Positions 1 through 64,000 of a stretch of 64,000 nt of DNA are shown one piece after another (position 1 is the first letter of the stretch; the number at the start of each line of letters is the position of its first letter). Position numbers and translations under genes: made by a program. The stretch lies in contig OZ244048.1 in the NCBI GenBank assembly GCA_965215265.1, positions 1,632,001 to 1,696,000 of the forward strand, in the 5' to 3' direction. Under the pieces are notes generated by a model. The model worked only from the letters and a program-made list of their open reading frames with translations, ran no database searches and was not told the DNA's origin. This stretch comes from Candidatus Poribacteria bacterium. GTDB lineage: Bacteria > Poribacteria > WGA-4E > WGA-3G.

Positions 1-610
1 ACCAATCATGGGTTTCACCCTTGACGCTCACAGCCAACCGTTCCGACCAGGCGGCAATAGAGTGACACGTATCCCATCCGTTGCGCACTAGAAAAATAAA
101 ACGTGCATCTGAAAAAAGGGCTCTTACAAAATCTACTCTGAAAATAAGTTCGGGATACTTGTCAACCACCCGTTGTGAAAATGTACTGGCTAAATACGCA
201 CCGAACAATCGATGCGCCCGTTCACACATTTCGGGTGTGGCATCTTCAGAGACAAGGCGATATGTGGCGTGCGCTTGGCTGTAGTTGCCGATGATGTCCT
301 CGTGTGGATGGATGAGGTGCCATATCGCTTTCGGTTCATTCAGATACCCGACCTGCCGATGCATCGATAACACAATCCCTAAAATAGTCGAGCCACTGCG
401 CCCTGTTCCCAAAATAAAAATAGGTTTTTTAACCCGTTTAAATCGTACCCGACTCGCGTCGACAACTTTTAGCAGAGAAAAGACGAACGGATTTATCCAA
501 CGTCCCTTTGTAGTGACAGGCCTCCCTTCAAAAAGTGCATAACTGATGAGACGAGCCAGTACCTTTGTCGGACGCGTTTTGATATAAAGAGGATTCATTT
601 GAGCTATCAT
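1..610 (-). CDS. Sulfotransferase family protein (runs off the window edge)
   Basis: Manual translation from ATG at 610: MIAQMNPLY...KPIFILGTGRSGSTILG (5'-PSB loop)...VDKYP...FIFLVRNGWD; absent from the ORF track because it is open at the window end. Confidence 0.85.
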   Translation of the reverse strand, partial: MIAQMNPLYIKTRPTKVLARLISYALFEGRPVTTKGRWINPFVFSLLKVVDASRVRFKRVKKPIFILGTGRSGSTILGIVLSMHRQVGYLNEPKAIWHLIHPHEDIIGNYSQAHATYRLVSEDATPEMCERAHRLFGAYLASTFSQRVVDKYPELIFRVDFVRALFSDARFIFLVRNGWDTCHSIAAWSERLAVSVKGETHDW

Positions 611-935
611 ATTTTTGTATATTTCAGTTTTTGTATATTTCAGTTTTTGTATATTTCAGCCCTGTAACGCCTTAGGTTGTGTCAAATACTGTGAAAATCT
701 CGTCTGAGTTCTTCTATGTTTTTAGTGTCTCTGATTGTATATTTCAGCCCCATCAAGGGTTATGTTTTTTCGTATATCTCCGTCCCATAAAGGTTTATGT
801 TTTGTTAAATCCGATGTACATCTCGTGGCAGGTTAGGTATTCTTTATCTCTCCGTCAGGAGAGATAAGATTACCTTATCCTGCCAATCTATAGATACATC
901 TCGTTGGAGCCCTTCGTTGTTTTGAATCAAAAACG
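611..935. repeat. Mosaic cluster of family A arms with a family B palindrome (826-885)
   Basis: TTTTTGTATATTTCAG x3, further arms, GGCAGGTTAGGTATTCTTTATCTCTCC-GTCA-GGAGAGATAAGATTACCTTATCCTGCC. Confidence 0.8.
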
Positions 936-2012
936 CGGAGTGCTCGTCGAGGCAGCACAACGGCCCCTGCCAAATCGCCTTTTGAGCGTTTCGCGAATAT
1001 TCTTCATTCTGTCAAGGTTGAAGAGAAATGCCAAGCCTAATTTAATTGGAAAGGAAAACAGATCAAGTGCCAGTTTTATACGGTTTGGCCGGATGGAAAC
1101 CGAACTGTAGTTATGTTTTCTCATAACGGTTGCATTGAGCACTTGGCATAGGTAGATTTCAGCTGAACTGAGTCCATCTTTAGAGGCAGTGCTCTGCCAA
1201 CTGTTGGCTCGATCTGGATTTATCCCGAGTTGCTGCACATTATCTGCATTAACAGAAGATCCGACTTGGGGCACTTGAAGTAGTGTATCAGTATAAATAA
1301 TACCAACAAAATCACAAACTTGGCGAACAGTTGTTTCAGGATGCGCGAGAAGTTTCTCAAAGTAAATTGATAGAACCCGTTTACTGTCCACAAACCTATC
1401 GGCAGTCGTGACAGCAGTACGCCAGATTCGACTAATTGTTATCGGGTGATAATTAATCCAATCACGGAGCGTTTCTTTCATAGGCATATCGGTACCGCCA
1501 AGGAAGCGGCGTTTCCACTTCCGCTTCTGCGATAAAAGTACATCGCGCGGGTCACGTATCATGTTAATAATATGCGCTTCTGGATAAAGGCGAAGAATCT
1601 CATCAATGTAAAAGACATTACGCGGAGTCTGATCGCAGGGGATAGTTTTCTGATGCTCTGATGCCTCGTAAGAAAGAAACGCAAAAAAGAGGGCCGCCGG
1701 CGTTTCAGGAAATTCACACAATGCATCAAGGAAGGTCCGGGCGTTTTGTCTGTAACCACGTGGGTGAGCATGTGTCCGGTAGCCCTCCCGTTGAATGCAG
1801 AATAACTGTGAAGCCAATTCCTCTGCCGTCTTGTGAGATAACAAATTAGAGGCGGTTGTGGCTGAACATAACTGTCCGAAGAAATGGAGTTCCCCAAACG
1901 TATAAATCTCCGGATGTTTGCCCAAAATCCGTCCCATCATGGTTGTGCCGCTTCGGCTATTCCCTACCACAAATAGGATCTTATTTTGTTTTTTCGTATA
2001 TTTCAGTACCAT
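927..2012 (-). CDS. Sulfotransferase (Sulfotransfer_3-like)
   Basis: FVVGNSRSGTT PAPS-binding loop, DQTPRN, MIRDPRDVLLS 3'-PB motif; N-terminal MVLKYTKK is encoded by a repeat arm. Confidence 0.88.
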   Translation of the reverse strand: MVLKYTKKQNKILFVVGNSRSGTTMMGRILGKHPEIYTFGELHFFGQLCSATTASNLLSHKTAEELASQLFCIQREGYRTHAHPRGYRQNARTFLDALCEFPETPAALFFAFLSYEASEHQKTIPCDQTPRNVFYIDEILRLYPEAHIINMIRDPRDVLLSQKRKWKRRFLGGTDMPMKETLRDWINYHPITISRIWRTAVTTADRFVDSKRVLSIYFEKLLAHPETTVRQVCDFVGIIYTDTLLQVPQVGSSVNADNVQQLGINPDRANSWQSTASKDGLSSAEIYLCQVLNATVMRKHNYSSVSIRPNRIKLALDLFSFPIKLGLAFLFNLDRMKNIRETLKRRFGRGRCAASTSTPRF

Positions 2013-2030
2013 AAAGGTTTATGTTTTGCT

Positions 2031-2195
2031 TTTTTGTATACTAGAGCCCCACAACGGTTGATGTATTGTTAATCACTGTATAAATCTCGTCGGAGGTTCC
2101 TGATGTAATGAATCTAAACCTAGAAGAGCTCAGACGAGATTTGTGCTAAGGTTTACATAGCAGCAACTGGCATCGGGCTCCTATAGACGAAAGAA
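2031..2195. repeat. Family A full palindromic element
   Basis: TTTTTGTATA...AAATCTCGTCGGAG...GAATC...CTCAGACGAGATTT...TATAGACGAAAG. Confidence 0.85.
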
Positions 2196-2239
2196 CGAGA
2201 TTTGTGCGTCCACCCACCCAATTCCTTTCAAAGCGTTAA

Positions 2240-4015
2240 TCAGTGTTGGGCTTCTGTAGACAAAAGTACGAAAACTACCCCAAAGCTGTTTTTCGGAATT
2301 AAGAGTTGGCTACACTTCCCACTCCATTCCTGAATCTTCACCTCAATTTCTCCGGAGCCTTCCATTTCAGCGTTCCCTCCGTTTGTTGCCCTCAGGCTTT
2401 CATTCGCAACGTACCGGTAGGTAACTTGCCCATTGAACTGTTCTCCATCAATGACAAGATGCGGACGGTGTTCATCGCCGGTTCGATTGCTGACGAGAAT
2501 AAAAAGGCGCTCACTGCTTCCGATAGCTTGTGCCTGAATCCCAGTCATCTCTTTTCCGCTGTACTCAAGTTTGCCTTCAAGGAGAGGCAGATTTTGGATA
2601 GACAAACCGAACTGTGTCTCCGATTGTGCGAAAACTTCGCCGATTAATTGAAACGTAGGATAGACAGCACGTCGAATTGTTCTGCCACTAAAATTATCTG
2701 GAGAAGCTTTCGGTTCACCACCATATTTCCAAAAAGTGCCAGGTGTCGCGGGTGTTATCGGTGAAAAGGCGGGGAACCCTTTTCCGGGCCCAGCCAATAC
2801 ATGAAAGTTTGCTTGCGTCACTTGTGGGATACTCAACATTTTGAGAAAGAAATCGCCAACGTACATGGCATGGAGCTGCGTGTTCGCGACGCGATTCGCC
2901 GGGTTTGCGATATTCCATTCTGTCACCCACATCTCTTTGTCAGGGAATAATTGCTGGTAGTAATCCAGCGCATCGTCAACTGCGAAGTGAATCCAACCGA
3001 ACAGATAACCACGCATGTCCTCAATGTTTTTTTTGCGCACCGCTTTATACGCATAAACGTGAACGGTATAAGCATCATAAAAACTGGTATCTGCTGCTAA
3101 GCCGGCATCCCAGTTACGTTGGTACTTGTTTATCAACCAGCCTTCCTTGTGAAACGCAACCGGTGTGGCACAGACGGATACCTTGATATCAGGATTAACG
3201 GCTTTCATGGCTGCGGCATGTTTTTTGGCACGTGCCATATAAGTTTTAACAGAGGGATATTTGTTCAAGTAATGTGGCAAATAATACTCATTGCCGAGTT
3301 CCCAATGCGCAACCTGATACCCTTTGTTCTTTGCGTAGCGCACCCATGCGGCACTCTCTTTTGGGCTGCCTGTCCATAGATTGACAACAACAACAGGTGC
3401 TATGTTAAATGTATTACATAACCGCATAAAATCATCAAAAGCGATTCTGCCTTTCTTCCGCTTTTGAAGTTTAACGTAATTGTTCTTATTTCGTTTATTA
3501 AGTTTTGAACTGAGTGTTGCATCCATTTCATCCTCAAGAAATCCGGAGATCTGCCAATGATAGAAGTTGCCCACAGTGCCACCAGGGAAGCGCAATGTCT
3601 GCGGTTGAAGTGCTTGTGTTAAAGCGACAAAGTCAAAATCAATATATCCGTAATCTCCACTCATCATGTTTGTATTGAAGCCGTAGAGTTTTTTACGGAG
3701 GGGTTGTGTTGTGAGTGTGTCAATTTCCAAACGTGGGGCATCTGAGACAGGTTCTTGCTTGTCACAGCCAACACTCATTGATAGTATGATAACGCATCCA
3801 ATTGTAAGTTTTTGTATACTGGAGCCCAACCAAGCACGATGTTTTGAAAGGAATTGGATGGGTGGGCGCATAAATCTCGCCAGAGCCGTCCGATGTAATG
3901 ATTCAAATTTTTGTATATAGGAGCCCCGTAACGCTTTATGTTTTGTTAATGACTGTGTGAATCTTGTCGGAGGTTTTTGATGTTTAGATTCAATTTTTTG
4001 TAGACGAAAAATCAT
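2240..4015 (-). CDS. Clan GH-A glycoside hydrolase lipoprotein (GH79/GH51-like)
   Basis: LRFPGGT, WELGNE (acid/base), WVTEWN (nucleophile); lipobox SVGC; ATGA overlap with upstream gene; first ~70 aa are repeat-derived. Confidence 0.75.
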   Translation of the reverse strand: MIFRLQKIESKHQKPPTRFTQSLTKHKALRGSYIQKFESLHRTALARFMRPPIQFLSKHRAWLGSSIQKLTIGCVIILSMSVGCDKQEPVSDAPRLEIDTLTTQPLRKKLYGFNTNMMSGDYGYIDFDFVALTQALQPQTLRFPGGTVGNFYHWQISGFLEDEMDATLSSKLNKRNKNNYVKLQKRKKGRIAFDDFMRLCNTFNIAPVVVVNLWTGSPKESAAWVRYAKNKGYQVAHWELGNEYYLPHYLNKYPSVKTYMARAKKHAAAMKAVNPDIKVSVCATPVAFHKEGWLINKYQRNWDAGLAADTSFYDAYTVHVYAYKAVRKKNIEDMRGYLFGWIHFAVDDALDYYQQLFPDKEMWVTEWNIANPANRVANTQLHAMYVGDFFLKMLSIPQVTQANFHVLAGPGKGFPAFSPITPATPGTFWKYGGEPKASPDNFSGRTIRRAVYPTFQLIGEVFAQSETQFGLSIQNLPLLEGKLEYSGKEMTGIQAQAIGSSERLFILVSNRTGDEHRPHLVIDGEQFNGQVTYRYVANESLRATNGGNAEMEGSGEIEVKIQEWSGKCSQLLIPKNSFGVVFVLLSTEAQH

Positions 4016-5361
4016 AAGGTTATCCTCAGCGGTTTATAGGTTTGGCGTGCAGAATCGCTGGCGAACATCAATCCGGCACAGAGCCAGAAGTAAAATCCGT
4101 AGCCTCGAAATTCCAGCGTCCGATTAAAAAAGAGCAAAAACACTGTAACGGCTATCAGGCAGAGCATCACCAGCGCCAGTTCCTTTGTGTATTTACTGAC
4201 AGTCCGCTGATAGAGATTCCAGGCCGCGCTGAAAAGAAAATAAAATATCAGAGCAAACAGAACTAATCCTAAGACACCATAGAAGCAGAGGATAGCCACC
4301 CAATATACATCCTTGAATCCTTTTTTACTCAGAATTTTTAGTAGGAAGGAACGTTTGCTCATGTTGAGTTTTTCGATTGTACTGTTCTGATCTGCACCGT
4401 ATCCCAAAAATGGCTTATTTGCTAAGACTGTCGGGACATTTCCAATTAAAGCCCCCAATCGCTGTTTTTGTGCAACGCGCACATAGGAACCCGAAAACAC
4501 GCCTGTTAGGTTTCCAACCATCCCAACCCTTGCTTTACGTGGGTTGATGTACTCCAAGTTAAATGGATTCACTATTGCCAAGAGAACCCCAAAAATAAGT
4601 AGTGTAGCGAGGGCTAAGCGAAGTGCCTTTTTCCAGCCGTAGTGAAAATAGTACCACGCTGCACAAGCGAGCATTGCCGAAAAGGTTGCGGCGCGTGAAT
4701 ACGAACGCGCAATAAAGAATAATAACACGACGATACCTAATAGGTTAAGGTACTCCAGCCTCTTCACGCGAGACAAATAGATGATGAGCACGATAATCAT
4801 AAAAACGCCGTAAATTACCGTATCACCTAAGGTACCGTAGATGCTACCTATTTCCCGGCCAAGTTCAAGGAGCCTATATTCTTTCGTAAACCCACCGACC
4901 TCAAGCGTTGATTCGCGTGGTAGAAAGAAATCGAACGCCGGAGGTCCACCAACCCACTGAATTCCACCTGCAGCGAGCTGCACCAGCCCAACCCCCAAAA
5001 TTATTCGTAATAACGTGGCAATCCGTCTTTCTGAGAGGGATGAATTCGCAATGAGATAGAAAAGCACAATATAGCGCGCAAACGGACGGATGTTGTAGAG
5101 ACTCCCTATCAGAGGTGAACGGTTCACTACCATTGAAATCAGCACAACTATATAGAAACCGATAACCGGGAGATCGATTGCCGTTTTAACAAACGGGATG
5201 CCTCTATAAAATTTATGGATGACAAGTTTTCCAAATGCTACATAGATGAGTAGTTCACCTAGAAATCTTAAATAGGAGTAAGTGGCATCACTCACAGGAA
5301 GAAACTTCAACACAAATTCTTCAAAAGCGACGTACCCTGTCAGAAAGTAGATGACGATCAT
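4012..5361 (-). CDS. O-antigen ligase/Wzy polymerase-like membrane protein
   Basis: Many TM segments, SYSRAA motif, PFLGYG loop; ATG at 5361 preferred to the repeat-derived TTG at 5406. Confidence 0.75.
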   Translation of the reverse strand: MIVIYFLTGYVAFEEFVLKFLPVSDATYSYLRFLGELLIYVAFGKLVIHKFYRGIPFVKTAIDLPVIGFYIVVLISMVVNRSPLIGSLYNIRPFARYIVLFYLIANSSLSERRIATLLRIILGVGLVQLAAGGIQWVGGPPAFDFFLPRESTLEVGGFTKEYRLLELGREIGSIYGTLGDTVIYGVFMIIVLIIYLSRVKRLEYLNLLGIVVLLFFIARSYSRAATFSAMLACAAWYYFHYGWKKALRLALATLLIFGVLLAIVNPFNLEYINPRKARVGMVGNLTGVFSGSYVRVAQKQRLGALIGNVPTVLANKPFLGYGADQNSTIEKLNMSKRSFLLKILSKKGFKDVYWVAILCFYGVLGLVLFALIFYFLFSAAWNLYQRTVSKYTKELALVMLCLIAVTVFLLFFNRTLEFRGYGFYFWLCAGLMFASDSARQTYKPLRITL

Positions 5362-5672
5362 TCTTTTGTTTTTTTGTATACAGGAGCCCGTAAAAGGCTG
5401 CTGCAATGTTAAATCCTTTACAAATCTCGTCGGAGATTTTCGATGCTATGATTCATTCTTTCGTCTCTCTCCGTACCATCAACGCCCAGTGGGTTGCGAG
5501 TAAAAGGTAATCCCAGTGGGTTGGCAAGTCTCGCAACTTATGATTTTGCTGGCTCGTGTGTAAATCTCGTTTTTTTGTATACAGGAGCCCGTTCAAAGGC
5601 TGCTGTTATGCTAAAACCTGTGTCGAGTTTGTTCATTGCATCAATTCGTGTCGTGCTCCTGTAGACGAAATA
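5362..5672. repeat. Mosaic family A/B cluster
   Basis: Arms starting ~5370, ~5457, ~5570; CCCAGTGGGTTG x2. Confidence 0.75.
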
Positions 5673-6819
5673 CTGTGTCCCAATGTGTCAAATCTTTGCC
5701 GAGCAATTCAGCCAATTGCTGATTAAACGGTTGAAAATAAGCGCGCAATTCTTGGTGCGTCTCGGGAGCAATTGGCGGTGGTGTCCACGGTTTGTCGTTC
5801 CAACTCAGAATTGCCTTTCTCAGTTTGTAGGCGGTAGCGTCTGGCACAAGTTTACGTATTGCACGTCTCAGTGGGTTGTGAGATGCCAAAAATTGTGTAA
5901 ACAGAAAGTTGAACCGCTCGGAACGCGGCATAGCAGCTTGGTTATGCCGCTGTGCTATTATTGGCTCAAAACCTGGGAAGATACCGAGTTGGCTAAAGAG
6001 CGCTTGGCAAATAGCGAGTGCATTGTCCTTCAAGTTTTCCGTAAAGATGAAGTGAAGCTGTTCAGCATCAAACTTCTCAATCAAATTTTTAACGTGAGGA
6101 TAGTAGGTACTGTTATAGCGATAGGCACACTGCCGCCATTTAAACCAACCCTCCTTAAGACGCGCCTCCTCCGCCGCAAGGGCCTCTTCAAACGTTTTAA
6201 GGGTTTCCCAGCCTCTACGCCGCGCCCACCAATAGGCTGAATATGCGCGTGCGACAGGCTCCCGTAAGAGAACAACAAGTTGTATCCTCGGGTTATGCTC
6301 ATAAATACGATGCATAATATTAGGTGAGTGCATCACCATCACATTTTTGGCAATGAGTTTTTTTGATTTTTTGTATATCTCGGTACCGTCATCGCGTTTG
6401 TTTTGATGGCTCGGTTTTTTGTCTATCTCCGTACCATCAATGTTTATGTTTTGAGGGTTCTGATGTAAATCTCGTCGGAGGTTTTCTCTGTTATGATTCA
6501 TAACATCGGGAGGCTCTAGCGAGGTTTGTGCTAGGGTGTCCATTGCAGCAGCCTTGTTGCGGGCTGCACTATCCGAAAAATCTCGTCGGAGGCTTTCTCT
6601 GTTTAGATTCACTGAATTCTCTTGTTCAACTGCAGAGAAAGTAAAGTATTTGGCATAAGCCCACTCGTACCCTCGTGAGTATTCCCGGTCTTGCAGGAAA
6701 AAGGTCATCTCAGGCTGTGAATGCGTCCTGATATCTGGATGCTGTGCCAAATAACGCAGCAGAGAAGATGTTCCGGCTTTCTGGACACCGATAATCATAA
6801 GTTGAATTGGCTTAACCAA
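5641..6819 (-). CDS. Sulfotransferase (heparan-sulfate ST-like domain) with in-frame repeat insertion
   Basis: IIGVQKAGTSSL, PEMTFF, LLREPVARAYS; ~85-aa insertion at ~6360-6615 relative to the neighbouring paralog. Confidence 0.85.
   Translation of the reverse strand: MVKPIQLMIIGVQKAGTSSLLRYLAQHPDIRTHSQPEMTFFLQDREYSRGYEWAYAKYFTFSAVEQENSVNLNRESLRRDFSDSAARNKAAAMDTLAQTSLEPPDVMNHNRENLRRDLHQNPQNINIDGTEIDKKPSHQNKRDDGTEIYKKSKKLIAKNVMVMHSPNIMHRIYEHNPRIQLVVLLREPVARAYSAYWWARRRGWETLKTFEEALAAEEARLKEGWFKWRQCAYRYNSTYYPHVKNLIEKFDAEQLHFIFTENLKDNALAICQALFSQLGIFPGFEPIIAQRHNQAAMPRSERFNFLFTQFLASHNPLRRAIRKLVPDATAYKLRKAILSWNDKPWTPPPIAPETHQELRAYFQPFNQQLAELLGKDLTHWDTVFRLQEHDTN
6358..6615. repeat. Family A arms inserted in-frame in a sulfotransferase
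   Basis: TTTTTGTATATCTCGGTACC, TTTTTGTCTATCTCCGTACC...AAATCTCGTCGGAGG...GATTC...AAATCTCGTCGGAGG. Confidence 0.85.
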
Positions 6820-6946
6820 AGTGCATTTCCTCGCAATTTTTTGTATATTTCAGCCCTATAAAGGCTGCTGCTTTGATAAGTCCCTTAGAAACCTCGCCAG
6901 AGCCATCTTATGCTATGCCTAAGTAACCTCAGTGCCGGGGCACGCT

Positions 6947-7876
6947 CTATTTATACACGTCCCACGGCACCGGTTTCCCAATTAATGCTCCCAATTTGCG
7001 GACATCAGTTTTGTAGTAATTGACTAAGCGTTGCCGAGTCTCTTCTGAAAGGTAGACATCCTCGCTTGACTGCGTGTTTAGCCGGAGATAGACGGGCTCA
7101 ATTGTCTTTCGTATCATCCGCAACGGGTTGTGAATCATCGGTTTATTATGTGTCCACTGCCGCAGTTGAAAACGGAACCACCTATATTTCCGGTGGAGCG
7201 CCGAATTCCGCATCGTTTCTGTGCGATTAGCAACTTTAAAGACGTAATCCTTATAAAATTCCGCATCCATACCTGCAAAGCGACATACGTCTGCCAAAAC
7301 TTTGAAGGGTTGTGTGGCAATATCCTCGTAAAAGAGAATATGGATGCGCGCAGCATTAAATTTCTCAAAGTACTGCTTCAAATAGATAGCATAGCATCCC
7401 TGCTGAAGTGTTTGCAAGTGTTGTTCTTTTACGCTGTTCTCCATCTTGAACAGTTGTTCTACGTACGCATCAAAACTGAGGGTTTGTGCTAATTTCCCGA
7501 TCTGTTTAGCGAACCGGTACCACGAGATTAAGCGTGAAATCGGTTCGCGGAGACTGAAAACGAGTTTAGCGTGCGGAAGAAATGCCGCAATTCTTCCGCA
7601 AGCGCTCGTGCAATATAGATAATCCGGGGTTGATTCAAGCCGAAGTTGGTTCTCATTACCCGACGGAAATAAGAGATTGTATTTTTCAACATCCCCGCTG
7701 TATCGGTACTTTGACGGAAGTGGATAAGTAGCATCAAGAAAGAAGCGGGTTTCCTTGTAAGTTGCGGCACAAATTGCCGGATGATCGGCGAGGTAAGCGA
7801 ACAGTGATGTCGTCGCCGCCTTTGTTGTTCCCCCGATAATGAGATAGGGGTAATTGCCGACACTGGCGTTCTTCAA
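6947..7876 (-). CDS. Sulfotransferase (Sulfotransfer_1-like)
   Basis: IIGGTTKAATTSL, KETRFF, ESTPDY, LREPISRLISWY. Confidence 0.88.
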   Translation of the reverse strand: MKNASVGNYPYLIIGGTTKAATTSLFAYLADHPAICAATYKETRFFLDATYPLPSKYRYSGDVEKYNLLFPSGNENQLRLESTPDYLYCTSACGRIAAFLPHAKLVFSLREPISRLISWYRFAKQIGKLAQTLSFDAYVEQLFKMENSVKEQHLQTLQQGCYAIYLKQYFEKFNAARIHILFYEDIATQPFKVLADVCRFAGMDAEFYKDYVFKVANRTETMRNSALHRKYRWFRFQLRQWTHNKPMIHNPLRMIRKTIEPVYLRLNTQSSEDVYLSEETRQRLVNYYKTDVRKLGALIGKPVPWDVYK

Positions 7877-9189
7877 TCTGGTGCCCCCAATATTCTAACT
7901 CCTGTTTTGCTGAGCAAGTAGGTTAAGTTAGCAACAGCGATGAGTGCAGCTAGCGAAACAGAGAGTGCGATGCCAATAAGTCCCCACGTCGTTGCCAGTA
8001 AGGCCGCTATTCCGAAGTTTAAAACCGCCATCGTTACCATATTTCTAAAGACAAGGCGATAAGCCTTTTGTGCGTAGAGTCCTGCATTCAGAACCGGAAT
8101 CATACATGAAAAAACGATACCGAGCCCCAGCCAAACGAGGAGCGGTGATATCTGCTGCGCGTAGTGCTGAGCAGAAAAAAAAGATTCAACTATTTTCGGC
8201 TGGCCCAGCAGCAGCAAAAGCGCCGGAATCCCAACCCATACAGCAGCGCGCACGTTTCTATGGAGCGTTCGTGCCAGCCTCGATTTATCTGTTGCTACAT
8301 CATGCTGTGCCATCTCCGGCAAACCCGTTGTGGCGATGCTGATACCGATAACTGTTTGTATTGCAGAAAAGATGCGGAAAGCACTGTTGTAGCGTGTAAT
8401 CGCTCCGGTTCCGAGTCTACCTACCAAATACACCTCAACCAACAATCCAGAAATCACCCGCCGAATCGCGAAGCCGAGCGTCGGCAAGGAGATTGTGTTT
8501 TTTAAAGATTGCAATATATCTCTGGGGGACCACGCCAATTGGTAACGGTGCCCCGTTCGATAGATTCCAAAGTACAAAAGCCCGAAATATCCGAGAAACC
8601 CTACTGTATAAGCTATAGCTACCCACCGCGCGAGGGGACCTATATGCCAAAACAGCAAAAATGTTATTGTTGCCAATCCCGCAGGCAGTGCATTTCGCAA
8701 GGCAACGAGTCTGAAACGTTTTTGGCTATTCAAAAAGGCACCAAGTATCGTACTGCCGCAACCGAAGATAATGAGGGGTGCACAAAGCCGTAGAAATATT
8801 ATCATCTCTGACCTCGCTTCTGGCAATCCTCGTAGCAATCCGGATGCTATCCACGGGGCAACCGCTTCAACGAGAAGCATCATTCCAACCCCGATACAGA
8901 GCATGAAGTTAAGCAAGCAGTTCGTCCAACGTTGATATGCAGCACGGCTTAATGTCTTTTCTTGTTCAAGAAACAGCGGAACAAGACTAAATTTAGCACC
9001 TTCTCGGATAACGGTGTCGACTAACAGCGTGACCTTTAAGGCAGTAACCAAGGCATCGGCAGTGCTACTTAGGTTGAACCGGGTCGGAATCAATTTGACA
9101 TGTACGAGAAGTCCGAAACCCATTCCGCCTAGGGTAATTATCATTACCCATGAAGTCGGTAGTTGCAAGAAGCGTTTGTAGAATGCCAT
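7873..9189 (-). CDS. MurJ/MviN-like (MOP superfamily) flippase
   Basis: About 12 TM segments, ADAL...FSLVPLF, LNSQKRF; lies within a polysaccharide cluster. Confidence 0.75.
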   Translation of the reverse strand: MAFYKRFLQLPTSWVMIITLGGMGFGLLVHVKLIPTRFNLSSTADALVTALKVTLLVDTVIREGAKFSLVPLFLEQEKTLSRAAYQRWTNCLLNFMLCIGVGMMLLVEAVAPWIASGLLRGLPEARSEMIIFLRLCAPLIIFGCGSTILGAFLNSQKRFRLVALRNALPAGLATITFLLFWHIGPLARWVAIAYTVGFLGYFGLLYFGIYRTGHRYQLAWSPRDILQSLKNTISLPTLGFAIRRVISGLLVEVYLVGRLGTGAITRYNSAFRIFSAIQTVIGISIATTGLPEMAQHDVATDKSRLARTLHRNVRAAVWVGIPALLLLLGQPKIVESFFSAQHYAQQISPLLVWLGLGIVFSCMIPVLNAGLYAQKAYRLVFRNMVTMAVLNFGIAALLATTWGLIGIALSVSLAALIAVANLTYLLSKTGVRILGAPD

Positions 9190-9460
9190 TTTTTGTATAT
9201 TTCAGCCCTGTAACGCTTTTTTGTATATTTCCGTACCGTCAACGCTTATGTCGTGGGTACTCGTGTGTAAATCTCGCTCGTGGTCGGCAGGAAAAGATAA
9301 TCTTTGTCTCTCCTTGCAGGAGAGACAAGAAAACCTTACCTGCCGATCAGAGGCTTCTTATGTATTGAATCTAAACCTCGGAAGGCTCTGGCGAGGTTTG
9401 TAAAGTTTTTATCACAACATAGAGCGTTGATGTGCTACAGTATATGAAAAAGCGGTTTTA
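9190..9460. repeat. Family A element interrupted by a family B palindrome (~9284-9347)
   Basis: Arms at 9190 and 9218; GGCAGGAAAAGATAATCTTTGTCTCTCC...GGAGAGACAAGAAAACCTTACCTGCC; right arm to ~9450. Confidence 0.8.
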
Positions 9461-9498
9461 GTAATGTACAGCATGATAGTAGCTTACCGGATAAAAAA

Positions 9499-10494
9499 CT
9501 ACTTCCACCCCTCTGGCAGATTTTTGTGAATCTCAATATCAGTAAACCCAGTGGGAGGACGTGCGCCAATTGATTTCACCCATGTCGCCATTCTGTTCAA
9601 TCCTTCTTCAATAGAGACTTCAGCGTTAATCCCAAAAACCTTGCGAAATTTATCATGCGAACAATACGCGTGTTTCACCTCTTCTCTAGCCCGAAGGTGG
9701 ATTATCGGCACCTCTTTCCCCATCACTTTCATAACCAGTTCCGCTAACTCGTTAACACTCACCGGTTTATCGGAACCGACGTTAAAAATTTGTCCCGATG
9801 CGGCTGGTATGTCTACCGAGTGTGCAATGTGCGGGGCAACATCGGCAATATGCGTGTAAGCCCGGGTCTGCTCACCATCTCCAAATATGCGTAACGGTTC
9901 ATCACGCAGAATGTTATTCATGAAGATGCCGATAACATTTCGATACTTATCACTGATATTTTGTCCTTCGCCATATACGTTATGGGGACGGAAGATTGTG
10001 TAATCAAGGTCAAAGAGTCGTTTAGAGACAGCGAGTTCTTGTTCTACCGCATATTTGGCAATTCCGTAGGGATCCTCTGGCATAGGTATTAGTTCTTCAT
10101 GCATCGGCAATTGGTTTGTCCCATACACTGCAATGGAAGAGCTGAACACAAAATGCTTGACGTTGTAATTTACCGCTGCGTTTATCAGATTGACACTGCC
10201 GATGAGGTTGTTTTGATAGTTAAATCGCTTGATAAAGTGGCTCAGGCCCTCGGCAGCATAAGCTGCAAGGTGATAGATATAACTGAATTCGTACTGTTCA
10301 CAGAGTTGATTAACCAGCGATACATCCAAGATACTGCCATCGACGAACGTCGCCTCGGGGTTCATGTTCTCATGAAAACCACCGCTCAAGTCGTCAAGCA
10401 CGACAACCTGATGATTCAGATCGCGTAGAAGTTCGTCAACGACGTGTGCACCCATAAAGCCTGCACCGCCGGTAACCAATGAGTTTTTTTTCAT
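9499..10494 (-). CDS. NAD-dependent nucleotide-sugar epimerase/dehydratase
   Basis: TGGAGFMG, YGIAK (YxxxK), HNVYG, GDGEQTR. Confidence 0.92.
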   Translation of the reverse strand: MKKNSLVTGGAGFMGAHVVDELLRDLNHQVVVLDDLSGGFHENMNPEATFVDGSILDVSLVNQLCEQYEFSYIYHLAAYAAEGLSHFIKRFNYQNNLIGSVNLINAAVNYNVKHFVFSSSIAVYGTNQLPMHEELIPMPEDPYGIAKYAVEQELAVSKRLFDLDYTIFRPHNVYGEGQNISDKYRNVIGIFMNNILRDEPLRIFGDGEQTRAYTHIADVAPHIAHSVDIPAASGQIFNVGSDKPVSVNELAELVMKVMGKEVPIIHLRAREEVKHAYCSHDKFRKVFGINAEVSIEEGLNRMATWVKSIGARPPTGFTDIEIHKNLPEGWK

Positions 10495-10551
10495 TTTTCG
10501 TCTCTCTCCGTACCATAAAGGTTTATATTTTGTTAATGCCTGTATAAATCC

Positions 10552-11760
10552 TCACAAAAATTGTTGATAGACGCCCATAATTTTTTGGTAATGAATGTCT
10601 GCATTAAACTCGGTTTCCATTTTCAGACGACCGGCGACTCCCATTTCTATTGCTTCGGTTTTATTTTCGTACATCCACAACAATTTTTCACGCAACGCCT
10701 CTGTTCCACCGGAGGGAACGAGAAAGCCATCAACACCATCCATAATTAACTCAGGAATCCCGCCAATGTCAGCACCGATGACCGGTTTCCCATACGCATA
10801 CGATTCTAAAACCGACATCGGACAATTTTCATACCATTCGGAGGGCAACAGTGTGCATAAACTATTCCGAATCAATTCACGGAGTTCATCACCCTGTTTA
10901 AATCCCAGCAGTTGAATATGAGTGCAGTCGTTCTGTCTTACGATTTTCTGAACTTCGGGCATCGCCTCGCCGTCACCGACAATATAGAGCGGTACCTCCT
11001 TCAATGGGGCCGCTGCTTCTATCAACGTCAAAATTCCTTTACTCCGATGCAACCGACCGAAATAGAGTAGGTAGTCTCCACCTATAAAACTCGGTGTGAT
11101 GTCCCTTACATCAACAAAGTTATGAACGGTCGAGATTTTCGCCTGAGGAATGCCATGTGCAATCATTTTCTTTCGCAAGAAGTGCGACACGGAGATGAAA
11201 TGGTCAAATTTATCAACTGCCCCCAGCATGCGTGAGAAATAAGCTTCTGTAACGCTTAGTGCTGTACGCGCGAATGAATTCCTGTTACACCGCTTCGGAA
11301 GTGCACGCCAAAAGTGTTTGCCGGCACATGCCTCGCAAATCTCATCGTTCGACAGATGACTATAGACAGGACATGTCAATTTATACTCGTGCAATGTCTG
11401 AATCAGTGGAATACCTGCTTTTTTGAGAACCCCCAAAATTGAGGCGGTGATTTTACCATAGTAGATATGAAAATGTGCAATATTCACGTCGGTGTCATCT
11501 AATAGCCGTCGCATCGATTTAACCGCCTCGCCTGAGTATAAAAACCGGATGGGATCGCCCACCCCTGGATGCTCAAAATCAGCCCCGCGTGGAAAATAGC
11601 GAGACCACTCTGTCGGTTCGTTTGCCGGACTAGAGGCTGTAAACGGAACAACGCGGTGCCCATGCTTTTGCAACAAATCTGCCATCGTAAAAAAGTACCG
11701 GTCAGAACCGCCACGGATATGGTAGTTTTGTGAAACATTCAGAATTGTCAGCATAGGCAT
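10552..11760 (-). CDS. Glycosyltransferase family 4 (GT-B)
   Basis: YFGRLHRSKG, PSEWYENCPMSVLES, IGGIPE; start placed after the GGAG RBS. Confidence 0.92.
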   Translation of the reverse strand: MPMLTILNVSQNYHIRGGSDRYFFTMADLLQKHGHRVVPFTASSPANEPTEWSRYFPRGADFEHPGVGDPIRFLYSGEAVKSMRRLLDDTDVNIAHFHIYYGKITASILGVLKKAGIPLIQTLHEYKLTCPVYSHLSNDEICEACAGKHFWRALPKRCNRNSFARTALSVTEAYFSRMLGAVDKFDHFISVSHFLRKKMIAHGIPQAKISTVHNFVDVRDITPSFIGGDYLLYFGRLHRSKGILTLIEAAAPLKEVPLYIVGDGEAMPEVQKIVRQNDCTHIQLLGFKQGDELRELIRNSLCTLLPSEWYENCPMSVLESYAYGKPVIGADIGGIPELIMDGVDGFLVPSGGTEALREKLLWMYENKTEAIEMGVAGRLKMETEFNADIHYQKIMGVYQQFL

Positions 11761-11787
11761 ATTCGTATATCTCCGTCCCATCAACGC

Positions 11788-11949
11788 TTTTTCGTCTATT
11801 GGAGCCCTATCAAGGCGTAGGTATTGCTAAATCTTGTGTACATCTCGTCGGAGCCGCTTTATGTTTAGAATCATAGCATAAGAAAGCTCTGACGAGATGT
11901 ACATCGGAGTTAACAAAACATAAACATGATAGGGCACCTGTATACGAAC
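11788..11949. repeat. Family A full palindromic element
   Basis: TTTTCGTCTA...ACATCTCGTCGGAG...GAATC...CTCTGACGAGATGT...TATACGAA. Confidence 0.85.
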
Positions 11950-11964
11950 ATTCTCTGTGTTGTA

Positions 11965-12915
11965 TCACTTTCGCGGTCCAGCATCCGCGATGCGTGCATC
12001 AGCAATTGGCTGATAATAGACTTTGCCGACCTGTTTATTAAACACCGCCGGGTCTGCAGCATCCAAAATTACTGCACCTATTTGCTCTTCAGCGACGGAA
12101 CCCCACCAATTATTGGAGGCGTACAAGTCGAATTTGACATTCAGTTTGAGTGAATGAATATTGCCGTTGAGGTTATTGTATTGGATGATGGACTGCACAT
12201 TCTCACAGAAAATTCCGATTTCGTTTCTACCAAAGGTATTTCTCTCAATTTTGGGACGCGTCTGGCGGCCGATGGTGCGAATCCCAATATTATTGTCAAA
12301 AAAATCGTTGTGCACTATCTCCGCATCGCTGCCATCTAAAGCAATCGCTGTTTGATTCAGATGGAATGTGCAATCAGACACAGTAGGGGATGTCGTTTTG
12401 ATATCCAAACCGACTGTTGCATACGCAAGATTAACGCCTCGGAGGAAGCTATCATGTCCATGGGTATGGTCAAACAAGATACCGTGCCAATCGCCGGAGC
12501 GCGGTATGGTGTTATCCGATGTCAGCACAACTTCTTCGTCTCCTGCTGCTTCCACATCACTTCCGACCTTTAGCACACCCCTTACCGTTACGAGGGCATC
12601 ATCTCCAAATTTAACAAGGGTCCCCGGAAGAATTTCAAGAGTTATGCCGGGCGGAATTTCCAACGTTCCGTGCACGATGTAAGTGTTATCCGGGCCCCAA
12701 CTCTCGTCTGATGCAAGTTGCACGTCTCGGTGGACCACGCCCGTGCTCGCTTCCGTAGGCGGAGTAATAGGAGTAGGTTCGTCACATCCGCTCAGAGTTA
12801 GGAAAACACCGAAAATTAATAGCACTCCGTTTATGCCCCGCTCAAAAGAACGCAAGGCATCAGTACTCGCGCTTCGACATAAACATATAATTCGTAAATC
12901 TCGCTGAATCTTCAT
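11965..12915 (-). CDS. Right-handed parallel beta-helix lipoprotein
   Basis: Lipobox LSGC; LEILPGTLVKF, GDWHGI, repeated N-x-I-G-I strands, NNWWG; true start uncertain. Confidence 0.75.
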   Translation of the reverse strand: MKIQRDLRIICLCRSASTDALRSFERGINGVLLIFGVFLTLSGCDEPTPITPPTEASTGVVHRDVQLASDESWGPDNTYIVHGTLEIPPGITLEILPGTLVKFGDDALVTVRGVLKVGSDVEAAGDEEVVLTSDNTIPRSGDWHGILFDHTHGHDSFLRGVNLAYATVGLDIKTTSPTVSDCTFHLNQTAIALDGSDAEIVHNDFFDNNIGIRTIGRQTRPKIERNTFGRNEIGIFCENVQSIIQYNNLNGNIHSLKLNVKFDLYASNNWWGSVAEEQIGAVILDAADPAVFNKQVGKVYYQPIADARIADAGPRK

Positions 12916-12954
12916 TTACCAAGTCTGTTGTGATTGACCCCTATTTTCATCAGA

Positions 12955-13240
12955 TTTTTTGTCTTTTCGTATATCTCCGTACCATCAATGCGTTATGTAT
13001 TGTTAATCACTGTGTAGCTCTCGTCGGAGGTTCCTTAGGTAATGAATCAATACATCGTTTGTATTGTTTCAGTATAGTTTACCTTCTGTCTTGAATTTTG
13101 TCAAGTTTTCACGTCTTTTGTATATCTCCGTACCATAAAGGCTTATGTTGTGTTAAATCCGCTGTAGCTCTCGCCAGAGATTACTTAGGTAATGTCTTTT
13201 AAAGTCAAAACATCGAAGGGCTCTGACGAGATTTGTTTTA
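12955..13240. repeat. Two partial family A elements
   Basis: TTTTCGTATATCTCCGTACCATCAA...CTCGTCGGAGG and TTTTGTATATCTCCGTACCATAAAG...CTCTGACGAGATTT. Confidence 0.8.
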
Positions 13241-13310
13241 AATGCAATAATATGTTAAAATAACGATAATGTATTTTTAAAGTAACAAGCTCAGACAGGA
13301 ATTCCAAAAA

Positions 13311-14801
13311 ATGTCTTCGGAATATGGCGAATCTGCAAATTTCACGCTAAAACCGCAATATCCTGGTCCCAATCTTGAGATGCTTGAGGCACAAGCAAGA
13401 GTTTGCACGGGTCCACACCAGACGCGCCCGTTAGGCACAAATCCTTCTGATTTTCCTCAACCGGAACCTCTGCTTGAAACCGTCCTAAAATCGATAGACG
13501 GAAGGTTACCGAGAGAGGACACTGTGTCAGCAGCGCAGATGGGCGCGTTTTTTACCGCTATGACACTCCGAAACTATTTTCCTGAAGCGACACAGTGGAG
13601 TCAAGCCGAACGCGACGCATTTCATCAGTATGGTTCGCTGCTGGAAGCCCAACTCCCGCCAGAAATTCGCTTCCTTATAAAACCTGAAACGGGCTACGTA
13701 CCGAAAAATCAAACAGAAGCAGTTGTTGTCACAGCTCTGGAAAAGATTTTAAGAGGTAAACATTTAAACTATGCGGAAACTCGGCAGATGTGTACTGCCA
13801 TTCTCAGTGACGATGTCAAACCGGCTCTTAAAGCCGCTGCACTTATTGGGCAGCGGATGAATCGCGAGACGTATGAGGAGGTAGGCGGCTACCTTGATGC
13901 GTTTTTCGAGCCTGAAACCGTGAGTCCTATCGCTGTAGATTCGCTCACGCATTTTGGGCAGCCTTACGATGGGGCAACACGTTATTTTCGGCCGACGCTG
14001 TTTGTAGCGGCAGTGCGTGCCGCGCTTGGAGAACCATCAGTACTACACGGTGTTGATGAAATGCCACCTAAAAACGGCGTAACCGAAGAAGCCGTTTTGA
14101 AGGCACTCGGGGCGAATACTGACCTATCAATTGAGCAAACTGCAGCATGCATCGTCGATAAAACAGTCCGCTTTGGGTACATAAGCCAACGTCAATATTC
14201 ACCGCCTGCATACGGTTTACGGGAATTGCGGGTGCATATAAAAAAACGCCCGCCTTGGGCAGCTACAGAAAAGGCACTACAATTCTTTTCTGCCACATCT
14301 AACTATATAGTTATAGGCTACTACCATATCGGTTATGAAAAGCCGCTCCTGCAATTGGCTTGGGATCGTGGATTTCAGGGGGCAGTTGCTGTCAAAGGTG
14401 AGGAAGGCACGAGCCATTATGCCCTACGTCTCGGAAAGCCTTCTACTTCTGGCAGGATGGCGATTAATTACTCGCAAGGGTTCCGACGCGTCAACGGAGA
14501 ACGCGAAGATTTTGCTTTGGATATTAATCCGGCAGACTACAGTTTTGACTATGCCCGAAGCCCACGGCCAGATACTGTCAGTGCAAATGCCTTTGCTGAA
14601 GCAGGGATAGCTGCTCTCTCCGGCCAGCGAGGGCACATCTACGACAGGATTGTCCTCAACACAGCGATGGTAGATTATCTGTTAAGGCTGTGTTCAAATC
14701 CCCACGATGCCATCCAGCGCACCCAAGCGGCAATAGATAACGGGAGTGCTTTAAAACATCTCAAGGCTTATATTGCCGCTAGCTTAGATGTATCCGGTTG
14801 A
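13311..14801 (+). CDS. Anthranilate phosphoribosyltransferase-like protein (glycosyl transferase family 3, YbiB-like)
   Basis: AQMGAFF, QPYDG, LHGVDEMPPKNG, VKGEEG motifs; lacks canonical TrpD GTGGD. Confidence 0.7.
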   Translation: MSSEYGESANFTLKPQYPGPNLEMLEAQARVCTGPHQTRPLGTNPSDFPQPEPLLETVLKSIDGRLPREDTVSAAQMGAFFTAMTLRNYFPEATQWSQAERDAFHQYGSLLEAQLPPEIRFLIKPETGYVPKNQTEAVVVTALEKILRGKHLNYAETRQMCTAILSDDVKPALKAAALIGQRMNRETYEEVGGYLDAFFEPETVSPIAVDSLTHFGQPYDGATRYFRPTLFVAAVRAALGEPSVLHGVDEMPPKNGVTEEAVLKALGANTDLSIEQTAACIVDKTVRFGYISQRQYSPPAYGLRELRVHIKKRPPWAATEKALQFFSATSNYIVIGYYHIGYEKPLLQLAWDRGFQGAVAVKGEEGTSHYALRLGKPSTSGRMAINYSQGFRRVNGEREDFALDINPADYSFDYARSPRPDTVSANAFAEAGIAALSGQRGHIYDRIVLNTAMVDYLLRLCSNPHDAIQRTQAAIDNGSALKHLKAYIAASLDVSG

Positions 14802-15926
14802 GCCGTCCGGACGAATAGGACACGTCCGTTGCCAATGGATGTATTCATTACCTGTAATTGCTGATTCATTTATCTCAACACCCAACCCGGGACGGTCGCG
14901 CAATTCCAGATACCCATTTTTCGGAAGATACGGTTCCTCCACCCACGTGTTCCATTCAGTCTCAGTGGGCAGCAGATATTCTAGGATTTTGAAATTCGGT
15001 GTCGCAGCCGCAAAATGGACGTTCACAGCCGTTGCGAGCGGCCCCATCGGATTGTGTGGTGCAACGCTGACGTAGTGCGCTTCTGCAATCGCGGCGATTT
15101 TTCGCATCTCTAACAAACCGCCACAGACACAGATATCTGGTTGAATGATGTCTGCCCCTTGGACGGACATGAGGTCCAGAAATTCAAACCGTGTATAGAG
15201 TGATTCCCCCGTTGCGAGTGGGACTTGCATCTGTGCTCGCAACCGTCGCCACGCCTGCATATTTTCCGGGCGAAGCGGCTCTTCATAGAAATAAGGATCG
15301 TACGGTGCCAAGGCATTTGCAAGTTGAAGTGCACGTATCGGCTCAAAAATTTTAGCGTGCGGGTCAAACGCGAACTCCCAGTCTTCAGGCGTGTTCTGAC
15401 GGAGCTGTTCAAAGTAGGTTGTGGCAGCAGCACAGACACGTCCCCACCGGTCTGCATCCGGATTGAGTTGATACGGGCTCGTCTTGAAAGCAGTGAACCC
15501 CCACTCTTCGTGAAGTTTCCGTGCCTGATCTGCTGCTTCTATGCCGTCTCTACCACCTATGCCGCGGTAAACCCGGATCCGGTCACGTGCATGTCCACCC
15601 AGAAGCATGTAAACAGGCACACCTGCCGCCTTACCGCTGATGTCCCACAAAGCGTGATCCACGGCAGAGATGACTGCCAGCCCTGCACCACCAGGCGGAA
15701 AACGGAACTGTTGGTGCAGCTTCATCATGATATATTCAATCCGTCGCGGATCTTCGCCTTGAATCATCTCAAAGATATAATCAGCAATTGGCTCTACTGA
15801 GAGATCCGGGCCCGTTGAATATGCTTCCCCCCATCCATACAGCCCTTCATCCGTTTCAATTTTGATGAGCCCGCGCGGACGGTTGCCGAAACGTGCCATA
15901 AAGGTTTTGATAGCGGTAATTTTCAT
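14784..15926 (-). CDS. Mandelate racemase/galactonate dehydratase family enolase
   Basis: MKITAIKTF, GWGEA, ALWDISGK, YEEP, ATGE, QPD, HNP motifs. Confidence 0.9.
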   Translation of the reverse strand: MKITAIKTFMARFGNRPRGLIKIETDEGLYGWGEAYSTGPDLSVEPIADYIFEMIQGEDPRRIEYIMMKLHQQFRFPPGGAGLAVISAVDHALWDISGKAAGVPVYMLLGGHARDRIRVYRGIGGRDGIEAADQARKLHEEWGFTAFKTSPYQLNPDADRWGRVCAAATTYFEQLRQNTPEDWEFAFDPHAKIFEPIRALQLANALAPYDPYFYEEPLRPENMQAWRRLRAQMQVPLATGESLYTRFEFLDLMSVQGADIIQPDICVCGGLLEMRKIAAIAEAHYVSVAPHNPMGPLATAVNVHFAAATPNFKILEYLLPTETEWNTWVEEPYLPKNGYLELRDRPGLGVEINESAITGNEYIHWQRTCPIRPDGSTGYI

Positions 15927-15990
15927 AGTTTTGCTCTCAAGTTTTAGATTCGCTTGCCTGCACAAACTTTTCAAGAAGAAGTCGTCAGGA

Positions 15991-18474
15991 TTATTCTTTA
16001 GGCATATTCTCACGCCCCGGTGTCATTGCCACTTGCCTGAGCGTGCCCGTCCCATTCGGCCATCTGCCGAATGCCGCATTTTTCTCTTGTTTGGTAAATG
16101 TAACCTTATCAAGTACCTGATTGCCCCTCTCGTCTGAATCCACTAACATGACGGTCTCGCCGTTTCGGGAAAGTTTGAAGTTGGCATGTAGCCCGTCTGG
16201 TGCCTTGACATCTTCATCTAACCACACAATCAGATATCCATGGGCAGGGATCTTCGTGTCATCAGGAAACGCCCACTTCTTAAGATTATCCGTTTTGTCG
16301 GTAAGGTACATCCCTGTAAGAAGTACAGCATCATTCGTCAGGTTGTGCAGTTCAAGCCAATCCTCGTGCTGTCCCTGCGGGTCGGTGATACTCTTCGTGT
16401 TATCTGCCATCAGTTCGTTAATGACGACCGGTGTGTCTTTCGCAATAGCTGCCCGGACTTGATAACGCGCTGCACCGAACTCCGCGCGTGCGGGCGAAAA
16501 GGCAGTCGTTCCGTGCGTGTCCACAGCGTTTGCCTCAATGTAATAGTATACGGTTGTACCCGCCGGAAAAGCCGGAATTTCACCTACAAAGCTGCTGCCT
16601 TTTCCACGTGCCATTGTGATATGATTAAAGAGGCCATGCCGGTCGGTACCATAATACAATAGGACTGAATCTACCGCAACAGATTTATCTAGTACCGCTT
16701 CAACCGCCACGGGATGATTAGCGACCGGTGCTTCGGGCTTGGACACCGAAATAATCTTCGGAGTTGGCTTGTTCAACTCTGAATGATTAAGCAAATAGGT
16801 CTGCCTTTGGGTTATAAAACTCTTGAGGCTGGAGGCACCGCCGCCGCCCCTGTTCTCGCTCATTCCACTTCCAAAACTCTCATCGGCAGTACTGGCGACG
16901 AAGTCTTGATAGTTGTAAAGTTTCTTATCATCTTGTTGAACCTCAGCATCAATGAGAGTCTGATACCGCTCGATAACGGGTTCTATAACGTCCCAACTGA
17001 GCCATTCATCAATGACGGTACGGACATGCGCGAGATAGCGGGCGCGCCATTGCGGGTGTGAAAGCAGGCGGTTAATCACCGGGCGTTCTGGATTCCCTGC
17101 ATGTGTAATCGGCGATGCCATACCACCGGTCACATCGCCCCAACTCCAGCCCATGCGGCCACGCCCACCGCCTCTGGCAAACCTGAAACTCTCGTTGTTG
17201 TCGTGCGGTATCAAGTGGAACATACCTTTGACATCTTGATAAAGCGCATAATCCCCACCTTTGTGGATGTACCCATCGTCATCCATAAAAACGTTTGAAA
17301 CGGCAAGCTGCCACAGTGCCCGGTCGATGTTAAATAGCACAGGTAGTTTTGCCTCAAGCTCTGCATTGGAAGTTGACTCATCAAGCAATTTACAGAGTGC
17401 GATAAAGTCTGTCCACACATCTTCGACACCCTTCGTTTTGAGTTGGTAGGCTTCTCGATACGCCTCCGCATCGTCTCCTAAATAAACAAGCGTACCGCGG
17501 CCGGGCCCCACTTTCCAACGGATTCCCGCTTTCGTGTCAAACCACTCCGCTAGAAAATCCTTATTGTATTGCTGAAGGTTAATATAGACACCCCAATTTT
17601 CACCGTTGATAACCAATTTGACAAGGTTAGTTTTCATCGCTGGGATGTAATGCCGTGCAATATGATTGTAAATAACCTCACGTAGGAAAGAGGCATCGAC
17701 ATGCCCATTCAGCAAATTTAAAGTCTTGTAACCGTAAAGGCGTTGCCCATCATTCCCGTAGTCAATAGCGATGTTGAAGGACTTTTTCTCTGATTCTACG
17801 GTAAAGTACGAAGAGGAACCGCGGAAGTGAACGCCTACCTCCGGATAAATCTTACCGTCAACAACTAAATCTGCCGGGACCTCAACATCGGTACGATAAA
17901 AAGCATTCAGTTGTTCATACCAATCTTCATCGTGGAAGCGTAGGTACAGCGTACGGAGTGTATCGGCAGCATAGAGCGACGGCGAACCTGTAGGTGTAGC
18001 AGCCAGACTTGCCTCTACATCGCTTTGAATATCACCCTGTGCATTCGCGGGTGTCATCCGTGAGAATTTTCTATCGTGGCGAGTTTCCAAAACGGCTTTT
18101 CGTTCGTTACCGGTTAGTTTTCCGTCTTTGTCCCTATCAAACCGTTCAACCAATTTCTCTGGAGCCCCCGGGCCGCGTATGCCCCCGCGTCCGCCAAAAC
18201 CGCGCGGCGGTTCACGTCTCACGCTCTCTCTTTCCACCATCAGGTTACGGTACACTGTTTTAATCTCTTCAGAACCGAGTTTATCACCGGTGAAAGCCTC
18301 TAAACCGGTAACCTGAAGCATCAGTTCATGTTCTTCAGAATTCAAGATCCCGTTCCCATCCATATCAAATCGCTTTTCCTCCTCCGAGAGCTTCGCGTCC
18401 TGTTGTGCATTTGCATACATGACCGCACTAACAATTAGAACGAGGCAGGTAATGAGTTTTACGTATTTCATCAA
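15991..18474 (-). CDS. Secreted CotH-family kinase with EF-hand-like and lamin-tail (LTD) domains
   Basis: Signal peptide; DMDGNG and DRDKDG loops; VHFRGSSS, KKSFNI, IPHDNNE; C-terminal VVINELMADN...DWLELHN. Confidence 0.85.
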   Translation of the reverse strand: MMKYVKLITCLVLIVSAVMYANAQQDAKLSEEEKRFDMDGNGILNSEEHELMLQVTGLEAFTGDKLGSEEIKTVYRNLMVERESVRREPPRGFGGRGGIRGPGAPEKLVERFDRDKDGKLTGNERKAVLETRHDRKFSRMTPANAQGDIQSDVEASLAATPTGSPSLYAADTLRTLYLRFHDEDWYEQLNAFYRTDVEVPADLVVDGKIYPEVGVHFRGSSSYFTVESEKKSFNIAIDYGNDGQRLYGYKTLNLLNGHVDASFLREVIYNHIARHYIPAMKTNLVKLVINGENWGVYINLQQYNKDFLAEWFDTKAGIRWKVGPGRGTLVYLGDDAEAYREAYQLKTKGVEDVWTDFIALCKLLDESTSNAELEAKLPVLFNIDRALWQLAVSNVFMDDDGYIHKGGDYALYQDVKGMFHLIPHDNNESFRFARGGGRGRMGWSWGDVTGGMASPITHAGNPERPVINRLLSHPQWRARYLAHVRTVIDEWLSWDVIEPVIERYQTLIDAEVQQDDKKLYNYQDFVASTADESFGSGMSENRGGGGASSLKSFITQRQTYLLNHSELNKPTPKIISVSKPEAPVANHPVAVEAVLDKSVAVDSVLLYYGTDRHGLFNHITMARGKGSSFVGEIPAFPAGTTVYYYIEANAVDTHGTTAFSPARAEFGAARYQVRAAIAKDTPVVINELMADNTKSITDPQGQHEDWLELHNLTNDAVLLTGMYLTDKTDNLKKWAFPDDTKIPAHGYLIVWLDEDVKAPDGLHANFKLSRNGETVMLVDSDERGNQVLDKVTFTKQEKNAAFGRWPNGTGTLRQVAMTPGRENMPKE

Positions 18475-18507
18475 ATTCTCCTTTAGTTTCTGTGATGTTT
18501 TTGCAGA

Positions 18508-19167
18508 CTATTCTTTATCCAGCTTAACCTCTGTGACACTCTCAATTTCCGAGAGCTCGTTAAAAAAGGCGATCCACGCTTGCGGACGTGCTAATTTAAC
18601 GCGGAATTTCAGTTCAACCAGACTCGATCTTTTAATTCGTTTTTCAAGCAAGCGCTCCGAAACCAGATGATTCTTGAAAACTTGGAGATACGCCGTTTCC
18701 GACTGCTGGTCGGTCGGCAAACAAAACTCAAGGCTAAATCCATTATCTTCCCCAAAACGTTGATGCCAATAGTGCATGCCAAGGATGATGGCACCGATCA
18801 GGAACGCGGCCAGAATCGCAACCGATGGATTCCCGGCACCCACTGCCATGCCAACCGCCAATGCGTAAAAGACGAAGCCGATATCGCGCGGGTCTTGGAT
18901 AGCAGTCCGGAAACGGATAATCGACAAGGCACCTACCAAGCTAAACGCACGAGCAATGCTATCTCCTATGATGACCATCACCACTGAAATCAGCATACAC
19001 AGGATGATGAGCGTATCTGTAAACGATTTTTGCGAGATTTTCGCGTGTGTCCACTGATAAATGTTAACAATAAAAATGCCTAACGCAAACGCGAGGAGCA
19101 ATCTGAGTGCATCAGCACCAAGCGTTATGAGCGGAGGCAGCGTTAAAAAATTGGATAAAAACTGCAT
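18508..19167 (-). CDS. DUF4956 family membrane protein
   Basis: AFSLVGALSIIRFRTAIQDPRD motif; family commonly adjacent to CotH genes. Confidence 0.85.
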   Translation of the reverse strand: MQFLSNFLTLPPLITLGADALRLLLAFALGIFIVNIYQWTHAKISQKSFTDTLIILCMLISVVMVIIGDSIARAFSLVGALSIIRFRTAIQDPRDIGFVFYALAVGMAVGAGNPSVAILAAFLIGAIILGMHYWHQRFGEDNGFSLEFCLPTDQQSETAYLQVFKNHLVSERLLEKRIKRSSLVELKFRVKLARPQAWIAFFNELSEIESVTEVKLDKE

Positions 19168-19351
19168 TCCGGTTCTTTATATGGTGATTCAATCGTGAAC
19201 GCCTGGCCTGAAACTACATGTAGACTTCCTTGGAGTTCTCTGAACTTATACGATGCTATGAATCAAAAATTTATGCTGATTATACCACAATTAGACAAAA
19301 TTGTGGGGAAAATGTTGAAAAATTATGACAGGAACTAAGTCGGAAGTCTAT

Positions 19352-19761
19352 TCATTCAAAAGAGAGTTGTGCCTCCGCGCCATATAGGACTATCCGGTCA
19401 ACCATCCCCAATGACGATGACAACACAATTCGAATCCCATCTGTGAAGAGTGGTGTCTGAATGATATACGGAGACTGACGCACCGGGGTTTTGGTCGCCT
19501 TAACAATGCGCCAATCATTTTCTTCCCGCCGGGCATAAACGGTCATGTTATTCAACGGTTCAATCGGATCGAAATAGATTTCAATCCGGCTGATTGATCG
19601 CTTTTCGGGAAGCAACCATTTCTGAATTGTTCCAATGCCGCTTTCGGACATTTCATAACTTTCTGTCATTCCGTATCTACCCGAACAGTGTTTTGAGCAG
19701 CTATAGAGAGACAACCGCACAGCACAAATGGCAACCAACCCAAGGCGAGATAGGTTCTCAT
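19352..19761 (-). pseudogene. Frameshifted secreted/lipoprotein gene
   Basis: Signal MRTYLALGWLPFVLCGC in one frame ends at GAA-TGA (~19667); body TESYEM... continues in another frame; one added G restores EWTESY. Confidence 0.55.
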
Positions 19762-20313
19762 CACGTTTTTTGTATGGTACAGCAGCGGTAAGGTGCTGAG
19801 GCAAGGCAATTTAGGAGTGCGTTTTTCGCGACATTGTGCCTCAACCTCTTTTAAAACTTTGTGTAACATTATGGTACCTCTGCATATTCTGCGTCCGGTA
19901 GGGTCGCGATACTGTAATCAAATAATTCGTCGCTCATTTTCTGATGCTCTTCACGTGCGTAGTGTTCTAATAGCGTCTTAGGACCGTGATTCTTAAAATC
20001 TCCAGGCTCAAAGCGTACCTCTAGACATTAAATTAGAACCGGAATTTCTCATTCCAAAGCAACATACAATATATTAGATTTGCTACACAATTAGACAAGG
20101 AGACTTACGGAAAGGTTCATGATTGGAGATAGCCGAGTGCCTTTACTGTTTCTGCTGAGTCACATCAGGCGAAAACGCGATTACCGAGGCCTAAGATTTT
20201 CCTCTTATGACTCCTTATGAAAACCCGGAATGTGCAGGAAATAGGGCAGCGTTCACCGCTTAAATCGGAAAACTTACTTGAATACCATTCGATTTTGCGG
20301 TATGATAAGGTGC

Positions 20314-21081
20314 ATGAATACCCTATTGCCGGATTATCCTCTCATCAAAAAGGTTATTCGACTGAAAAATAGAAATATTCAGTTAACCATGATAGAAGAA
20401 CCAGACTGGTTCCTGGAGCAACTCAGCCGAGAAGACAGTGAGGGTAGACTCTATTTGCCATATTGGACGTACCTCTGGGAGGCCTCCATCGGGTTGGCAC
20501 AGTACGTAGATACATTGGACAGGCAGATTTCAAAAAAGCAGATTCTGGAAATTGGATGCGGTTTTGGGCTTGCTGGTGTTGTCGCATGCCACGCAGGTGC
20601 AGAAGTCCTTTTCACAGATGCTGAATACGAGGCGTTGCAATTTGCTCGTTACAATGCACAACAGAACGGTGTTGGACACCGTGCCGCTTTCGTCCAAATG
20701 GATTGGAATACGCCATCCTTCCACGCCCAATATATAGAAGCGAACGTGTCGCTGACGCAATCATGCCAAACCGGCAAAAAATTCTCCTATATCCTCGCAT
20801 CTGATGTCATTTATGAAGAAGAACATTGGAATCCTATTTTGCGATTACTTCAGGATTATCTCTCTTCTAACGGCATTGCTCTCTTTTCTGAACCGAATCG
20901 AAATAACGCCCTAGGGTTTTTCGAGGCTATTTGCGATAACGGTTTCACCTATAAAAAAAGTACCTGCCTTGTTGAACTTAACGGAAATAAGACTACAGTT
21001 TGCATCTACACCGTAAAACGTGCGTCTGATTTGGCATACGCCAAACCTATCTTGCCTAAAAAAATAGAAACATCTTGCTGA
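20314..21081 (+). CDS. Class I SAM-dependent methyltransferase (METTL21/protein-lysine MTase-like)
   Basis: PYWTYLWEAS, LEIGCGFGLAG, FTD, ASDVIY. Confidence 0.85.
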   Translation: MNTLLPDYPLIKKVIRLKNRNIQLTMIEEPDWFLEQLSREDSEGRLYLPYWTYLWEASIGLAQYVDTLDRQISKKQILEIGCGFGLAGVVACHAGAEVLFTDAEYEALQFARYNAQQNGVGHRAAFVQMDWNTPSFHAQYIEANVSLTQSCQTGKKFSYILASDVIYEEEHWNPILRLLQDYLSSNGIALFSEPNRNNALGFFEAICDNGFTYKKSTCLVELNGNKTTVCIYTVKRASDLAYAKPILPKKIETSC

Positions 21082-21209
21082 AAAAATAGGCAATTTCGTG
21101 CACAACGAAGACAGATGGAACGTTTCATAGAGGATGCCACAGGTTTTTCGTTTCCTTGGGGCCTTGCACCGCTTAGCGTCGCCACTGAAGTACGCTTTTT
21201 CAATAGTTT

Positions 21210-21225
21210 TGGCAAGGTTCTTGCT
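21210..21225 (+). promoter_or_regulatory. Putative sigma-54 (-24/-12) promoter of the nitrate operon
   Basis: TGGCAAGGTTCTTGCT = GG-N10-GC about 100 bp upstream of nasT. Confidence 0.6.
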
Positions 21226-21322
21226 TATCTATAAAGTATCAACGTTTTTTCGGATATAAGTGCTTGGCTCGCGGTTGACAGTTGCGATTCTTCTGATTTA
21301 TAGGTTTAGGAAAGGAAGGAGG

Positions 21323-21943
21323 ATGAAAGCAGTCGCTTCAGCATTGAGAATTTTAATCATTGATAACAACCCGGAGCGAACGAGTCTGTTAACCCAAATA
21401 TTGGATGCAAGTCACTATGAAGTCGTTGCTCCGTTGCATTTAGGTGAAATTTGCCAGCGAATTGAAGATTTGCCAAAACAGTTAAAAGAACGAAATGCCG
21501 ACATTATATTGGTTGGGGCAGATTTGCCTGAACCAGCAACGTTGGATTGCTTGGCGGTCCTCTATGAGAAGTATCCATGCCCGATGGTAATATTTTCGCA
21601 AGATGAGCGCCCCGAAACCATTCAAGCTGCGACGCGCGCTGGCGTTTCGGCATACGCAGTCGGAAAACTCACAACGACACGCGTACGCACCATCATTGAG
21701 GCAGCCGTTGCTCGCTTCCAGGAACGCCAAGCCTTGCAACGCGAATTGGAAGAAACGAAGGTGAGTCTCGCAGAACGCAAGATCATTGAACGTGCGAAAG
21801 AAATTGTCGCGCAACAACGTGGCACGACTGAAGCAGAGGCATATCGCGCTTTGCGAAAAATGGCAATGAACCGGCGGAAACGTCTCGCAGAAATCGCACA
21901 GGAGGTGCTATCGGTTGCAGAGGTATTGATAAATAAACAGTAG
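21323..21943 (+). CDS. nasT: ANTAR-domain antiterminator with pseudo-receiver domain (NasT-like)
   Basis: Receiver-like N-terminus, coiled coil, ERKIIERAK...EAYRALRKMAMNRR; RBS AGGAGG. Confidence 0.85.
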   Translation: MKAVASALRILIIDNNPERTSLLTQILDASHYEVVAPLHLGEICQRIEDLPKQLKERNADIILVGADLPEPATLDCLAVLYEKYPCPMVIFSQDERPETIQAATRAGVSAYAVGKLTTTRVRTIIEAAVARFQERQALQRELEETKVSLAERKIIERAKEIVAQQRGTTEAEAYRALRKMAMNRRKRLAEIAQEVLSVAEVLINKQ

Positions 21944-21971
21944 CTGGAACTTACATTTCAAATCAGCGCGC

Positions 21972-22112
21972 GTTCAACGGTGAACAGCCGCGCCAAAAAA
22001 ATAGATAATTAGAAAAATCCAAACCAAGGCCGGTTTGGATAGAGAGAAGAGACAAAGGTGTCCGTTTGGCAGTGCATGCATTATGCCTGCTGATGGATGC
22101 CTCTTTTATTTT
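21972..22112 (+). promoter_or_regulatory. ANTAR-responsive leader: hexaloop hairpins overlapping an intrinsic terminator
   Basis: gttc-AACGGT-gaac (21972-85), atccaaacc-AAGGCC-ggtttggat (22017-40), gac-AAAGGT-gtc (22051-62), all with A1/G4 loops; terminator aggtgtccgt...atggatgcct-cttttatttt overlaps the last hairpin. Confidence 0.85.
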
Positions 22113-22275
22113 AACGTTGTGAAGTTCGCCAAAGAGTCTACTCACGCCTAAGTCAGTAACGTTTAAGAATTGTCCCTGCCAGCAGGGCGAATTCTTCGAT
22201 GCGAAAATGGACATCCGAACATTCAGCTTAAATGGCTTGACTCGTTCCATAGGCGAAAGAATTGGAGGTTCAAAG

Positions 22276-23835
22276 ATGAAACAGTTGGATAAGGAAAAAC
22301 GGAGAACGCGTGTAAAACGGAATTTGCCCAAAAAGCCGAAGGCCCCAAAAATCAACGCCGCCGAGACACTCAAGCGTGAAAAAAATGGGCTTGAGGTTAT
22401 TGATGATATACCAAACTACATCCGAAACGGCTGGGAATCAATTCCGCCAACTGAGCGCGACCGGCTCAAATGGGTCGGCGTTTTTTATCGTCGGCAAACG
22501 CCCGGGGCTTTTATGATGCGCCTCCGGATGTCAAGCGGTTTTAGCAACGCAGCGCAATTCCGCGCCATCGCCAATATCAGCCAAAAGTATGGACCTGGAT
22601 TTGCCGATCTGACTACCCGACAACAGATTCAACTTCGCGGCTTTGCAATTGAGAACGTACAAAATATCTGGAACCAACTTGAAGAAGTCGGCTTAGGTTC
22701 TCTGCAAACCGGATTTGACAATATCCGCGGTGTTACGGGCTGCCCCGTCTCAGGTTTGACTCCCAATGAGTTGTTTGATGCATCGCCTGTGGCGAAAAAA
22801 TTCACAGAGCTGTTTGTTGGGAATAATCTTTACACCGATATCCCGCGTAAATTTAACGTCGGTATCACGGGATGTCTGGAAAACTGTACGCATACTGCCT
22901 CACAGGACATCGCACTTACGCCGGCTACAAAGGCCATCCGCGGTGTAGAAATCAACGGTTTTAACGTTGCGGTTGGCGGGAAAATGGGCTCTGGTGGATA
23001 TACCGTCGCGGAAGAGCTCGATGTGTTCCTCCATCCTGATGAGGCTGTAGAATTGTGTTCACACATTACGTTGATTTTCCGGGACCACGGGCCCCGCACT
23101 TCACGAAACAAATCCCGGCTTGCGTTTTTGATTGCAGACTGGGGTGTGGATAAATTCCGTGAAGAGTTGGAACGTCGATACCGGAAACCCCTGCTTCCTG
23201 CAGGCAAAGATGTGCGCACCAATAACAAAACAGACCACACCGGTATCTTTGCACAAAAACAGTCGGACCTCAACTACGTTGGACTCGTTGTCCCTGTCGG
23301 ACGGATTGCTGCCACACAACTTTTTGAAGTAGCACGCGTGGCAGATGAATATGGCAACGGTGAGATACGGCTGACGCAGGGACAAAATCTGATTATTCCG
23401 AACGTGCCGAGTCTCAAAATTGGGGCGCTCACAGCGGAGCCGCTGCTACAGGAACTACGTTATGAACCCTCCGAGGTTATGCGCGGTATGGTGAGCTGCA
23501 CCGGGATGGACTACTGCCACTTCTCACTCATTGAAACCAAAGAGCGGGCGATGGAGGCAATCCGCCATTTAGAAGCCAAACTCGGAAATACGAAACCGCT
23601 CACCATACACTGGTCGGGCTGTCCAAACGGGTGCGGCAATCACGCCGCCGCCGATATTGGACTGCTCGGCAAGCGGACCAAAATCAACGGGGTTGTGACA
23701 GATGCTGTGGATGTTTTTGTGGGCGGAAAAACGGGACCACAGCCGAAAACCGCCACGAAATTATTAGAGAATGTGCCGTGCGATGAACTTCCGCAGGCAC
23801 TTGAAAGGCTAGTCCCTTACCTTTCAAGAAAATAA
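22276..23835 (+). CDS. nirA: Ferredoxin-nitrite reductase
   Basis: TTRQQIQ, PRKFN, CTGMDYC and SGCPNGC siroheme/[4Fe-4S] ligands; RBS GGAGG. Confidence 0.92.
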   Translation: MKQLDKEKRRTRVKRNLPKKPKAPKINAAETLKREKNGLEVIDDIPNYIRNGWESIPPTERDRLKWVGVFYRRQTPGAFMMRLRMSSGFSNAAQFRAIANISQKYGPGFADLTTRQQIQLRGFAIENVQNIWNQLEEVGLGSLQTGFDNIRGVTGCPVSGLTPNELFDASPVAKKFTELFVGNNLYTDIPRKFNVGITGCLENCTHTASQDIALTPATKAIRGVEINGFNVAVGGKMGSGGYTVAEELDVFLHPDEAVELCSHITLIFRDHGPRTSRNKSRLAFLIADWGVDKFREELERRYRKPLLPAGKDVRTNNKTDHTGIFAQKQSDLNYVGLVVPVGRIAATQLFEVARVADEYGNGEIRLTQGQNLIIPNVPSLKIGALTAEPLLQELRYEPSEVMRGMVSCTGMDYCHFSLIETKERAMEAIRHLEAKLGNTKPLTIHWSGCPNGCGNHAAADIGLLGKRTKINGVVTDAVDVFVGGKTGPQPKTATKLLENVPCDELPQALERLVPYLSRK

Positions 23836-23859
23836 AAAAATAACGGATAGAAAGGCAAT

Positions 23860-23947
23860 CGATGATTCATAACCTAGAATAGCTCTGGTGAGATTTACAC
23901 GGTAATAAACATAACATCAGGCGTTATAGGGCTGAAGGATACAAAAA
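23860..23947. repeat. Family A right arm abutting the narK start
   Basis: GAGATTTACACGGTAATAAACATAACATCAGGCGTTAT, near-identical to 47589-47647. Confidence 0.8.
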
Positions 23948-25303
23948 ATGGAATTTAAAAATAAAGCAACTCAGATTAACTTATTCAGTTTAAAGACGGT
24001 TCAGATGCGTGCATTTCACATGACATGGTTTGCATTCTTCTTAGCCTTTTTCGGGTGGTTCGGCATCGCGCCGCTGATGGCAATTGTACGCGAAGATCTG
24101 ATGTTAACCAAGGTCCAAATCGGGAACACGATTATCGCTTCTGTCTCCATTACAGTCATCGTGCGTATCTTGATCGGTCCGTTGTGCGACCGTATCGGCG
24201 CTCGAAAGGCGTACACATGGCTCCTCATCCTCGGTTCGCTTCCTGTAATGGGGATTGGGCTTGCCCAAAACTATAAGAGCTTCCTCTTGTTTAGATTGGC
24301 AATCGGTGCCATCGGTGCAGCGTTTGTGATTACGCAGTATCACACCTCTGTAATGTTCGCGCCAAATTGTGTGGGGACAGCGAACGCAACAACCGCCGGA
24401 TGGGGAAACTTAGGGGGTGGGGTAACGCAGATGGTGATGCCACTTATCTTTACCGCACTGGTGACGTTCGGTGTCGATAAATTCCTCGGATGGCGGCTCG
24501 CAATGATTATTCCGGGCATCGCGTTGTTCCTGACAGGATTTGCTTACTATTTCTTTATGCAAGACGCACCGGATGGCAACTACAAGGCGCTGCGCGCACG
24601 AGGGGAACTTGAACCCGCCAAAGGTAGAGGCATGCAATCCTTTATGCTGGCGATTAAGGACTACCGGGTTTGGGCACTCTTTGTGATTTATGCTGCCTGT
24701 TTCGGGGTTGAACTCACGATAAACAATGTTGCCGCCCTCTATTATCACGATAGGTTTCAGTTAGATGTGAAAACCGCCGGGTTAATCGCTGGATTATTCG
24801 GATTGATGAATATCTTCGCCCGCACTATCGGCGGGGCTTTCTCGGATTTTTTTGCGAAAAGGATGGGACTGAGAGGACGGGTGATATTCTTATTCGTTGT
24901 GCTAATCGGGGAAGGTATTACGTTGATGCTATTTTCGCATATGGCGGTTCTGGTGCTTGCGGTTGGCACAATGATTGTGTTCAGTCTATTTGTGCAGATG
25001 TCGGAGGGGGCTACCTACGGGATTGTTCCGTTTATTAACAAGAAAGCATTGGGTGCTGTCGCAGGTATTGTGGGTGCGGGAGGAAACGCTGGTGCTGTCG
25101 CGGCTGGTTTTCTTTTCCGGGCGGAGAACATCACGATGCAGCAAGCCTTGCTTTATCTTGGAGCGATGGTGGCTGTGGCTTCAATCGCGACGGTATTCGT
25201 GCGGTTTTCACCTGCAGTGCAGGCAGCCGAGAAAAAGGCTTATGAAGATGCACTTGCTGAGCGGCAACGTCTGAAGGCAGAAGCAGGTCGGATGGCTGCC
25301 TAA
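23948..25303 (+). CDS. narK: NarK/NRT2 nitrate/nitrite MFS transporter
   Basis: AGWGNLGGG nitrate signature, FGVELT, GAGGNAG. Confidence 0.93.
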   Translation: MEFKNKATQINLFSLKTVQMRAFHMTWFAFFLAFFGWFGIAPLMAIVREDLMLTKVQIGNTIIASVSITVIVRILIGPLCDRIGARKAYTWLLILGSLPVMGIGLAQNYKSFLLFRLAIGAIGAAFVITQYHTSVMFAPNCVGTANATTAGWGNLGGGVTQMVMPLIFTALVTFGVDKFLGWRLAMIIPGIALFLTGFAYYFFMQDAPDGNYKALRARGELEPAKGRGMQSFMLAIKDYRVWALFVIYAACFGVELTINNVAALYYHDRFQLDVKTAGLIAGLFGLMNIFARTIGGAFSDFFAKRMGLRGRVIFLFVVLIGEGITLMLFSHMAVLVLAVGTMIVFSLFVQMSEGATYGIVPFINKKALGAVAGIVGAGGNAGAVAAGFLFRAENITMQQALLYLGAMVAVASIATVFVRFSPAVQAAEKKAYEDALAERQRLKAEAGRMAA

Positions 25304-25399
25304 TGAATCAAGAAACCTGCTAAAATAAAAGAATAGCATCATTTTATCTGTATCCGGAAGGTGGATACTGTTAATTCCGAAATACGCAAGGTGATATTC

Positions 25400-27514
25400 A
25401 TGCCCAATATACCTAAAACGACGGGAAAAGCCGTGTGTCCTTATTGCGGCGTCGGTTGTGTGATTCGTGCCACACTCCAAGATAATAAAATTCTCAAGAT
25501 TTCAGCGGATGCTGACATCGCACCAAACTACGGAATGCTTTGCCCGAAGGGCGCACATCTCAAACAGGTGTTTCAAAATGCGGAGGGTCGCTTGGCATAT
25601 CCTATGATTCGTGAGCAGCGCGATAAACCGCCCCGCCGGGTTTCCTGGGACGAAGCGATCGCTTGGACAGCGAATCGGCTTCATGAGATTCAACAGGAAC
25701 ATGGCAAGGATGCCATCGGATTTTACGGTTCTGGACAACTTGATACAGAAGCCTCTTATGTTTTCAACAAACTGTTTAAGGGGTTTCTACGCACGAATAA
25801 CGTAGACACGAATAGTCGGCTCTGCATGTCTTCCGCGGTGGTCGGTTATATCCAAGCGTTCGGGGCGGATGGACCGCCGACATGCTATGAGGATATTCAG
25901 CACGCCGATGTTTTTCTAATTGTTGGCGCGAATATGGCGGCAAACCATCCCGTGCTATTCCAGATGATTCGGAAGAGACGGGCGATCGGCTCTAATACAC
26001 GGATTATCACCGTTGACCCGCGGCGGACCAAAACCGCAGAATTTTCGGATATTCATGTACCCCTTGCACCCGGCAGCGACGTTGCATTTCTGCAGCTCAT
26101 TGCGAAACGGCTCCTTGCGATAGGCAGAATCGATCGACGGTTTATCCGACGAGCAACGGAGAATTTCAGCGCGTATCAGAACCATTTGGAAGCGCTTGAC
26201 GAAAAGGCCCTCCTCGCTGCCTGCGATATCCATCCCGCACGGATTGACGAGCTCGTCGAATACCTTTCCAAGCCGAGTCGTCTGCTCAGTTTCTATTGCC
26301 AAGGTACGAATCAAAGCACGAACGGAGTAGAGAAAAATGTTGCCCTTATCAATCTGCATTTGCAGTTAGGTGAGGTCGGCATAAAGGGAGCCGGACCCTT
26401 TTCGCTAACAGGACAGCCGAACGCAATGGGTGGACGCGAGGTCGGGTATCTGTCGCACCAATTGCCGGGCTACCGTGTTGTCACGAACGGTATGCACCGG
26501 GCCTATCTGGAGGGTGCCTGGCAACTTCCGCCTGGGAGTATTGATTCACAGCCGGGGTTAACCGCTGTGCCGATGTTTGAAGCGGCGGCAGCAGGCGATA
26601 TTCGTGCACTATGGATCGCCTGCACGAATCCGGCCGTCAGCATGCCAGACACAAAGGTTTCGCAGGCGGGTCTTCGTCGTGCAGATTTGGTTATTGTGCA
26701 GGATTGCTATTATCCAACGGAAACGGCGATGTATGCAGATGTACTTCTTCCTGCGGCACAGTGGGGCGAAAAAACTGGGACGATGACAAATAGTGAACGG
26801 CTCGTCGTACGCAGCGATGGGTTCCTCACACCACCGGGGGAAGCGGAACCGGATTGGTGGATATTCGCACAAGTTGCCAGAGCCATGGGATTTAAGCGGA
26901 GTTTTGACTTCCAGGCAGCAGAAGAGATCTGGGATGAATATCGCATGCTGACAGCCGGCACGCCGTGCGATCAGATGGGCATGACGAATGCCCGCCTTGA
27001 GAAAACGTCATTGCGCTGGCCGTGTCCACACCCTCGGCATCCGGGTACCCAACGCCGGTACACGCGTAGGAAGTTTTTCACACCGTCAGGCAAAGCCCAA
27101 TTCAAAACGCCTAGCTATCAGCCGCCTGAAGAGAACACTGACAACAATTTCCCACTCGGTTTGACAACCGGGCGCGTCGCCAGCCAATGGCATACACGCA
27201 CCCGCACCGGCAAGGTAGCGCAGTTGGTGAGGAAGGAGCCAGAACCTTTTGTTGAGATTCATCCTAACGATGCCATTGCGCACGATGTGCAGAACGGAGA
27301 TTGCATCTATCTGGTGAGTCGGCGCGGCAGGTGCAAGGCGCAGGCACGAGTCACGGAGACAATCCGGCAAGGGTTGCTCTTTACACCGTTCCATTGGGGC
27401 GATCTGTTTGATTCAGAGACGAATGCGAATTATGTGACAAATCCTGCGTTCGACCCGGTGTCTAAGCAGCCGGAACTTAAATTTTGCGCTGTGCGGATTG
27501 AGCAGAGTAAATAA
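25400..27514 (+). CDS. nasA: Assimilatory nitrate reductase catalytic subunit (NasA/NarB, Mo-bisPGD)
   Basis: CPYCGVGC...CPKG, NSRLCMSSA, GQPNAMGGRE, DPVSKQPELK. Confidence 0.92.
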   Translation: MPNIPKTTGKAVCPYCGVGCVIRATLQDNKILKISADADIAPNYGMLCPKGAHLKQVFQNAEGRLAYPMIREQRDKPPRRVSWDEAIAWTANRLHEIQQEHGKDAIGFYGSGQLDTEASYVFNKLFKGFLRTNNVDTNSRLCMSSAVVGYIQAFGADGPPTCYEDIQHADVFLIVGANMAANHPVLFQMIRKRRAIGSNTRIITVDPRRTKTAEFSDIHVPLAPGSDVAFLQLIAKRLLAIGRIDRRFIRRATENFSAYQNHLEALDEKALLAACDIHPARIDELVEYLSKPSRLLSFYCQGTNQSTNGVEKNVALINLHLQLGEVGIKGAGPFSLTGQPNAMGGREVGYLSHQLPGYRVVTNGMHRAYLEGAWQLPPGSIDSQPGLTAVPMFEAAAAGDIRALWIACTNPAVSMPDTKVSQAGLRRADLVIVQDCYYPTETAMYADVLLPAAQWGEKTGTMTNSERLVVRSDGFLTPPGEAEPDWWIFAQVARAMGFKRSFDFQAAEEIWDEYRMLTAGTPCDQMGMTNARLEKTSLRWPCPHPRHPGTQRRYTRRKFFTPSGKAQFKTPSYQPPEENTDNNFPLGLTTGRVASQWHTRTRTGKVAQLVRKEPEPFVEIHPNDAIAHDVQNGDCIYLVSRRGRCKAQARVTETIRQGLLFTPFHWGDLFDSETNANYVTNPAFDPVSKQPELKFCAVRIEQSK

Positions 27515-27519
27515 TTCAT

Positions 27520-27655
27520 TCCCACCCACCCAATTCCTTTCTTTGTCTCTCCTGAAAGGAGAGTGGCAGGATAGGTATTCTTTGTCTCATGGCAAGATAA
27601 CCTTTTACCTGCCACCCACTGGGAGGAGTTGGGCGGGTGGGTGCCACCTCAGGCA
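27520..27655. repeat. Family B/C palindromic cluster between convergent genes
   Basis: CCCACCCACCCAATTCCTTT...GTGGCAGGATAGGTATTCTTTGTCTCATGGCAAGA...CCTGCCACCCACTGGG...GGGCGGGTGGG. Confidence 0.75.
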
Positions 27656-27665
27656 ACGAGGTAGA

Positions 27666-29495
27666 TTACGGTTCACTCGATGAGAAAGACACTGGAATAG
27701 GAATTCGCACTTCACTCAATTTGACTTTGCGCGGGGCCAAAGTCGGTTTTTCGTCAACCCTCTCTGGAAGGAGAAAGTCATCTTCAAAAACTACCACATC
27801 TTTCGTAAAGGTCCACTTTCCATCTCGATAGAAACTGAGCATCACGAGATGATGTCCCCAGCCATTCTCCGGTTCTACGCGTCTGCCAAGTACCAATTCC
27901 GCTGGAATTGTATCGCCGAGCTTCTGGCGGAGTGCTTCGTTGAAAATGTGAACTGCAACCGTTGTTGCATTTTTATTCACATCGCCTGTTACCTCGGCAA
28001 AGTACATATAGCTGTCGTCCTTAACGTAGACAGTGTCCCCGTTTCCGTAATCGGACTCGATTCTAATAGGAGTGCCGAGGTTTGGCGGCAGTGCAGAATC
28101 CTTCGCATCGTGCAATTCAATAGTTTGACTGGCTACCGCCCAATCTGTGACTTTCACGCGACGCAGATAATTCATGATTTTTTCTTCAACTTCCAAACGT
28201 TCCGAGTTAGGAACCCTCAGTGAACCACTATCTTGCGTTGGTATCAAATTCGTAATGGCTTTGCTGTCTGCAGCATGTCGCATCGCAATTACCTTGAACC
28301 GCTCAACACCTGGTGAACCCGTCAAGGCGAAAGCAAAATCAGATTGTTGGTCTGGGAAGGCGTGAATGGTGCCTGCTTCTACGAAATTGTCTTCCTGATA
28401 GGAATTGGGAAAGAGCTGTTTCAAATTGCCAGATGCATCCCAGTTAATGATTATGACGTGCGCACCCTTCGTGACGAGGATACGGAGAGTTAGGTAGTCA
28501 TTTACATGATAGATTGGAACATCGGTATTCAGAAAAGCCGAAAAACTGGCATCTGAATTTGCAAGAGTCCATAACGGACTTTCAATCCCCGGGGGTGAAC
28601 CGAATAAGCGCTTAGGCAAGGCATACGCCTCGGGCGTTTGACTCGCAATCCCTTGCTTGTGCAGCCGGTCTTTGATAGATGGCGATAATAACGGATAGGC
28701 AGCTTCGAACTGATTTTCTGTCGTTTGACGGATTAGGTCAAAGGTTTCTTCCCAGGCAAGAAACCCATCCCTGTCTCTGTCTAACTCTGAGCCGGCCGGC
28801 TGTTGAATGACGTGGAGGAGCACGTTGGTAAATACCCCCCCATGTTGTTCGTCCATCCAACCGTATTCCCCTGCACCTGCACTATCGAAATGCAAGAAGC
28901 CCTCATGTTCGAAAAAGAGATGCTTAATTTTTACGTGCTGGTCGAACATCGGGGAACCGTTATAGTCAGGTAACGGCGTTGTCTTCAGAATCCCTTTACA
29001 CCGATCGGTAATAAGAAGCTTGAGGCGGCAGTTTCCGATGTCCTGAATCATCTGTGCAAAATCGGATTGGAAAAGGTTCCCATCTTGCAGACGTACAAAC
29101 GGCTCAAGTTGCTGCCCTGTTTCCGGGGTCTTCCCGCCAAATCCGCTGAAGTAGATTAAGATGATATCTTGTTCAGCGGGGTTGACTTGGGCAAGCCACC
29201 CTAGAATACCGGTTTTGCTTGCCTCATTGTGTGAACTCAGCAGGTGTCTCTGCTTCAAATGCATATTTCCTTCATCGGCTATTGTGGTTAGCAGACTCTC
29301 CATCTTCTCTTGATTCGCTTTCATGGCGGAGCCGAGGCTTGGATCTGCGTCCATAATCACAAGTAGGGCGTGAACAGTTTGCACATTCGCGTTAACTGGC
29401 ATCGCTAGGTAAACCGAAAGCAGCACTATCCAACATAACCCATACGAAGCACGCCTTAACGTTCTCGTGAAACCGTGGCATTGCGGATGTTTCAT
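27666..29495 (-). CDS. Secreted caspase-like (peptidase C14 fold, His lost) + DUF4384 + C-terminal beta domain
   Basis: Signal peptide; YFSGFG in place of SGHG, LITDRC; LFPNSYQEDN...GVERFKVIA. Confidence 0.7.
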   Translation of the reverse strand: MKHPQCHGFTRTLRRASYGLCWIVLLSVYLAMPVNANVQTVHALLVIMDADPSLGSAMKANQEKMESLLTTIADEGNMHLKQRHLLSSHNEASKTGILGWLAQVNPAEQDIILIYFSGFGGKTPETGQQLEPFVRLQDGNLFQSDFAQMIQDIGNCRLKLLITDRCKGILKTTPLPDYNGSPMFDQHVKIKHLFFEHEGFLHFDSAGAGEYGWMDEQHGGVFTNVLLHVIQQPAGSELDRDRDGFLAWEETFDLIRQTTENQFEAAYPLLSPSIKDRLHKQGIASQTPEAYALPKRLFGSPPGIESPLWTLANSDASFSAFLNTDVPIYHVNDYLTLRILVTKGAHVIIINWDASGNLKQLFPNSYQEDNFVEAGTIHAFPDQQSDFAFALTGSPGVERFKVIAMRHAADSKAITNLIPTQDSGSLRVPNSERLEVEEKIMNYLRRVKVTDWAVASQTIELHDAKDSALPPNLGTPIRIESDYGNGDTVYVKDDSYMYFAEVTGDVNKNATTVAVHIFNEALRQKLGDTIPAELVLGRRVEPENGWGHHLVMLSFYRDGKWTFTKDVVVFEDDFLLPERVDEKPTLAPRKVKLSEVRIPIPVSFSSSEP

Positions 29496-29563
29496 ATTTT
29501 ATGATCCTTTCTCTGTTCCTCTGTTTTCCTCATGAGAAAGAAGAATCCCAAGTAGAGAGTGGG

Positions 29564-31078
29564 TTACCTTGTTTCTTGACGCAAAGTGATTGTAGTCTCC
29601 GCTACCGCCCAATCGGCAGTTGGCACTTTCTGGAGTTCCCGCAAAATTTTTGTCTCTACCTTATCCCGTGGAATAATCTCCGCTTGATAATGGAAAGGGC
29701 TGTGGTCCTCAAGTGGAAGACTCTTAATAATAATGTTTTCAATTGCTTGACTAACAGCTTCATTGTGAATAGCGAGGATCTTGAAACGCTCCCTCCCTAC
29801 TGGTCCCGGGAGGATAAAATCAAAGTCGGATTCCTGCGTAGGAAATGAGTAAATTTGCCCCCGGCTTATGCTTACAAGGCGATTCGGGCTATATTGATTC
29901 GGGAGCAGCACGGTCAGTTTGCCATTTTTATCCCAATTCAATACCGTAATATAGCAATCCTTCTCCGCGGTCATATGTAAAGTGAGGTAATCATTAACCC
30001 GATATATGGATTTGTCCGTCCGGAGATTCACCTCAAAACCGGCGTTTGGATTACGCAATTCCCAGAGACTGTCGACGGGAGGTCCGGGCGGACCAGAGCC
30101 CGAACGTGAACGTTGGGGTAGTGAATAAGCCTTTGGGGTTTGGCCGGTAATACCTTTGCGTTTCATATCCGCCTTCTGGCTCTGTGTAAAATGAGGATAC
30201 GATTGTTCGTATGTCTGCTCTATGTCTTTTTGGGCTAGCGTAAAAACCTCACGCCACGTTACAAAACCGTCACCGTTCGAATCCGATATATCACTGATTA
30301 GCGCCATGAGAGCCACCGTGAAAAAGCTGCCGAATTTTACATGGCACCACGCGTATTGCCCCTCGGTAGCAGCACTGAGATGCAGAAAACCTCTGTGTTT
30401 GCCAAACAGGTCTCTGATGTAACGTTTGCTAACCGTTTCAACAGCAAAACTGCTTGCTAATACCGGCATCCGGGGCGCATTGCTGCAGGCATCCGTGATG
30501 AGCAGTTTCAATCGGCAATCCATCTGTTCTATTCTCTTAGCAAGCTCCGAACGATATAATTTTTTATCTGTGAGTTGCAAAAACGTTTCTCTATAGGTCG
30601 GGCTAACCATGCCGCCATGTCCACCATAGTAGACAAAGATGATATCGTCACGCGAAGGGCGGACCTTTCGGACCCAGGCCAACACATTATCCACCCGGGT
30701 TTCAGCGCGAGAACTGAGATAGACCGTCTTCTCGACACGGTAGACCCGGCTAATTGATGTGAGTAGCCTCTCAACTTTTTCCCTGTCGACCTCTATGGCG
30801 GGACCGATCGTTGGATTTGCGTCCATAATAATGAGCAACGCATGGACAGTTTGAGCCTCCACAGACGGCGGGATAAGAATACCACTGCTCAGCAGAAGCA
30901 GGATGACAATTGTCAATTTTTTGTATATCTTGGTAAAGAATTGTCCTTGCTGGGGCAGGGCGAATTCTTGTCCATCAACGCCTATGTGATGATAACTCGT
31001 GTGTAAATCTCGTCTGAGCCGTTCGATGTGATGTATTGAATTTAAAGATAACCTTCGAATGTTTTCAAATTTCATCAT
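29564..31078 (-). CDS. Secreted caspase-like peptidase C14 + DUF4384
   Basis: YYGGHG and LITDAC His/Cys dyad; LLPNQY...GRERFKILA; ATGA-coupled start; repeat insertion in the signal n-region. Confidence 0.75.
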   Translation of the reverse strand: MMKFENIRRLSLNSIHHIERLRRDLHTSYHHIGVDGQEFALPQQGQFFTKIYKKLTIVILLLLSSGILIPPSVEAQTVHALLIIMDANPTIGPAIEVDREKVERLLTSISRVYRVEKTVYLSSRAETRVDNVLAWVRKVRPSRDDIIFVYYGGHGGMVSPTYRETFLQLTDKKLYRSELAKRIEQMDCRLKLLITDACSNAPRMPVLASSFAVETVSKRYIRDLFGKHRGFLHLSAATEGQYAWCHVKFGSFFTVALMALISDISDSNGDGFVTWREVFTLAQKDIEQTYEQSYPHFTQSQKADMKRKGITGQTPKAYSLPQRSRSGSGPPGPPVDSLWELRNPNAGFEVNLRTDKSIYRVNDYLTLHMTAEKDCYITVLNWDKNGKLTVLLPNQYSPNRLVSISRGQIYSFPTQESDFDFILPGPVGRERFKILAIHNEAVSQAIENIIIKSLPLEDHSPFHYQAEIIPRDKVETKILRELQKVPTADWAVAETTITLRQETR

Positions 31079-32259
31079 TCAGTCTCCTTCTTAGTTTGGG
31101 CAATTGGAATTCGGACTCGGTTAAATTGCAAGCGCCGGTCTCCGCTAAAGGACACCGGTAACAGATAATGGTCTTCAAACACCGTTACATCTTTGGAAAA
31201 AATCCACGCTTTTCCGTCAAAGTAGGACAGGAAAACTTTCTGTGTCCCCCAACCGCTTTCAGGTTTTTCACGTTTTGCATGGATGGCGTTTATGGAAACT
31301 TTATTCCCTAACCTTTCATGGATGTCCTTCACAAAAAATCGAATAGAGACATCCGGTGCCTGCCATTCTGTATCCGCTGTAACTTCTGCAAAATAGGCGT
31401 AGTCTTCTACCGCAATCAGTAGGATTTCTCCACGCGTGTAACGGTAATGTTCCGTCTCAGGATATTCCATGCGGGTTCCGATACGATGGCTGCTCGGCAT
31501 CGGCGGTGCTTCGCTCGGGCGGTATACAACATGGAAGTACGGATGCCCGGAGGGGTTTTCTATGTTCGCAGCCTCGTCCAATCCATATCCAGTAACCTCA
31601 AGCAGATAGTTGTCGCCGCTCGGAATGTTGAGCTGCGTCCGTTCCTCAACGGTATACTCTCTTGTGCCGCCTGCCTCGCGGATGAACCCGGTCAAGAGTT
31701 CGCGTTGTTTGTCCGATTCGACCTCCACATCTGCGCAATAAAAGTTAACAGCGTCACCTCTCCGGTGCTTACTACGGAGGGACGGGCACCCTGGCAACGC
31801 CTGGCTCGCGTTAATCCATTCTGTCCACGTCGCGTGCCCTTGGCGGTTCAAGTCTTTGATTGCCTCCGGCCGATCGCCGAGCCACTTCGCCCACAGATAA
31901 ATTTGATGCTGCTCGGAGTGATAACCCGATAGGATGAGCATCGGGCGATTGAGTAACACTTGGAGTTCATTGAGCAGGTCTACGAGTGCCGGCCGGATCT
32001 GGACATCCGACGGAACATTGTACGTATGCATATCCTCGGAAAAGCGGTATTGTCCTAATACCCCAGCATTGATAACCACATCATCACGGAGAGGTTGTGG
32101 ATGGAAAAACATCGGCGGAATAATCGGTGCCCACCCGCCCAATTCCTCTGAAGAGTCCTTGTGTGCGTAGCTCAGGAGCAACGGTTGTAGACAGAATAGC
32201 AGCAAAAGCACCCAAATGGACATCCGCTTGAAAAAGTGAATTCTAATATTTGCTCTCAA
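31075..32259 (-). CDS. Secreted peptidase M15-like (Zn D-Ala-D-Ala fold) protein with shared C-terminal domain
   Basis: ILSGYHS, SKHRRGDAVNF, YFHV; TTG start after AGGAGG. Confidence 0.55.
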   Translation of the reverse strand: MRANIRIHFFKRMSIWVLLLLFCLQPLLLSYAHKDSSEELGGWAPIIPPMFFHPQPLRDDVVINAGVLGQYRFSEDMHTYNVPSDVQIRPALVDLLNELQVLLNRPMLILSGYHSEQHQIYLWAKWLGDRPEAIKDLNRQGHATWTEWINASQALPGCPSLRSKHRRGDAVNFYCADVEVESDKQRELLTGFIREAGGTREYTVEERTQLNIPSGDNYLLEVTGYGLDEAANIENPSGHPYFHVVYRPSEAPPMPSSHRIGTRMEYPETEHYRYTRGEILLIAVEDYAYFAEVTADTEWQAPDVSIRFFVKDIHERLGNKVSINAIHAKREKPESGWGTQKVFLSYFDGKAWIFSKDVTVFEDHYLLPVSFSGDRRLQFNRVRIPIAQTKKETE

Positions 32260-32292
32260 CAGATAAGCCTCCTTTCTGAAAACCAAATCGAA

Positions 32293-32326
32293 TCCGAGCT
32301 GCACGCAGATCAGAAGAGGTAAAGAT
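32293..32326 (-). other. Post-stop motif and degenerate hairpin (putative DGR IMH/hairpin)
   Basis: TAA-ATCTTTACC then TCTGATCTGC-GT-GCAGCTCGGA; homologous to 58197-58239. Confidence 0.65.
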
Positions 32327-34858
32327 TTAAGGCGTTACAGCCCGCGCACACCGGAACCCGATGTAGGTGGTCGCGTCCGTAGGGGGCCTCATGAGGCGAT
32401 CGGCGACACGCAGGTTTTGGGCAATGTGGGGCCAACCCCCGCCACGCAACACGCGAGTGGACTTAACACTTGTAAAATCATTTACAATCAGATCCAGATT
32501 CGATATGGTGTTCACGTCACTCAGCGGATTCCGAGACGGCGAACTAAAATAGAAATCCGAATCATACGCATCAAGACACCACTCCCACACGTTCCCGGCC
32601 ATATCATACAGCCCATACCCGTTCGCCGCATAACTCCCTACAGGACGGGTGTCCCCTACATTCTGACCGTAGTTCGCCCGCGCAGAGGAGATTGTATTCC
32701 CCCACGGATACTTTAACCCTGATTTCCCACCCCGCGCTGCTTTCTCCCACTCCGCCTCCGTTGGAAGACGCTTACCTGCCCACGCAGAATATGCTATCGC
32801 CGCATACCACGACACATACCTCACAGGATGGTCCCCCTTACCCACTGGATAGTTATTACCTTCCCAACGTCTTAGGTACTTACCATTGTGGAAGGCATCC
32901 GGAATACGCCCCTTCTGCCACTCGGGATTCGCAAGCACGAAACGTTGATACTGCGCGTTCGTCACTTCATACTGGTCCATGTAGAACGCATCCACATACA
33001 CCGTATGCACAGGCTGCTCGTCAGCATCGGCATCGGCATCTTTGCTGCCCATCTGGAAGGCGCCTGCGGGGATGAGCACCATCCCTTCGGGGGCCGCCGG
33101 TGCGGTAGTGCGGGTGGCTGGCGGCGGGATTGGGGGCGTATTACCGGCCGTTCGCCGTCTCGGAAATGAAGGCGTTACAGCCCTCGCGCACCGGAACCCG
33201 GCGTCGTTGAACGCGTACGTTGGTGTATTCCTGAGGCGATCGGCGACACGCAGGTAGCGAGTATCATCGTCCCAACTCCCGCCACGCAACACGCGATAAT
33301 GCTTAACATGTGTAAATCCATCTACAATCTCATCCAGATTCGCGAGCATACTGCCAGACACACCACTCAGCGGATTACTAGACGGAGACTCTGAATAGAA
33401 AGCCGCATCATACGCATCAAGACACCACTCCCACACGTTGCCGGCCATGTCATACAGCCCATACCCGTTCGCAGCATAACTCCCCACAGCCGTTGTACCG
33501 CCTACATTACTAACGTAGTTCGCATGCGCAGAGGAGATTGTATTCCCCCACGGATACTTTAACCCTGATCGTCCACCGCGTGCCGCTTTCTCCCACTCCG
33601 CCTCCGTTGGAAGACGCTTACCTACCCACGCCGCATACGCCATCGCACCATACCACGATACATACGTCACAGGATGGTTCGCCTTACCCGAAGGATAGTT
33701 ATTACCTTCCCAGTGATCTAGGTAGGAACCATCGTGGAGATCGGCCGAAATACGCCCCTTTTGCCACTGCGGGTTCGCAAGCACAAACCGCTTGTATTCC
33801 AAATTCGTCACCTCGTGCATGTCCATGTAGAACGCGTCCACATGCACCGTCCGCACAAGCTGCTCGTCAGCATCGGCATCGGCATCTTTGCTGCCCATCT
33901 GGAAGTCGCCTGCGGGGATGAGCACCATCCCTTCGGGGGCCGACGGTGCGGTAGTGCGGGTGGCCGGCGGCGGGATTGGGCGCGTATTACCGGCCGTTCG
34001 CCGTTCCGGAAATGAAGGCGTTACAGCCCTCGCACACCGGAACCCGAAGTTGCTGAACGCGGACGTCGGGGGTGAATCCCCGCGGCGAAAAGCGGCACGC
34101 AGGAGCCGTGCAGGACCGTTCCAACTCCCGCCACGCAACACGCGAAGTGACCTAACATGTGTATAGTCATTTACAATCTCATCCAGATTCGATATGGTGT
34201 TCACGTCGCTCAGCGGATTACGAGCCGGCGAATTAAAATAGAAATCCGAATCATAAGCGTCCAGACACCACTCCCACACGTTCCCTGCCATGTCATATAG
34301 CCCATACCCGTTCGCAGCATAACTCCCCACAGCCGTTGTATAGTTTACATTCCTATCGTAGTTCGCATCGTTCGGCGTTATCGTGTCTCCCCGCGGGTAT
34401 TTCTTACCAACTAACCCACCGCGCGCCGCTTTTTCCCACTCCGCCTCCGTCGGTAGACGCTTACCTGTCCATGCCGCATACGCCATCGCACCATACCACG
34501 ACACATTTACCACCGGATGGTTCGCCTTACCTGCTGGATAGTTATTACCATTCCAATGTTTTAGGTAATTACCATTGTGGAGCGTGCGGGGGATGCGCGT
34601 CTTTTGCCATTGGGGGTTCGCCAGCACAAACCGCTTGTATTCCAGATTCGTCACCTCGTGCGTGTCCATGTAGAACGCGTCCACATGCACCGTGTGCACA
34701 GGCTGCTCGTTATTACCGGCATCGGCAGCCTCACTGCCCATCCGGAATGTGCCACCGGGGATGAGCACCATACCTTCGGGGGCCGCCGGTGCGGTAGTGC
34801 GGGTGGCCGGCGGCGGGATTGGGCGCGTATTACCGGCCGTTCGCCGTTTCGGAAATGA
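32327..34858 (-). repeat. Three tandem ~840-bp linker+FGE modules
   Basis: Units 32327-33166, 33167-34012, 34013-34858; internal units end GCTGTAACGCCT-TCA where the terminal unit has GCTGTAACGCCT-TAA. Confidence 0.9.
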
Positions 34859-35746
34859 ATACGCGTAAGGCTTCTGGGTTGTCTGACCTATTTTATTCAG
34901 TTTCCGCTGGTTAGATGAAAGGAACGTTGTCTCATTGAAAAGTTTTTGTGTTTTCTGTTGCGTCAGTGCAAAGACCTCGCGCCACGACAGGAATCTATCA
35001 GAATCTCTATCTGCCTCCGCAGTGAAACTATCGAGCAGTGACACAGTGAAATACCCACCGATATCGTCATTTCCCCAGGCGTATTCACCAGCCGACGCAG
35101 CCGTGATGTCCAGAAAACCGCGATGTTCTAAAAACAGATTTTTGGTGTACCGCCGCTCTCTTGACTGAACTCTGGCGTAACGGCGTGCAATCGTTGGTGG
35201 TGCTTGAACCCGATTACTACACGTGTCCGTAATCAGCAGCTTTAACCGGCCTGCTTTGTCCTTCAACACGTTACGAATTCCATCCCGGGAGACAAAATCG
35301 TTCGTGACTTCCGGGTCAAAGTTGAGAATGTGGGTGCCAAAAGCATCCATACTTCCGTGTCCACTATAGTAGATGAGAACTGTATCATCATCGTTCGGAT
35401 GCAACTCTCGGAGCCATTGACCCACCTGTTTCGCTTTGATAATCCCCTGCTTTTCTTCCTGAATGCCGCGTGAATCGGTGTTGGACAGCGTGAACTCCTT
35501 GACCATTCCGTCGATTTCGGTTTCCGATTTCATCAGAGTCACGTGCACCTCACAGTCTTCGGACACCTGCCTCAGCAAGGTTTGCATCTTACTCTCATTT
35601 TTCTCGACGCTCGTCCGGATATCTGCATCGTTTCCCAGGATTACCAGCAGCGCGTGCACCTTTTGTGCATCGGCTGAGGGGGCGGCAACAAGAAAGGAAA
35701 CCAAGACGAAGAACCCTATAGCGTGGACAACTTGTTTTGCAATCAT
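32327..35746 (-). CDS. Secreted caspase-like C14 domain + three tandem FGE-sulfatase (CLec-fold) domains; putative DGR target
   Basis: YYSGHG/LITDTC; 3x (FxMGS, RLPTEAEWEKAARGG, DMAGNVWEWC, RVLRGGxW...GFRCAR); no catalytic FGE cysteine pair. Confidence 0.88.
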   Translation of the reverse strand: MIAKQVVHAIGFFVLVSFLVAAPSADAQKVHALLVILGNDADIRTSVEKNESKMQTLLRQVSEDCEVHVTLMKSETEIDGMVKEFTLSNTDSRGIQEEKQGIIKAKQVGQWLRELHPNDDDTVLIYYSGHGSMDAFGTHILNFDPEVTNDFVSRDGIRNVLKDKAGRLKLLITDTCSNRVQAPPTIARRYARVQSRERRYTKNLFLEHRGFLDITAASAGEYAWGNDDIGGYFTVSLLDSFTAEADRDSDRFLSWREVFALTQQKTQKLFNETTFLSSNQRKLNKIGQTTQKPYAYSFPKRRTAGNTRPIPPPATRTTAPAAPEGMVLIPGGTFRMGSEAADAGNNEQPVHTVHVDAFYMDTHEVTNLEYKRFVLANPQWQKTRIPRTLHNGNYLKHWNGNNYPAGKANHPVVNVSWYGAMAYAAWTGKRLPTEAEWEKAARGGLVGKKYPRGDTITPNDANYDRNVNYTTAVGSYAANGYGLYDMAGNVWEWCLDAYDSDFYFNSPARNPLSDVNTISNLDEIVNDYTHVRSLRVLRGGSWNGPARLLRAAFRRGDSPPTSAFSNFGFRCARAVTPSFPERRTAGNTRPIPPPATRTTAPSAPEGMVLIPAGDFQMGSKDADADADEQLVRTVHVDAFYMDMHEVTNLEYKRFVLANPQWQKGRISADLHDGSYLDHWEGNNYPSGKANHPVTYVSWYGAMAYAAWVGKRLPTEAEWEKAARGGRSGLKYPWGNTISSAHANYVSNVGGTTAVGSYAANGYGLYDMAGNVWEWCLDAYDAAFYSESPSSNPLSGVSGSMLANLDEIVDGFTHVKHYRVLRGGSWDDDTRYLRVADRLRNTPTYAFNDAGFRCARAVTPSFPRRRTAGNTPPIPPPATRTTAPAAPEGMVLIPAGAFQMGSKDADADADEQPVHTVYVDAFYMDQYEVTNAQYQRFVLANPEWQKGRIPDAFHNGKYLRRWEGNNYPVGKGDHPVRYVSWYAAIAYSAWAGKRLPTEAEWEKAARGGKSGLKYPWGNTISSARANYGQNVGDTRPVGSYAANGYGLYDMAGNVWEWCLDAYDSDFYFSSPSRNPLSDVNTISNLDLIVNDFTSVKSTRVLRGGGWPHIAQNLRVADRLMRPPTDATTYIGFRCARAVTP

Positions 35747-35806
35747 CTCCTCCTCCTAAAAGACATTTCGCATTACCTACAACGAGTTAGATTTCTATGC
35801 TACACA

Positions 35807-35835
35807 ATTATAGAGTAAAAAACATTTTTAGTCAA
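35807..35835 (-). promoter_or_regulatory. Sigma-70 promoter of the caspase/FGE operon
   Basis: TTGACT-17 nt-TATAAT on the minus strand. Confidence 0.65.
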
Positions 35836-35854
35836 GAAAAATTTAAACCGTTGA

Positions 35855-35887
35855 TAGGCATACCGCACCAATCGCCCGGTATGCCTA
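35855..35887 (-). terminator. Hairpin downstream of the 2-hydroxyacid dehydrogenase gene
   Basis: TAGGCATACCG-11 nt-CGGTATGCCTA; no clear U tract. Confidence 0.45.
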
Positions 35888-35912
35888 CTGGTAAGTGCAG
35901 ATACTTCCGCTG

Positions 35913-36860
35913 TTAGAATCCGAGTTGTTTGTTGACAACATTCTGCAGTAGTTCTCCTTTGAGGTACCGTTCAAGATTATCAAGGAAAAATTCCGTTGCT
36001 CGGCGTGCCCGATGTTGGGAGCCGCCTGCAGCGTGTGGGGTTATGATGACGTTGTCTAAATCCCACAATGGGCTCTCTTTAGGCAGCGGTTCCACTTCTG
36101 TAACATCCAATCCTGCGCCTGCAATTTTGCCTGCCTGCAGCACCTCAATGAGGTCAGGTTCGTTGACAATGGGCCCGCGTGCGACGTTAATAAAAAAGGC
36201 TGTGGATTGCATGACACCTAGGTTGCTGGCGTTAATCAGGCCGCGTGTCTCCTCCGTTAATGGACACGCAATCATGACGATATCGACGCGGCTCATCGCG
36301 TCTGCGAGCTGCGCTATGGGCAGCAGTTCATCAACGTTGTCGGGTTTATCGGTGCGATAGGCATCGACTCCGATGACGTACATATCAAACCCTTTTGCGC
36401 GTTTAGTCATCTGCATGCCGATGCCTCCCAGGCCGACAATGCAGATTTTGAAACCGTCAATTTCAATCATAGGCGACTTGCTACCGCCCCACTGATGGTT
36501 ATCTTGGTTTCGCACGAAATGGTGGATACCGCGTGCCAAACCGAGGAGTAACGCGAATGCCTGGTCGGCGACGTGAGGTCCGTATAACCCAGCGGCGTTC
36601 GTTAATACGACATCACTGTTGCGGAGGGCCGGATACATGTGCCGGTCCATGCCCGCGCTGGATGCCTGAATCCATTTGATGTTAGGTAGGTGTGGGAAAA
36701 TCTCTTCGCTACAGAAGCCGTAGAAGACCTCGGCATCTTTCCCCTCTTCAACGAGTTCCTCGCGTGAACTAGGTGTGACGAAGGTGTGTTCATCGCCTGC
36801 AATGTCTTCTAAGCGTTTGAGGAGTTCGCCTTCTAAACGTCCTTGTAATAAAATTTTCAT
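35913..36860 (-). CDS. D-isomer-specific 2-hydroxyacid dehydrogenase
   Basis: VGLGGIG, INVARG, LDVTEVEPL, TPHAAG. Confidence 0.92.
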   Translation of the reverse strand: MKILLQGRLEGELLKRLEDIAGDEHTFVTPSSREELVEEGKDAEVFYGFCSEEIFPHLPNIKWIQASSAGMDRHMYPALRNSDVVLTNAAGLYGPHVADQAFALLLGLARGIHHFVRNQDNHQWGGSKSPMIEIDGFKICIVGLGGIGMQMTKRAKGFDMYVIGVDAYRTDKPDNVDELLPIAQLADAMSRVDIVMIACPLTEETRGLINASNLGVMQSTAFFINVARGPIVNEPDLIEVLQAGKIAGAGLDVTEVEPLPKESPLWDLDNVIITPHAAGGSQHRARRATEFFLDNLERYLKGELLQNVVNKQLGF

Positions 36861-36948
36861 AAATTCATGTCCCTTTCTAATCTCATATTGGTAGTTTTCA
36901 CGGATGGATTGTCGTCAGGAACGTCCTGTGCTTTTCCATCCTTCCTTT

Positions 36949-37848
36949 CTATTCCTGCCATGGTGGGGTTTCTGGTAACAATTCCTGAAAGGTGCTCAGC
37001 AGTTGTTCCGCGTAGGGACCTGCGTATTGTTGGTTAAAAAATAGATGCATGGCTTCGTCAAGGAACTGTGCCCAGGAGGTATCTTCGGCACCAGGGTTGA
37101 CAGGAAAAAATAGAGCCCCTACGTCGCGTGCTGCTTTTAAGTCGCCGGGCGAATCTCCGAGCATCAAGACGTGGTTTTCAGGGTATCTATCTTTCGTGGT
37201 AATAGTCAGATGTTCTGTTTTACTTCCCATTTCCTGTCCGGCGATGAGCGCGACGTACGAGTCGAGGCGGTGTTCAGCCCATTCGCGTCTGAGTGCCTCA
37301 TCCGGCGTAGCAGAAACGACGATGACATCTGCTTTACCTTGGAGGCTTTGCAGCGTTTCGTGCACGCCGGGAAACGGGGGCAGGTTGTAGACAATCTCTG
37401 CAACGCTTTCGTTCACGCCGAGGCTCCATTCCATAACCTGACTCAGTTCGTCTCGTCTTTCACCGGTTGCAGTGTCAATCGCTTGTTGAAGGGCGGGGTT
37501 GCCGAGTTTGGTTTCCGTTTCCGTCCATTCCCGCAAGTGAGGGAGTTCTGGTACGTTCACACCCATTTTCTGGACGAGGGGCATTTCACGTAAGAAATCA
37601 CACGAGAGCAGGATTGCTTTAAACCGGTTGGTGCCACGTGTCGTGGAGTAGAGATTGACAAAATCCCACACCTGATGCACCTGTCGGGAAATAGAGGCGA
37701 GCCCGAAATGTTTAACTAGGTTGACGCTGAAACAGTCGTTGTGTTTTACCTCCATGCTGTTGAAAACACAACCGTCAGAATCAATTCCGACGAAAAAGTC
37801 GTGTTGGGGTTGAAAGGCGTGTAGTGCTTGTTGTGGTTCGTGAGCCAC
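36949..37848 (-). CDS. HAD-family hydrolase
   Basis: GIDSDGCVF motif I, VVSAT motif II, GDSPGD motif IV. Confidence 0.85.
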   Translation of the reverse strand: MAHEPQQALHAFQPQHDFFVGIDSDGCVFNSMEVKHNDCFSVNLVKHFGLASISRQVHQVWDFVNLYSTTRGTNRFKAILLSCDFLREMPLVQKMGVNVPELPHLREWTETETKLGNPALQQAIDTATGERRDELSQVMEWSLGVNESVAEIVYNLPPFPGVHETLQSLQGKADVIVVSATPDEALRREWAEHRLDSYVALIAGQEMGSKTEHLTITTKDRYPENHVLMLGDSPGDLKAARDVGALFFPVNPGAEDTSWAQFLDEAMHLFFNQQYAGPYAEQLLSTFQELLPETPPWQE

Positions 37849-37874
37849 TCTTTTCCTCCTTTGTGCTGCTCAAA

Positions 37875-39338
37875 TTATTCGACAATGACTTCTGGGCGGC
37901 CGTCTAACATCCATTCGGTGTGGAATACGGTCGGTTCACCATCTTTCCCGAGTACGGGGTTTCCATTTCGATCGAGTTTATGGTAGGTATGCGCGCCGAA
38001 GTAATCACGCATTGCCTGAATCAGATTCGCCGAAAGTCTACCGCTGCGGTAACTGTCGAAATAGGCAAGGGCGGAGCTGAACGCCGGTATCGGGATGCCG
38101 AGTTGCGTCGCAGTGGCGATGACATGCCGCCAGTGCGGCTGCGCGTTCTCGATGACTTCACGGAAATAGTCATCGAGCAACAGGTTCGGCAAAGCGCTGT
38201 TTCTCTCAAATGCTTCCGCGATGCGATGCAAGAATTTCGCGCGGATGATACAGCCGCCCCGCCATCCTAAACTAATGCTACCGAGGTTCAAGTCCCAATC
38301 AAACTCCCGGCTCGCTTCACGCATCAAGGCGAACCCTTGTGCATAAGAGCAGATCTTGGCGGCGTAAAGCGCGTCGTGAATCGCTTTGAGGAATGCATCA
38401 CGGTCGCCTTGGTATATGCCACTGGGGCCCTTGATAATTTGTGATGCATCTACCCGTTCGTTTTTAATCGCGGAGATACAGCGTGCAAAAACTGCTTCAG
38501 CAATAGTCGGTGCGGCGATACCGAGGTCGAGGGCGGAAATGCTCGTCCATTTACCCGTGCCTTTCTGCCCAGCCCCATCTAGCACAACATCAACGAAAGG
38601 GGTGCCGCTTGCATCTGATTGGGTGAAGATGTCAGCGGTAATTTCAATGAGGTAGGAATTCAGTTCACCGCGATTCCATTGGCTGAAAACTTCGTGCATC
38701 TCAGGTGCGTTCATCCCCAATGTATTTTGCATCAGTGCGTATGCTTCGCAGATGAGTTGCATATCGCCGTATTCGATGCCGTTATGCACCATTTTGACGT
38801 AATGCCCCGCACCGTTGGGACCGATATAAGAACAGCACGGTACACCATCCACCTGCGCTGCAATCTGCGTAAAGATCGGCTCAACCAGGGCGTAAGCCTC
38901 TAGTGAACCGCCCGGCATCATTGCCGGTCCCTTGAGGGCCCCTTCCTCTCCACCGGAGATTCCAGTGCCAATGAAGAGGATATCGTGTTCAGCAAGTTGT
39001 GCATGGCGGCGCATTGTATCCATGAAATTGGAATTGCCACCATCAATAATCAGATCGCCTTTTGAGAGGTGGGGTATTAATTGTTCGATAAATCCGTCAA
39101 CAGGTTCCCCCGCCTTGACCATTAAAATAATCTTGCGCGGTGTTTTCAATTTCGCAATCAGTTCTGAAATAGAATGCGCGCCTATGATATTTTTTTGCTT
39201 CGCGGCACCTGTGATGAAATCGTCAACTCTTGACACGGTGCGATTGAAGACTGCAACGTCGAACCCTCTGCTCTCTATGTTAAGCGCCAGGTTCTCTCCC
39301 ATGACTGCCAATCCGATAAGTCCGATATCTGCTGCCAA
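37875..39338 (-). CDS. gnd: 6-phosphogluconate dehydrogenase (NADP, decarboxylating)
   Basis: GLAVMG, VKMVHNGIEYGDMQ, QKGTGKW, QAMRDYFGAHTY. Confidence 0.96.
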   Translation of the reverse strand: MAADIGLIGLAVMGENLALNIESRGFDVAVFNRTVSRVDDFITGAAKQKNIIGAHSISELIAKLKTPRKIILMVKAGEPVDGFIEQLIPHLSKGDLIIDGGNSNFMDTMRRHAQLAEHDILFIGTGISGGEEGALKGPAMMPGGSLEAYALVEPIFTQIAAQVDGVPCCSYIGPNGAGHYVKMVHNGIEYGDMQLICEAYALMQNTLGMNAPEMHEVFSQWNRGELNSYLIEITADIFTQSDASGTPFVDVVLDGAGQKGTGKWTSISALDLGIAAPTIAEAVFARCISAIKNERVDASQIIKGPSGIYQGDRDAFLKAIHDALYAAKICSYAQGFALMREASREFDWDLNLGSISLGWRGGCIIRAKFLHRIAEAFERNSALPNLLLDDYFREVIENAQPHWRHVIATATQLGIPIPAFSSALAYFDSYRSGRLSANLIQAMRDYFGAHTYHKLDRNGNPVLGKDGEPTVFHTEWMLDGRPEVIVE

Positions 39339-39372
39339 ATTTGTGTTCCTCCGATTATTTTTGATTTGTTTG

Positions 39373-39401
39373 ATTGTATAATAGTTGTGTGATTATGTCA
39401 A
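39373..39401 (-). promoter_or_regulatory. Sigma-70 promoter for gnd
   Basis: TTGACA-17 nt-TACAAT on the minus strand. Confidence 0.7.
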
Positions 39402-39479
39402 CCAAAAAAAGCAGGTATATTTGTGTTCTAAAACTGTCTAAAGTGGTATTAGCTGCTGCTGGTAACTCAAAAGATGAAT

Positions 39480-39507
39480 TTGACAAAAGCGTAAAACCGG
39501 GTATAAT
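39480..39507 (+). promoter_or_regulatory. Sigma-70 promoter for the SDR gene
   Basis: TTGACA-16 nt-TATAAT. Confidence 0.7.
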
Positions 39508-39650
39508 TAAACTTAACGAAGGTTAAATTTCTTACGATAAAGCGGATTGCTAGTAAGCTTTGGGCTATTCACGCAATTAAAAGACGAGAAGTTAACAGAC
39601 CCTCTGTTTAAGCGGGGATCGGAATTATACACAATAAGAGGAAAGCTTTA

Positions 39651-40424
39651 ATGGTACTCAAAGATCGCGTCAGCATCGTGACAGGTGGTAGTTCAGGCAT
39701 CGGGCGCGGAATCGCGCTTGAATTTGCACGCGAGGGTGCGCGTGTTATCATCGCGGATAAGCAGGAGGCACCGCTTCAAGGTAAATATCACGAAATGGAT
39801 GTTACAACGCCAACCGTTGCAGAAATTGAGAAACTGGGGGCGGAAGGAAGATTCATCCAAACCGATGTCGCCGATGAATCACAAGTAGCAGAAATGATTC
39901 AGCAGACCGTCCAACACTTCGGCGGTGTGGACATTCTGGTTAATAACGCCGGTATCCATATCCCTGGTGGCATACAAGCCATCTCGATTGCGGATTGGGA
40001 CCTAGTAGTTCGTGTTAACCTCCGTGGGGTTTTTGTGGCAACTAAACTCGTCATCCCCCATTTGAAAGCATCTAAATTTGGAAGAATTATCCAGATTGCG
40101 TCTGTGCATGCCTACGGTGGCGGGGCGGGTCCTGCGTACGCTCCGGCGAAAGCAGGGGTTATCAACCTTGTTCGCGATACTGCGTTAGAATTGGGACAAT
40201 TCGGGATCACTGTCAATGCTATCTGCCCTGGTTATATCGAGACAGCCATTCAAGACTACCTCACCCCGGAACAGATTGCGGAAGCGTTGGAGAAGACCGC
40301 TCTGCCACGTTTTGGACTGCCGAGAGACATCGGGCGGGCAGCGGTCTTCCTCGCGTCCGACGATGCAGAATGGATTACCGGTGCTTCCTTATTGGTTGAT
40401 GGTGGTTTTGCTGCTGGGATTTAG
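39651..40424 (+). CDS. SDR family oxidoreductase
   Basis: TGGSSGIG, NNAG, YAPAK. Confidence 0.93.
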   Translation: MVLKDRVSIVTGGSSGIGRGIALEFAREGARVIIADKQEAPLQGKYHEMDVTTPTVAEIEKLGAEGRFIQTDVADESQVAEMIQQTVQHFGGVDILVNNAGIHIPGGIQAISIADWDLVVRVNLRGVFVATKLVIPHLKASKFGRIIQIASVHAYGGGAGPAYAPAKAGVINLVRDTALELGQFGITVNAICPGYIETAIQDYLTPEQIAEALEKTALPRFGLPRDIGRAAVFLASDDAEWITGASLLVDGGFAAGI

Positions 40425-40559
40425 GGGGACGTGCTATCCGCTATCTATGATGCGCGATGGTTGCGAACATCACTAAACGTCTTTTGCGGATTTACGTCAA
40501 ATTCCCTATACCTTTCAATATCCTAACATCTTAATTGAAAACATCTTTGCCTAGCAAAG

Positions 40560-42344
40560 ATGTCAGAAAGGAATTTGACAATTCGCAGTTTATTCGGTTT
40601 AAAAAAATATATCATTCGATATAGGTATGCCATTGCAATAAGTTTTACGCTGGTGCTTTTAACCAATAGCATTCTGCTTGTCAGCCCCAAAATTCTTCAG
40701 ACGGTGGTTGATGAATTGGAACGTGCGTATAAAGATCCAAACCAGACGGTATCAACGGGAAGGCTTGTCTTTTTCTCTGCACTGATTTTGGGTGTCGCCG
40801 TTTTCGCAGGCATTTTGCGATTCGCGCAACGTCGCACGATTCAAGGTGTCGCGCGGCAGATGGAGTATCATCTCCGTGCAGATTTCTTCTTGCATCTCCA
40901 AAAACTTTCAGCCGCTTATTACGATAACGTCCGCACCGGAGATCTGATGACGCGTGCCACGAGCGATTTGAACGCGATCCGCATGGTGCTAAGCAGTGCG
41001 ATAATGTACACCGCGGATGCGACAGTCTTTTTTGGATTGGCACTGATTATCATGTTGCGTATTGATGCAAGTTTGACCCTTCTCGCCCTTCTACCTTATC
41101 CAATTCTTGCCGTTTTAATTCGGCAGCTCGGGAAACGTTTACACGTGCACTACGAGAGCATCCAAGCAGCCTTTTCAACGCTGAACACGAAAGTACAGGA
41201 AAACCTCTCCGGGGTTCGGGTGGTAAAGGCCTATACGCTTGAAGGTAGCGAGATTGAGCATTTTAGAGAACTTAATGAGGAGTTTGTTGGACGTAACCAT
41301 CGGCAAATTCGGCTGATGACGTTCTTTTTTCCACTCTTCCGTTTTCTACCGGGGATCGGCGGTGTCGTTTTGCTCTGGATGGGCGGGTTCCATGTGATAC
41401 AAGGAAAAATTACCTTTGGGGATTTTGTAGCGTTCAATGCGTATTTAATGATGTTGGTACGCCCGATGATTACCCTCGGTTTTATTGTGAATACCTTTGA
41501 GCGTGGCGCAGCATCTATGGATAGGATAAACGTGATTCTCAACGAAAAGCCTGAAATCTATGATAGCGAGGACGTGAAGTACGATATAAAAACTGTTGAA
41601 GGCGAAATTGAATTTAAGAATTTAAGTTTTGCTTATCCGGACGGACATCCGGTACTTAAGGATATTAATCTGAAGATTGCTCGAGGTTCCACACTTGCAA
41701 TTGTCGGTGGAACGGGTTCAGGAAAATCGACGCTGGTCAGTCTAATTCCGCGGGTTCGTCAAGCCGAACGCGGGATGGTGTTTATTGATGGCATTGACAT
41801 CCAAGATATACCGCTAAAAGTGCTACGTTCTCATATTGGATTTGTTGAGCAGGAGCCGTTTCTATTTTCAGACTATTTGCGGAATAACATCGCCTACGGT
41901 GTCGATACACCTAATGATGAGCAGTTAAAACAGGCGGTATACACTGCAGATCTGCTTGCACAAATTGAAGAATTCCCTGATGGGTTAGAAACCCGTCTCG
42001 GAGAACGCGGGCTGACAATTTCAGGTGGCCAACGCCAACGCAGCGCACTCGCCCGCGCGATTCTGATTAAGCCACAGATTCTCATTCTCGACGATGCCTT
42101 CGCGAGTGTCGATACGCAGACAGAAGACACGATTCTGAGCCGGTTAAAAGAGATTATGGTAGCGCGAACGACTATCCTCATTTCACACCGGATTTCGACG
42201 GTTAAAGACGCAGACCAGATTGTTGTGCTAAACGAAGGACGCATCGCAGAAAGCGGTACACATGAAGAGCTGCTCCAACTAAATGGAATTTACACCGGTA
42301 TCTATGAGACCCAACTCTTGCAAGAGGAACTTGCTGAACTTTAA
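40560..42344 (+). CDS. ABC exporter half-transporter (MdlA/YheI-like, degenerate Walker B)
   Basis: TMD + GGTGSGKST, ISGGQ, ILDDA. Confidence 0.92.
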   Translation: MSERNLTIRSLFGLKKYIIRYRYAIAISFTLVLLTNSILLVSPKILQTVVDELERAYKDPNQTVSTGRLVFFSALILGVAVFAGILRFAQRRTIQGVARQMEYHLRADFFLHLQKLSAAYYDNVRTGDLMTRATSDLNAIRMVLSSAIMYTADATVFFGLALIIMLRIDASLTLLALLPYPILAVLIRQLGKRLHVHYESIQAAFSTLNTKVQENLSGVRVVKAYTLEGSEIEHFRELNEEFVGRNHRQIRLMTFFFPLFRFLPGIGGVVLLWMGGFHVIQGKITFGDFVAFNAYLMMLVRPMITLGFIVNTFERGAASMDRINVILNEKPEIYDSEDVKYDIKTVEGEIEFKNLSFAYPDGHPVLKDINLKIARGSTLAIVGGTGSGKSTLVSLIPRVRQAERGMVFIDGIDIQDIPLKVLRSHIGFVEQEPFLFSDYLRNNIAYGVDTPNDEQLKQAVYTADLLAQIEEFPDGLETRLGERGLTISGGQRQRSALARAILIKPQILILDDAFASVDTQTEDTILSRLKEIMVARTTILISHRISTVKDADQIVVLNEGRIAESGTHEELLQLNGIYTGIYETQLLQEELAEL

Positions 42345-42352
42345 AGGAGAAT

Positions 42353-44215
42353 GTGCCTGTGTTTGGTATGGGCGGTGATTTACACGAATATAGCGATGAG
42401 GAGGAGCAGCTCGGTAAAGTCTACGACCGGGTGCTGATGAAACGCCTCCTCGCTTATCTCAAACCGTATTGGTTCCACCTCGTGCTAATCGTTTTTTTTA
42501 TGATAGGAAATACGCTGTCGCGTCTTGTTGGACCGTTTCTGATGCAAATCGCTATTGACCAGAACATTATGCCCGGGGTCTTAGAAGGCTTGGGGACAAT
42601 TGCCATGTTTATGATATTGGGGCTCGTCGGTGAATTTGTGTTTAGTTACTTTGAAGAGTACCGGATGCAAATGATCGGGCAGCACGTCATGCGGGATTTG
42701 CGGCAAACCCTCTTCTCACATTTGCAAATATTGGATGTACAGTACTTCGACAAAAACCCAGTAGGACGGTTGATGACACGCGTGATGGGGGATGTGCAAG
42801 TTCTCAATGAACTCTTTAGTTCAGGAGTCATTACGATTTTTGCGAATTTGTTGAATATTATCGGGATTATGGTAGTGATGCTGCTTTACAATTGGAAGTT
42901 GGCACTCGCAACGTTTACCGTGATCCCGGTGATCTTTGGTGTGACCTTAGTTTATCAGATCTATTCCCGCCGGGCTTTTCGCGAACAACGAAAGCAGTTG
43001 GCCCGTATTAACGCCTTCCTACAAGAAAATATCGTCGGGATGACGACGATGCAACTTTTTGCCCAAGAATACCGCAGCTACTTACGTTTTAACCAACGGA
43101 ACCGCAAGTATCTCGATGCCAACTTGCGCAGTATCTTCTATTTCTCTATTTTTCATCCACTCATTGAGGTGATGGCATCTCTCGCGACAGCAGTCATTAT
43201 CTGGTACGGCGGTGGACAGGTCGTCCAACAGGTGTTGACCTTCGGGGTGCTGGTTGCTTTCATCCGATACGCTGAGCGGTTTTTCTGGCCAATCCGCGAA
43301 TTGAGTGAGAAATATACCATCTTCCAGAACGCGATGGCATCCGCCGAACGTATTTTCCAATTGCTGGATACGCAGCCGACTATTGTTTCCACAAAAAATC
43401 AAAAAAATAGCGATGGTTTAAAAGGCGAAATTGAGTTCCGCAATGTCTGGTTTGCCTATAACGAGGAGGACTACGTTCTCCGGAATGTCTCGTTCACGGT
43501 GAGACCGGGTGAAAAGGTCGCGCTTGTCGGGCATACGGGTGCTGGGAAAACTTCTATTATCAACCTGCTTTGTCGATTTTATGAGACTAACAAGGGGCAA
43601 ATTTTGATTGATGGTGTCGATATACGAGAGATGAACCTCGAGGAATTACGTTCTGCAATTAGCATTGTTCAACAAAATATCTTTCTCTTTTCGGATTCAA
43701 TTGAACGGAATATCAGTCTAGGGAAGCCATCCATTTCCGCAGAGCAGATAGCACGCGCAGCAGAAGATGTCTATTTGGATCGGTTCTTTCAGATTTCCAA
43801 AGATGGGACTGTGCAAAATTCTGCAGGAACAGGCAACTCACTGCCTCACATCCACAGTACCTACATCAAAGAAGATGGTGCGGGCTTATCGGTTGGCCAA
43901 AAGCAGCTCGTTGCGTTTGCACGGGCGTTAGCCTCTGCACCGAACATTCTTATTTTGGACGAAGCGACTTCAAGTGTTGACACGGAGACTGAAATCTTAA
44001 TCGAGGATGCCCTGAGCTATCTGATGGAAAATCGGACATCTGTAGTGATTGCACACCGGCTTTCTACTATTCAAAATGCCGATAAGATTATTGTGATGCA
44101 TCGGGGTGAAATTCGAGAGGTCGGTACCCATACTGAGTTGTTAAAGCAGAACGGCATCTATTATCGCTTATATCAGTTGCAATATAAAGAACAAGAAACA
44201 TCGCGCGTCCGGTAG
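42353..44215 (+). CDS. ABC exporter half-transporter (MdlB/YheH-like)
   Basis: TMD + GHTGAGKTS, LSVGQ, ILDEAT; likely heterodimer partner of the upstream gene. Confidence 0.92.
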   Translation: MPVFGMGGDLHEYSDEEEQLGKVYDRVLMKRLLAYLKPYWFHLVLIVFFMIGNTLSRLVGPFLMQIAIDQNIMPGVLEGLGTIAMFMILGLVGEFVFSYFEEYRMQMIGQHVMRDLRQTLFSHLQILDVQYFDKNPVGRLMTRVMGDVQVLNELFSSGVITIFANLLNIIGIMVVMLLYNWKLALATFTVIPVIFGVTLVYQIYSRRAFREQRKQLARINAFLQENIVGMTTMQLFAQEYRSYLRFNQRNRKYLDANLRSIFYFSIFHPLIEVMASLATAVIIWYGGGQVVQQVLTFGVLVAFIRYAERFFWPIRELSEKYTIFQNAMASAERIFQLLDTQPTIVSTKNQKNSDGLKGEIEFRNVWFAYNEEDYVLRNVSFTVRPGEKVALVGHTGAGKTSIINLLCRFYETNKGQILIDGVDIREMNLEELRSAISIVQQNIFLFSDSIERNISLGKPSISAEQIARAAEDVYLDRFFQISKDGTVQNSAGTGNSLPHIHSTYIKEDGAGLSVGQKQLVAFARALASAPNILILDEATSSVDTETEILIEDALSYLMENRTSVVIAHRLSTIQNADKIIVMHRGEIREVGTHTELLKQNGIYYRLYQLQYKEQETSRVR

Positions 44216-44313
44216 TTCGGTGGCGGCATGTTAAATCACGGCTACACTTCCGTCTCGAGCAACGATAAGGCAGGTTCCGCATGAATGCCTCCGTGCCTAT
44301 CCTGTCAGAGCCT

Positions 44314-45510
44314 TTAGCCTGCAATTATATCCCGAATCTGGTTTGTGTCAGCATCCTGACTCAAACGGGTGTTAACAATCAGTGTCAGTGCGCGTTGAAA
44401 TCTCACTTGTGGCTCACCCCATGCGTTCAAAAGGAGTTGGCTTTCAAGTTTTTCCGGCTGCGCCATTGCTTCTAAAAGCCGATGGATAACTGAAAGATAA
44501 AAGAGTAGGTGATGTGCATCTACCCGCGCTGCGATGTCATCGGAGTCAGCGGATGTGTATTGTCCTCCGTTTGCCGCATGTCTGATAACGGATTCAACAT
44601 ATCTTTTTACCAGTTTCCTATTTAACAGTGAGACAAAATTCGATCTTTCCATGAAAGCACCAATACTATTGAACATTTGAATCAAACGTCTCTCCTGCCA
44701 ATCCCAACCGATGCTTGCAAAATCGATAAAAACGGGTTTTCCACTGTTAATCACGATATTACGTGCGTTATAGTCAAGACTCCCTAATGTCGTAGGTGCA
44801 TTGAGTAAACGGTCAGAGAGTTTCTTCCAAGCAGTTTCGAGACGTTCAATTTGTGCTGTGGACATTGAAATGCCTCTCGCTTGTGTGAGATAGCCGACAG
44901 TTTTTTTTCCTTGTTCAAGTAAACGCCTCAACGTTTCGTGGCTGTTAAAACGGAATACATAAGGTTTTAGCTGCCTTGTCTGTTCTGCAAAACAGTTCTC
45001 AATTCTGCCTAATTCTTGGATTGCAGCGTGTAGGATTCGGTGGCTGGCTAGCTCTGAAATTGTCGTCGATTTTTGTCTCCTTTTTTTTGTATCAAGCGTC
45101 GGTTCGGTGTAGCCACCCCCTTTGTTGTCGATAGAGAGTGTGCTGAGATTTCCAGGACGTTGGGCGATAGCATCAAGCGTCAGTTCTCCGCACCCTTCCA
45201 ATAACAGTGTTTGAAAGGATTCAGATTTCCAAACAACTTTGGGAACATTACAGCCACAGCGGTGTAACATGGATAATACGGTGGATTCAATCTGAAAAGG
45301 CGTATAACTTCCACCTTTGCTAACGTGAAAAGTGGTATAATGTTGTTTAATGACGTAGTATTCGGTACCAATTCTCAAACGCCAGACGTTCTGTCTTTTC
45401 CGCGTTCCGTGCCGAATGGTTTCAATCTGCAGTGCATCCGGAGATGTTTTCAAGTACACAGCAATCTCTTCAAGCACCTGCTCCAGATTGTTTGTATTGG
45501 ACTCAACCAT
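44314..45510 (-). CDS. Aminoglycoside phosphotransferase/kinase-like protein
   Basis: YVIKQ, LDYNARN catalytic loop, FIDFA. Confidence 0.7.
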   Translation of the reverse strand: MVESNTNNLEQVLEEIAVYLKTSPDALQIETIRHGTRKRQNVWRLRIGTEYYVIKQHYTTFHVSKGGSYTPFQIESTVLSMLHRCGCNVPKVVWKSESFQTLLLEGCGELTLDAIAQRPGNLSTLSIDNKGGGYTEPTLDTKKRRQKSTTISELASHRILHAAIQELGRIENCFAEQTRQLKPYVFRFNSHETLRRLLEQGKKTVGYLTQARGISMSTAQIERLETAWKKLSDRLLNAPTTLGSLDYNARNIVINSGKPVFIDFASIGWDWQERRLIQMFNSIGAFMERSNFVSLLNRKLVKRYVESVIRHAANGGQYTSADSDDIAARVDAHHLLFYLSVIHRLLEAMAQPEKLESQLLLNAWGEPQVRFQRALTLIVNTRLSQDADTNQIRDIIAG

Positions 45511-45693
45511 GTTTTTCTTTATTCTCTCGCTAGCGGCTTTCGCTATAACTCAGTAAAGTCTTTATCTTTCCTATAGTAGACGTTGAACGTCCCAGTTAGG
45601 TTGAAGTTCAAAAATTGGGCGCGGTTGGTGCATGCGACGTTAAGCCGATGTACTTGTGTCACTCAGATTTTAATCAGCATCAATAGAAAAAAC

Positions 45694-45722
45694 TTGCAAT
45701 TTGAAGATGACTGTGGTAAAAT
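45694..45722 (+). promoter_or_regulatory. rpsB promoter (extended -10)
   Basis: TTGCAA-17 nt-TAAAAT with TG at the extended -10 position. Confidence 0.65.
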
Positions 45723-45946
45723 ATTTATATCCATTCTAAAGTGGAACAAGAAGTATAAAGTGTACGCGCATGTGACGCGACATAAAGACGACACACCTCC
45801 CGATTTGCACGGCGGGTTCTCTCATTCAGTTCTTCTGTCTGTTTCAGCATCTTAACGTCTTTACTTTAAGGTGATTTTGCAAGATAGGCTTGAAAGCTGC
45901 ACCTGCGACTCGTTAAAGGTTTTTGATGTAACTTCAGAAACAAGAA

Positions 45947-46105
45947 CTTTGTATATAGGAGCACAACAATGATGATGTGATGTTTAACCTCGCACAAATC
46001 TCGTCGGAGCCTTTCGATGTATTGAATCTAAACATCGGAACCCTCCGACGAGATTCGAAAAGGATTTATCAAAACATCAGGCATTGATGTGCTAAAATAT
46101 ACGAA
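45947..46105. repeat. Family A full palindromic element within the rpsB leader
   Basis: TTTGTATA...AAATCTCGTCGGAG...GAATC...CTCCGACGAGATT...TATACGAA. Confidence 0.85.
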
Positions 46106-46317
46106 TGATTCTAAATTTGAGAGTCCGATGCAGATGTGAAAGAGGTGGACGTAAAAACCCGGTAGGCGCTGCTAAGGAAGAGAGTAGCAGAATAGGTAAG
46201 TTTACGAAACCTTTCAGGTGGGGAAGTGCTTCCCGCAAGCGGGGATGAATCCCCATCGTGAACTACCTTTTACCTGCCACCCACTGGGCAGTGCTTCTAT
46301 AAGTGCAGGAGGTTATT

Positions 46318-47211
46318 TTGGCTGTTACAATGAAAGATCTCCTTGAATGTGGAGTTCATTTCGGACACCAAACCCGTCGCTGGAATCCGAAGATGGCAGA
46401 GTACATCTTCGCGGAGCGAAACGGGATTTATATCATTGATTTGCAAAAGACATTACACATGCTGGAAACGGCCGTGGCGTTCGTACAAGACATCGCCTCA
46501 AAAGGCGGGGGAATCCTATTTGTTGGCACAAAACGGCAGTCGCAAGAGGCAGTGAAAGAAGAAGCAGAGCGATGCAGTATGTATTACGTGAATCACCGCT
46601 GGTTAGGTGGCATGCTCACCAATTTCCAAACGATTCGACGGAGCGTCAGCCGCCTCAAGAAGTTGGATGACGACGACACGAATGGGCTATTTGATCAGAT
46701 GCCGAAAAAAGAGGTGATGCGGCTGCGGCGGGAGCGCGGCAAGTTGGACAATAACCTCTGCGGGATAAAGGAGATGCACCAGCTGCCGCAGGTTATTTTT
46801 GTGACAGATACCCGCAAAGAGCATACCGCTATCGCTGAGGCCAATAAACTCGGCATTCCTATTATTGCTATTGTTGATACAAACTGCGATCCGGATCCCG
46901 TCCATCTACCTGTCCCCGGGAACGACGATGCCATCCGCTCAATTCGGCTTATCTGCAACGTTTTAGCGGATGCAGTGATTGAAGGACGTGGGGAAGCCTT
47001 AGAGGGCGAGGAAAGCATAGAAACGCCTGCGGATTCCGAGGTAGCCCCCCAGGTTGATCTTGTGCTAGAAACCGAACGTCATGAAGAGCAAGGGGCTGCG
47101 ATGCTGGATGAAACCGAACTATCCGCGGAACCAGAAGCAATCGGCGATGGCGACACACGTTCTAGTCGCACGCCACGCCCGCGGAGAAGAAGCAGGTCAA
47201 CTAAACGGTAA
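46318..47211 (+). CDS. rpsB: 30S ribosomal protein S2
   Basis: [33 protein letters not shown]; TTG start after AGGAGG. Confidence 0.98.
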
Positions 47212-47212
47212 C

Positions 47213-47710
47213 TATTTTTATATATCTCAGTACCATCATCGCTTCTGCTTTGCTGGCTCGTGTGTAAATCTCGTCGGAGTTTTTCTATGCTATGATTCTA
47301 TACATCAGAACCCTCCTAGTGAGTGGCAGGTAATTTGTATGGTGCAGCCCCTAAACGGCTGATGTTGTGTTAATCACTGTGTAAATCTCGTCGGAGATTA
47401 TCTAGGTGATGATTCAATACATAAACGGTTCCCAGTGGGTTGGCAAGTTCGGTATTCTTGTCTCTCCTTGTAGGAGAGACAAAGATTACCTTATCTTGCC
47501 AGCTATAGATTTTGATAACCTTTGCATAAAACTCGTCAGAGCCTGCTTAGGTATCGTCTTTAAAGTCAAAACCTAAGGAATCTCCGAAGAGATTTACACG
47601 GTAATAAACATAACATCAGGCGTTATCGGGCTGAAATATACAAAAAAACGAGATTTACACCCGAACTATCAAAACATAGACGTTGATGGTACGGAGATAT
47701 ACGAAAAAAC
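47213..47710. repeat. Large family A/B mosaic between rpsB and tsf
   Basis: At least five arms plus a family B palindrome at ~47441-47500. Confidence 0.85.
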
Positions 47711-47727
47711 AAGATTGGAGTGGATTT

Positions 47728-48321
47728 ATGGCAATTACAGCAAAATTGGTGAGTGAGCTCCGTTCCCGCACAGGTGCAGGAATTATGGACTGCAAAAAGG
47801 CGTTAACAGAAACGAACGGGAACCTGGAAGAAGCGATTCAAAAATTACGTGAACAAGGTTTGAAAGCGTCCGAACTCAAAGGCGGACGTGCGACAAAAGA
47901 GGGATTAATCGTTTCCTATATCCATCCCGGAAATCGTGTTGGGGCCTTAGTTGAAATGAATTGTGAAACCGATTTCGTGGCGAGAACGGAGCAGTTCCAA
48001 AACTTGGCGAAAGAGATTGCGATGCAAATCGCCGCTGCCAAACCTAAATACGTTGACGTAGAGAATATACCGGATGATGAATTGGATGCAGAAAAAGCGA
48101 TTTTGAAAACACAAGCGGTGAAAGAGGGAAAACCCGAACATATCGCCGAGCGCATTGTAGCAGGACGACTCTCCAAATTCTATTCGGAGACATGCCTGCT
48201 GCATCAGCCCTACATTCGCGATACAGATAAAACCATCCAAGAACTGGTGAAGGATGCGATAGCACAACTCGGTGAGAATATCGTCGTTAAACGTTTTATG
48301 CTCTATGTTCTTGGGCAGTAA
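47728..48321 (+). CDS. tsf: Elongation factor Ts (short form, 197 aa)
   Basis: LRSRTGAGIMDCKKAL, NCETDFVA. Confidence 0.97.
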   Translation: MAITAKLVSELRSRTGAGIMDCKKALTETNGNLEEAIQKLREQGLKASELKGGRATKEGLIVSYIHPGNRVGALVEMNCETDFVARTEQFQNLAKEIAMQIAAAKPKYVDVENIPDDELDAEKAILKTQAVKEGKPEHIAERIVAGRLSKFYSETCLLHQPYIRDTDKTIQELVKDAIAQLGENIVVKRFMLYVLGQ

Positions 48322-48323
48322 AG

Positions 48324-48682
48324 ATTTTCATCTATTTCAGCACATCAACGCTTTTTCGTATACTGGAGCCCAACAACACCTGACGCATTGTTTTTTTTGT
48401 ATATCTCCGTACCATCAACGCTTATGTAATAATAACTCGTGTGTAAGGATTTAATATAGCAGCCGCCTTTATAGGGCTCCTGTATACGAAAGAACGAGAT
48501 TTGTAAGGGGGTTAACATTGCAGCAGGCTTTATTGGGCTCAATTAAGTAACTACGCTGATCAGTATGCAAAGCAGAGTTAACATTGCAGCAGGCTTTATT
48601 GGGCTCCTGTAGACGAAAGAACGAGATTTGTGCAAGGATATTCATTATAGCAGCATTTGTAGTGCTGCAGTATACGAAAAAA
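48324..48682. repeat. Family A arm array between tsf and frr
   Basis: Truncated left arms followed by head-to-tail ACGAGATTT...TATACGAAAGA units. Confidence 0.85.
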
Positions 48683-48693
48683 GGGGAACTCCG

Positions 48694-49281
48694 ATGCAAC
48701 AGGTTCTTCAAGATGCCGAATCCAGGATGAAGAAAACAGTGGAGTCAACAGCGACAAAACTCTCGCACGTACAGACAGGACGTGCTACCTCTGCTCTTCT
48801 GGACCAGGTCACGGTCAATTACTATGGAAGTAAAAGCCCCTTGAATCAGGTAGGTACAGTCACCACACCGGAGCCACGTCTACTTGTTATTCAACCGTGG
48901 GACAAAACGTTAATCAAAGAAGTTGAGAAAGCGATTGCGCTTTCTGATTTGGGCTTCTCAACCAGCAACGATGGAAACGTCGTCCGAATCTTAGTGCCTG
49001 AGTTGACAACGGAACGCCGCACTGAACTCACCAAGGTCGTGCGTAAGTTAGCTGAAGAAGGGCGCGTCGCCATCCGGAACATTCGCCGAGATGCAAACGA
49101 AGCTATACGCAAGCTGGAAGGCGCAAACTCAAGCGGAAGCGGCAGAAAAAGTAGGGGCCGCAGCGGCGATAGGAAGAGTGGGAGATCCGATGCTGACCCT
49201 GTGCAACAGCTTACTGATAATTACATAGAGCAGATTAACCAACTTACCACATCTAAGGAATCAGAGTTGTTGGAAAATTAG
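48694..49281 (+). CDS. frr: Ribosome recycling factor
   Basis: TGRA, IQPWD, PELTTERR, RVAIRNIRRDAN. Confidence 0.95.
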   Translation: MQQVLQDAESRMKKTVESTATKLSHVQTGRATSALLDQVTVNYYGSKSPLNQVGTVTTPEPRLLVIQPWDKTLIKEVEKAIALSDLGFSTSNDGNVVRILVPELTTERRTELTKVVRKLAEEGRVAIRNIRRDANEAIRKLEGANSSGSGRKSRGRSGDRKSGRSDADPVQQLTDNYIEQINQLTTSKESELLEN

Positions 49282-49291
49282 AGGAACGCAA

Positions 49292-50224
49292 ATGGCCGAG
49301 CAGCATATCTACATCCCCGACAAAAAATTTTGGCGGCGAACCTTGAGTGTTATTATGCTGGTCCCATTAGTTCTCCTAATTATATATTTCGGGGATTGGC
49401 TTTATCTGCTGCTTGTGTCCGTGGTGGTATTAATGATGCAGATCGAGTACTGTCGACTGGCGCGGCATTTCAGTGGACATTTTAATGCCCGTTTAGAAGC
49501 CGCGCCTTACATGAATCCGGTAGTCCCTGGACTTCTAACGCTTGCTTTCTGTGCTTTAGCATATTTTGCTCCCGTTTTGCCACAAACAGCAAATGGAAAG
49601 GGCACTGCCGAACTCGTTCTATTTGGATGCTTTACCTTTGTACTTATCTATGTTTTCGCTGAAAGCATCTTCCGTGGAAAAGTTGAGGGAGAGTTGATAA
49701 CCGTTACCTTAAAGTTTACAGGGATTATTACCATCGGCTGGGCTTTAGGCTACCACCTCATCCTGTTACGAAATATCCATATAGAAGGGGCACCGGGCAC
49801 TAACACCGAGGTAGGTAGGAATCTCATATTTTTGCTCGCTGGCACCATTTGGTGCAGCGACACGGGGGCATACCTCATCGGGAGAATTGTCGGGAAGCAT
49901 AAATTGGGCACGCCGATTAGTCCGAGGAAAACGGTTGAAGGTACGATTGCGGGGTTAGTTTTGGGTACCTTGGTAGGTTTTGGACTTGGCGTGACCCTCC
50001 TGCGTGACACGCTCTCTTTGTTCAATGCTGCATTTATAGGCTTGCTATTGAGTGCTTTGGGACAACTCGGTGACCTGAGTGAATCGCTGATGAAACGGAC
50101 TGCAGGTGTTAAAGACTCGGGCGATGTCATCCCTGGACACGGTGGATTCCTTGACAGATGCGACAGCTTAATCTTTAGTGCCCCTGTTCTTTATTATTAT
50201 ATAGAATTTTTTCGTATATTATAG
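49292..50224 (+). CDS. cdsA: Phosphatidate cytidylyltransferase
   Basis: DTGAY, ISPRKTVEG, KDSGDVIPGHGGFLDRCDS. Confidence 0.95.
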   Translation: MAEQHIYIPDKKFWRRTLSVIMLVPLVLLIIYFGDWLYLLLVSVVVLMMQIEYCRLARHFSGHFNARLEAAPYMNPVVPGLLTLAFCALAYFAPVLPQTANGKGTAELVLFGCFTFVLIYVFAESIFRGKVEGELITVTLKFTGIITIGWALGYHLILLRNIHIEGAPGTNTEVGRNLIFLLAGTIWCSDTGAYLIGRIVGKHKLGTPISPRKTVEGTIAGLVLGTLVGFGLGVTLLRDTLSLFNAAFIGLLLSALGQLGDLSESLMKRTAGVKDSGDVIPGHGGFLDRCDSLIFSAPVLYYYIEFFRIL

Positions 50225-50336
50225 CACGTCACAAGTTGCTGTAATCAACACCTTAGCACAAATCTCGTTCTTTCGTCTACAGGAGCCCGTTAAAGGCTGC
50301 CCACTGGGCGTTGACGGTACGGAGATATACAAAAAG
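50205..50336. repeat. Family A arms at the cdsA-dxr junction
   Basis: Overlaps the cdsA stop; ends GGTACGGAGATATACAAAAAGAT-ATG. Confidence 0.8.
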
Positions 50337-50338
50337 AT

Positions 50339-51526
50339 ATGAAGCACATCGCGATTCTCGGTAGCACGGGTTCAATTGGGAAGAACGCGCTCAGCGTTAT
50401 TGAAATGCACTCAGAGGAATTTAACGTGGTGGGGCTCGCTGCAAACCGGGACGTTGATACACTTGAACAGCAGATTCGCACCCATCGTCCCAAGTTGGTT
50501 GCTCTGAATCAAGAAACCGCTGCGGTACATTTGCGCCAACGTATCCGCGACCTTAACGGTGTAGAAGTACTCGCCGGCACTGATGGGCTCAGGGCAGTCG
50601 CGACGATGAACGAAGCAGAGCAGGTATTAGAAGGAATAGGCGGAAGCACAGGTTTACTCCCTACATTGGCTGCTATAAACGCTGGAAAAGACATCGCCTT
50701 TGTTAACAAAGAGGTAATGGTAATGGGAGGGAAACTTGTCATAGACGCAGTCCAGACAAACGGAGTTAACTTAATTCCGATAGATGGGGAAATGAGTGCA
50801 ATTTTCCAGTGCTTAGAAGGACAACGGAATCGCCAAACCGACATCCATCGCCTCCTGATTACCGCATCCGGTGGCCCGTTTCGCGAAATGCCCAAAGAAG
50901 CACTCTATAGTGTAACACCACAACAGGCACTTAAACATCCTAATTGGGATATGGGGGCGAAAATTACAATCGACTCTGCGACTATGATGAACAAGGGACT
51001 TGAGGTTATTGAAGCCAAATGGTTGTTTGATGTCCCCCTCTCAAAAATCGATATTGTTATTCACCGGGAGAGTATTATCCATTCTATGGTTGAATGGACA
51101 GACGGCTCAACGCTCGCGCAGCTGGGGCCCACGGATATGCGCGTCATGATTCAATATGCTTTGAGTTATCCGCACAGACTCTCTACGCCTGTTCCGCGTT
51201 TAGAGTTGTGTGAGCTGCAAGCATTACACTTTGAACCGGTGGATAGTGAAAAATTTCCGTGCATTTCACTCGCCTATACTGCGGCGGAAGTCGGGGGGAC
51301 GCTTCCAGTTGTACTCAGCAGCGCGGACGAGGTAGTCGTCGACGCTTTTCTGGAAAATCGTATCGGATTTATGGATATTCCAACTATCCTACGAACCGTT
51401 ATGGATAAACATGTTGTGATTACACATCCAGACCTCGCTGATATCCTTGCTGTTGATGAGTGGGCAAAATCGGCAACACGTTTTTGTATATCTCAGCATC
51501 TTTCGTCTACAGGAGCCCAACAATGA
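50339..51526 (+). CDS. dxr: 1-deoxy-D-xylulose 5-phosphate reductoisomerase
   Basis: LGSTGSIG, TASGGPF, HPNWDMG, DSATMMNKGLE. Confidence 0.95.
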   Translation: MKHIAILGSTGSIGKNALSVIEMHSEEFNVVGLAANRDVDTLEQQIRTHRPKLVALNQETAAVHLRQRIRDLNGVEVLAGTDGLRAVATMNEAEQVLEGIGGSTGLLPTLAAINAGKDIAFVNKEVMVMGGKLVIDAVQTNGVNLIPIDGEMSAIFQCLEGQRNRQTDIHRLLITASGGPFREMPKEALYSVTPQQALKHPNWDMGAKITIDSATMMNKGLEVIEAKWLFDVPLSKIDIVIHRESIIHSMVEWTDGSTLAQLGPTDMRVMIQYALSYPHRLSTPVPRLELCELQALHFEPVDSEKFPCISLAYTAAEVGGTLPVVLSSADEVVVDAFLENRIGFMDIPTILRTVMDKHVVITHPDLADILAVDEWAKSATRFCISQHLSSTGAQQ

Positions 51527-51681
51527 TTGATGTAATGTTTAGTCCTTTTTTCGTCTACAGGAGCCCAATACGGATTCATGTGGCAGGATAGGTATTCTTT
51601 GTCTCATGGCAAGAAAACCGAACCTGCGAACACACAAGTTATCAATACATAAATGTTGATGGTACGGAGATATACAAGAAA
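51479..51681. repeat. Family A/B mosaic at the dxr-rseP junction
   Basis: Encodes the dxr C-terminus; ends GGTACGGAGATATACAAGAAA-ATG. Confidence 0.8.
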
Positions 51682-53490
51682 ATGGAATTTCTACAGTCAT
51701 TTTTTTCAATCCTTCCAAATATTAAAACAGTGCTACTTGCAATTATCCCGCTCGGTTTCCTTATTTTTATACATGAACTCGGCCATTTTTATGCAGCGAA
51801 ACGGGCTGGAATTAAAGTCAACACCTTCTCCCTCGGTTTCGGTCCAAAACTAATCGGGTTTCAGCGCGGGGTAGGTTTTACAACACTCATAGACGGATTA
51901 CGCTTATCCCGTGCGGCTAAAGCTGCCGAGGAGGCAGCAGGATCCGGGGAATCTACGAATCCGGGTGCGGATGTCTCTTCTCTATCTACCACCGACACCG
52001 AGTACCGGCTCTCTTTGTTGCCGTTTGGCGGGTATGTTCAAATGGAAGGTGAAAATCCGAAGGAGCAGACTGGTGCTGTAGGCGAATTTGGGAGTGCTTC
52101 GCTTGGCAACCGGGCTTTTGTTGTTGCTGCGGGCCCCGCCGTGAACTTGCTGTTCGGGGTTTTAGCATTTTGGCTGGTTTTCGCTATTGGCTTGAATCAG
52201 CGTTCGGTTACTTTTATTGAAGGATTAACAGGTAAGCACTTAGAGGGAAAAAAAGAGGGACCTCAATTAGGAGCGGTTGCTCCTGAAGGGCCCGCTGCGC
52301 ACGGCGGATTGGAGCCCGGCGATATCATTCTGTCCGTAAACGACACACAAATTGAAAACTGGGCTGCATTTCACATTAAAATTTACACAAGCCCCGGACG
52401 AGCGTTAGAAATCGAAGTAGAACGCCAAGGCACTCGTCAAACCTTCACTGTCGTACCTAACATTGTACCAAGTGCAAGGGGAGATACCGGCGAACTGCAA
52501 GTCATTTCCAAAAGCGATATAATGGTAACGGATGTTGCCGCAGGGAGTTTAGCAGAACAGGCAGGTATCCAAGTAGGGGATAGAGTTGAGACGATTAACG
52601 GCGAAAAAATTTATAACGTTCCAGAATTTGGTTCGGGAATTTGGGCAGCCGAAGCGATTTGGCTGTCTCAGCACTACCAGTCCCTTTACCGCTCAATTCA
52701 GCAGAATCCTAACGAGTTTCAACTCGGTATTCGCCGAGGCGAGACTGCAAAAGTTTTGAAAATGCCGGTCACTTGGGAACTCACGGCGGTGGTTCAACCC
52801 GATGCGGAAGTTGTTGGCTTGCAAAATGGGGACACGCTTCTCACCCTCAATGGAAATGCCGTGGATAGTGAGACGCTTTCAGCAGGCTTGAAAGCAGCGG
52901 CAAGCAAACCGATTGAATTGCGCATACGGCGAGGCAATTCAGAAAAAACGGTAACGCTATCTCCGAACGTAAAAGCGAGAGCTGAGAGTGCACAAGCAAC
53001 AAGCAGGCTATATGGATTCGGATGGACGACAACGCTCAGCGGAATCTCATTTGGGGAACCGCCGCGGGTCGTGCCAACCTATACTGTATTTACAGCGTTC
53101 GGAAAGGGACTTGAAACGTCATGGCTGACCGTTGCCTCCATCGGAAGAACCCTAAAGCAGCTAATCAATAGAGAAGTTTCGCCGAGGTATCTCACCGGAC
53201 CTATCGGCATAGCCAACGCGACAAGCCGGATGTTTAATTTCGGGTTCACGATTGCTCTGTTTTTTATTGGCTTTATTAGCATCAACCTCGCCATTGTGAA
53301 TTTGTTGCCAATTCCGATCGCCGACGGAGGGCATTTGCTATTTTTTGCGGTTGAGAAAATCCGAGGACGGCCGATAAGCCTCGAAAAACAGGCAATCGTC
53401 CAGCATGTAAGCATTATTCTCTTAATTGCCCTATTCCTGTATATCACTTGGTTTGATGGGCTCTCCTTAATTGATGACATCCGTAACTAA
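51682..53490 (+). CDS. rseP: RIP metalloprotease RseP with multiple PDZ domains
   Basis: HELGH, GGYV, AGPAVN, NLLPIPIADGG. Confidence 0.93.
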   Translation: MEFLQSFFSILPNIKTVLLAIIPLGFLIFIHELGHFYAAKRAGIKVNTFSLGFGPKLIGFQRGVGFTTLIDGLRLSRAAKAAEEAAGSGESTNPGADVSSLSTTDTEYRLSLLPFGGYVQMEGENPKEQTGAVGEFGSASLGNRAFVVAAGPAVNLLFGVLAFWLVFAIGLNQRSVTFIEGLTGKHLEGKKEGPQLGAVAPEGPAAHGGLEPGDIILSVNDTQIENWAAFHIKIYTSPGRALEIEVERQGTRQTFTVVPNIVPSARGDTGELQVISKSDIMVTDVAAGSLAEQAGIQVGDRVETINGEKIYNVPEFGSGIWAAEAIWLSQHYQSLYRSIQQNPNEFQLGIRRGETAKVLKMPVTWELTAVVQPDAEVVGLQNGDTLLTLNGNAVDSETLSAGLKAAASKPIELRIRRGNSEKTVTLSPNVKARAESAQATSRLYGFGWTTTLSGISFGEPPRVVPTYTVFTAFGKGLETSWLTVASIGRTLKQLINREVSPRYLTGPIGIANATSRMFNFGFTIALFFIGFISINLAIVNLLPIPIADGGHLLFFAVEKIRGRPISLEKQAIVQHVSIILLIALFLYITWFDGLSLIDDIRN

Positions 53491-53815
53491 TTTTCGTCTA
53501 CTGCAGCACAACAAAGGCTGCTGCAATGCTAAAATTTGTACAAATCTCGTTTTTTTCGTCTACAGGAGCCCGTTAAAGGCTGCTGTAATGTTAACCTTAG
53601 CACAAATCTCGTCGCCCGCCCACCCAAATCCTTTGATGTTATGATTCAATACATCGAAGGGCTCAGACGAGATTTACACAGTGATTAACACAACATCAGC
53701 CATTTAGGGGCTGCACCATACGAAAGAATTCGTATATCTCCGTACCATCAACGTCTATGTTTTGATAGTTCGTGTGTAAATCTCGTCGGAGCCTCTTGAT
53801 GTTTAGATTCAAAAA
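53490..53815. repeat. Family A array at the rseP-udg junction
   Basis: Two tandem left arms, centre, right arm, then a further left arm containing the candidate udg start. Confidence 0.85.
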
Positions 53816-54488
53816 AGAATACTTACAACTTCTTGCGACTGTGAGGGAATACGTGGAAGAACAACTTGAACTCGGTTTCATGGAGCTACAGGAGCCTAAA
53901 CAGGAATCTCCTTACGCTAACTTCGACCTGATCCAGTTAGATGCAGATGCTCAAAACTGCACCCGATGCGTTTTGCACGAAAGCCGAAACAGCGTCGTTT
54001 TCGGATTTGGAAATCCTAATGCTTCGCTGATGTTTGTCGGAGAAGCACCTGGGGCGGATGAAGACCGGCAAGGCGAACCTTTTGTCGGACGCGCCGGGCA
54101 ACTGCTGACCCGAATTATTGAGGCGATGAAGTTTACACGTGACAATGTTTACATCGCTAACGTGCTAAAATGCCGTCCACCGGGAAACAGAAATCCAGGC
54201 CCGGATGAGATTGAAATGTGTCGTCCATATTTGGAACGGCAGATAGAATTGATTCACCCCAAAGTGATTGTCGCACTCGGGAGTTTTGCAGCGAAGTTGT
54301 TAATTAATACGACTACAGGTATTTCAGCACTTCGCGGACAGTTTCATACGTACTCGAAAGCCGGAAAGCAGGAGAATGCACCACGCATCATGCCTACCTA
54401 TCATCCTGCATATCTGCTCCGGAATCCTAGTGCAAAACGCGACGTGTGGGACGATATGAAAAAGGTCTTAGATTTCTTAGAAAAATGA
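53799..54488 (+). CDS. Uracil-DNA glycosylase family 4 ([4Fe-4S])
   Basis: [29 protein letters not shown]; candidate start ATG lies in the centre of a repeat element. Confidence 0.92.
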
Positions 54489-56965
54489 GTTACGCCAACG
54501 TCGCTTTCCCGCTCGCCATCAATCAGCAGTTTACGTACGCCGTACCGTCGTATCTAGATGCAATAGTGCAACCCGGTGTCCGGGTACTGGCTCCCTTTCG
54601 GCGAAGTATTCAGGAAGGGGTTGTTGTTGAAAGGCTTGATGAAACTGAGCTTGCACCCAACAGAATCAAGCATATTTCCGATTGTCTGGATGAGGTACCG
54701 ATGTTCTCTACTGAGATGCTGACGCTCACAAAATGGATGGCTGACTACTACGTCTCTTCGTGGGGTAATGCACTTTTTTGTGCTGTACCTACCGCTATCC
54801 GCAGTCAGAAACAGCAGCGCGTGAAACTCCAACCGGAGCCTCCGGTGCCGAGGGGAAAAGTGCAAAAGGAAATTGTTGCACTTTTGGAAGCAGAAGGGGA
54901 GCTGTCGCCCAACCAACTCGCGAGGCGTGTCGGTGTCAGCTACTCGGATCTACGCCCCAAAATTTCTGCCCTACGTGAAAACGGGGTTGTGGATATTTAT
55001 GTCACGCACAAACCAAAAGCCACGGCACAAGTCACGACTGTTGCAACATTAGCGCTGCCTGCATCGGAAGTCGAGACAGAGATCGTTGAACTGAAAGATG
55101 CAGAAAACCGCCGGCGTGGTGCCTCCGCCAAACATGCTGAAATTCTGCAAATCTTACTTGACGAGAATGTTCCGTTAGCCACAACAGAACTCACAAAACG
55201 CGTCGGGGCTGGTGTTTCTCTGCTTCGAACGCTTGAAAGACGTGGATTCATCCGGATTACACGCGTCCCCTCGGTGCGGAACCCGCTGAGCTGCCAACCC
55301 GTGGCACCCACACAAGCGTATCCGTTAAATTCCGAACAGGCTGCAGCATTTACCGAAATCCAGAACGCACTCTCAACAAATATTTCTGCCTCTCAAAAGC
55401 CCCCGATTTTGCTGCTTCACGGCGTGACTGGCAGCGGCAAAACCGAGGTGTACATGCAGTCAATGGCACCGATACTGAAAACCGGTAAATCGGTTATCGT
55501 ATTGGTACCAGAAATTTCATTAACACCGCAAACGGCTTCGCGGTTTATCGGGCGTTTCGGCGACCGGGTTGCTGTGTTACACAGCCGATTGAGCAATGGT
55601 GAACGCTATGATGGGTGGCACCGCATTCAAAAAGGCGAAGCGACTATTGTTATCGGACCCCGCTCAGCAGTGTTTGCCCCGGTTAAGGAACTCGGCTTGT
55701 TAGTTATAGATGAAGAGCACTCGGATTCCTATAAATCGGATACTGCACCGAGATACCATGCGCGGGAAGTTGCACAGAAACGGAGTGAGCTTGCAAACTG
55801 CGCGCTGCTGTTGGGTAGTGCCACCCCTTCCATTGAGAGTTTTCATCGTGCAAAGAATGGGACCTACAACTTACTCAGCTTGCCCTCCCGGGTATTAAAT
55901 AGAGCAATGCCGGCCGTTCATATCGTTGATATGCGCGCCGAATTGAAGCAGGGCAATCGCACTATCTTCTCCGATGCACTCCGAAACGGCATCGTAGAAC
56001 GGCTTGTAAAACGGGAGCAAATTATCCTTTTTCTCAATAGACGGGGGCATTCAACTTATGTGTTTTGTCGAACTTGCGGTTATGTAGAGCGGTGCAACAG
56101 TTGCTCTATTTCGTTGACGTTCCACTTTGAAACCAAAAAACTGGTTTGCCATCATTGCGGACATAAACGGAATACACATTCTACATGTCCACAGTGTAGC
56201 AGTCCTGCCATCCGTTATTTTGGACTCGGCACAGAAGCTATAGAACAAGAGGTCAGAAAATCGTTTCCGGGGGCAAACGTCAAGCGCTTTGATGCAGATT
56301 CTACAGCGCGGAAGAACGCACATCAACAGATATTAGAAGCATTTCAGCAGCAGCAGCTTGACATTTTAATTGGTACTCAGATGGTAGCAAAGGGGTTAGA
56401 TTTCCCCAATGTCACACTTGTCGGAGTCATCGCCGCAGATACTGCCTTAAATTTGCCTGATTTCCGGGCAGGTGAGCAGACCTTTAGCCTGCTGACACAA
56501 GTCGCCGGGCGCTCCGGACGGGCGGATATACCAGGGGAGGTTATCTTTCAAACCTATATGCCCGAACACTACTGCATTGCAGCAGCACAAAAGCATGACT
56601 ATCTCGAGTTTTATGAGAAAGAGGTGGAGGCACGCAACGCGCTGCGTTACCCCCCCTTTTCGCAGGTGGCAAGACTGCTGTTGCGTGGCCCGGATGAGCC
56701 AGCGGTTATTGAAGCCGCCCATGCCCTACACACGAAACTCCAACTTTGGCTAACTGACGAAGTTCTCGACATCGATATTCTCGGACCTGCACCTGCTCCG
56801 CTCTCAAAAATTGAAGGGAAATTTCGGTGGCATTTTTTGCTTCGAAGTGAAGCGGACGGAAAAATTAGTCAACTCCTTCACCACATCACGAACGACCCTA
56901 TACCTTCTATTAAATCCAACGCTATTGAACTCATTATAGACATAAATCCAACGCATACTTTGTAG
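54485..56965 (+). CDS. priA: Primosomal protein N' helicase
   Basis: GVTGSGKT, DEEH, Cys-rich Zn motifs, GTQMVAKG; ATGA overlap with udg. Confidence 0.97.
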   Translation: MSYANVAFPLAINQQFTYAVPSYLDAIVQPGVRVLAPFRRSIQEGVVVERLDETELAPNRIKHISDCLDEVPMFSTEMLTLTKWMADYYVSSWGNALFCAVPTAIRSQKQQRVKLQPEPPVPRGKVQKEIVALLEAEGELSPNQLARRVGVSYSDLRPKISALRENGVVDIYVTHKPKATAQVTTVATLALPASEVETEIVELKDAENRRRGASAKHAEILQILLDENVPLATTELTKRVGAGVSLLRTLERRGFIRITRVPSVRNPLSCQPVAPTQAYPLNSEQAAAFTEIQNALSTNISASQKPPILLLHGVTGSGKTEVYMQSMAPILKTGKSVIVLVPEISLTPQTASRFIGRFGDRVAVLHSRLSNGERYDGWHRIQKGEATIVIGPRSAVFAPVKELGLLVIDEEHSDSYKSDTAPRYHAREVAQKRSELANCALLLGSATPSIESFHRAKNGTYNLLSLPSRVLNRAMPAVHIVDMRAELKQGNRTIFSDALRNGIVERLVKREQIILFLNRRGHSTYVFCRTCGYVERCNSCSISLTFHFETKKLVCHHCGHKRNTHSTCPQCSSPAIRYFGLGTEAIEQEVRKSFPGANVKRFDADSTARKNAHQQILEAFQQQQLDILIGTQMVAKGLDFPNVTLVGVIAADTALNLPDFRAGEQTFSLLTQVAGRSGRADIPGEVIFQTYMPEHYCIAAAQKHDYLEFYEKEVEARNALRYPPFSQVARLLLRGPDEPAVIEAAHALHTKLQLWLTDEVLDIDILGPAPAPLSKIEGKFRWHFLLRSEADGKISQLLHHITNDPIPSIKSNAIELIIDINPTHTL

Positions 56966-57022
56966 CATAGAGACTTGTCTCGCACTTTCTTATTGCATAA
57001 AACCTATTGAAAGGAATCATAG

Positions 57023-57976
57023 ATGGGCACCCGGATATTTGACAAACTTAATGACACAACACAACTTGCACGAAGCCCAATTCTCGTTTTCGCTGCCGAC
57101 CCGCTGGCATCCGCTGGTATTAAAGGATTGGGACAGGTTCAACATCCTAAACCGCACTACCGGACGCATGCAGAGTTTTTGCAGCTACAACGTGACCTGG
57201 TTGCAGATGGACAATTGGATGGGCTGCTGATGACACCGGCTGATGCTGAAACGCTGGCCCTTGAAGAAAACCTGTTTGAAGATACACATATCACGCCAAT
57301 TGTTCGGATGAATTCGGAGACAGCTATCTGGAATCCGCGTTTTGGTGTATATACCGCGCGCCCGTCAATGCCCTTTCAAACGGTTTTTCCGGAAGACATG
57401 CAGCGGTATTGTGAAGCACTCATCGGCCCTGCTTTGGAATGCCGGGTTAACCTCGGCCTGTATTCTATTACACTCAACAACGACCCGATTGTTGATGAGC
57501 GGATGCTGCAGGCGTATATCCAATTCGCGCATGTTGTCGGTGAAATTGAGGGGTTTGACCATCTACTAGAGGTTTTTCTACCTAATGTTAAATTGCCGGG
57601 GATGGATGAAGAGAAACGTGGAATGTACGTTGCAGACTCTATCGTGCGAACGATGAGCTACCTACGGAAACATCAACGCCCACGCTTTATCAAAACCGCA
57701 TACACCACTGCTGAAGTATGGTGCGAGTTGTGTGAATTTGATAAAACCTTGGTGATTGGTGCCTTGGGCGGTCCGCGGCAAAACGCACGAAGCACGTTTG
57801 CCCTCGCACATAACGTCATCCAGAACGGCGGGCGCGCCATCTTATTCGGGCGTACCATTTTTGGTGAAGCAGCACCAGTCGGGTTCGTGCAATGCATCCG
57901 TCGCGTGCTTGACGGTGAGGCAGAGCCGCAGGCAGCGCACACCGAATATCAGAAAATGTTGCGGATGGGCCAGTAA
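57023..57976 (+). CDS. Class I aldolase-like TIM-barrel protein
   Basis: FIKTAY candidate Schiff-base Lys, ALGG, GRAILFGRTIF. Confidence 0.55.
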   Translation: MGTRIFDKLNDTTQLARSPILVFAADPLASAGIKGLGQVQHPKPHYRTHAEFLQLQRDLVADGQLDGLLMTPADAETLALEENLFEDTHITPIVRMNSETAIWNPRFGVYTARPSMPFQTVFPEDMQRYCEALIGPALECRVNLGLYSITLNNDPIVDERMLQAYIQFAHVVGEIEGFDHLLEVFLPNVKLPGMDEEKRGMYVADSIVRTMSYLRKHQRPRFIKTAYTTAEVWCELCEFDKTLVIGALGGPRQNARSTFALAHNVIQNGGRAILFGRTIFGEAAPVGFVQCIRRVLDGEAEPQAAHTEYQKMLRMGQ

Positions 57977-58111
57977 CACAGTTTGCCTAAGTCTGCTACT
58001 CCCCACCCGCCCAACTTCCGATGATGGCTGAAGAACCCGTTTTTTTGCCCAAGCGTCTGTCATGTCCCGTGTTGCATGTCTATGTCAGCCCCCGCCCGTA
58101 TCCTAAAATCT

Positions 58112-58152
58112 GTTGGCAGGTTTGGCAGCCGGACCCTGCCAAACCTGCCAAC
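58112..58152. terminator. Perfect 17-bp inverted repeat between convergent genes
   Basis: GTTGGCAGGTTTGGCAG-7 nt-CTGCCAAACCTGCCAAC. Confidence 0.6.
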
Positions 58153-58196
58153 CAATTCTAACGCTTTTTTTAACTAATAGTAAAAAAATCGTAGAG

Positions 58197-58239
58197 GTCC
58201 GAGCTGCATGCAGCTCGGACGGGGTAAAGGGGTAAAGAT
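58197..58239 (-). other. Post-stop motif + perfect 24-bp palindrome (putative DGR IMH/hairpin)
   Basis: TAA-ATCTTTACCCCTTTACCCC then GTCCGAGCTGCATGCAGCTCGGAC. Confidence 0.7.
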
Positions 58240-60213
58240 TTAAGGAGTAACAGCCCTCGCGCACCGGAACCCGACACCGCCGTACGTGAACGTCGGGGTA
58301 AGCCTGCTGCGACCGGCGACACGCAGTTTTCGTGTAGGACTGTTCCAACTACCGCCACGCAACACGCGAGAGGAAGAGATCATAGCGGTCATATAGCGAT
58401 TTACAATCTCAGCCACATTCACGAGCGTACTGCCAGACACACCACTCAGCGGATTCCGAGACGGAGACTCAGAATAGAAATCCGCATCATACGCATCAAG
58501 ACACCACTCGTAAACGTTGCCTGCCATATCATACAGCCCATACCCGTTCGCAGCATAACTCCCCACAGCCGTTGTATTGCCTACATTCCTACCGTGGTTG
58601 GCGTTATTAGGCGTTATCGTGTCCCCCCACGGGTATTTCTTACCAACTAACCCACCGCGTGCCGCTTTCTCCCACTCCGCCTCCGTTGGCAGACGCTTAC
58701 CTGCCCACACGGAATATGCCATCGCACCATACCACGACACATACCTCACGGGATGGTTCGCCTTACCCACTGGATAGTTATTACCTTCCCAAAGCATTAG
58801 GTACTTACCATTGTGGAAGGCATCCGGAATCTGCGTCTTCTGCCACTCGGGGTTCGCCAGCAGAAAACTTTTATACTCGGCGTTCGTCACTTCGTGCATA
58901 TCCATATAGAACGCGTCCACATACACCGTCCGCACAGGCTGCTCGTCACCATCGGCCTCGGCATCGTTGCTGCCCATCTGGAACTCGCCCGCGGGGATGA
59001 GTGCCATCCCTGCAGGCACCGATGTTGCACTCACACAACGAAACCCGGTGAAGCTTGCCGTGAACGTCGGCTCCCTCTTGAACCTATCGGCGACGCGCTG
59101 GTAACGCACATCAGCACGCCAATTACCACCCCGCAACACCCGCATTGACTTCACATTTACGCCAATGTAGTCCGATACAATCTCAGCCACATTCGCGAGC
59201 ATACTACCAGACACACCACACAGCGGATTCCGAGACGGAGACTTTTTATAAAATTTCTTATCCCACGCATCAAGACACCACTCGTGAACGTTCCCGGCCA
59301 TGTCGAACAGCCCATACCCGTTCGCAGCATAACTCCCCACAGAAGTCGTATCGTCTACATTCCTATCGTAGTTCGCATCGTTCGGCGTTATCATGTCTCC
59401 CCACGGATACTTCAGACCTGCCTCCCCACCGCGTGCCGCTTTCTCCCATTCCGCCTCCGTTGGCAGACGCTTCCCTGCCCACGCAGCATAAGCCATCGCC
59501 GCATGCCACGACACATACCTCACAGGATGGTCCCCCTTACCCACTGGATAGTTATTACCGTCCCAACGGTTTAGGTAAGAACCAAAGTGGAAGGCATCCG
59601 AAATACGCCCCTTCTGCCACTCGGGATTCGCCAGCACAAAAGTTTGATACTCAGCGTTCGTCACTTCGTGCGTATCCATATAGAACGCGTCCACATGCAC
59701 CGTATGCACAGGCTGCTCGTTATCCCGCGCATCAGCATCGTTGCTGCCCATCTGGAAGGTGCCGCCGGGGATGAGCACCATCCCTGCAGGCGCAGACGCG
59801 GGAGCCGCAGGCGCAGACGCGGGAGCCGCAGGCGCAGACGCTGCACCGTTAAACCCCGCCGCTACTAACACCACGTCTCCTATATCCACTACACTATTCC
59901 CGTTCATATCTGCCGAACTGTTACCGCGGGTTCCCAGGCGCGCCGCTACCAATGCCAAATCCACTATATCCACACGGCCATCACCATTCACATCCGCATC
60001 ACCTTTGACAGCCGAAAGCATGCCGACATCCGCAGGCAGGCTTACCCCTTGCGCACACACAGCGCCAACACTCCCTAAACTCAAAACTATACACGCCAAT
60101 ATTGCTAACATCACTGACACGCTGTTATTAGTCATTACAGTCCTCCAAACCTTTGACACTTTTTTAGCGGACATTACAGTCCTCCAAACCTTTGACACTT
60201 TTTTATTACACAT
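58240..60213 (-). CDS. Secreted dockerin-like + two FGE-sulfatase (CLec-fold) domains; putative DGR target
   Basis: Signal peptide; DVNGDGRVDIVD and DMNGNSVVDIGD loops; ASAPAAP linker repeats; 2 FGE domains, terminal one ending GFRCARAVTP. Confidence 0.88.
   Translation of the reverse strand: MCNKKVSKVWRTVMSAKKVSKVWRTVMTNNSVSVMLAILACIVLSLGSVGAVCAQGVSLPADVGMLSAVKGDADVNGDGRVDIVDLALVAARLGTRGNSSADMNGNSVVDIGDVVLVAAGFNGAASAPAAPASAPAAPASAPAGMVLIPGGTFQMGSNDADARDNEQPVHTVHVDAFYMDTHEVTNAEYQTFVLANPEWQKGRISDAFHFGSYLNRWDGNNYPVGKGDHPVRYVSWHAAMAYAAWAGKRLPTEAEWEKAARGGEAGLKYPWGDMITPNDANYDRNVDDTTSVGSYAANGYGLFDMAGNVHEWCLDAWDKKFYKKSPSRNPLCGVSGSMLANVAEIVSDYIGVNVKSMRVLRGGNWRADVRYQRVADRFKREPTFTASFTGFRCVSATSVPAGMALIPAGEFQMGSNDAEADGDEQPVRTVYVDAFYMDMHEVTNAEYKSFLLANPEWQKTQIPDAFHNGKYLMLWEGNNYPVGKANHPVRYVSWYGAMAYSVWAGKRLPTEAEWEKAARGGLVGKKYPWGDTITPNNANHGRNVGNTTAVGSYAANGYGLYDMAGNVYEWCLDAYDADFYSESPSRNPLSGVSGSTLVNVAEIVNRYMTAMISSSRVLRGGSWNSPTRKLRVAGRSRLTPTFTYGGVGFRCARAVTP
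60133..60213 (-). repeat. 39-bp tandem duplication copying RBS+ATG
   Basis: AAAAAAGTGTCAAAGGTTTGGAGGACTGTAATG x2; in-frame ATGs at 60213, 60174 and 60135. Confidence 0.85.
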
Positions 60214-60325
60214 TATATACCTCCAAATGCCGCGAAACACTCGCGGCTAAAAATACGAGGGGTTGGAGGCGAGACCGCCGCGTCAAACGCAGACGGCACA
60301 CACACCCTTACACCTCTCTCACGCT

Positions 60326-60934
60326 TTACTTCCTTATCAACATCTTCTGCGTGGCGGAGAAGTCGCCGGCACGCAGCGTATAGAAATAGATACCACTTGC
60401 AACACGCTCACCAGAGGCGTTGCGCCCGTCCCAATACGCGGCACGCGCCTTGCTCTCGTAACGGCCCGCCGCTTGATGTCCCAACGCTAACGTCCTAACC
60501 AAACGCCCGTCCAACGCATAGATGGACACCTCCACATCCGCTGGCACTGCCAGTTGATAAGGTATCCACGTCTCTGGGTTGAACGGATTCGGATAGTTCG
60601 CTAACAGCCGCGGCCGCTCCACAGGCTGCATCTCCCACAGCACCTGTTCAAGGTTCGCTATCCCCTTTGCAAAAACCGCGGAGCCGTCATTGTTGGCACG
60701 TAACAGCGACAACCACTCTGCAACCGTTTCAGGAGAAACCGAGTCAGCGGAGACGGCAGGCAAGCTACGTGCTATGCTTGTGAGCCCGTCAACCGGAGGC
60801 GCAACGCGCTGCGTCTCTGAGTGAACCGGCATCAAGCCGTATTGCGCTTTTACCAGTCCGTAGCAGGCAAACACTAACACCAGCCCGCCCAAGAAAATCA
60901 CGATGCCTTTTTTCGGGTTCTTCCAATCTTTCAT
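60326..60934 (-). CDS. Stand-alone secreted T9SS-CTD/FlgD-Ig-like domain protein
   Basis: Signal/anchor helix; GIANLEQVL helix; LLANYPNPFNPETWIPYQLA...WDGRNASGERVASGIYFY...KMLIRK. Confidence 0.85.
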   Translation of the reverse strand: MKDWKNPKKGIVIFLGGLVLVFACYGLVKAQYGLMPVHSETQRVAPPVDGLTSIARSLPAVSADSVSPETVAEWLSLLRANNDGSAVFAKGIANLEQVLWEMQPVERPRLLANYPNPFNPETWIPYQLAVPADVEVSIYALDGRLVRTLALGHQAAGRYESKARAAYWDGRNASGERVASGIYFYTLRAGDFSATQKMLIRK

Positions 60935-61017
60935 TTCAAAATATCCTTTCGGACGATGTGTCCGTTGTCGATGCGGTTATCGCACCGGTTAGGTTTATAA
61001 GTCGTTATCAGTTTGAT

Positions 61018-61157
61018 TGCGGGTGGGCAGGCGTGCCGAAGCACGCTGTCCACGCACAAATAGGTGAATAGCCAATACGAGCCCACGGTAGGGTGCCGGG
61101 CGATTGTCGCCTCGGCGCCGTTGACATAAGCCGACTCGGCTTGTTAGCGCACCCGCA
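61018..61157 (-). ncRNA. Candidate structured RNA/leader
   Basis: Closing stem TGCGGGTG/CACCCGCA enclosing AAGCCGAGTCGGCTT, GGCGA-CAA-TCGCC and GCGTGC-TTCG-GCACGC. Confidence 0.4.
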
Positions 61158-61200
61158 CACAGAAGCCCGGGGCTCCGACAAGGGGTGCCGCACGCATCAG

Positions 61201-61250
61201 AAAAAAAGCCTGCAACGGCCTCCACCGTCCGAGACGGTAGGCGTGCAGGC
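61201..61250 (-). terminator. Intrinsic terminator/attenuator upstream of the CTD gene
   Basis: GCCTGCA-CGCCT-ACCGTC-TCG-GACGGT-GG-AGGC-CGT-TGCAGGC followed by T7. Confidence 0.7.
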
Positions 61251-61570
61251 GTGAGAAAGCAGCGACTAAGGGTGATGCGGCTTGAGTTAATAAAATGGTT
61301 AACGTACGTAAATCTGGGGGGGGTCAATCGTCTTAACAGGCAGTTAAAACACACGACAGCACGGTATATGCACGCGTTCGCGCAAAGATGCCAACCCCGC
61401 AGCACAGGGCAGCTCACTCTGCTTATGGGATACACGGACTCTCGGTGTTTCATCTGTTTTATCTCTTTCAGCTCAAAACAGAGAGCGTCTCCGACGAGAT
61501 TTACATCGGATTTCAGATAACATAAACCCGTATAGTACCGAGATAGACAAAATTCTGATTCGAGTGAATG

Positions 61571-61807
61571 CATTTTAGCCGAAAACAACACTTTTTGGCA
61601 AACTTTTTTTTGCCTGACTCAAAAGTTGTTTTGCATTATCGCACAATGAACATTTTTTTGTCAACTCTTTTTTCCGAAATAAAAAAGAGACGAACACATT
61701 TTAGCCGAAAATCACACTTTTTGGCAAACTTTTTTTTGCATGACTCAAAAGTTGTTTTGCATTATCGCATAACGAACGTTTGTTTGTCAACTCTTTTTTT
61801 CAAATTT
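61571..61807 (-). repeat. ~110-bp direct duplication, each copy with two sigma-70-like promoters
   Basis: Copies 61571-61680 and 61697-61807; each has TTGACA-18-GATAAT and TTGCCA-18-TAAAAT on the minus strand. Confidence 0.75.
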
Positions 61808-61998
61808 TTTCGTCTCTTTCAGCACGTCACCGACGGTTTTTTGGTCTCTTTCAGCGCTTAAGACAATGCAAAACAGAGATAGACTCTGGCGACATTTGGA
61901 CAAGGCTTATCAAAACATCAGACGACGGTGATGGACTCAAATAGACAAAAATCGGATTTCACATTACATAAACCCGTATAGTACCGAGATAGACAAGT

Positions 61999-62480
61999 TT
62001 ATCTTGCAGGCCCAATCAGCAGCACCGCGGCTGGCAGCGATGTCTTTTCCGAGTTTTCAAACGCTCTATTGATACTGCGCATGTCAGCATCAGTTGCCAA
62101 TATCTCATAAGGCAAACTCCACGCGTGCAACGTCGGCTCCAACAATGTCGCGACTGAATCAACCCACTGGCCATTTTCATCTCGATTATGATAGCCACGA
62201 TACCCGATGAAGACTACAACGGGTATCTGCATATTTATAACTGTGCCGCGGATAGCATCGCCGGATGCCAGAAAGCCTGTGTTCTGGATGATGATAACAG
62301 GTCGTTTGCCACCGACATACAACCCGGAGGCGATGGCGAATGCCTTACCGTGATGACTTCAATGTCTGATTCTACCCGGAGACATTCATAAATTTTCGCA
62401 CTGCCATTATCAGGAACGCCCACGGCATGTGTGATATTCCATTTTTTTATTTCAGCCACTATGTTTTGTGCTGATGCCAT
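61999..62480 (-). pseudogene. Frameshifted sulfopyruvate/phosphonopyruvate decarboxylase alpha-like (TPP-binding N-terminal domain)
   Basis: GVPD...EVITV then frameshift at ~62345 removing the conserved RE-E segment; continues AFAIASGLYVGG...IQNTG. Confidence 0.75.
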
Positions 62481-62648
62481 ATCGGACTCCTATGTGCGTT
62501 CTGACAAAATGCATGAGGGACAGATGTAGATTTCTGTCCCGATTCATGCTCCTAATATCTATCCAAGGATTTCTGTCAAGTTATCAGAAAATCATGGACA
62601 CAAGATTTTGGCTGGATCGGATAACCTCATAACCGCTTGCAGCTCAGC

Positions 62649-63010
62649 TTACCTTCTGCCTTCAACTAAAGCGTCAACGACTGTCGGATCTGCGAGCGTT
62701 GAAATGTCGCCGAGGCTAGTGATGTCACCTTCTGCAATTTTGCGAAGAATACGCCGCATAATCTTAATTGCCAATTCCGGTACCATCTGTAGATAAATAC
62801 AAACCCGGTCGCCTTTGTGAACTCCTTGTGCTTTTAGGACACTGGCGAATTTTTTGACTTCTGCTAAGAGTTCGTTGTAGGTGAATGTTTTATCTTCGGA
62901 AGGATGGTTTCCTTCCCAAATAAGAGACGTTGCGTCGCCGTGCCCAGCTTCAACGTGCCGGTCCAAGCAGTTATAGCATGCGTTCAGAGTGCCTCCTTTA
63001 AACCATTTAA
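62649..63010 (-). pseudogene. acs: Acetyl-CoA synthetase remnant with large internal deletion
   Basis: KWFKGGTLNACYNCLDRH...GDRVCIYLQMVPELAI fused directly to the C-terminal KIMRRILRKIA...GDISTLADP. Confidence 0.85.
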
Positions 63011-63162
63011 TACCTTGCTAACGTCCGAATTGTCCGTTACCCCGTTGAACCAGAACAACCTGTACATCTTTACACAGAGGTGCGAAACAAGAATGATATT
63101 GAAGCAATGACATTCTTTTCTATAGACAGGAGCCCCTTTTTCGATGTCTGAACGCCTCAGTT

Positions 63163-64000
63163 TTAGGATATGCCAACGGCTTTACGAACCTTACGTAATA
63201 TCGGCACGGCGATGTCTCGCGCTTTTTCGGCACCCTGCAGTAGCACTTGATCTAACTCACCACGTTTTTCCATCAACGCGTTGTACGTTTCGCGTTGTGC
63301 AGAAAAAGTCGTCTCTAGCAACGCAAAGAGTTCATTTTTCATATCACCGTATCCGAGTCCACCCTCAATATAGAGCTGTCGTTTTGCCTCAACCGCATCC
63401 GCATCGGCAAAATGTTGGTAAATCGCAAAGACATTGCATGCTTCAGGGTCCTTCGGATCTTCAGGACGTTTCGAATCGGTGACAATCCGTCTCACCTGCT
63501 TGCGAATCTCGTTAGGCGGTGCGAAAAGCGGGATGACGTTGTTATAACTTTTGCTCATTTTTCTGCCGTCAAGCCCGGGAATCGTCATAACCTCTTTCCG
63601 AATAACGGCTTCTGGAATCGTCAAGACGTTCCGATAGTTTTTATTAAAAGCGAGGGCGACATCGCGCGTAACTTCAAGGTGTTGCTGCTGGTCAAGTCCG
63701 ACGGGGACGACGTGCGCGCCAAACAGCAAGATATCCGCTGCCATCAAAACAGGATACGTAAACAAGCCGGTGTTGATGCGCTTATCGGCTTCGCGGCCCG
63801 CAGCAACGTTGTCATCAACTAGCGCTTTGTAGGCGTGAGCGCGGTTAAGCAGCCCTTTCGCTGTGAAACAGGACAACACCCACGCTAATTCAAATACCTC
63901 AGGAATATCCGATTGACGGTAGAAGATAACCTCATCCGGATTTAATCCTAATGCCAACCACGTTGCAGTCGCTTGATACGTCAAATCCTGCAGCTCCCGC
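63163..64000 (-). CDS. trpS: Tryptophan--tRNA ligase (5' end beyond window)
   Basis: YPVLMAADIL, VPVGLDQQQH, KMSKS. Confidence 0.96.
   Translation of the reverse strand, partial: RELQDLTYQATATWLALGLNPDEVIFYRQSDIPEVFELAWVLSCFTAKGLLNRAHAYKALVDDNVAAGREADKRINTGLFTYPVLMAADILLFGAHVVPVGLDQQQHLEVTRDVALAFNKNYRNVLTIPEAVIRKEVMTIPGLDGRKMSKSYNNVIPLFAPPNEIRKQVRRIVTDSKRPEDPKDPEACNVFAIYQHFADADAVEAKRQLYIEGGLGYGDMKNELFALLETTFSAQRETYNALMEKRGELDQVLLQGAEKARDIAVPILRKVRKAVGIS

Follow-up and report, generated by a model that had tools for sequence, protein, structure and literature searches.

A high-copy ~85-bp repeat linked to a putative phage terminase small subunit gene in a Candidatus Poribacteria genome

The stretch of DNA analysed here, a window of 64,000 nucleotides from a Candidatus Poribacteria genome (G000), carries a confirmed repeat family whose unit is one ~85-bp arm with a T-rich head, present in ~840 copies, both between and within genes, in one sponge-symbiont-type bacterium. 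Some copies trail the broken ends of a gene that probably encodes a phage-type terminase small subunit (TerS), so that the repeat probably represents the end of a phage-like element. The explanation that we favour, tentatively and at slightly less than an even chance, is a non-autonomous mobile arm of ~85 bp, which is also the stretch behind the TerS gene, spread one-sidedly by an enzyme not found in G000.

An HMM built from 20 arms of the window was searched against the window, the G000 genome and the reversed genome, giving 47, 837 and 0 matches, respectively; after merging, these correspond to 25 loci in the window and to 525 loci in the genome, totalling 69,658 bp or 1.4% of it. An earlier sequence-only reading of the window, which had proposed this genome-wide count, described about 20 loci with an arm of ~62 bp: the loci are indeed there, in the number of 25, but its consensus comprises 65 letters (fitting 24 places of the window with at most 10 mismatches, and none of the reversed window), and the length is indeed fixed, but the conserved arm measures ~85–89 bp and extends through the centre. 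Genome-wide, 346 of 483 near-full matches have the same length and 440 fall within ±1, in agreement with the near-fixed length, while the variability described for the intervening positions is equally evident, as 335 of the 346 equal-length arms differ over positions 1–84, with a mean arm identity of 0.64 and 29 two-state columns in the arm alignment. Of 406 column pairs, 377 show four gametes, and with growing distance r2 drops from 0.17 to 0.00. Tail-to-tail pairs (dyads) are no more typical than solo arms or 61-bp tandems; the tandem period of 61 was found 77 times in G000, and the same junction is also present in the related genome G001. Autocorrelation gives no support to a spacing of conserved G residues of ~10.5 bp noticed by eye, and no open reading frame is kept through the arm, stops being present in every frame at roughly the shuffle level. 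The arm-poor parts of the window were also correctly recognised, with 0 matches at 13,236–23,861 and 31,036–45,944. The loci of the window, with the strand where one applies, are the following:

611..832, + strand: heads (611, 627), 80-bp arm (643), 38-bp piece and 61-bp unit (766), with a second repeat family after them
1990..2194: 39-bp truncated unit and 165-bp tail-to-tail dyad (2030–2194), arms 61% complementary
3808..3993, + strand: two tandem arms near the start of ORF 2240–4015(−)
5370..5672: arm, interrupted arm and more heads at the sulfotransferase/Wzy-like gene junction, which in G001 is short and arm-free
6367..6611: arm cluster, in frame, within the sulfotransferase gene 5641–6819(−), adding ~82–85 residues that are missing from the orthologues in 5/5 relatives
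6837..6932, + strand: single arm, plus the initial bases of a partner; G001 has a clean empty site, and no duplication is seen
9189..9451: 28-bp unit with its head abutting the ATG of a MurJ-like gene, then 60-bp unit and inverted arm
10494..10550, + strand: truncated arm of 57 bp, its head lying at the ATG of an epimerase gene
11759..11951: short unit and 164-bp dyad (11788–11951), arms 55% complementary
12963..13235: two arms plus the remnant of a tail, upstream of an operon
23862..23948, − strand: solo arm whose head directly adjoins the ATG of the MFS gene 23948–25303
30917..31035, + strand: arm with an interruption, close to the start of ORF 29564–31078(−)
45945..46108: rpsB leader dyad of 164 bp, missing in G001; arms 50% complementary
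47214..47708: rpsB-tsf array with arms, nested second family, 171-type dyad and 61-bp unit
48324..48681: tsf-frr array made up of truncated units facing either way; in G001 this junction has 15 bp and no arm
50208..50336: cdsA-dxr array, taking the place of the G001-type cdsA stop region and giving a GGAG before the dxr ATG
51480..51681: dxr-rseP array, substituting the last dxr codons and the original rseP Shine-Dalgarno
53490..53814: rseP-udg array of 61-bp units, 176-bp dyad, head-to-head junction and an arm whose GGAG-N7-ATG substitutes the udg start seen in G001
61472..61554, − strand: solo arm, with six empty paralogous sites at other places of the genome
61806..61996: arms and truncated heads

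Insertions can supply a ribosome binding site (RBS) or a start codon, or sit in frame. In the genome, of the 662 outermost heads, 39 have the ATG of a long ORF precisely at position 0, against 1–13 at other offsets, and a GGAG-type motif is carried by 41/68 start-abutting heads versus 256/878 other heads; furthermore, 36 arm loci, checked in part, are inside called ORFs. Rickettsia palindromic elements insert in frame into intact genes, as the arm does in the sulfotransferase of the window. The description of a lineage-specific, non-autonomous mobile repeat is supported by the empty sites, by whole dyads copied elsewhere and by this kind of in-frame insertion; the classical MITE/REPIN palindrome is not, in view of the lack of target site duplication (TSD), the anti-selected complementarity, the lack of a fold and the lack of RAYT/TnpA in the genome.

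The “palindromes” are, in fact, tail-to-tail arm pairs. The three named by the earlier reading are present, at 2030–2194, 11788–11951 and 45945–46108, but over 76 positions their arms reach only 61%, 55% and 50% complementarity, respectively. Dyad arms are anti-selected for complementarity, which amounts to 0.588 compared with 0.625±0.009 for type-matched random arm pairs, and several dyad centres exist, with lengths of 164, 171, 172 bp and others. No conserved fold or hairpin was found in the arm, its fold energies being close to those of column shuffles and chimeras, and the suggested Rfam search gave 0 matches at the gathering threshold, hence no described RNA family. A strong 27:47 covariation gave no conserved fold and was read as subfamily linkage. 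Three arm types (A, B and C) were distinguished: at co-directional junctions, A and B heads face down the host transcript (183:54 and 95:42, respectively). Head-to-head spacing is not above the control.

Copies share the head, while the other end varies: it falls within a partner arm, within a TerS 3′ end or within the arm itself, where end points peak near 18, 28, 35 and 61 bp. The absence of a consistent target duplication, already noticed, holds across 112 two-headed loci, where k=2–9 in four registers is always at chance. The preferred target, of weak consensus, lies just outside the T-rich head, where NTCR ends at position −1 in 112/591 outer heads compared with 11–26 at upstream offsets, and still in 82/520 heads once start codons are removed; target DNA is often deleted or replaced, and new arms insert into older arms at the core CTCG. 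Comparison of sites, as had been recommended, revealed empty orthologous sites in G001 and empty paralogous sites in G000, and solo arms insert on their own. Whole dyads are copied as well, five dyad pairs being 92–99% alike with unrelated flanks, and there are 43 element-only matches of at least 110 bp. Contigs aligned on 45,600–54,200 gave no trustworthy empty-site joint because repeat cross-mapping dominates there. The GC skew of G000 is irregular.

Behind the tail, truncated TerS 3′ ends of 14–116 bp, plus one whole gene, continue 39 of 341 full arms (38/243 A/B arms and 1/98 C arms); this continuation is not visible from the window alone. The intact gene, of 240 aa, lies at G000:C1:3557480–3558202, with its stop within the arm tail, and reads toward the fixed (head) end. 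In IS91, tnpA reads toward oriIS. The assignment of this gene as a probable phage-type TerS comes from similarity and predicted structure: it matches PHROG 4102 (E=1.4e-11), its best BFVD fold matches are terminase small subunits, it has an HTH and a helical core, a homologue in genome G153 precedes a Terminase_3 large subunit (TerL), and the best match in a PDB search is an SPP1-like TerS at E=0.067 only. The pieces represent several alleles with a pN/pS of ~0.12 over 10 pieces, which points to many once-functional alleles. No tetranucleotide is enriched at the variable ends of 38 pieces (0 against 0.4 expected), and only 3/38 stop at ATCTCG(A). No TerL was found beside the intact copy or elsewhere in G000, no integrase, replication, att or capsid features were recognised beside it, and the TerS genes of Poribacteria prophages carry no arms. 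TerS-only satellites are exemplified by SaPI/PICI. A sister genus has arms, and no TerS pieces were found there. G004 has the same arm geometry, with stereotyped two-ended dyads and CGTC heads with a ~5-bp stem, and neither a TerS gene nor a fragment of one accompanies its 82 core matches, so TerS may be a passenger of the G000 lineage.

The search for an enzyme and a parent element followed several of the earlier suggestions. RAYT/TnpA gave no Y1_Tnp in G000 and no core motif in 12 Y1 loci of relatives; the searches for a Y2 transposase (Y2_Tnp, Zn_Tnp_IS91), run without a positive control, gave 0 of 5 genomes and 0 of 112; IS110, Ku and Terminase_6N were not found in G000, whose single tyrosine recombinase is broken, with no arms among the neighbours listed. 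No repeat-flanked transposase stood out among multi-copy gene families, the best being methyltransferase-like, with both flanks in 4/8 (Rpn-like families were low), nor did any of these families include an IS with ends matching the arm. The one reverse transcriptase (RT) of G000 belongs to a DGR, with Avd, a TR and A-specific VR changes, and no arms lie near it. Viral, metagenome and genome contigs, INPHARED and PLSDB yielded no parent element: 7 viral and at least 17 non-Poribacteria pattern matches were chance single matches, and the metagenome contig search also returned one irrelevant IS3 match. No RNA holder was present among the matches listed. Searches of open-access full texts returned no account of a Poribacteria intergenic palindromic repeat and nothing on terminase small subunit- or prophage-derived repeats or MITEs.

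If the one-sided spread of the arm is correct, single-strand copying would start at the T-rich head by an IS91/REPIN-like nick-and-copy mechanism of the HUH type; as no HUH enzyme was found, we only infer this route. The parent would be a phage satellite or a prophage remnant with TerS as its last gene, recombination between copies would produce the two-state mosaic, and selection would keep the copies that supply an RBS or start codon, hold the frame and avoid perfect palindromes. Against this explanation, no HUH gene was found in G000, no conserved hairpin for an HUH enzyme and no enriched terminal tetranucleotide were seen, G004 gave no TerS, and no parent element was found; moreover, the C arms, almost without TerS and pairing with A/B, fit a two-ended parent equally. 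Such a parent, a somewhat unlikely alternative, would be a satellite or ICE-like element with C arms as left end and A/B as right end, moved by a tyrosine/serine recombinase or another TSD-free transposase, the dyads being internally deleted derivatives and the TerS pieces deletion remnants. It would account for the pairing of C with A or B in 41/59 dyads (AA pairs are 0 vs 4.6 expected), the bias of TerS pieces toward A/B arms, the copying of whole dyads head to head and the two-ended dyads of G004; however, 23 solo C tails have no common interior behind them, arm combinations in the 27 AC dyads are reassorted (Mantel p=0.16), solo arms insert alone, and the tyrosine recombinase and IS110 searches of G000 gave only the broken tyrosine recombinase.

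That the arm is a pac-like signal behind TerS, with a terminase cut as its fixed end and ends captured in the chromosome, is quite improbable. TerS would bring the arms together, and the overlap of the arm with the TerS 3′ end, the many diverged alleles, the P22 pac within the TerS gene (PMC9611059) and the T4 pac at the gene 16 3′ end, involved in recombination and amplification (PMC10893049), are all in line with it; but G000 has neither TerL nor Ku, Poribacteria prophage TerS genes have no arm, no TerS link was found in G004, and end capture would not be expected to show a target preference or copied chromosomal dyads. It is also distinctly unlikely that the arm is the packaging/recombination signal of a TerS-only satellite population, in which a terminase or a satellite Rep, not a transposase, seeded the ~840 copies. 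Retroposition of an RNA ending at the A-run through the RT of the genome, very improbable, would explain the fixed 3′ end, the variable 5′ truncation and the orientation of A/B heads down the host transcript, but that enzyme belongs to a DGR with no arms nearby, the adenines of the implied RNA are 98–100% conserved at several positions, the TerS pieces bear the mark of purifying selection and not of A-mutagenesis, and G001 has arms and no RT. A host cis-element kept for function, as structured RNA or translational-coupling mini-ORF, is hardly credible and, as origin of the repeat, largely refuted: the start codons and GGAG-type motifs at the heads would agree with it, but fold energies near those of shuffles and chimeras, the absence of Rfam matches, stops in all frames and junctions whose counterparts in relatives are free of any insert or occupied by unrelated repeats argue against it.

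The favoured mobile arm can be compared with known systems. IS91 shows one-ended events, no TSD and tetranucleotide targets (PMC13181058, PMC3189936), and IS801 fragments end at the consensus tetranucleotide (PMC3189936); the arm shares with them the fixed end downstream of a gene, the variable other end, the absence of TSD, a tetranucleotide target with T second and CTCG as junction word, but differs in that no Y2 transposase was found, the neighbour gene is TerS, copies are mosaic and number hundreds, and variable ends lack tetranucleotide enrichment. REP, REPIN and BIME likewise lie between genes in high copy number, paired (mostly as heterodimers) or clustered at gene junctions, with a terminal word YGTC/YGTA, and CGTC REPs also have no known enzyme (PMC3733652, PMC8266576); unlike them, the arm has 85 bp without a stem-loop or GTAG, no RAYT in the genome and a TerS link. 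A GTAG REP/REPIN is at odds with the TTYGTMT head, which has no GTAG tag, the missing hairpin and the missing Y1_Tnp, and a CGTC REP was rejected as C occupies position 9 in only 23% of arms and an 8–9 bp stem is absent. Pneumococcal BOX elements and classical MITEs resemble it in modular arms, tandem inner units, nesting with repeats and neighbour-gene effects (PMC3049150), but it has no TSD, no stable fold and no IS found with matching ends, and its solo arms move. In contrast to Rickettsia palindromic elements, mentioned in PMC3733652, it is mostly intergenic, weakly palindromic and one-ended. Phage TerS/pac regions (PMC9611059, PMC10893049) and TerS-only satellites share with it the HTH TerS, the conserved stretch at the gene 3′ end and the lack of an adjoining TerL, but here the stretch is amplified ~840-fold in the chromosome and no integrase, replication or capsid genes accompany the intact copy.

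The origin and movement of small bacterial repeats, such as BOX, CGTC REPs and Rickettsia palindromic elements, are largely open. In this family, remnants of the parent gene are still attached to copies, and together with the fixed end, the target word and the empty sites they make its origin traceable and its enzyme searchable. Core genes have been remodelled, with the udg start supplied, the dxr end and the rseP RBS replaced and ~83 residues added to a sulfotransferase. If the arm were the signal of a TerS-only satellite population, a viral packaging signal would have become a chromosomal selfish element rewriting RBSs and protein ends, and arms could direct host DNA into capsids. More generally, should the parent prove to be a phage or satellite that carries TerS, phage packaging modules would be linked to the birth of interspersed repeats.

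The window lies inside the single 4.83-Mb contig of the source genome (G000) and carries a sulfotransferase/polysaccharide operon, nitrate genes, FGE-sulfatase genes and the rpsB-tsf-frr-cdsA-dxr-rseP-udg-priA string. The sequence-only reading had described here a degenerate repeat of almost fixed length, and the family is real: an HMM trained on 20 arms from the window matched 47 times in the window, 837 times in the genome and never in the reversed genome used as control, and the consensus proposed in that reading was matched at 24 places in the window and at none in the reversed window. The HMM matches collapse to 525 loci genome-wide (69,658 bp; 25 loci in the window), which are clustered, with 326 gaps below 3 kb versus 147 expected. 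One exact length is kept in 346 of 483 near-full matches, 335 of these 346 arms being distinct, and HMM matches bear out the gaps described at 13.3-23.8 and 36-45.5 kb. Arm parts, numbered from the T-rich head, and other repeated features of the window are as follows.

Arm 4-10: head, TTYGTMT
Arm 55-66: core, ATCTCG-TCGGAG
Arm 81-84: tail, G81-T84
Window, about 830-900, 5485-5530, 46270-46290, 47310-47500 and 51570-51625: second repeat family, GTGGCAGG-type, nested within arms, often at the core dyad
Window 32327-35746 and 58240-60240: stretches with FGE-sulfatase domains that match the template of the diversity-generating retroelement (DGR)

A head matrix scan detected 981 heads versus 45 in the control, which form three loosely defined types (A, B and C). 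Same-strand head spacing has its main peak at 61 (77 cases) and lesser peaks at 18, 28, 35, 87 and 95. Between convergent heads the peaks are at 164, 171, 172 and 232. The tail-to-tail pairs, or dyads, are not hairpins: their arms are less alike than type-matched random pairs (identity 0.588 versus 0.625±0.009), identity exceeds 0.74 in 0/59 dyads versus 18.6% of random pairs, and no AA dyads were observed versus 4.6 expected. Folding energies of single arms are about those of column shuffles and chimeras in both DNA and RNA mode, an Rfam search with the arm was empty, and no open reading frame is kept across arms in any frame. The two-state columns may be read as a recombination mosaic; four gametes are present in 377 of 406 column pairs and linkage falls off with distance.

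The genome also holds a DGR (Avd, RT and template at locus L038:867-2600), whose enzyme is its sole RT. FGE-sulfatase domains at about 32457, 33296, 34145 and 58371 of the window match the template, with changes mostly at A positions, and 36 matches of this kind occur across the genome. Many near-identical restriction-modification modules are present, as are about 60 genes of several families that we take to be Rpn-like.

Arms are mobile among genes, filled and empty sites being seen among paralogues; window 61472-61554, for one, has six paralogues that are empty. Five dyad pairs share 92-99% identity within unrelated flanks, so chromosomal composites act as templates, and near-identical neighbours lie less than 100 kb apart in 17/91 cases versus 6% expected. 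In keeping with the sequence-only reading, no target-site duplication is present at 112 two-headed loci. NTCR directly precedes 112/591 outer heads (82/520 once start codons are removed), and the core's own CTCG is the hot target from which the 61-bp tandems arise.

When the DNA behind the arm tails was clustered, three groups (15, 6 and 4 loci) proved to run into one opposite-strand coding sequence, the C-terminus of a 240-aa protein whose intact gene (G000:C1:3557480-3558202) has its stop codon within an arm tail. This protein is a phage terminase small subunit (TerS): it matches PHROG 4102 (E=1.4e-11), its AlphaFold model (pLDDT 85) has terminase small subunits as best BFVD structure matches, with weak matches only in the PDB, and its homologue in genome G153 overlaps a Terminase_3 gene. 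None of the 21 fragment-HMM matches below E=0.5 is more than 103 bp from an arm, a proximity partly by construction, since the HMM was seeded beside arms. By ungapped extension, TerS pieces of 14-116 bp, the whole gene aside, adjoin 39/341 full arms (A 28/151, B 10/92, C 1/98). Pairwise pN/pS among ten pieces is 0.12, a rough value, which argues for an origin in many once-functional alleles. In runs X6 and X8 a contig leaves the TerS gene at codon 100 and continues as a fragment-plus-arm unit (one joint each), and the TerS locus therefore varies among strains. Arms at G000:C1:3553735-3553931 interrupt a broken gene (L051:1390-2427), unnamed by Pfam, which presumably resembles an IS982 transposase.

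Among relatives, the strict core pattern is present in 10/112 family genomes (294 in G000, 55 in G004, 6 in G001 and 1-4 each in 7/65 genomes of genus g5); a looser phylum scan gave 37/176, the additions being mostly single matches near control level. Head-core-tail geometry is kept in G001, G004 and g5 with different middles, and G004 dyads are regular and two-ended. TerS was found neither in G001 and G004 nor as pieces beside 82 G004-type core matches, and this is the main result against TerS as origin of the whole family. G001 has no arm insertions at the rpsB-udg junctions or in the polysaccharide operon, and in G002, G004, G006 and G086 other repeats occupy several junctions filled by arms in G000. 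At the rpsB-priA junctions (L042-L046) the repeats, of GTAG type or other, are particular to each relative. In the rpsB leader hairpin (window 45780-45940) lies a degenerate, older core-like insert that is common to G000 and G001 and absent in G002, G004, G006 and G086; in G001 an arm array of 147-bp period (L018:1440-1700) lies in frame within an 828-codon ORF.

We tentatively favour, from the analogy with known elements, spread by HUH-type copying, in which an enzyme acting in trans would copy the arm one-sidedly with its fixed end downstream of the TerS gene, because the arm shares the marks that PMC13181058 and PMC3189936 give for IS91-type one-ended transposition (fixed end downstream of a gene, variable far end, no target-site duplication, tetranucleotide target) and HUH copying is also proposed, in PMC8266576, for REP/BIME spread. 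Against it, G000 has no Y1 gene; Y2 searches were uninformative, with neither a match nor a positive control ringing; the arm has no hairpin; and variable ends show no terminator word. A two-ended element moved by a recombinase, which we regard as rather unlikely, accounts for the pairing of C arms with A/B, yet leaves solo arm insertions and the missing left interior unexplained. A PF00589 search (14/14 controls rang) found no intact tyrosine recombinase in G000, G001, G002 and G004, hence no XerC/D. Less likely still is a terminase route: pac sites that lie inside TerS genes or at their end, as PMC9611059 and PMC10893049 describe, offer a precedent, but G000 has neither the large subunit TerL nor Ku.

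Arms affect host genes. At co-directional junctions, heads of types A and B mostly face downstream along the host transcript (183:54 and 95:42), unlike C heads (75:97), and a long-ORF ATG stands exactly at position 0 of 39/662 outermost heads. Relative to G001, arms in the window provide the udg start, replace the rseP Shine-Dalgarno and truncate dxr, and an arm cluster is inserted in frame in the sulfotransferase at 5641-6819, adding about 82-85 residues. No published description of the family was found in the open-access literature searched, and it fails a defining test of each known family compared (IS91, REP/BIME, BOX). It works as IS91 one-ended fragments do, and occupies the niche of the REP, BIME and BOX repeats described in PMC3733652 and PMC3049150.

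Follow-up and report, generated by a model that had tools for sequence, protein, structure and literature searches.

The last ~111 nt of four FGE-type lectin domains (A1, A2, A3 and B2), encoded by two distant genes in the 64,000-nt window of a Candidatus Poribacteria chromosome that we analysed (contig OZ244048.1, positions 1,632,001 to 1,696,000), are very probably variable regions (VRs) of one chromosomal DGR at 1,419.4-1,421.2 kb. The chromosome holds the cassette and its template, the copies depart from this template in an adenine-specific pattern, and each of the four has been rewritten independently. The same reverse transcriptase (RT) would act in trans on these remote genes.

The retroelement cassette and its template

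The cassette is formed by an Avd gene, an RT gene and a template repeat (TR), and lies on the same chromosome as the window, 211 kb ahead of its first base; the distances to the two window genes are 243 and 269 kb. Avd is a 118-aa reading frame directly upstream of the RT and matches NF033474 with 120.2 bits (cut-off 80) and PF22296 with 83 bits (cut-off 40). The RT has 354 aa and is the sole PF00078 match (85 bits) in the genome, a single contig of 4.83 Mb. Its nearest solved structure is 8ub7, a 328-aa reverse transcriptase which we take to be the BPP-1 enzyme (E 9.6e-63), with group II intron RTs far behind at 1e-20. The RT sequence carries YVDD and IGNLTSQ, the motif [ILV]GxxxSQ being a mark of DGR RTs, and no NCBIfam model of another RT class reached its cut-off against it. 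The TR is non-coding and reads ...NNNTRNLRAANRNRNTPTNTNNNNGFRC; the cognate VR beside it differs from it at 16 adenines and at 0 non-A positions. The locus thus contains an RT of the DGR class, an Avd gene beside it and a TR/VR pair that, for the cognate VR, differs only at template adenines.

An earlier note, made from the letters of the window alone, had read the variable regions as probable remote targets of an unseen retroelement, and had predicted an RT with avd and a non-coding A-rich template elsewhere in the genome. This reading was essentially right, as the TR and the sole RT gene were found at the distances given above and the mismatches are A-biased; the predicted template 30-mer matches exactly, once in 4.83 Mb, within the TR.

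Two genes with five variable stretches

Gene 1 contains PF03781 in three stretches (E 3e-193) and a caspase-like Peptidase_C14 domain (PF00656, 38.7 bits, cut-off 21.4, residues 110-267), in which the motifs SGHG and DTCS, presumably the His/Cys dyad of the peptidase, are visible by eye. The two genes directly downstream are probable operon partners. Gene 2 shows PF03781 in two stretches (E 8e-119) and a type I dockerin (PF00404, 29.7 bits, cut-off 22.9, residues 83-127), which may serve for docking to a cohesin protein. Both products are secreted-looking, a prediction from hydrophobic N-terminal leaders read by eye together with the dockerin match. Domain B2 belongs to the PF03781 fold family and matches the TvpA structure 2y3c in a PDB sequence search (E 2e-12). 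When B2 is aligned with 6muj, 2q17, 5nxl and 6s07, it has a three-residue gap where the FGE enzyme motif LCHxSYC has its first Cys, and a T opposite the second; B2 thus lacks this pair of the C-terminal segment, which we take to be the catalytic cysteines of FGE enzymes. The products of both genes are probably binders and not FGE enzymes. At gathering score Rfam returned no family in the whole window.

Features of the window (positions are those of the window; A-site and non-A counts are mismatches to the TR)
Feature	Position	Strand	Description
Two genes directly 3' of gene 1	29564..32304	(-)	409 aa, no Pfam match; 504 aa, Peptidase_C14 + DUF4384; 4-nt overlap
A3 hairpin, decayed	32294..32313	(-)	6/8 stem pairs by eye; absent from minimum-energy fold
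Gene 1	32327..35746	(-)	1139 aa; leader, caspase-like Peptidase_C14, three tandem FGE-type lectin domains A1, A2, A3
A3 VR, terminal	32344..32454	(-)	21 A-site, 10 non-A
A2 VR, internal	33184..33294	(-)	16 A-site, 7 non-A; no 3' hairpin
A1 VR, internal	34030..34143	(-)	24 A-site, 4 non-A; one extra codon; no 3' hairpin
B2 hairpin	58197..58220	(-)	perfect 10-bp stem, 4-nt loop, 3' of stop codon at the family's usual distance
Gene 2	58240..60240	(-)	up to 666 aa, start uncertain; leader, dockerin, two FGE-type lectin domains B1, B2
B2 VR, terminal	58257..58367	(-)	19 A-site, 8 non-A
B1 VR, internal, probable fossil	59031..59141	(-)	24 A-site, 19 non-A; 3' end diverged

Each of the five variable stretches delimited in the earlier note forms the 3' end of a minus-strand PF03781 (FGE-sulfatase) domain, and the codons quoted there stand exactly in place, 23 of 25 ending in C when the GCG/ACG codon is left out (B2 has one GGT and B1 one GCA). 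BLAST of the window copies against the genome gave no sixth copy inside the window. In the last seven codons before GFRC, pairwise differences at codon positions 1, 2 and 3 are 0.53, 0.51 and 0.11, reversed with respect to the scaffold of the five domains (0.16, 0.15 and 0.28), which bears out the claimed variation at positions 1-2 with a kept third position. Over the TR/VR core scored (35 A and 76 non-A positions, ~111 nt), mismatches in the five copies are biased to adenines with Fisher p values from 3.7e-12 to 2.7e-5.

In the whole genome, TR look-alikes amount to 37 VR-like copies in 26 reading frames, 13 of the 37 being internal to multi-domain genes. The entropy over the 37 copies is 1.68 bits at TR-A columns and 0.37 elsewhere (p 3.6e-17); the earlier note had made its reading depend on such a bias extending to the other FGE paralogs, and it does. 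The family includes fusions to caspase-like, dockerin, cohesin, C39-like and PA14 modules, with dockerin in five members besides gene 2, one of which carries a cohesin domain too. Positive selection, combined with gene conversion in the binding loop of these paralogs, could in principle generate variable loops with no retroelement involved, since the binding loops of lectin-like paralogs can undergo diversifying selection, and the whole order is rich in FGE domains (7-58 matches in each of the 41 genomes searched), most of these genomes being without this RT. However, selection leaves unexplained why third positions stay fixed (0.07-0.11, scaffold 0.28), why the variable positions are precisely those with an A in the non-coding template nearby, and why the Avd-RT-TR cassette exists, and we consider this explanation extremely improbable.

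Independent rewriting, frozen copies and probable template drift

The retroelement reading also agrees with the comparison of copies. A1, A2, A3 and B2 have each been rewritten independently: no other copy agrees with any of them at more than 0.51 of the A-sites, compared with a background of 0.33 +/- 0.10 (276 terminal pairs), and their identity is higher at the non-A positions of the VR (0.89-0.96) than in the scaffold (0.78-0.82). A natural control comes from paralog pairs whose scaffolds are at least 0.87 identical, in which A-site identity is 0.14-0.63 for terminal-terminal pairs (n=33) and 0.79-1.00 for internal-internal pairs (n=8); in these close paralog sets the terminal domain alone is rewritten and the internal copies are frozen. 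B2 follows the former behaviour, with A-site identities of 0.23-0.49 to its closest paralogs, and B1 the latter, with 0.82-0.91 to its three paralogs. B1 is probably an old VR, a frozen fossil no longer rewritten since the paralogs split. The DGR footprint assigned to all five domains by the earlier note is thus accompanied by unique A-site content in A1, A2, A3 and B2, and in B1 dates from before that split.

The 3' flank distinguishes the copies as well. The 16 GC-rich nt after the last variable codon are common to the TR and the VRs, as in the shared 3' end (IMH) of DGRs, and are followed by a 14-nt continuation which is common to the VRs, including A1, A2, A3 and B2, absent from the TR and diverged in B1. 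In terminal VRs a hairpin lies ~21 nt 3' of the stop codon; a perfect stem of at least 7 bp at the fixed offset occurs in 13 of the 23 terminal copies scored and in 0 of the 13 internal ones, the stem existing in two covarying versions (ATC/GAT and AGC/GCT). The stem of B2 is the longest of the family, and no hairpin was found 3' of A1, A2 or B1. In phage BPP-1, a hairpin after the VR is required for efficient homing, and its stem structure counts, not its sequence (PMC3240598).

By analogy with the known DGR mechanism, we propose that the TR is transcribed and that Avd-RT would copy it into cDNA, misreading adenines, prior to replacement of the VR by this cDNA. The shared GC-rich 3' end would be the anchor, and in terminal VRs the hairpin after the stop codon may help the replacement. 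AAY codons would in this way become NNY codons, and therefore the binding face would change while the fold is kept.

Of the 4-10 non-A mismatches that A1, A2, A3 and B2 show to the present TR, no more than 0-2 per copy lie outside the 5' half. In TR positions 60-112, which contain 31 non-A positions, A1 and A2 have 0, B2 has 1 and A3 has 2, and 25 of the 37 copies of the family have at most one. Over the whole core, the cognate VR and three more copies show 0 non-A mismatches and four others 1-2. Six of the mismatches (positions 17, 23, 26, 53, 55 and 59) are common to about a dozen copies, which carry the identical states T17 G23 T26 T53 T55 C59 and yet have unrelated A-site content in both halves. 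A 5' half that was never replaced was considered as the cause of these shared mismatches and ruled out, as A-site scrambling is equal in both halves (5' 0.30, 3' 0.32). Because about a dozen copies carry the six states, no full-length rewriting of these copies has taken place after the change in the TR; and because their A-sites are unrelated, a template with these states must have existed. This template might be a second one, located on an unassembled replicon or region (the assembly, one 4.83-Mb contig, is estimated 95% complete) or on a co-resident phage, and writing A2, A3 and B2. We consider this unlikely, as no second A-rich copy and no second RT was found in the contig. Furthermore, in two related genera the TR has T55 and C59, as do A2, A3 and B2, so that drift of a single TR suffices to explain the states and no second element is needed. 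An older allele of the TR probably wrote the 5' halves of A2, A3 and B2.

As a separate observation, in the parts of a DGR survey that deal with remote targets these are usually accepted only with A-to-N differences and minor exceptions (PMC5758913); by this criterion the non-A mismatches of A2, A3 and B2 (7, 10 and 8) and of A1 (4) count against a remote-target reading. The window copies thus agree with an adenine-only difference in part, and B1, with 19 non-A mismatches, does not.

It is quite conceivable, though we judge it the less probable reading, that the retroelement once wrote all five window VRs, whose genes are now ordinary fixed paralogs. The 4-10 non-A mismatches of the four non-fossil VRs, against 0-2 in eight other copies, and the old-allele states at six positions, which mean no full-length rewriting since the TR change, agree with it, as do the decayed hairpin of A3, its absence from A1 and A2, the frozen state of the eight pairs of internal copies with close paralogs, and VR contigs that are identical in up to four runs. 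On the other hand, B2 has kept a perfect hairpin and the conserved 3' end of the family, the near-perfect agreement of A1, A2 and B2 with TR positions 60-112 makes a 3'-anchored partial rewrite possible, variable 5' boundaries being known for DGRs from the survey sections on VR limits (PMC5758913), the internal copy at 1795016 has just 1 non-A mismatch to the TR, and rare variants are invisible in contigs. We favour B2 as a target that would still be competent; A3 is doubtful, and A1 and A2, internal and without hairpin, are uncertain.

The earlier note had proposed metagenomic polymorphism at the A positions as a check. The contigs of four runs over the gene 1 VRs (region 30500-37500) show no variant: in 4/4 runs they have 0 differences from the window across the VRs of A3 and A1, and in 2/4 runs across that of A2. 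These runs all come from one study, maybe the assembly's own source, and contigs drop rare alleles. Additional short contigs, which differ from the window at 24 positions of the A2 VR, were rejected as alleles: they join an A3-like scaffold at 94% identity and are best read as paralogs or another strain. In a same-genus genome both window genes are absent, and the flanking genes alone match, at 77%. The neighbour gene of gene 2 was found in 13 metagenome loci (67-91% aa identity), and gene 2 was absent beside it in 10 of the 10 loci compared. The 90% cluster of gene 1 has a single member, and four start variants of gene 2 gave no record.

Known systems and significance

Remote FGE-type, tandem FGE and caspase-fused DGR targets have already been published, and the target family described here is unusually large. 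The DGR of Treponema denticola, whose TvpA is matched by B2, is likewise chromosomal and non-phage, with several targets distant from the RT; seven of its targets are non-adjacent, more than for any other DGR in the survey (PMC5758913). The present system differs in its 37 VR-like copies in 26 frames, in the modules fused to the targets (caspase-like, dockerin, cohesin, C39-like and PA14), and in the many copies that mismatch the TR at non-A positions. Among cyanobacterial DGRs, the portions of Vallota-Eastman et al. 2020 that bear on remote targets report 76 remote CLec targets in 21 genomes, forming paralog families, with orthocaspase N-terminal domains, 'remnant' TR-VR homology in some paralogs and transposases near targets (PMC7517822). 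Remote CLec paralog families, orthocaspase-CLec proteins, remnant homology and nearby transposases are common to both. In those same portions, however, remote matches stand near gene 3' ends only and kinase fusions dominate (PMC7517822), whereas here 13/37 copies are internal, dockerin is the prevalent fusion and the taxon differs. Category 'b' of Wu et al. 2018 (FGE-sulfatase CLec1) includes, where that category is described, one gene with three tandem FGE domains, all seemingly diversified, and internal VRs are said to have to hold their IMH within the coding sequence (PMC5758913). Gene 1, with three tandem FGE domains each ending VR-like, resembles it, but in close paralog sets here the internal copies are frozen and the terminal ones rewritten. 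With the DGR of Bordetella phage BPP-1 our system shares Avd, RT and TR, adenine-specific changes, a GC-rich shared 3' end beyond which TR and VR diverge, and, for part of the copies, a hairpin after the VR (PMC3240598 for the hairpin of the phage); it differs in being cellular and not phage, in having many targets in trans, and in placing the hairpin past the stop codon, not directly after the VR.

These results indicate that the sequence of a target is sufficient to recognise it as a remote target of a DGR and to predict the template to the letter. Paralogous multi-domain genes in which only the terminal domain is rewritten constitute a natural experiment on target choice, in which the covarying hairpin marks live-looking targets and template drift provides a relative date on each of them. 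Large metagenome surveys, in the statements they make on the matter, say that remote targets are missed (PMC8144416), and therefore genomes like this one may be under-counted. A full-text literature search for DGRs together with dockerin found no paper linking them.

The VR family exceeds in size the maximum of seven non-adjacent targets given in the survey part cited above (PMC5758913), and, should the majority of the 25 copies agreeing with the TR in the 3' segment be live, it would be the largest target set yet tied to one DGR. Such a large set is conserved in at least one other genus, a genome of which has 26 copies of the family. A link between FGE copy number and RT presence was considered and discarded: RT-bearing genomes have 58, 43 and 24 matches, yet one without the RT has 40. 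We tentatively suggest that one chromosomal DGR may maintain a repertoire of over 20 scattered hypervariable lectin genes, the many with dockerin or cohesin yielding variable binders that would plug onto a cell-surface scaffold and others being fused to a protease, as in a secreted caspase-like enzyme with three variable heads, with targets chosen by position, namely the last domain with its hairpin, and with template drift dating their rewriting.

The retroelement cassette and its template

An earlier note on this DNA had proposed that the ends of five FGE domains, A1 to A3 of gene 1 and B1 and B2 of gene 2 (both numbered 5' to 3'), are targets of an unseen diversity-generating retroelement (DGR). 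The genome assembly is a single 4.83-Mb contig, of which the window covers 1,632,001-1,696,000, and it contains one match to a reverse transcriptase (RT), located outside the window. The order there is the end of an FGE-domain gene bearing a variable region (VR), an Avd gene, the RT gene and a non-coding template repeat (TR) rich in AAC and AAT codons. The Avd gene (118 aa) matches NF033474 with 120 bits (cut-off 80) and also PF22296, and the RT (354 aa) carries YVDD and IGNLTSQ, its best solved relative being 8ub7, a 328-aa reverse transcriptase (E 9.6e-63). All differences between the adjoining VR and the TR, 16 in number, are at TR adenines. This locus is a textbook DGR cassette, and the template 30-mer predicted in the note occurs exactly once in the genome, within the TR; from there A3 is 243 kb and B2 269 kb away. 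The TR holds 18 variable codons, a capacity of about 10^17.6 protein variants per VR.

Several further features surround the cassette. Two VRs, the cognate one and another of the best matches, exceed the TR by one codon, inside its four-AAC run, which could reflect RT slippage or a recent AAC loss from the TR. The RT-adjacent target comprises two frames of 431 and 380 aa, split by a stop 179 nt past the first VR-like copy, and represents two separate genes or else a single, broken two-domain gene. A repeat of about 120 nt is located immediately 3' of the TR and recurs at about 22 further sites in the genome, all outside the window; it is also found 3' of many VR-bearing genes, ends in promoter-like TTGACA/TATAAA and stands before a gene for a putative YhgA-like transposase (PF04754, 96 bits). 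This repeat may have helped to spread the target 3' ends.

Features of the window and the genome, with mismatches to the TR (adenine / non-adenine)
Feature	Coordinates	Strand	Description
Gene 1	window 32327-35746	minus	1139 aa; hydrophobic leader, caspase-like Peptidase_C14 domain, three tandem FGE-sulfatase domains (A1, A2, A3)
A1		minus	24/4, plus one extra codon
A2		minus	16/7
A3		minus	21/10
Gene 2	window 58240-60240	minus	up to 666 aa; leader, type I dockerin, two FGE domains (B1, B2)
B1		minus	24/19
B2		minus	19/8
39-nt tandem repeat	window 60125-60227		2.6 copies, 5' end of gene 2
21-nt tandem repeat	window 59786-59841		2.7 copies, gene 2
Depth spike	window 30972-31021		within 30968-31201
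T-rich tandem units	window 612-803; 9189-9247		short units
RT match	genome 1,420,096-1,420,737		
Cognate VR	genome 1419060		extracted locus L001, about 470-600
Other best-matching VR	genome 1795829		
RT-adjacent target	genome 1416737-1419196		extracted locus L045
Repeat of about 120 nt	genome 1421275-1421395		L001 2680-2800
VR copy with indels	genome, near 4150245	minus	
VR copy with indels	genome, near 4795100	plus	

Adenine-directed variation in the window and the genome

The hypervariable codons quoted in the note are present exactly as stated in the codon alignment of the five domains, 23 of 25 ending in C. Pairwise differences at codon positions 1, 2 and 3 are 0.53, 0.51 and 0.11 in the seven codons that precede GFRC versus 0.16, 0.15 and 0.28 in the scaffold (the remaining domain sequence), confirming variation at positions 1 and 2 with a conserved position 3. 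Mismatches to the TR are enriched at adenines in all five copies (Fisher p 3.7e-12 to 2.7e-5). For A1, A2, A3 and B2, identity at A-sites, the positions facing TR adenines, is at most 0.51 to any other copy (background 0.33 ± 0.10 over 276 terminal pairs), and their non-A positions are 0.89-0.96 alike versus 0.78-0.82 for the scaffolds, the pattern that rewriting from a common template would predict. The A-site identity of B1 to three paralogs (0.82-0.91) tracks that of the scaffold (0.87-0.92) and its 3' end has also diverged, so that B1 is an old VR, without rewriting since gene duplication. The proposal that these domains are DGR targets is supported, with B1 a fossil.

A BLAST search of the genome with the TR gave 37 VR-like copies in 26 stop-to-stop frames, a count that leaves out two more copies of the B1 type and a number of fragments, all falling below that search. 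The 37 copies show a column entropy of 1.68 bits where the TR has adenine (35 positions) versus 0.37 at its other 76 positions (p 3.6e-17), which extends the proposed footprint to the other paralogs. Nine other members were scanned, showing dockerin (four), cohesin with dockerin, a C39-like peptidase or PA14 (one each), or no second domain (two). The member with cohesin lies at genome 212,047-213,576. Two copies with no non-adenine mismatches contain indels whose lengths are no multiple of three (5 nt missing over four places; 2 nt added), and represent either broken VRs or a consensus over a mixed population.

In the alignment of B2 with FGE enzymes the first cysteine of 'LCHxSYC' falls in a gap and the second lies opposite T; we take these two to be the catalytic cysteines of FGE enzymes. 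Their absence, together with the presence of TvpA among the matches of B2, suggests that the domains are binders of the TvpA kind.

On the same strand 3' of gene 1 lie a 409-aa gene without a Pfam match and a Peptidase_C14 plus DUF4384 gene, overlapping by 4 nt, an arrangement that suggests an operon with gene 1. The true start of gene 2 is uncertain and possibly variable, because every unit of its 39-nt repeat has GGAGG and ATG; the 21-nt repeat encodes an Ala-Pro-rich linker from the dockerin to the first FGE domain. The depth spike, accompanied by many loose ends in contigs of four sequencing runs, and the T-rich units look like a small dispersed genomic repeat.

Terminal copies, internal copies and the age of rewriting

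Three paralogous three-domain genes outside the window have scaffolds 91-97% identical; their A-site letters are the same or nearly so in the first and middle domains (1.00), and 0.26-0.34 identical in the last. Among pairs with scaffold identity of at least 0.87, which are not independent, A-site identity is 0.14-0.63 in 33 terminal pairs (VR in the last domain of the gene) versus 0.79-1.00 in 8 internal ones. Downstream of terminal copies come a stop, a spacer and, at a constant offset, a hairpin, with a perfect stem of at least 7 bp in 13 of the 23 scored and in none of 13 internal copies, and the stem exists in two versions differing by a compensatory pair. B2 has the longest stem in the window (10 bp), the hairpin of A3 has decayed and is absent from the minimum-energy fold, and none follows A1, A2 or B1. 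Efficient homing in the prototype DGR is described as needing a hairpin after the VR (PMC3240598).

Eight copies show 0-2 non-A mismatches, none of them within the window. About a dozen, including A2, A3 and B2, have in common six non-A states (positions 17, 23, 26, 53, 55 and 59), five of them synonymous. In terminal copies, A-sites of the 5' half are no less scrambled than those of the 3' half (0.30 vs 0.32), and a template with those six states must therefore have written them at some time in the past. Two other genera have orthologous DGRs, and the TRs of these carry T55 and C59. From these sequences we read the shared states as drift of the one TR, and copies retaining the old states as not rewritten over their full length since. 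Over TR positions 60-112, which include 31 non-A positions, no non-A mismatch is present in A1 or A2, one in B2 and two in A3, and 25 of 37 copies have at most one, so that partial, 3'-anchored rewriting may occur; variable 5' boundaries of rewriting are described in PMC5758913.

No variants were found over the A3 and A1 VRs, exact in all four runs, and the A2 VR had an exact match in two of four, in contigs that are blind to rare variants. The runs belong to one study, possibly the assembly's own source, and no strain-level relative was found. The cassette, TR and adenine pattern support the proposed diversification of a dispersed family by a remote DGR, whose present activity on the window copies is unproven.

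Relatives and known systems

Of the 40 relatives searched, two have an RT ortholog: G004 (83%), where its own TR has 26 VR-like matches across the chromosome, and G024 (79%; 390 contigs), with one. G001, of the same genus, showed neither RT nor VR-like copies; in each of the 41 genomes FGE domains per se are common.

PMC5758913 already describes remote targets, FGE targets in tandem and internal VRs, giving at most seven non-adjacent targets and noting a gene that has three FGE domains. For cyanobacteria, PMC7517822 reports dispersed CLec paralogs, fusions with orthocaspases and remnants of TR-VR homology. DGRs acting in trans, with unequal VR activity inside one locus, are reported in PMC10907252. 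Large metagenome surveys miss remote targets by their own statement (PMC8144416), and a full-text literature search found no paper treating DGRs together with dockerin. The mechanism is standard and the case is a large addition to a known DGR type, useful for the family size, the difference in behaviour of terminal versus internal copies, and its dated targets.

Follow-up and report, generated by a model that had tools for sequence, protein, structure and literature searches.

The window analyzed here spans 64,000 nucleotides (positions 1,632,001-1,696,000) of a single-contig, 4.83-Mb genome, G000, whose nearest named relatives are Ca. Poribacteria. Within it, cdsA (49292..50224, + strand), dxr (50339..51526, +), rseP (51682..53490, +), and udg, which encodes a family-4 uracil-DNA glycosylase (53799..54488, +), are separated by copies of a short repeat. 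An earlier note proposed that the termini of this repeat supply ribosome-binding sites, starts, and stops to these and other genes; its gene names in the window agree with our identification. The last codons of cdsA, encoding FFRIL, and its stop lie in a full 61-nt repeat arm (50207..50267, +) whose T-run points outward, toward the end of the gene. In G001, a congener with ~81% protein identity that is our sole reference for spacer loss, CdsA ends LTQAFSH; G001's last seven codons and stop are absent in G000, and two bases remain before the dxr ATG. The full arm is followed by a second, truncated tandem arm (50268..50300, +) and by an inverted, truncated arm (50308..50335, −) that carries GGAG at 50321-50324 on the + strand and turns its A-run toward dxr. 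This last arm ends 7 nt before ATG 50339, with a GGAG-to-ATG distance of 14 nt, bearing out the arrangement described in the note. The dxr start is conserved: in 29 of 29 relative loci, the protein has MK at the position aligned with it, one locus using GTG. By eye, most relatives have no clear Shine-Dalgarno (SD) sequence before dxr; the cdsA-dxr spacer is 2 nt in G001, and dxr overlaps cdsA by 4 nt in 3 of the 16 other same-family loci that we read. Because the repeat junctions at the dxr start recur in contigs of three other studies, an assembly artefact is ruled out.

At its other end, dxr acquires a repeat-derived C terminus, FCISQHLSSTGAQQ, with its stop, and the repeat-derived sequence (51481..51681), made of short and long T-run arms, continues through the whole dxr-rseP spacer. 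Within this spacer lie a hairpin cassette, at about 51580-51640, and, in inverted orientation, an arm whose GGAG (51666-51669) lies 12 nt before the conserved rseP ATG (51682), with an arm gap of 5 nt, again as the note had it. The G001 dxr-rseP spacer is 62 nt of native DNA with a 7-nt SD match. Downstream, the T-run of the next arm begins at 53491, flush with the rseP stop.

Elsewhere in the window, the arm before narK (23867..23947, −) is a variant with AAGGA at 23935-23939 on the + strand, 8 nt before ATG 23948, just where the note placed it; 15 of 17 relatives' matches to NarK begin at residue 1, and ATG is present in the three relative loci read. A single arm (10495..10551, +) fills the spacer between the GT4 and epimerase genes, and the claimed epimerase start (ATG 10494, − strand gene) holds, with an arm gap of 4 nt, GGAG at 11 nt, and a start verified in G001. 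Two arms (11761..11850, +) precede the − strand GT4 gene; ATG 11760 does exist at the junction (gap 3, GGAG at 10 nt), but the start common to G001 is 11754. Three further arms said to abut start codons all lack GGAG: one (9190..9275, +) lies 4 nt from the verified start of a MurJ/MatE-like gene (9189, − strand), and one with three tandem 16-nt ends (611..700, +) lies 5 nt before verified ATG 610 (− strand), but the third (5369..5430, +) is 13 nt from ATG 5361 (− strand). An arm at 5641..5672 (−) encodes the sulfotransferase C terminus, FRLQEHDTN, and its stop; like those of dxr and cdsA, this tail is repeat encoded, as proposed, and differs from its G001 counterpart.

The arm has a fixed length, 61 nt when full, and consists of a T-run, YGTMTA, a variable interior, and ATCTCG, after which a palindromic core often stands (319 seed copies). 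A profile of the arm head identified 833 copies in G000 versus 3 in the reversed genome; these group into 526 clusters with 563 outward-facing heads. When we checked for terminal inverted repeats, a T-run head was present at both ends in 90 of the 526 clusters, most being one-sided. Short end fragments of another arm variant are appended at 21 ends. For the arm's GGAG-bearing 15-mer (≤1 mismatch), we found 286 matches in G000 and none in G001; of 30 relatives, 6 have a single match each, and a search of these 30 did not turn up the exact arm as a family. Exact matches to the core 14-mer number 209 in G000, 61 in G004, a relative from a different genus, and 5 in G001, with no other relative having more than 1. 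Sister arms in G001 and G004 have similar geometry and different sequence. At four start regions, the 61-nt arm folded no better than shuffled sequences (z of −1.1 to +0.9), and Rfam gave zero matches within the window. Intergenic spacers of G000 are short (median near 70 nt). Clusters are common in tandem spacers (416 for 2,274) and under-used in divergent ones (33 for 406), the A-run preferentially faces the downstream start (202 versus 97), and replichore bias is weak (438 versus 395).

To place arm ends relative to genes, we called genes with our own hexamer model (3,814 genes in G000; G001 was covered over 2.8 of 4.0 Mb) and kept 1,835 G000-G001 ortholog pairs. A start common to both genomes counts as verified; 1,177 were accepted, 912 of which match the called start, and the remaining 658 pairs, like genes without a G001 ortholog, count solely as called. 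For 60 called starts, the last conserved base of an arm lies 2 to 8 nt upstream; 33 of these starts are verified against orthologs, and both counts include short appended end fragments. The gap is exactly 5 nt in 17 of the 33. Among verified starts 3 to 62 nt from an outward arm end, 32 of 94 fall at 3 to 7 nt (P = 2e-12 versus uniform), so the genome-wide distances that the note suggested comparing with chance are clearly not random. Since the element's own end has about five A's, a gap of 5 nt means that no native base remains. A second group of ends lies 13 to 20 nt from the ATG (28 verified), with few between (7 at 9 to 12 nt); in this group, pre-ATG identity to G001 is near the control level out to about −13. 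Nearly all flush genes have a same-strand upstream neighbor (59 of 60, versus 383 of 500 random genes). The register recurs in G004, where, in 20 stretches taken in order from the 61 core matches, four sister ends are flush with homologue-matched starts at gaps of 3, 5, 5, and 5 nt; its arm, of different sequence, places AAGGA 11 nt before the flush ATGs.

Stops behave similarly. The stop codon of 36 called genes falls within an arm, 26 of these genes having an ortholog in G001; another 35 arm ends come 2 to 8 nt after a stop, and 24 of 64 ortholog stops are 2 to 9 nt from an end (P = 1e-6). The stop used is the first in-frame stop of the arm, and the new tails vary: arm-derived tails differ in length from those of orthologs by −6 to +13 residues (27 rows), while 74% of 1,753 controls show no difference. 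C-terminal junctions occur at many offsets, several of them, by eye, at a native TT. In tandem spacers with arms in a single orientation, 53 of 202 head ends versus 1 of 97 core ends lie ≤10 nt from a start, and 38 of 97 head ends versus 5 of 202 core ends lie ≤10 nt from a stop. Because an SD argument is inapplicable at stops, the symmetry between starts and stops favors a boundary effect. The association of the repeat with gene boundaries is largely real and far beyond chance, and it is strong at starts and stops alike; that the element targets boundaries, as the note offered as an alternative, is possible. As for the ATG being a plain sequence target, we rejected this: of 327 start-facing ends, 41 have an ATG at gap 5, compared with just 5 of the 236 stop-facing ends, which thus show no ATG preference.

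The note read the arm's GGAG as a Shine-Dalgarno sequence, and the variant is indeed enriched at flush starts, although it sits 10 to 15 nt away and an SD action is not confirmed. Among verified starts, GGAG is about twice as common at flush ends (23 of 33) as elsewhere (31 of 88; P = 0.0009); among called starts the figures are 36 of 60 flush ends versus 85 of 246 start-facing ends at ≥13 nt (P = 0.0004), and the frequency at stop-flush ends, 13 of 35, is lower than at flush starts (P = 0.036). The distance from arm GGAG to ATG is most often 12 nt (18 of 36) and is never tightened to 5 to 9 nt, where 305 of 448 native GGAGs lie; as 89 of the 448 lie at 10 to 14 nt, such spacing does occur in G000, whose 16S tail has an ordinary anti-SD. 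In Escherichia coli, the available part of one account gives an SD optimum of 5 to 9 nt and reports that A-rich spacers raise translation (PMC7264876). Arms without GGAG share the 5-nt spike (13 of 24) and pile up as well (10 of 44; P = 0.003). SD-like changes occur in 3 of 24 flush GGAG-less arms, that of narK among them, versus 2 of 337 others (P = 0.002); the narK-type variant is also present at a site 283 nt from a start. Use of the GGAG variant is not linked to the presence of an SD in the ortholog (14 of 23 with SD versus 5 of 10 without; P = 0.71, from small numbers). The frequency of SDs among orthologs of flush genes (19 of 33) is close to that among controls (720 of 1,066). An SD of ≤ −4 kcal/mol at the canonical distance is present for 15 of 29 G001 orthologs versus 5 of 29 G000 genes. 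The arm's GGAG likely helps translation, to judge from sequence; its long spacing, the pile-up of GGAG-less arms, and the lack of a link to ortholog SDs argue that it is neither required nor tuned. In a σ70-like consensus scan of 45500-54200, matches were below the shuffle level, with no gene-facing site in an arm, dxr and rseP included.

At udg, an arm with half a core (53728..53811, +) precedes and enters the gene: the core has GGAG at 53788-53791, 7 nt before ATG 53799, from which udg is likely started. The gene aligns with G001 and 12 named Poribacteria loci. In relatives whose N terminus is shown, the protein begins with M, a few codons ahead of the conserved region; that M is absent in G000, where the core replaces the relatives' N terminus and ATG 53799 is in frame. 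The note's candidate start is thus repeat supplied, but it comes from the core and not from an arm end. It is the single ortholog-supported case of a repeat-supplied start, 1 among 100 cores with GGAG 7 nt before a start codon, and translation from it is predicted. We rejected a general role of the core in donating starts: of the 100 core ORFs, 59 have <5 codons, 4 have ≥60 codons, and 1 has an ortholog.

Arms at flush boundaries commonly stand where native spacer is gone. We examined 43 spacers with conserved adjacency and heads at both ends, scoring loss by an exact-end count because a BLAST-based repeat mask over-extends. Where the G001 spacer is ≥30 nt, less than half of its length is kept as non-repeat DNA in 20 of 32 cases, versus 66 of 457 controls (P = 4e-9). 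G001 spacers may themselves have changed, being those of a single relative at ~81% protein identity. Of 33 flush cases, 6 still have the native leader, displaced upstream and little shortened, and flush placement is therefore possible without extensive erosion. In one instance, the ATG concerned is preceded in G001, too, by an arm, one of the sister family. Contigs of four other runs, where they cover the junctions, match them and contain no deletion intermediates or polymorphism.

Flanks of the 90 two-ended elements equal shuffled flanks in a search for target-site duplication (TSD). Paralogous empty sites were found for 6 of 436 merged clusters, the cleanest being an 88-nt insert with 2 nt lost and no duplication. 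A PF01797 scan found no Y1/RAYT transposase in G000, and no multi-copy unit of ≥500 bp there is consistently bounded by the repeat. In G001, whose sister family is sparse (22 clusters, with one end at gap 8, too few for a register test), one sister module sits inside an IS200/IS605 element, between tnpA and tnpB and not flanking it. We pursued this element as a lead to the mobilizer and dropped it: since the module is internal, the IS is unmatched in G000, and the other G001 copies lie elsewhere, we read the module as a passenger.

We think it probable, with moderate confidence, that this is a selfish, nonautonomous repeat whose A/T-run end erodes flanking DNA up to gene boundaries, with selection filtering the outcomes for translatability. 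This account builds on four observations: ends pile up at both boundaries, spacer is lost relative to G001, TSDs are lacking, and the GGAG variant is sorted toward starts. Also in its favor are the second group of ends at 13 to 20 nt, the match between the five-A end and the 5-nt spike, the clean 88-nt empty site, the meeting of boundaries by the A/T-run end and not the core end, the same-strand neighbors of flush genes, and the SD-like changes in flush GGAG-less arms. An ~88-nt unit of the mosaic repeat (~60 to 90 nt) would insert cleanly in operon spacers; deletions starting from its A/T-run end, probably with the aid of microhomology in the A-run, would then remove native DNA. Deletions adjacent to the ends of mobile elements are a familiar phenomenon. 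The ATG would be a hard stop for erosion, so that ends gather at a distance set by the element itself (R plus about five A's); the stop side would be soft, so that ends extend into the last few codons and translation terminates at the first in-frame stop of the arm. The A-rich end is predicted to keep genes translatable, the GGAG variant would offer a weak, long-spaced SD that selection sorts toward starts, and udg would be the single true recruitment of SD and ATG from the core. Against erosion, the sharp 5-nt spike (half of the verified cases, and three of four flush cases in G004) is predicted equally by targeting, no contig holds a deletion intermediate, some native leaders survive, and G000 has neither a Y1 transposase nor a multi-copy unit consistently bounded by the repeat. 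The main rival, which we consider possible but unlikely, is direct insertion at boundaries, in which start or stop context is recognized and the A-run end is set in a fixed register before the ATG. The 5-nt register in G000 and G004 despite their different arms, the displaced native leaders, and the lack of TSDs all speak for it; yet stop-facing ends have no ATG excess, which excludes the ATG as a simple sequence target, 503 of the 563 outer ends lie flush with no called start, C-terminal junctions fall at many offsets, whole spacers are often missing, and no enzyme was found among Y1 proteins or repeat-bounded multi-copy units of G000. A speculative extension, which we would not expect to prove right, is that a translation-aware mechanism places the Poribacteria family, which covers three genera with different arm sequences but the same 59- to 61-nt geometry and core, in the 5-nt register before start codons, and that the repeat restores the ribosome-binding region lost to it, making it a damage-limiting parasite; if true, such a parasite can colonize essential operons.

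The earlier note's other idea, a domesticated translation-signal module, overreaches in view of the long GGAG spacing, the GGAG-less spike, and the 60 of 563 outer ends that are flush. In its fuller form, a host-domesticated, REP2-like portable initiation module that sets or coordinates downstream expression, we regard it as quite improbable. GGAG enrichment at flush starts, the three starts with SD-like changes (narK included), the udg start, the A-run orientation toward downstream starts, and AAGGA in the G004 arm are in its favor, but canonical-distance SDs fall from G001 to G000, GGAG spacing is never 5 to 9 nt and is not linked to ortholog SDs, no σ70-like promoter points from the arm toward dxr or rseP, the exact arm is not a family in the relatives searched, and a single core has ortholog support as a gene start. 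Very unlikely, in our judgment, are one-step repair patches, in which spacer breaks are resected and filled from another copy via A/T-run microhomology and coding-sparing patches survive: the lack of TSDs, the loss of native DNA, the mosaic arms, the other-variant fragments at 21 ends, and the junctions at native TT would fit, but a single random step yields no one-position spike, and the clean 88-nt insertion lost just 2 nt. Chance crowding of an abundant repeat (526 clusters) in short spacers, with GGAG incidental, is hardly credible, because the start-spike statistics and the ATG counts at gap 5 already contradict it, as do the stop (1e-6) and GGAG-sorting (0.0009) probabilities and the recurrence of the register in G004.

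Repeats that give genes stops or ribosome-binding sites are already known, and the Poribacteria repeat in part works like several of them while failing defining tests of each. The comparisons that follow hold for the available portions of the cited accounts. Neisseria REP2 and Borrelia IR-A/IR-B are dispersed intergenic repeats that lie directly upstream of unrelated genes and carry a ribosome-binding sequence (PMC3184786); the Poribacteria repeat is similarly placed, with GGAG as a putative counterpart of that sequence. REP2 is described as carrying a promoter, ribosome-binding site, and ATG in 23 to 26 copies that mark coregulated genes (PMC3184786); in the Poribacteria repeat, by contrast, the host ATG is kept in the 33 verified flush cases (udg excepted), no σ70-like promoter was found in the arms of the region scanned, GGAG is long spaced, and most of >800 arms end away from starts. 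GTAG/CGTC-tagged REPs and BIMEs are likewise abundant, heterogeneous, often dimeric, and able to supply stops from their termini, and CGTC families have no linked transposase (PMC3733652). REPs are described there as 20- to 40-bp stem-loops that hug 3′ ends at varying distances from downstream genes (PMC3733652), unlike the 61-nt arm, which has no significant fold and piles up at starts too. Our repeat does have stop-supplying termini at 3′ ends, but neither a tagged stem-loop (CGTC is present in 55 of 319 full arms) nor a repeat-flanked RAYT/Y1 gene. Pneumococcal BOX is also a modular composite repeat and encodes the stop of 36 genes, core genes included (PMC3049150); the flush-with-ATG register and variant sorting set our repeat apart from BOX as described there, and the modules are unrelated in sequence. 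Mycobacterial MIRUs (40 to 100 bp) similarly lie within operons, with ends that overlap adjacent genes, but their filled sites show 4-nt direct repeats (PMC3184786), none of which were found at the Poribacteria repeat. Our literature search, from which most subscription papers fell outside, returned no description of this repeat family or of a flush register with variant sorting.

What is unusual is scale and measurability: through one family, about 60 starts and 36 C termini, including those of dxr, rseP, and cdsA, differ from the congener, and the repeat's own variants serve as an internal control, showing that the SD-like variant is sorted toward starts. The family offers a natural test of how small the contribution of an SD is next to that of an A-rich spacer, and of the ways in which essential operons can be saturated by selfish repeats. 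A practical effect is misannotation of starts and stops, as at udg and GT4.

In G001, a relative in the same genus whose sister arms have similar geometry and a different sequence, the sister repeat module also occurs inside a gene and a mobile element. A type ISP restriction-modification gene (L138:10947-15932) contains three tandem, in-frame copies of the module, each 69 nt (23 residues) long; the homologues of this gene in G000, the genome under study, show no alignment across the stretch that holds the module. Another copy lies between tnpA (Y1) and tnpB of an IS200/IS605 element of ~1.9 kb (L142:4873-6411), and at least four more near-full copies of this element are present in the portion of G001 that was read.

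At one start codon, both genomes are occupied: upstream of the minus-strand start at G000 position 4063348 and of its G001 ortholog, each genome's own version of the repeat precedes the same ATG. This suggests that the site is either ancient and homogenized to the family of each genome, or has been inserted into repeatedly. In the dxr spacers of other Poribacteria (L006, L010, and L013), the space is filled by heptamer-type repeats unrelated to the G000 family; these spacers are thus colonized repeatedly.

A second family, a hairpin cassette, is found at 51580-51640 of the window, inside the dxr-rseP spacer, and genome-wide; it is nested within many repeat clusters but also occurs alone, and each copy gave >100 matches in an intergenic self-BLAST. 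Arm ends themselves may carry appended short end fragments, often from another variant, which were found at 16 start-facing versus 5 stop-facing ends (P = 0.11). At 613-660 of the window, a 16-nt arm end is present in three tandem copies.

G000 also contains ~177 near-identical copies of a repeat that has no relation to the arm/core family; the exactness of these copies makes it putatively CRISPR-like. Finally, proteins with internal repeats of ~843 bp are encoded at 32327-35746 and 58240-60240 of the window.

Follow-up and report, generated by a model that had tools for sequence, protein, structure and literature searches.

A shared DGR target 3′ end with a candidate hairpin behind two remote, likely retired FGE genes of a probable poribacterium

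The window analyzed here, a stretch of DNA of 64,000 nt, contains two genes with FGE/C-lectin-fold domains, gene A (58240) and gene B (32327), which close with a common motif followed by an inverted repeat. This ending is the shared 3′ end of DGR targets; we consider it probable that it serves as a recognition mark for one distant cassette, and that both window genes are retired, having last been rewritten by a somewhat older template. The system itself is a DGR, an already known kind of element; the example is unusually large and well graded.

Common 3′ ends of the two window genes

As originally predicted, the two genes share their ending on the minus strand: gene A closes with GCTGTTACTCCT-TAA-ATCTTTACC and gene B with GCTGTAACGCCT-TAA-ATCTTTACC, in both cases RAVTP codons followed by the stop codon and ATCTTTACC (Table 1). 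The neighbors downstream are indeed unrelated: gene A faces a convergent aldolase-like gene, and gene B is followed by an unknown gene that runs in the same direction and belongs to a caspase-like cluster. The protein of gene A matched the FGE family and TvpA (2y3c).

Table 1. Positions of the target features in the window and of the cassette on C1
Feature	Position	Strand	Description
Gene A, remote DGR target	58240..60240	-	Secreted-type, dockerin domain and two FGE/C-lectin-fold domains, 666 aa
Gene A variable region (VR)	58273..58368	-	Invariant across samples; with IMH core (114-nt template match), 20/36 A and 8/78 non-A positions differ from template (p 5e-7)
Gene A IMH core, GC-rich	58255..58272	-	Homologous to template 3′ end (IMH*)
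Gene A target-only linker	58221..58254	-	AVTP codons, TAA, pyrimidine-rich doubled CTTTACC spacer
Gene A hairpin/cruciform candidate, GC-rich	58197..58220	.	Perfect palindrome, 10-bp stem, CATG loop (cassette target: CGTG)
Gene A degenerate second inverted repeat, AT-rich	58166..58190	-	Remnant of cassette target-to-avd leader
Gene B, remote DGR target	32327..35746	-	Caspase-like domain and three FGE/C-lectin-fold domains, 1139 aa
Gene B terminal VR	32360..32455	-	22/36 A and 10/78 non-A differences from template (p 3e-7)
Gene B IMH core	32342..32359	-	Template homology
Gene B linker, short form	32315..32341	-	Without one 8-nt unit
Gene B weakened hairpin	32293..32314	.	7/9 pairs, CGTG loop; left arm T/A type, right arm G/C type
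Gene B internal VR and IMH core, domain 2	33182..33295	-	Stop replaced by TCA read-through; without linker or hairpin
Gene B internal VR and IMH core, domain 1	34028..34141	-	Without linker or hairpin
Cassette avd (C1)	1419462-1419818		
Cassette RT (C1)	1419880-1420944		
Cassette template (C1)	1421035-1421148		

The perfect 24-bp palindrome behind gene A has a single exact copy in the 4.83-Mb genome. When compared by eye, the element behind gene B differs from the inner 22 bp of this palindrome at three positions, one in the loop, one producing a T-C mismatch and one a T-G wobble. Folding of single-stranded DNA gave -11.4 kcal/mol for the gene A hairpin (z -5.27), -7.7 kcal/mol for that of the cassette-adjacent target (z -2.89) and -1.8 kcal/mol for that of gene B (z +0.44), which bears out the weakening anticipated for the latter. 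A relaxed hairpin pattern occurred in the window at these two places only (4 strand-matches; 0.01 expected; reached by 0/100 shuffles). Genome-wide, 11 palindromes of at least 24 bp were found against 0.3 expected; such length alone is not rare here, and the signal resides in position and family. A separate perfect-palindrome family, centered on CCTCGAGG, accounts for at least eight copies among the longest 25 (e.g., C1 3572743, 3563248, 1916192 and 1121320).

The motif had been proposed to be the IMH. It is part of the target end, but template homology stops just upstream of it, closing with the 18-nt GC-rich core listed in Table 1; since this core has a counterpart in the template, the core is the IMH by the BPP-1 definition (PMC5758913; here and below, published systems are described from the available sections of the cited papers). 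The proposed motif corresponds to the linker, which is not present behind the template and has similar spacers in four relatives. This target-only stretch between IMH and hairpin may help to separate target from template, a discrimination role that PMC5758913 suggests where IMH pairs are near-identical. The spacer of gene B is 8 nt shorter than that of gene A, a difference absent from the original prediction; two further targets have the short form, one of them with a perfect stem. Homology to the cassette leader extends 88 nt beyond the IMH core at gene A and only 48 nt at gene B.

A single distant cassette

The genome, probably of a member of the Poribacteria, is one contig (C1) with one match to PF00078 (RT). 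In the cassette, an FGE gene is followed by the Avd gene (NF033474 at 120 bits, cut-off 80), the RT and a 114-nt, asparagine-codon-rich template coding RVLRGGSWNNNTRN...NNNNGFRCAK. The distances from the cassette to the window genes are ~243 and ~269 kb. In the cassette-adjacent VR, departures from the template affect 17 of 36 A positions and none of the 78 non-A positions.

Within the genome collection, the best-matching RT is 83% identical, and that of a same-family relative likewise 83%. Close RTs were found in two of 40 relatives, the next-closest RTs being mostly cyanobacterial (55-60%).

The target family across the genome

The genome-wide census comprised 52 FGE domains, which remained of 58 FGE matches once the template itself and five fragments had been excluded. 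Template-like ends were detected in 33 domains; 23 of these end in TAA and represent gene-terminal VRs, 22 of them more than 100 kb from the cassette. The repertoire thus consists of 23 gene-terminal VRs and 8-10 further VRs served by one template, and all 23 terminal VRs end in the same linker.

With two mismatches allowed, the hairpin was found at 22 loci, namely 19 behind VRs, two behind orphan IMH cores and one unrelated. It lies within 200 nt downstream of 19/33 VR-bearing FGE domains versus 0/19 other FGE domains (p 1e-5). The IMH core precedes 21 of the 22 loci, the exception being a 2-mismatch match. The hairpin was found neither in a reversed-genome control nor behind the template. 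An intrinsic terminator scan of 57500-60500 called none at the gene A hairpin, where a T run begins 8 nt past the stem, and no terminator-type T run was seen by eye directly after the stem of gene B. These results identify motif and hairpin as a DGR target-end signal rather than a REP or terminator. Rfam gave no matches at the gathering score for the cassette and three target ends. A JGI metagenome scan for linker plus hairpin returned no matches, and hence no alleles of gene B from other strains.

The features of a DGR target site are present as follows: RT, Avd and template, an A-biased VR and an IMH/IMH* pair at both genes, and a GC-rich inverted repeat behind the IMH but not the template at gene A, weakened at gene B. 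A strict rule of changes only at template A was satisfied by 4/23 terminal targets, and by neither window gene. As non-target FGE domains are also A-biased, though more weakly, it is the non-A differences whose count is informative. Two of the four VRs with zero non-A differences, C1:4150273 and C1:4795203, contain indels of 5 and 2 gap positions, which are not multiples of three, and their reference alleles are thus frameshifted. At C1:997500-1006800, seven FGE targets stand in tandem with hairpins ranging from perfect to destroyed.

Probable retirement of both window genes

The expectation that gene A is an active target was not borne out. Its VR was letter-identical in the contigs of 4/4 runs from three studies, contained in one contig per run with no other letters; one of these four runs may have yielded the assembly and a second belongs to the same study, but X2 is a different strain. 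Gene A also carries eight non-A differences and is the farthest from the template among the ten perfect-stem targets. We conclude that gene A is likely retired, not active, despite having the best stem; judging by its sequence, gene B is likely retired as well.

It is unlikely that gene A is currently active and only gene B retired, with selection or a low rate keeping one gene A allele dominant. Activity would agree with the perfect and most strongly folded stem and with five of the eight non-A differences falling in the 5′ half, where partial 3′ rewriting would spare them; contigs moreover lose rare variants, so that low-level activity could stay hidden. Against this, the same allele persists even in the strain of X2, whose avd-RT differs at 31 of 1573 letters (a 98%-identical cassette allele), the 3′ half or IMH also holds two non-A differences (positions 93 and 108), and the non-A count is the highest of the ten perfect stems.

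Retirement of both genes is further addressed by six non-A sites that recur in 11-19 of 31 VRs, five of which are found in gene A and all six in gene B. These recurrent sites point to an older template. The templates of three relatives were ruled out as the source of the marks, showing 15-20 non-A differences for both window VRs.

The cassette served as a control in the three contig runs X2, X3 and X7, in which avd-RT assembled cleanly. Contigs spanned the template with no differences in X7 and one in X2, and it was broken only in the deepest run. A hairpin-less VR beside the cassette was spanned in X3 (0 differences) and X2 (2, both outside the VR), and X3 showed the VRs at C1 2358409 and C1 762319, the latter with a perfect G/C stem, with reference letters. 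The cassette-adjacent VR was spanned by no piece among the eight listed per run in the three runs, with pieces listed down to 120-154 nt and X7 being shallow (cassette depth 4-7); this fits ongoing diversification there, if only indirectly. In the raw-read run X8 the organism was absent, and only unrelated FGE genes were seen (47 partial reads, none 95% alike).

Contig depth of avd-RT (L021:2811-4562) against the gene A flank was 315 versus 697 in X3, 4-7 versus 11.5 in X7 and 120 versus 117.5 in X2. From the roughly half depth in X3 and X7, the cassette may be present in some strains only, depth not being equal to a cell share.

Hairpin state and rewriting

Across the 23 terminal targets, one of which had no hairpin match and was assigned three pairs by hand, better stem pairing went with fewer non-A differences (rho -0.67, p 0.0004), also without the four closest targets (rho -0.54, p 0.016). 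Perfect stems showed 0-8 and imperfect ones 1-12 non-A differences (p 0.0015). The correlation was not repeated in relative G004 (rho 0.16, p 0.59, n=13, with a crude stem finder). Three paralogous dockerin genes have the same letters at 34/34 template-A sites in their hairpin-less internal VRs but diverge at 23-26 in their terminal VRs. The hairpin-less internal VR C1:1795117 has just one non-A difference, and so does one target whose loop reads CGCG and whose stem forms 8/9 pairs. Age by itself could account for the decay of stems as well as the drift of VRs, and the paralogs are non-independent.

The ten perfect stems fall into two groups by loop: CGTG occurs in five, with 0, 0, 0, 0 and 2 non-A differences, and CACG, CATG or CAGG in the other five, with 4, 4, 5, 6 and 8. 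The intact-stem CGTG targets are those at C1 1419164, 1795933, 4150273, 4795203 and 2359646. This separation is one of 252 possible splits, in a pattern spotted post hoc and confounded by stem type, second inverted repeat and leader; the four closest targets also have in common a stem of the T/A type, a second inverted repeat that is AT-rich, and 200 bp of cassette leader. The G-to-A loop change that created the gene A palindrome (CGTG to CATG) is plausibly a step of loss or decay. We read it as loss because the perfect stems with CGTG loops are the closest to the template, the cassette hairpins of two relatives have loops opening with GT and the loop is critical in BPP-1 (PMC3240598). A perfect palindrome should accordingly not be equated with activity.

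Conservation of the stem in relatives

Linker and stem are kept, with changed letters, in relatives from four other genera. Two-sided changes were observed at 6/10 stem pairs (16 distinct sequences of 17 hairpins from five genomes), a value reached by 0/500 shuffles and far lower in slid controls than in the true register, in rows that were selected for intact stems, gene B excepted, and with relatedness inflating such tests. One stem pair switches between G-C and T-A within the genome, and gene B carries one arm of each type. In both relatives with an intact RT, the cassette hairpin loop opens with GT after the same CTGC arm.

Target ends with hairpins are also retained in relatives lacking RT (G001 C1:1021833, G002 C1:5271263 and G006). 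G002 keeps target, hairpin and avd, with no RT detected, G001 a relic VR with hairpin, and G006 a 14-15 bp stem, with avd broken and fused to the template.

Covariation of this kind is strand-symmetric and cannot separate DNA from RNA structure. The hairpin could thus act mainly at the RNA level, in transcript ending or stability, or be a passenger of duplicated gene ends with the IMH alone targeting, which we regard as quite unlikely. Co-duplication is real, remote copies bringing up to 200 bp of extra cassette leader, one hairpin-less internal VR is near the template, and inverted repeats were found behind only 127/372 DGRs (PMC5758913). Yet the terminator scan and T-run position described above do not fit a transcript end at gene A, a co-directional gene begins ~30 nt past the gene B hairpin, the hairpin-less paralogous VRs are frozen while the terminal VRs are rewritten, and BPP-1 requires the stem (PMC3240598).

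A generic REP-like or mobile repeat neighboring FGE genes by chance is very improbable and largely refuted by the IMH core in front of 21/22 loci: other palindrome families exist in the genome (the 11 perfect ones of at least 24 bp) and two copies lie behind non-FGE, PA14-like genes, but both of these retain the IMH core and last VR codons and are thus truncated target ends, just one locus of 22 lacks the IMH link, and in relatives 7/8 pattern loci follow VR ends.

The two PA14-side orphan modules (IMH, linker and hairpin; C1:2998807 and C1:4393835) lie ~85 nt past the stop codon. The preceding non-coding DNA is identical at both, while the last surviving VR codons differ, which would mean either that non-coding DNA has been rewritten or that the modules have recombined with other targets.

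Proposed origin and fate of the targets

At five remote loci, ~200 bp of the pre-avd leader is joined to the sequence following the template, and at six more the junction to the same post-template point lies at or near the hairpin; many continue into an Rpn-like gene (match below cut-off). By sequence comparison, the remote loci look like cassette sites without avd-RT-template. The corresponding positions at the cassette are C1:1419388 and 1421281, and 11 remote loci resemble empty cassette sites. Rpn-like matches number 24 genome-wide, 15 of them at least 88% alike, query included.

In the proposed explanation, the shared end as a mark for the distant cassette, the stem would extrude as a hairpin or cruciform and recruit retrohoming, and template cDNA would overwrite the VR upstream of the IMH, both steps following the BPP-1 model. 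A new target would originate when the target end of the cassette is copied without avd-RT-template, and it may fall silent through decay of the stem, as at gene B, or of the loop, as at gene A (CGTG to CATG).

Only tentatively, we suggest that the targets form a parked repertoire, in which just those with a cassette-matching hairpin (intact stem, CGTG loop and cassette-type leader, ~5/23) are licensed, single stem or loop changes lock winning alleles, and the gene A palindrome is such a lock. If so, the roughly dozen cassette-less sites and the half avd-RT depth in two runs would mean that homologous sites and strains acquire and lose the module.

Comparison with known systems

The target ends resemble those of Bordetella phage BPP-1, where a GC-rich stem of 8-10 bp with a loop of 4 nt comes after the IMH at the VR end, no such stem lies behind the template, stem letters are free to vary if pairing is kept, and stem structure and loop sequence both matter (PMC3240598). 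Unlike in BPP-1, the system is chromosomal with more than 20 targets, and the stem is set off by a conserved pyrimidine-rich spacer. Template homology ends 36 nt before the stem, which lies past the stop codon, compared with 4-34 in phage DGRs, and the loops are CGTG, CATG, CACG and CAGG instead of GRNA (PMC3240598). The BPP-1-type GRNA loop at 4-34 bp from the VR was thus not found, the distance at the cassette being 36 nt. Only these phage-specific features of loop and spacing fail; otherwise the ends work like, and belong to, DGR target sites.

As in the Treponema denticola DGR (TvpA), one RT and template serve dispersed FGE/C-lectin targets. That species has seven FGE-type targets, some of them 'suspicious' with excess differences, and targets persist in strains without the core (PMC4891356, PMC5758913). 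Whereas remote targets there number no more than seven, the present genome has 23 terminal VRs plus 8-10 others, and its shared hairpin, which comes in two stem types, allows each target to be scored.

The cellular DGRs of cyanobacteria and Thiohalocapsa, whose genomes have two or more RTs compared with one here, are likewise known to include remote CLec targets, targets of unequal activity, fusions to caspase-like domains and proteins with several VRs (PMC7517822, PMC8867640, 10.1101/2023.09.22.558884). In Trichodesmium, at least 11 of 18 loci are variable (PMC8867640), and in Thiohalocapsa target activity is unequal (10.1101/2023.09.22.558884). The available sections of these three sources neither tie per-target activity to stem or loop state nor name Poribacteria. 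Our literature search found no study tying target activity to hairpin state, and none on a DGR in Poribacteria or sponge symbionts (including the text of PMC8144416), although supplements of DGR surveys may list one. PMC10743442 was set aside as irrelevant, 'hairpin' in its available text referring to protein structure.

Cruciforms have been proposed to activate remote targets (PMC7517822), and this proposal becomes directly testable here with reads. The anatomy is that of a textbook DGR; the value lies in a natural experiment with 23 target ends, one template, graded hairpins, a closed chromosome and deep public data.

Neighborhood of the window genes

Gene B stands at the head of a co-directional cluster (window 27666-35746) with two more genes that combine caspase-like and DUF4384 domains. 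The unknown gene of this cluster at 31075-32262 has its ribosome-binding site directly past the weakened hairpin. Upstream of gene A, two small secreted-type genes, one with a FlgD-Ig tail, occupy 60326-61591, and a 105-aa AMP-binding fragment at 62649-62966 looks like a piece of a pseudogene.
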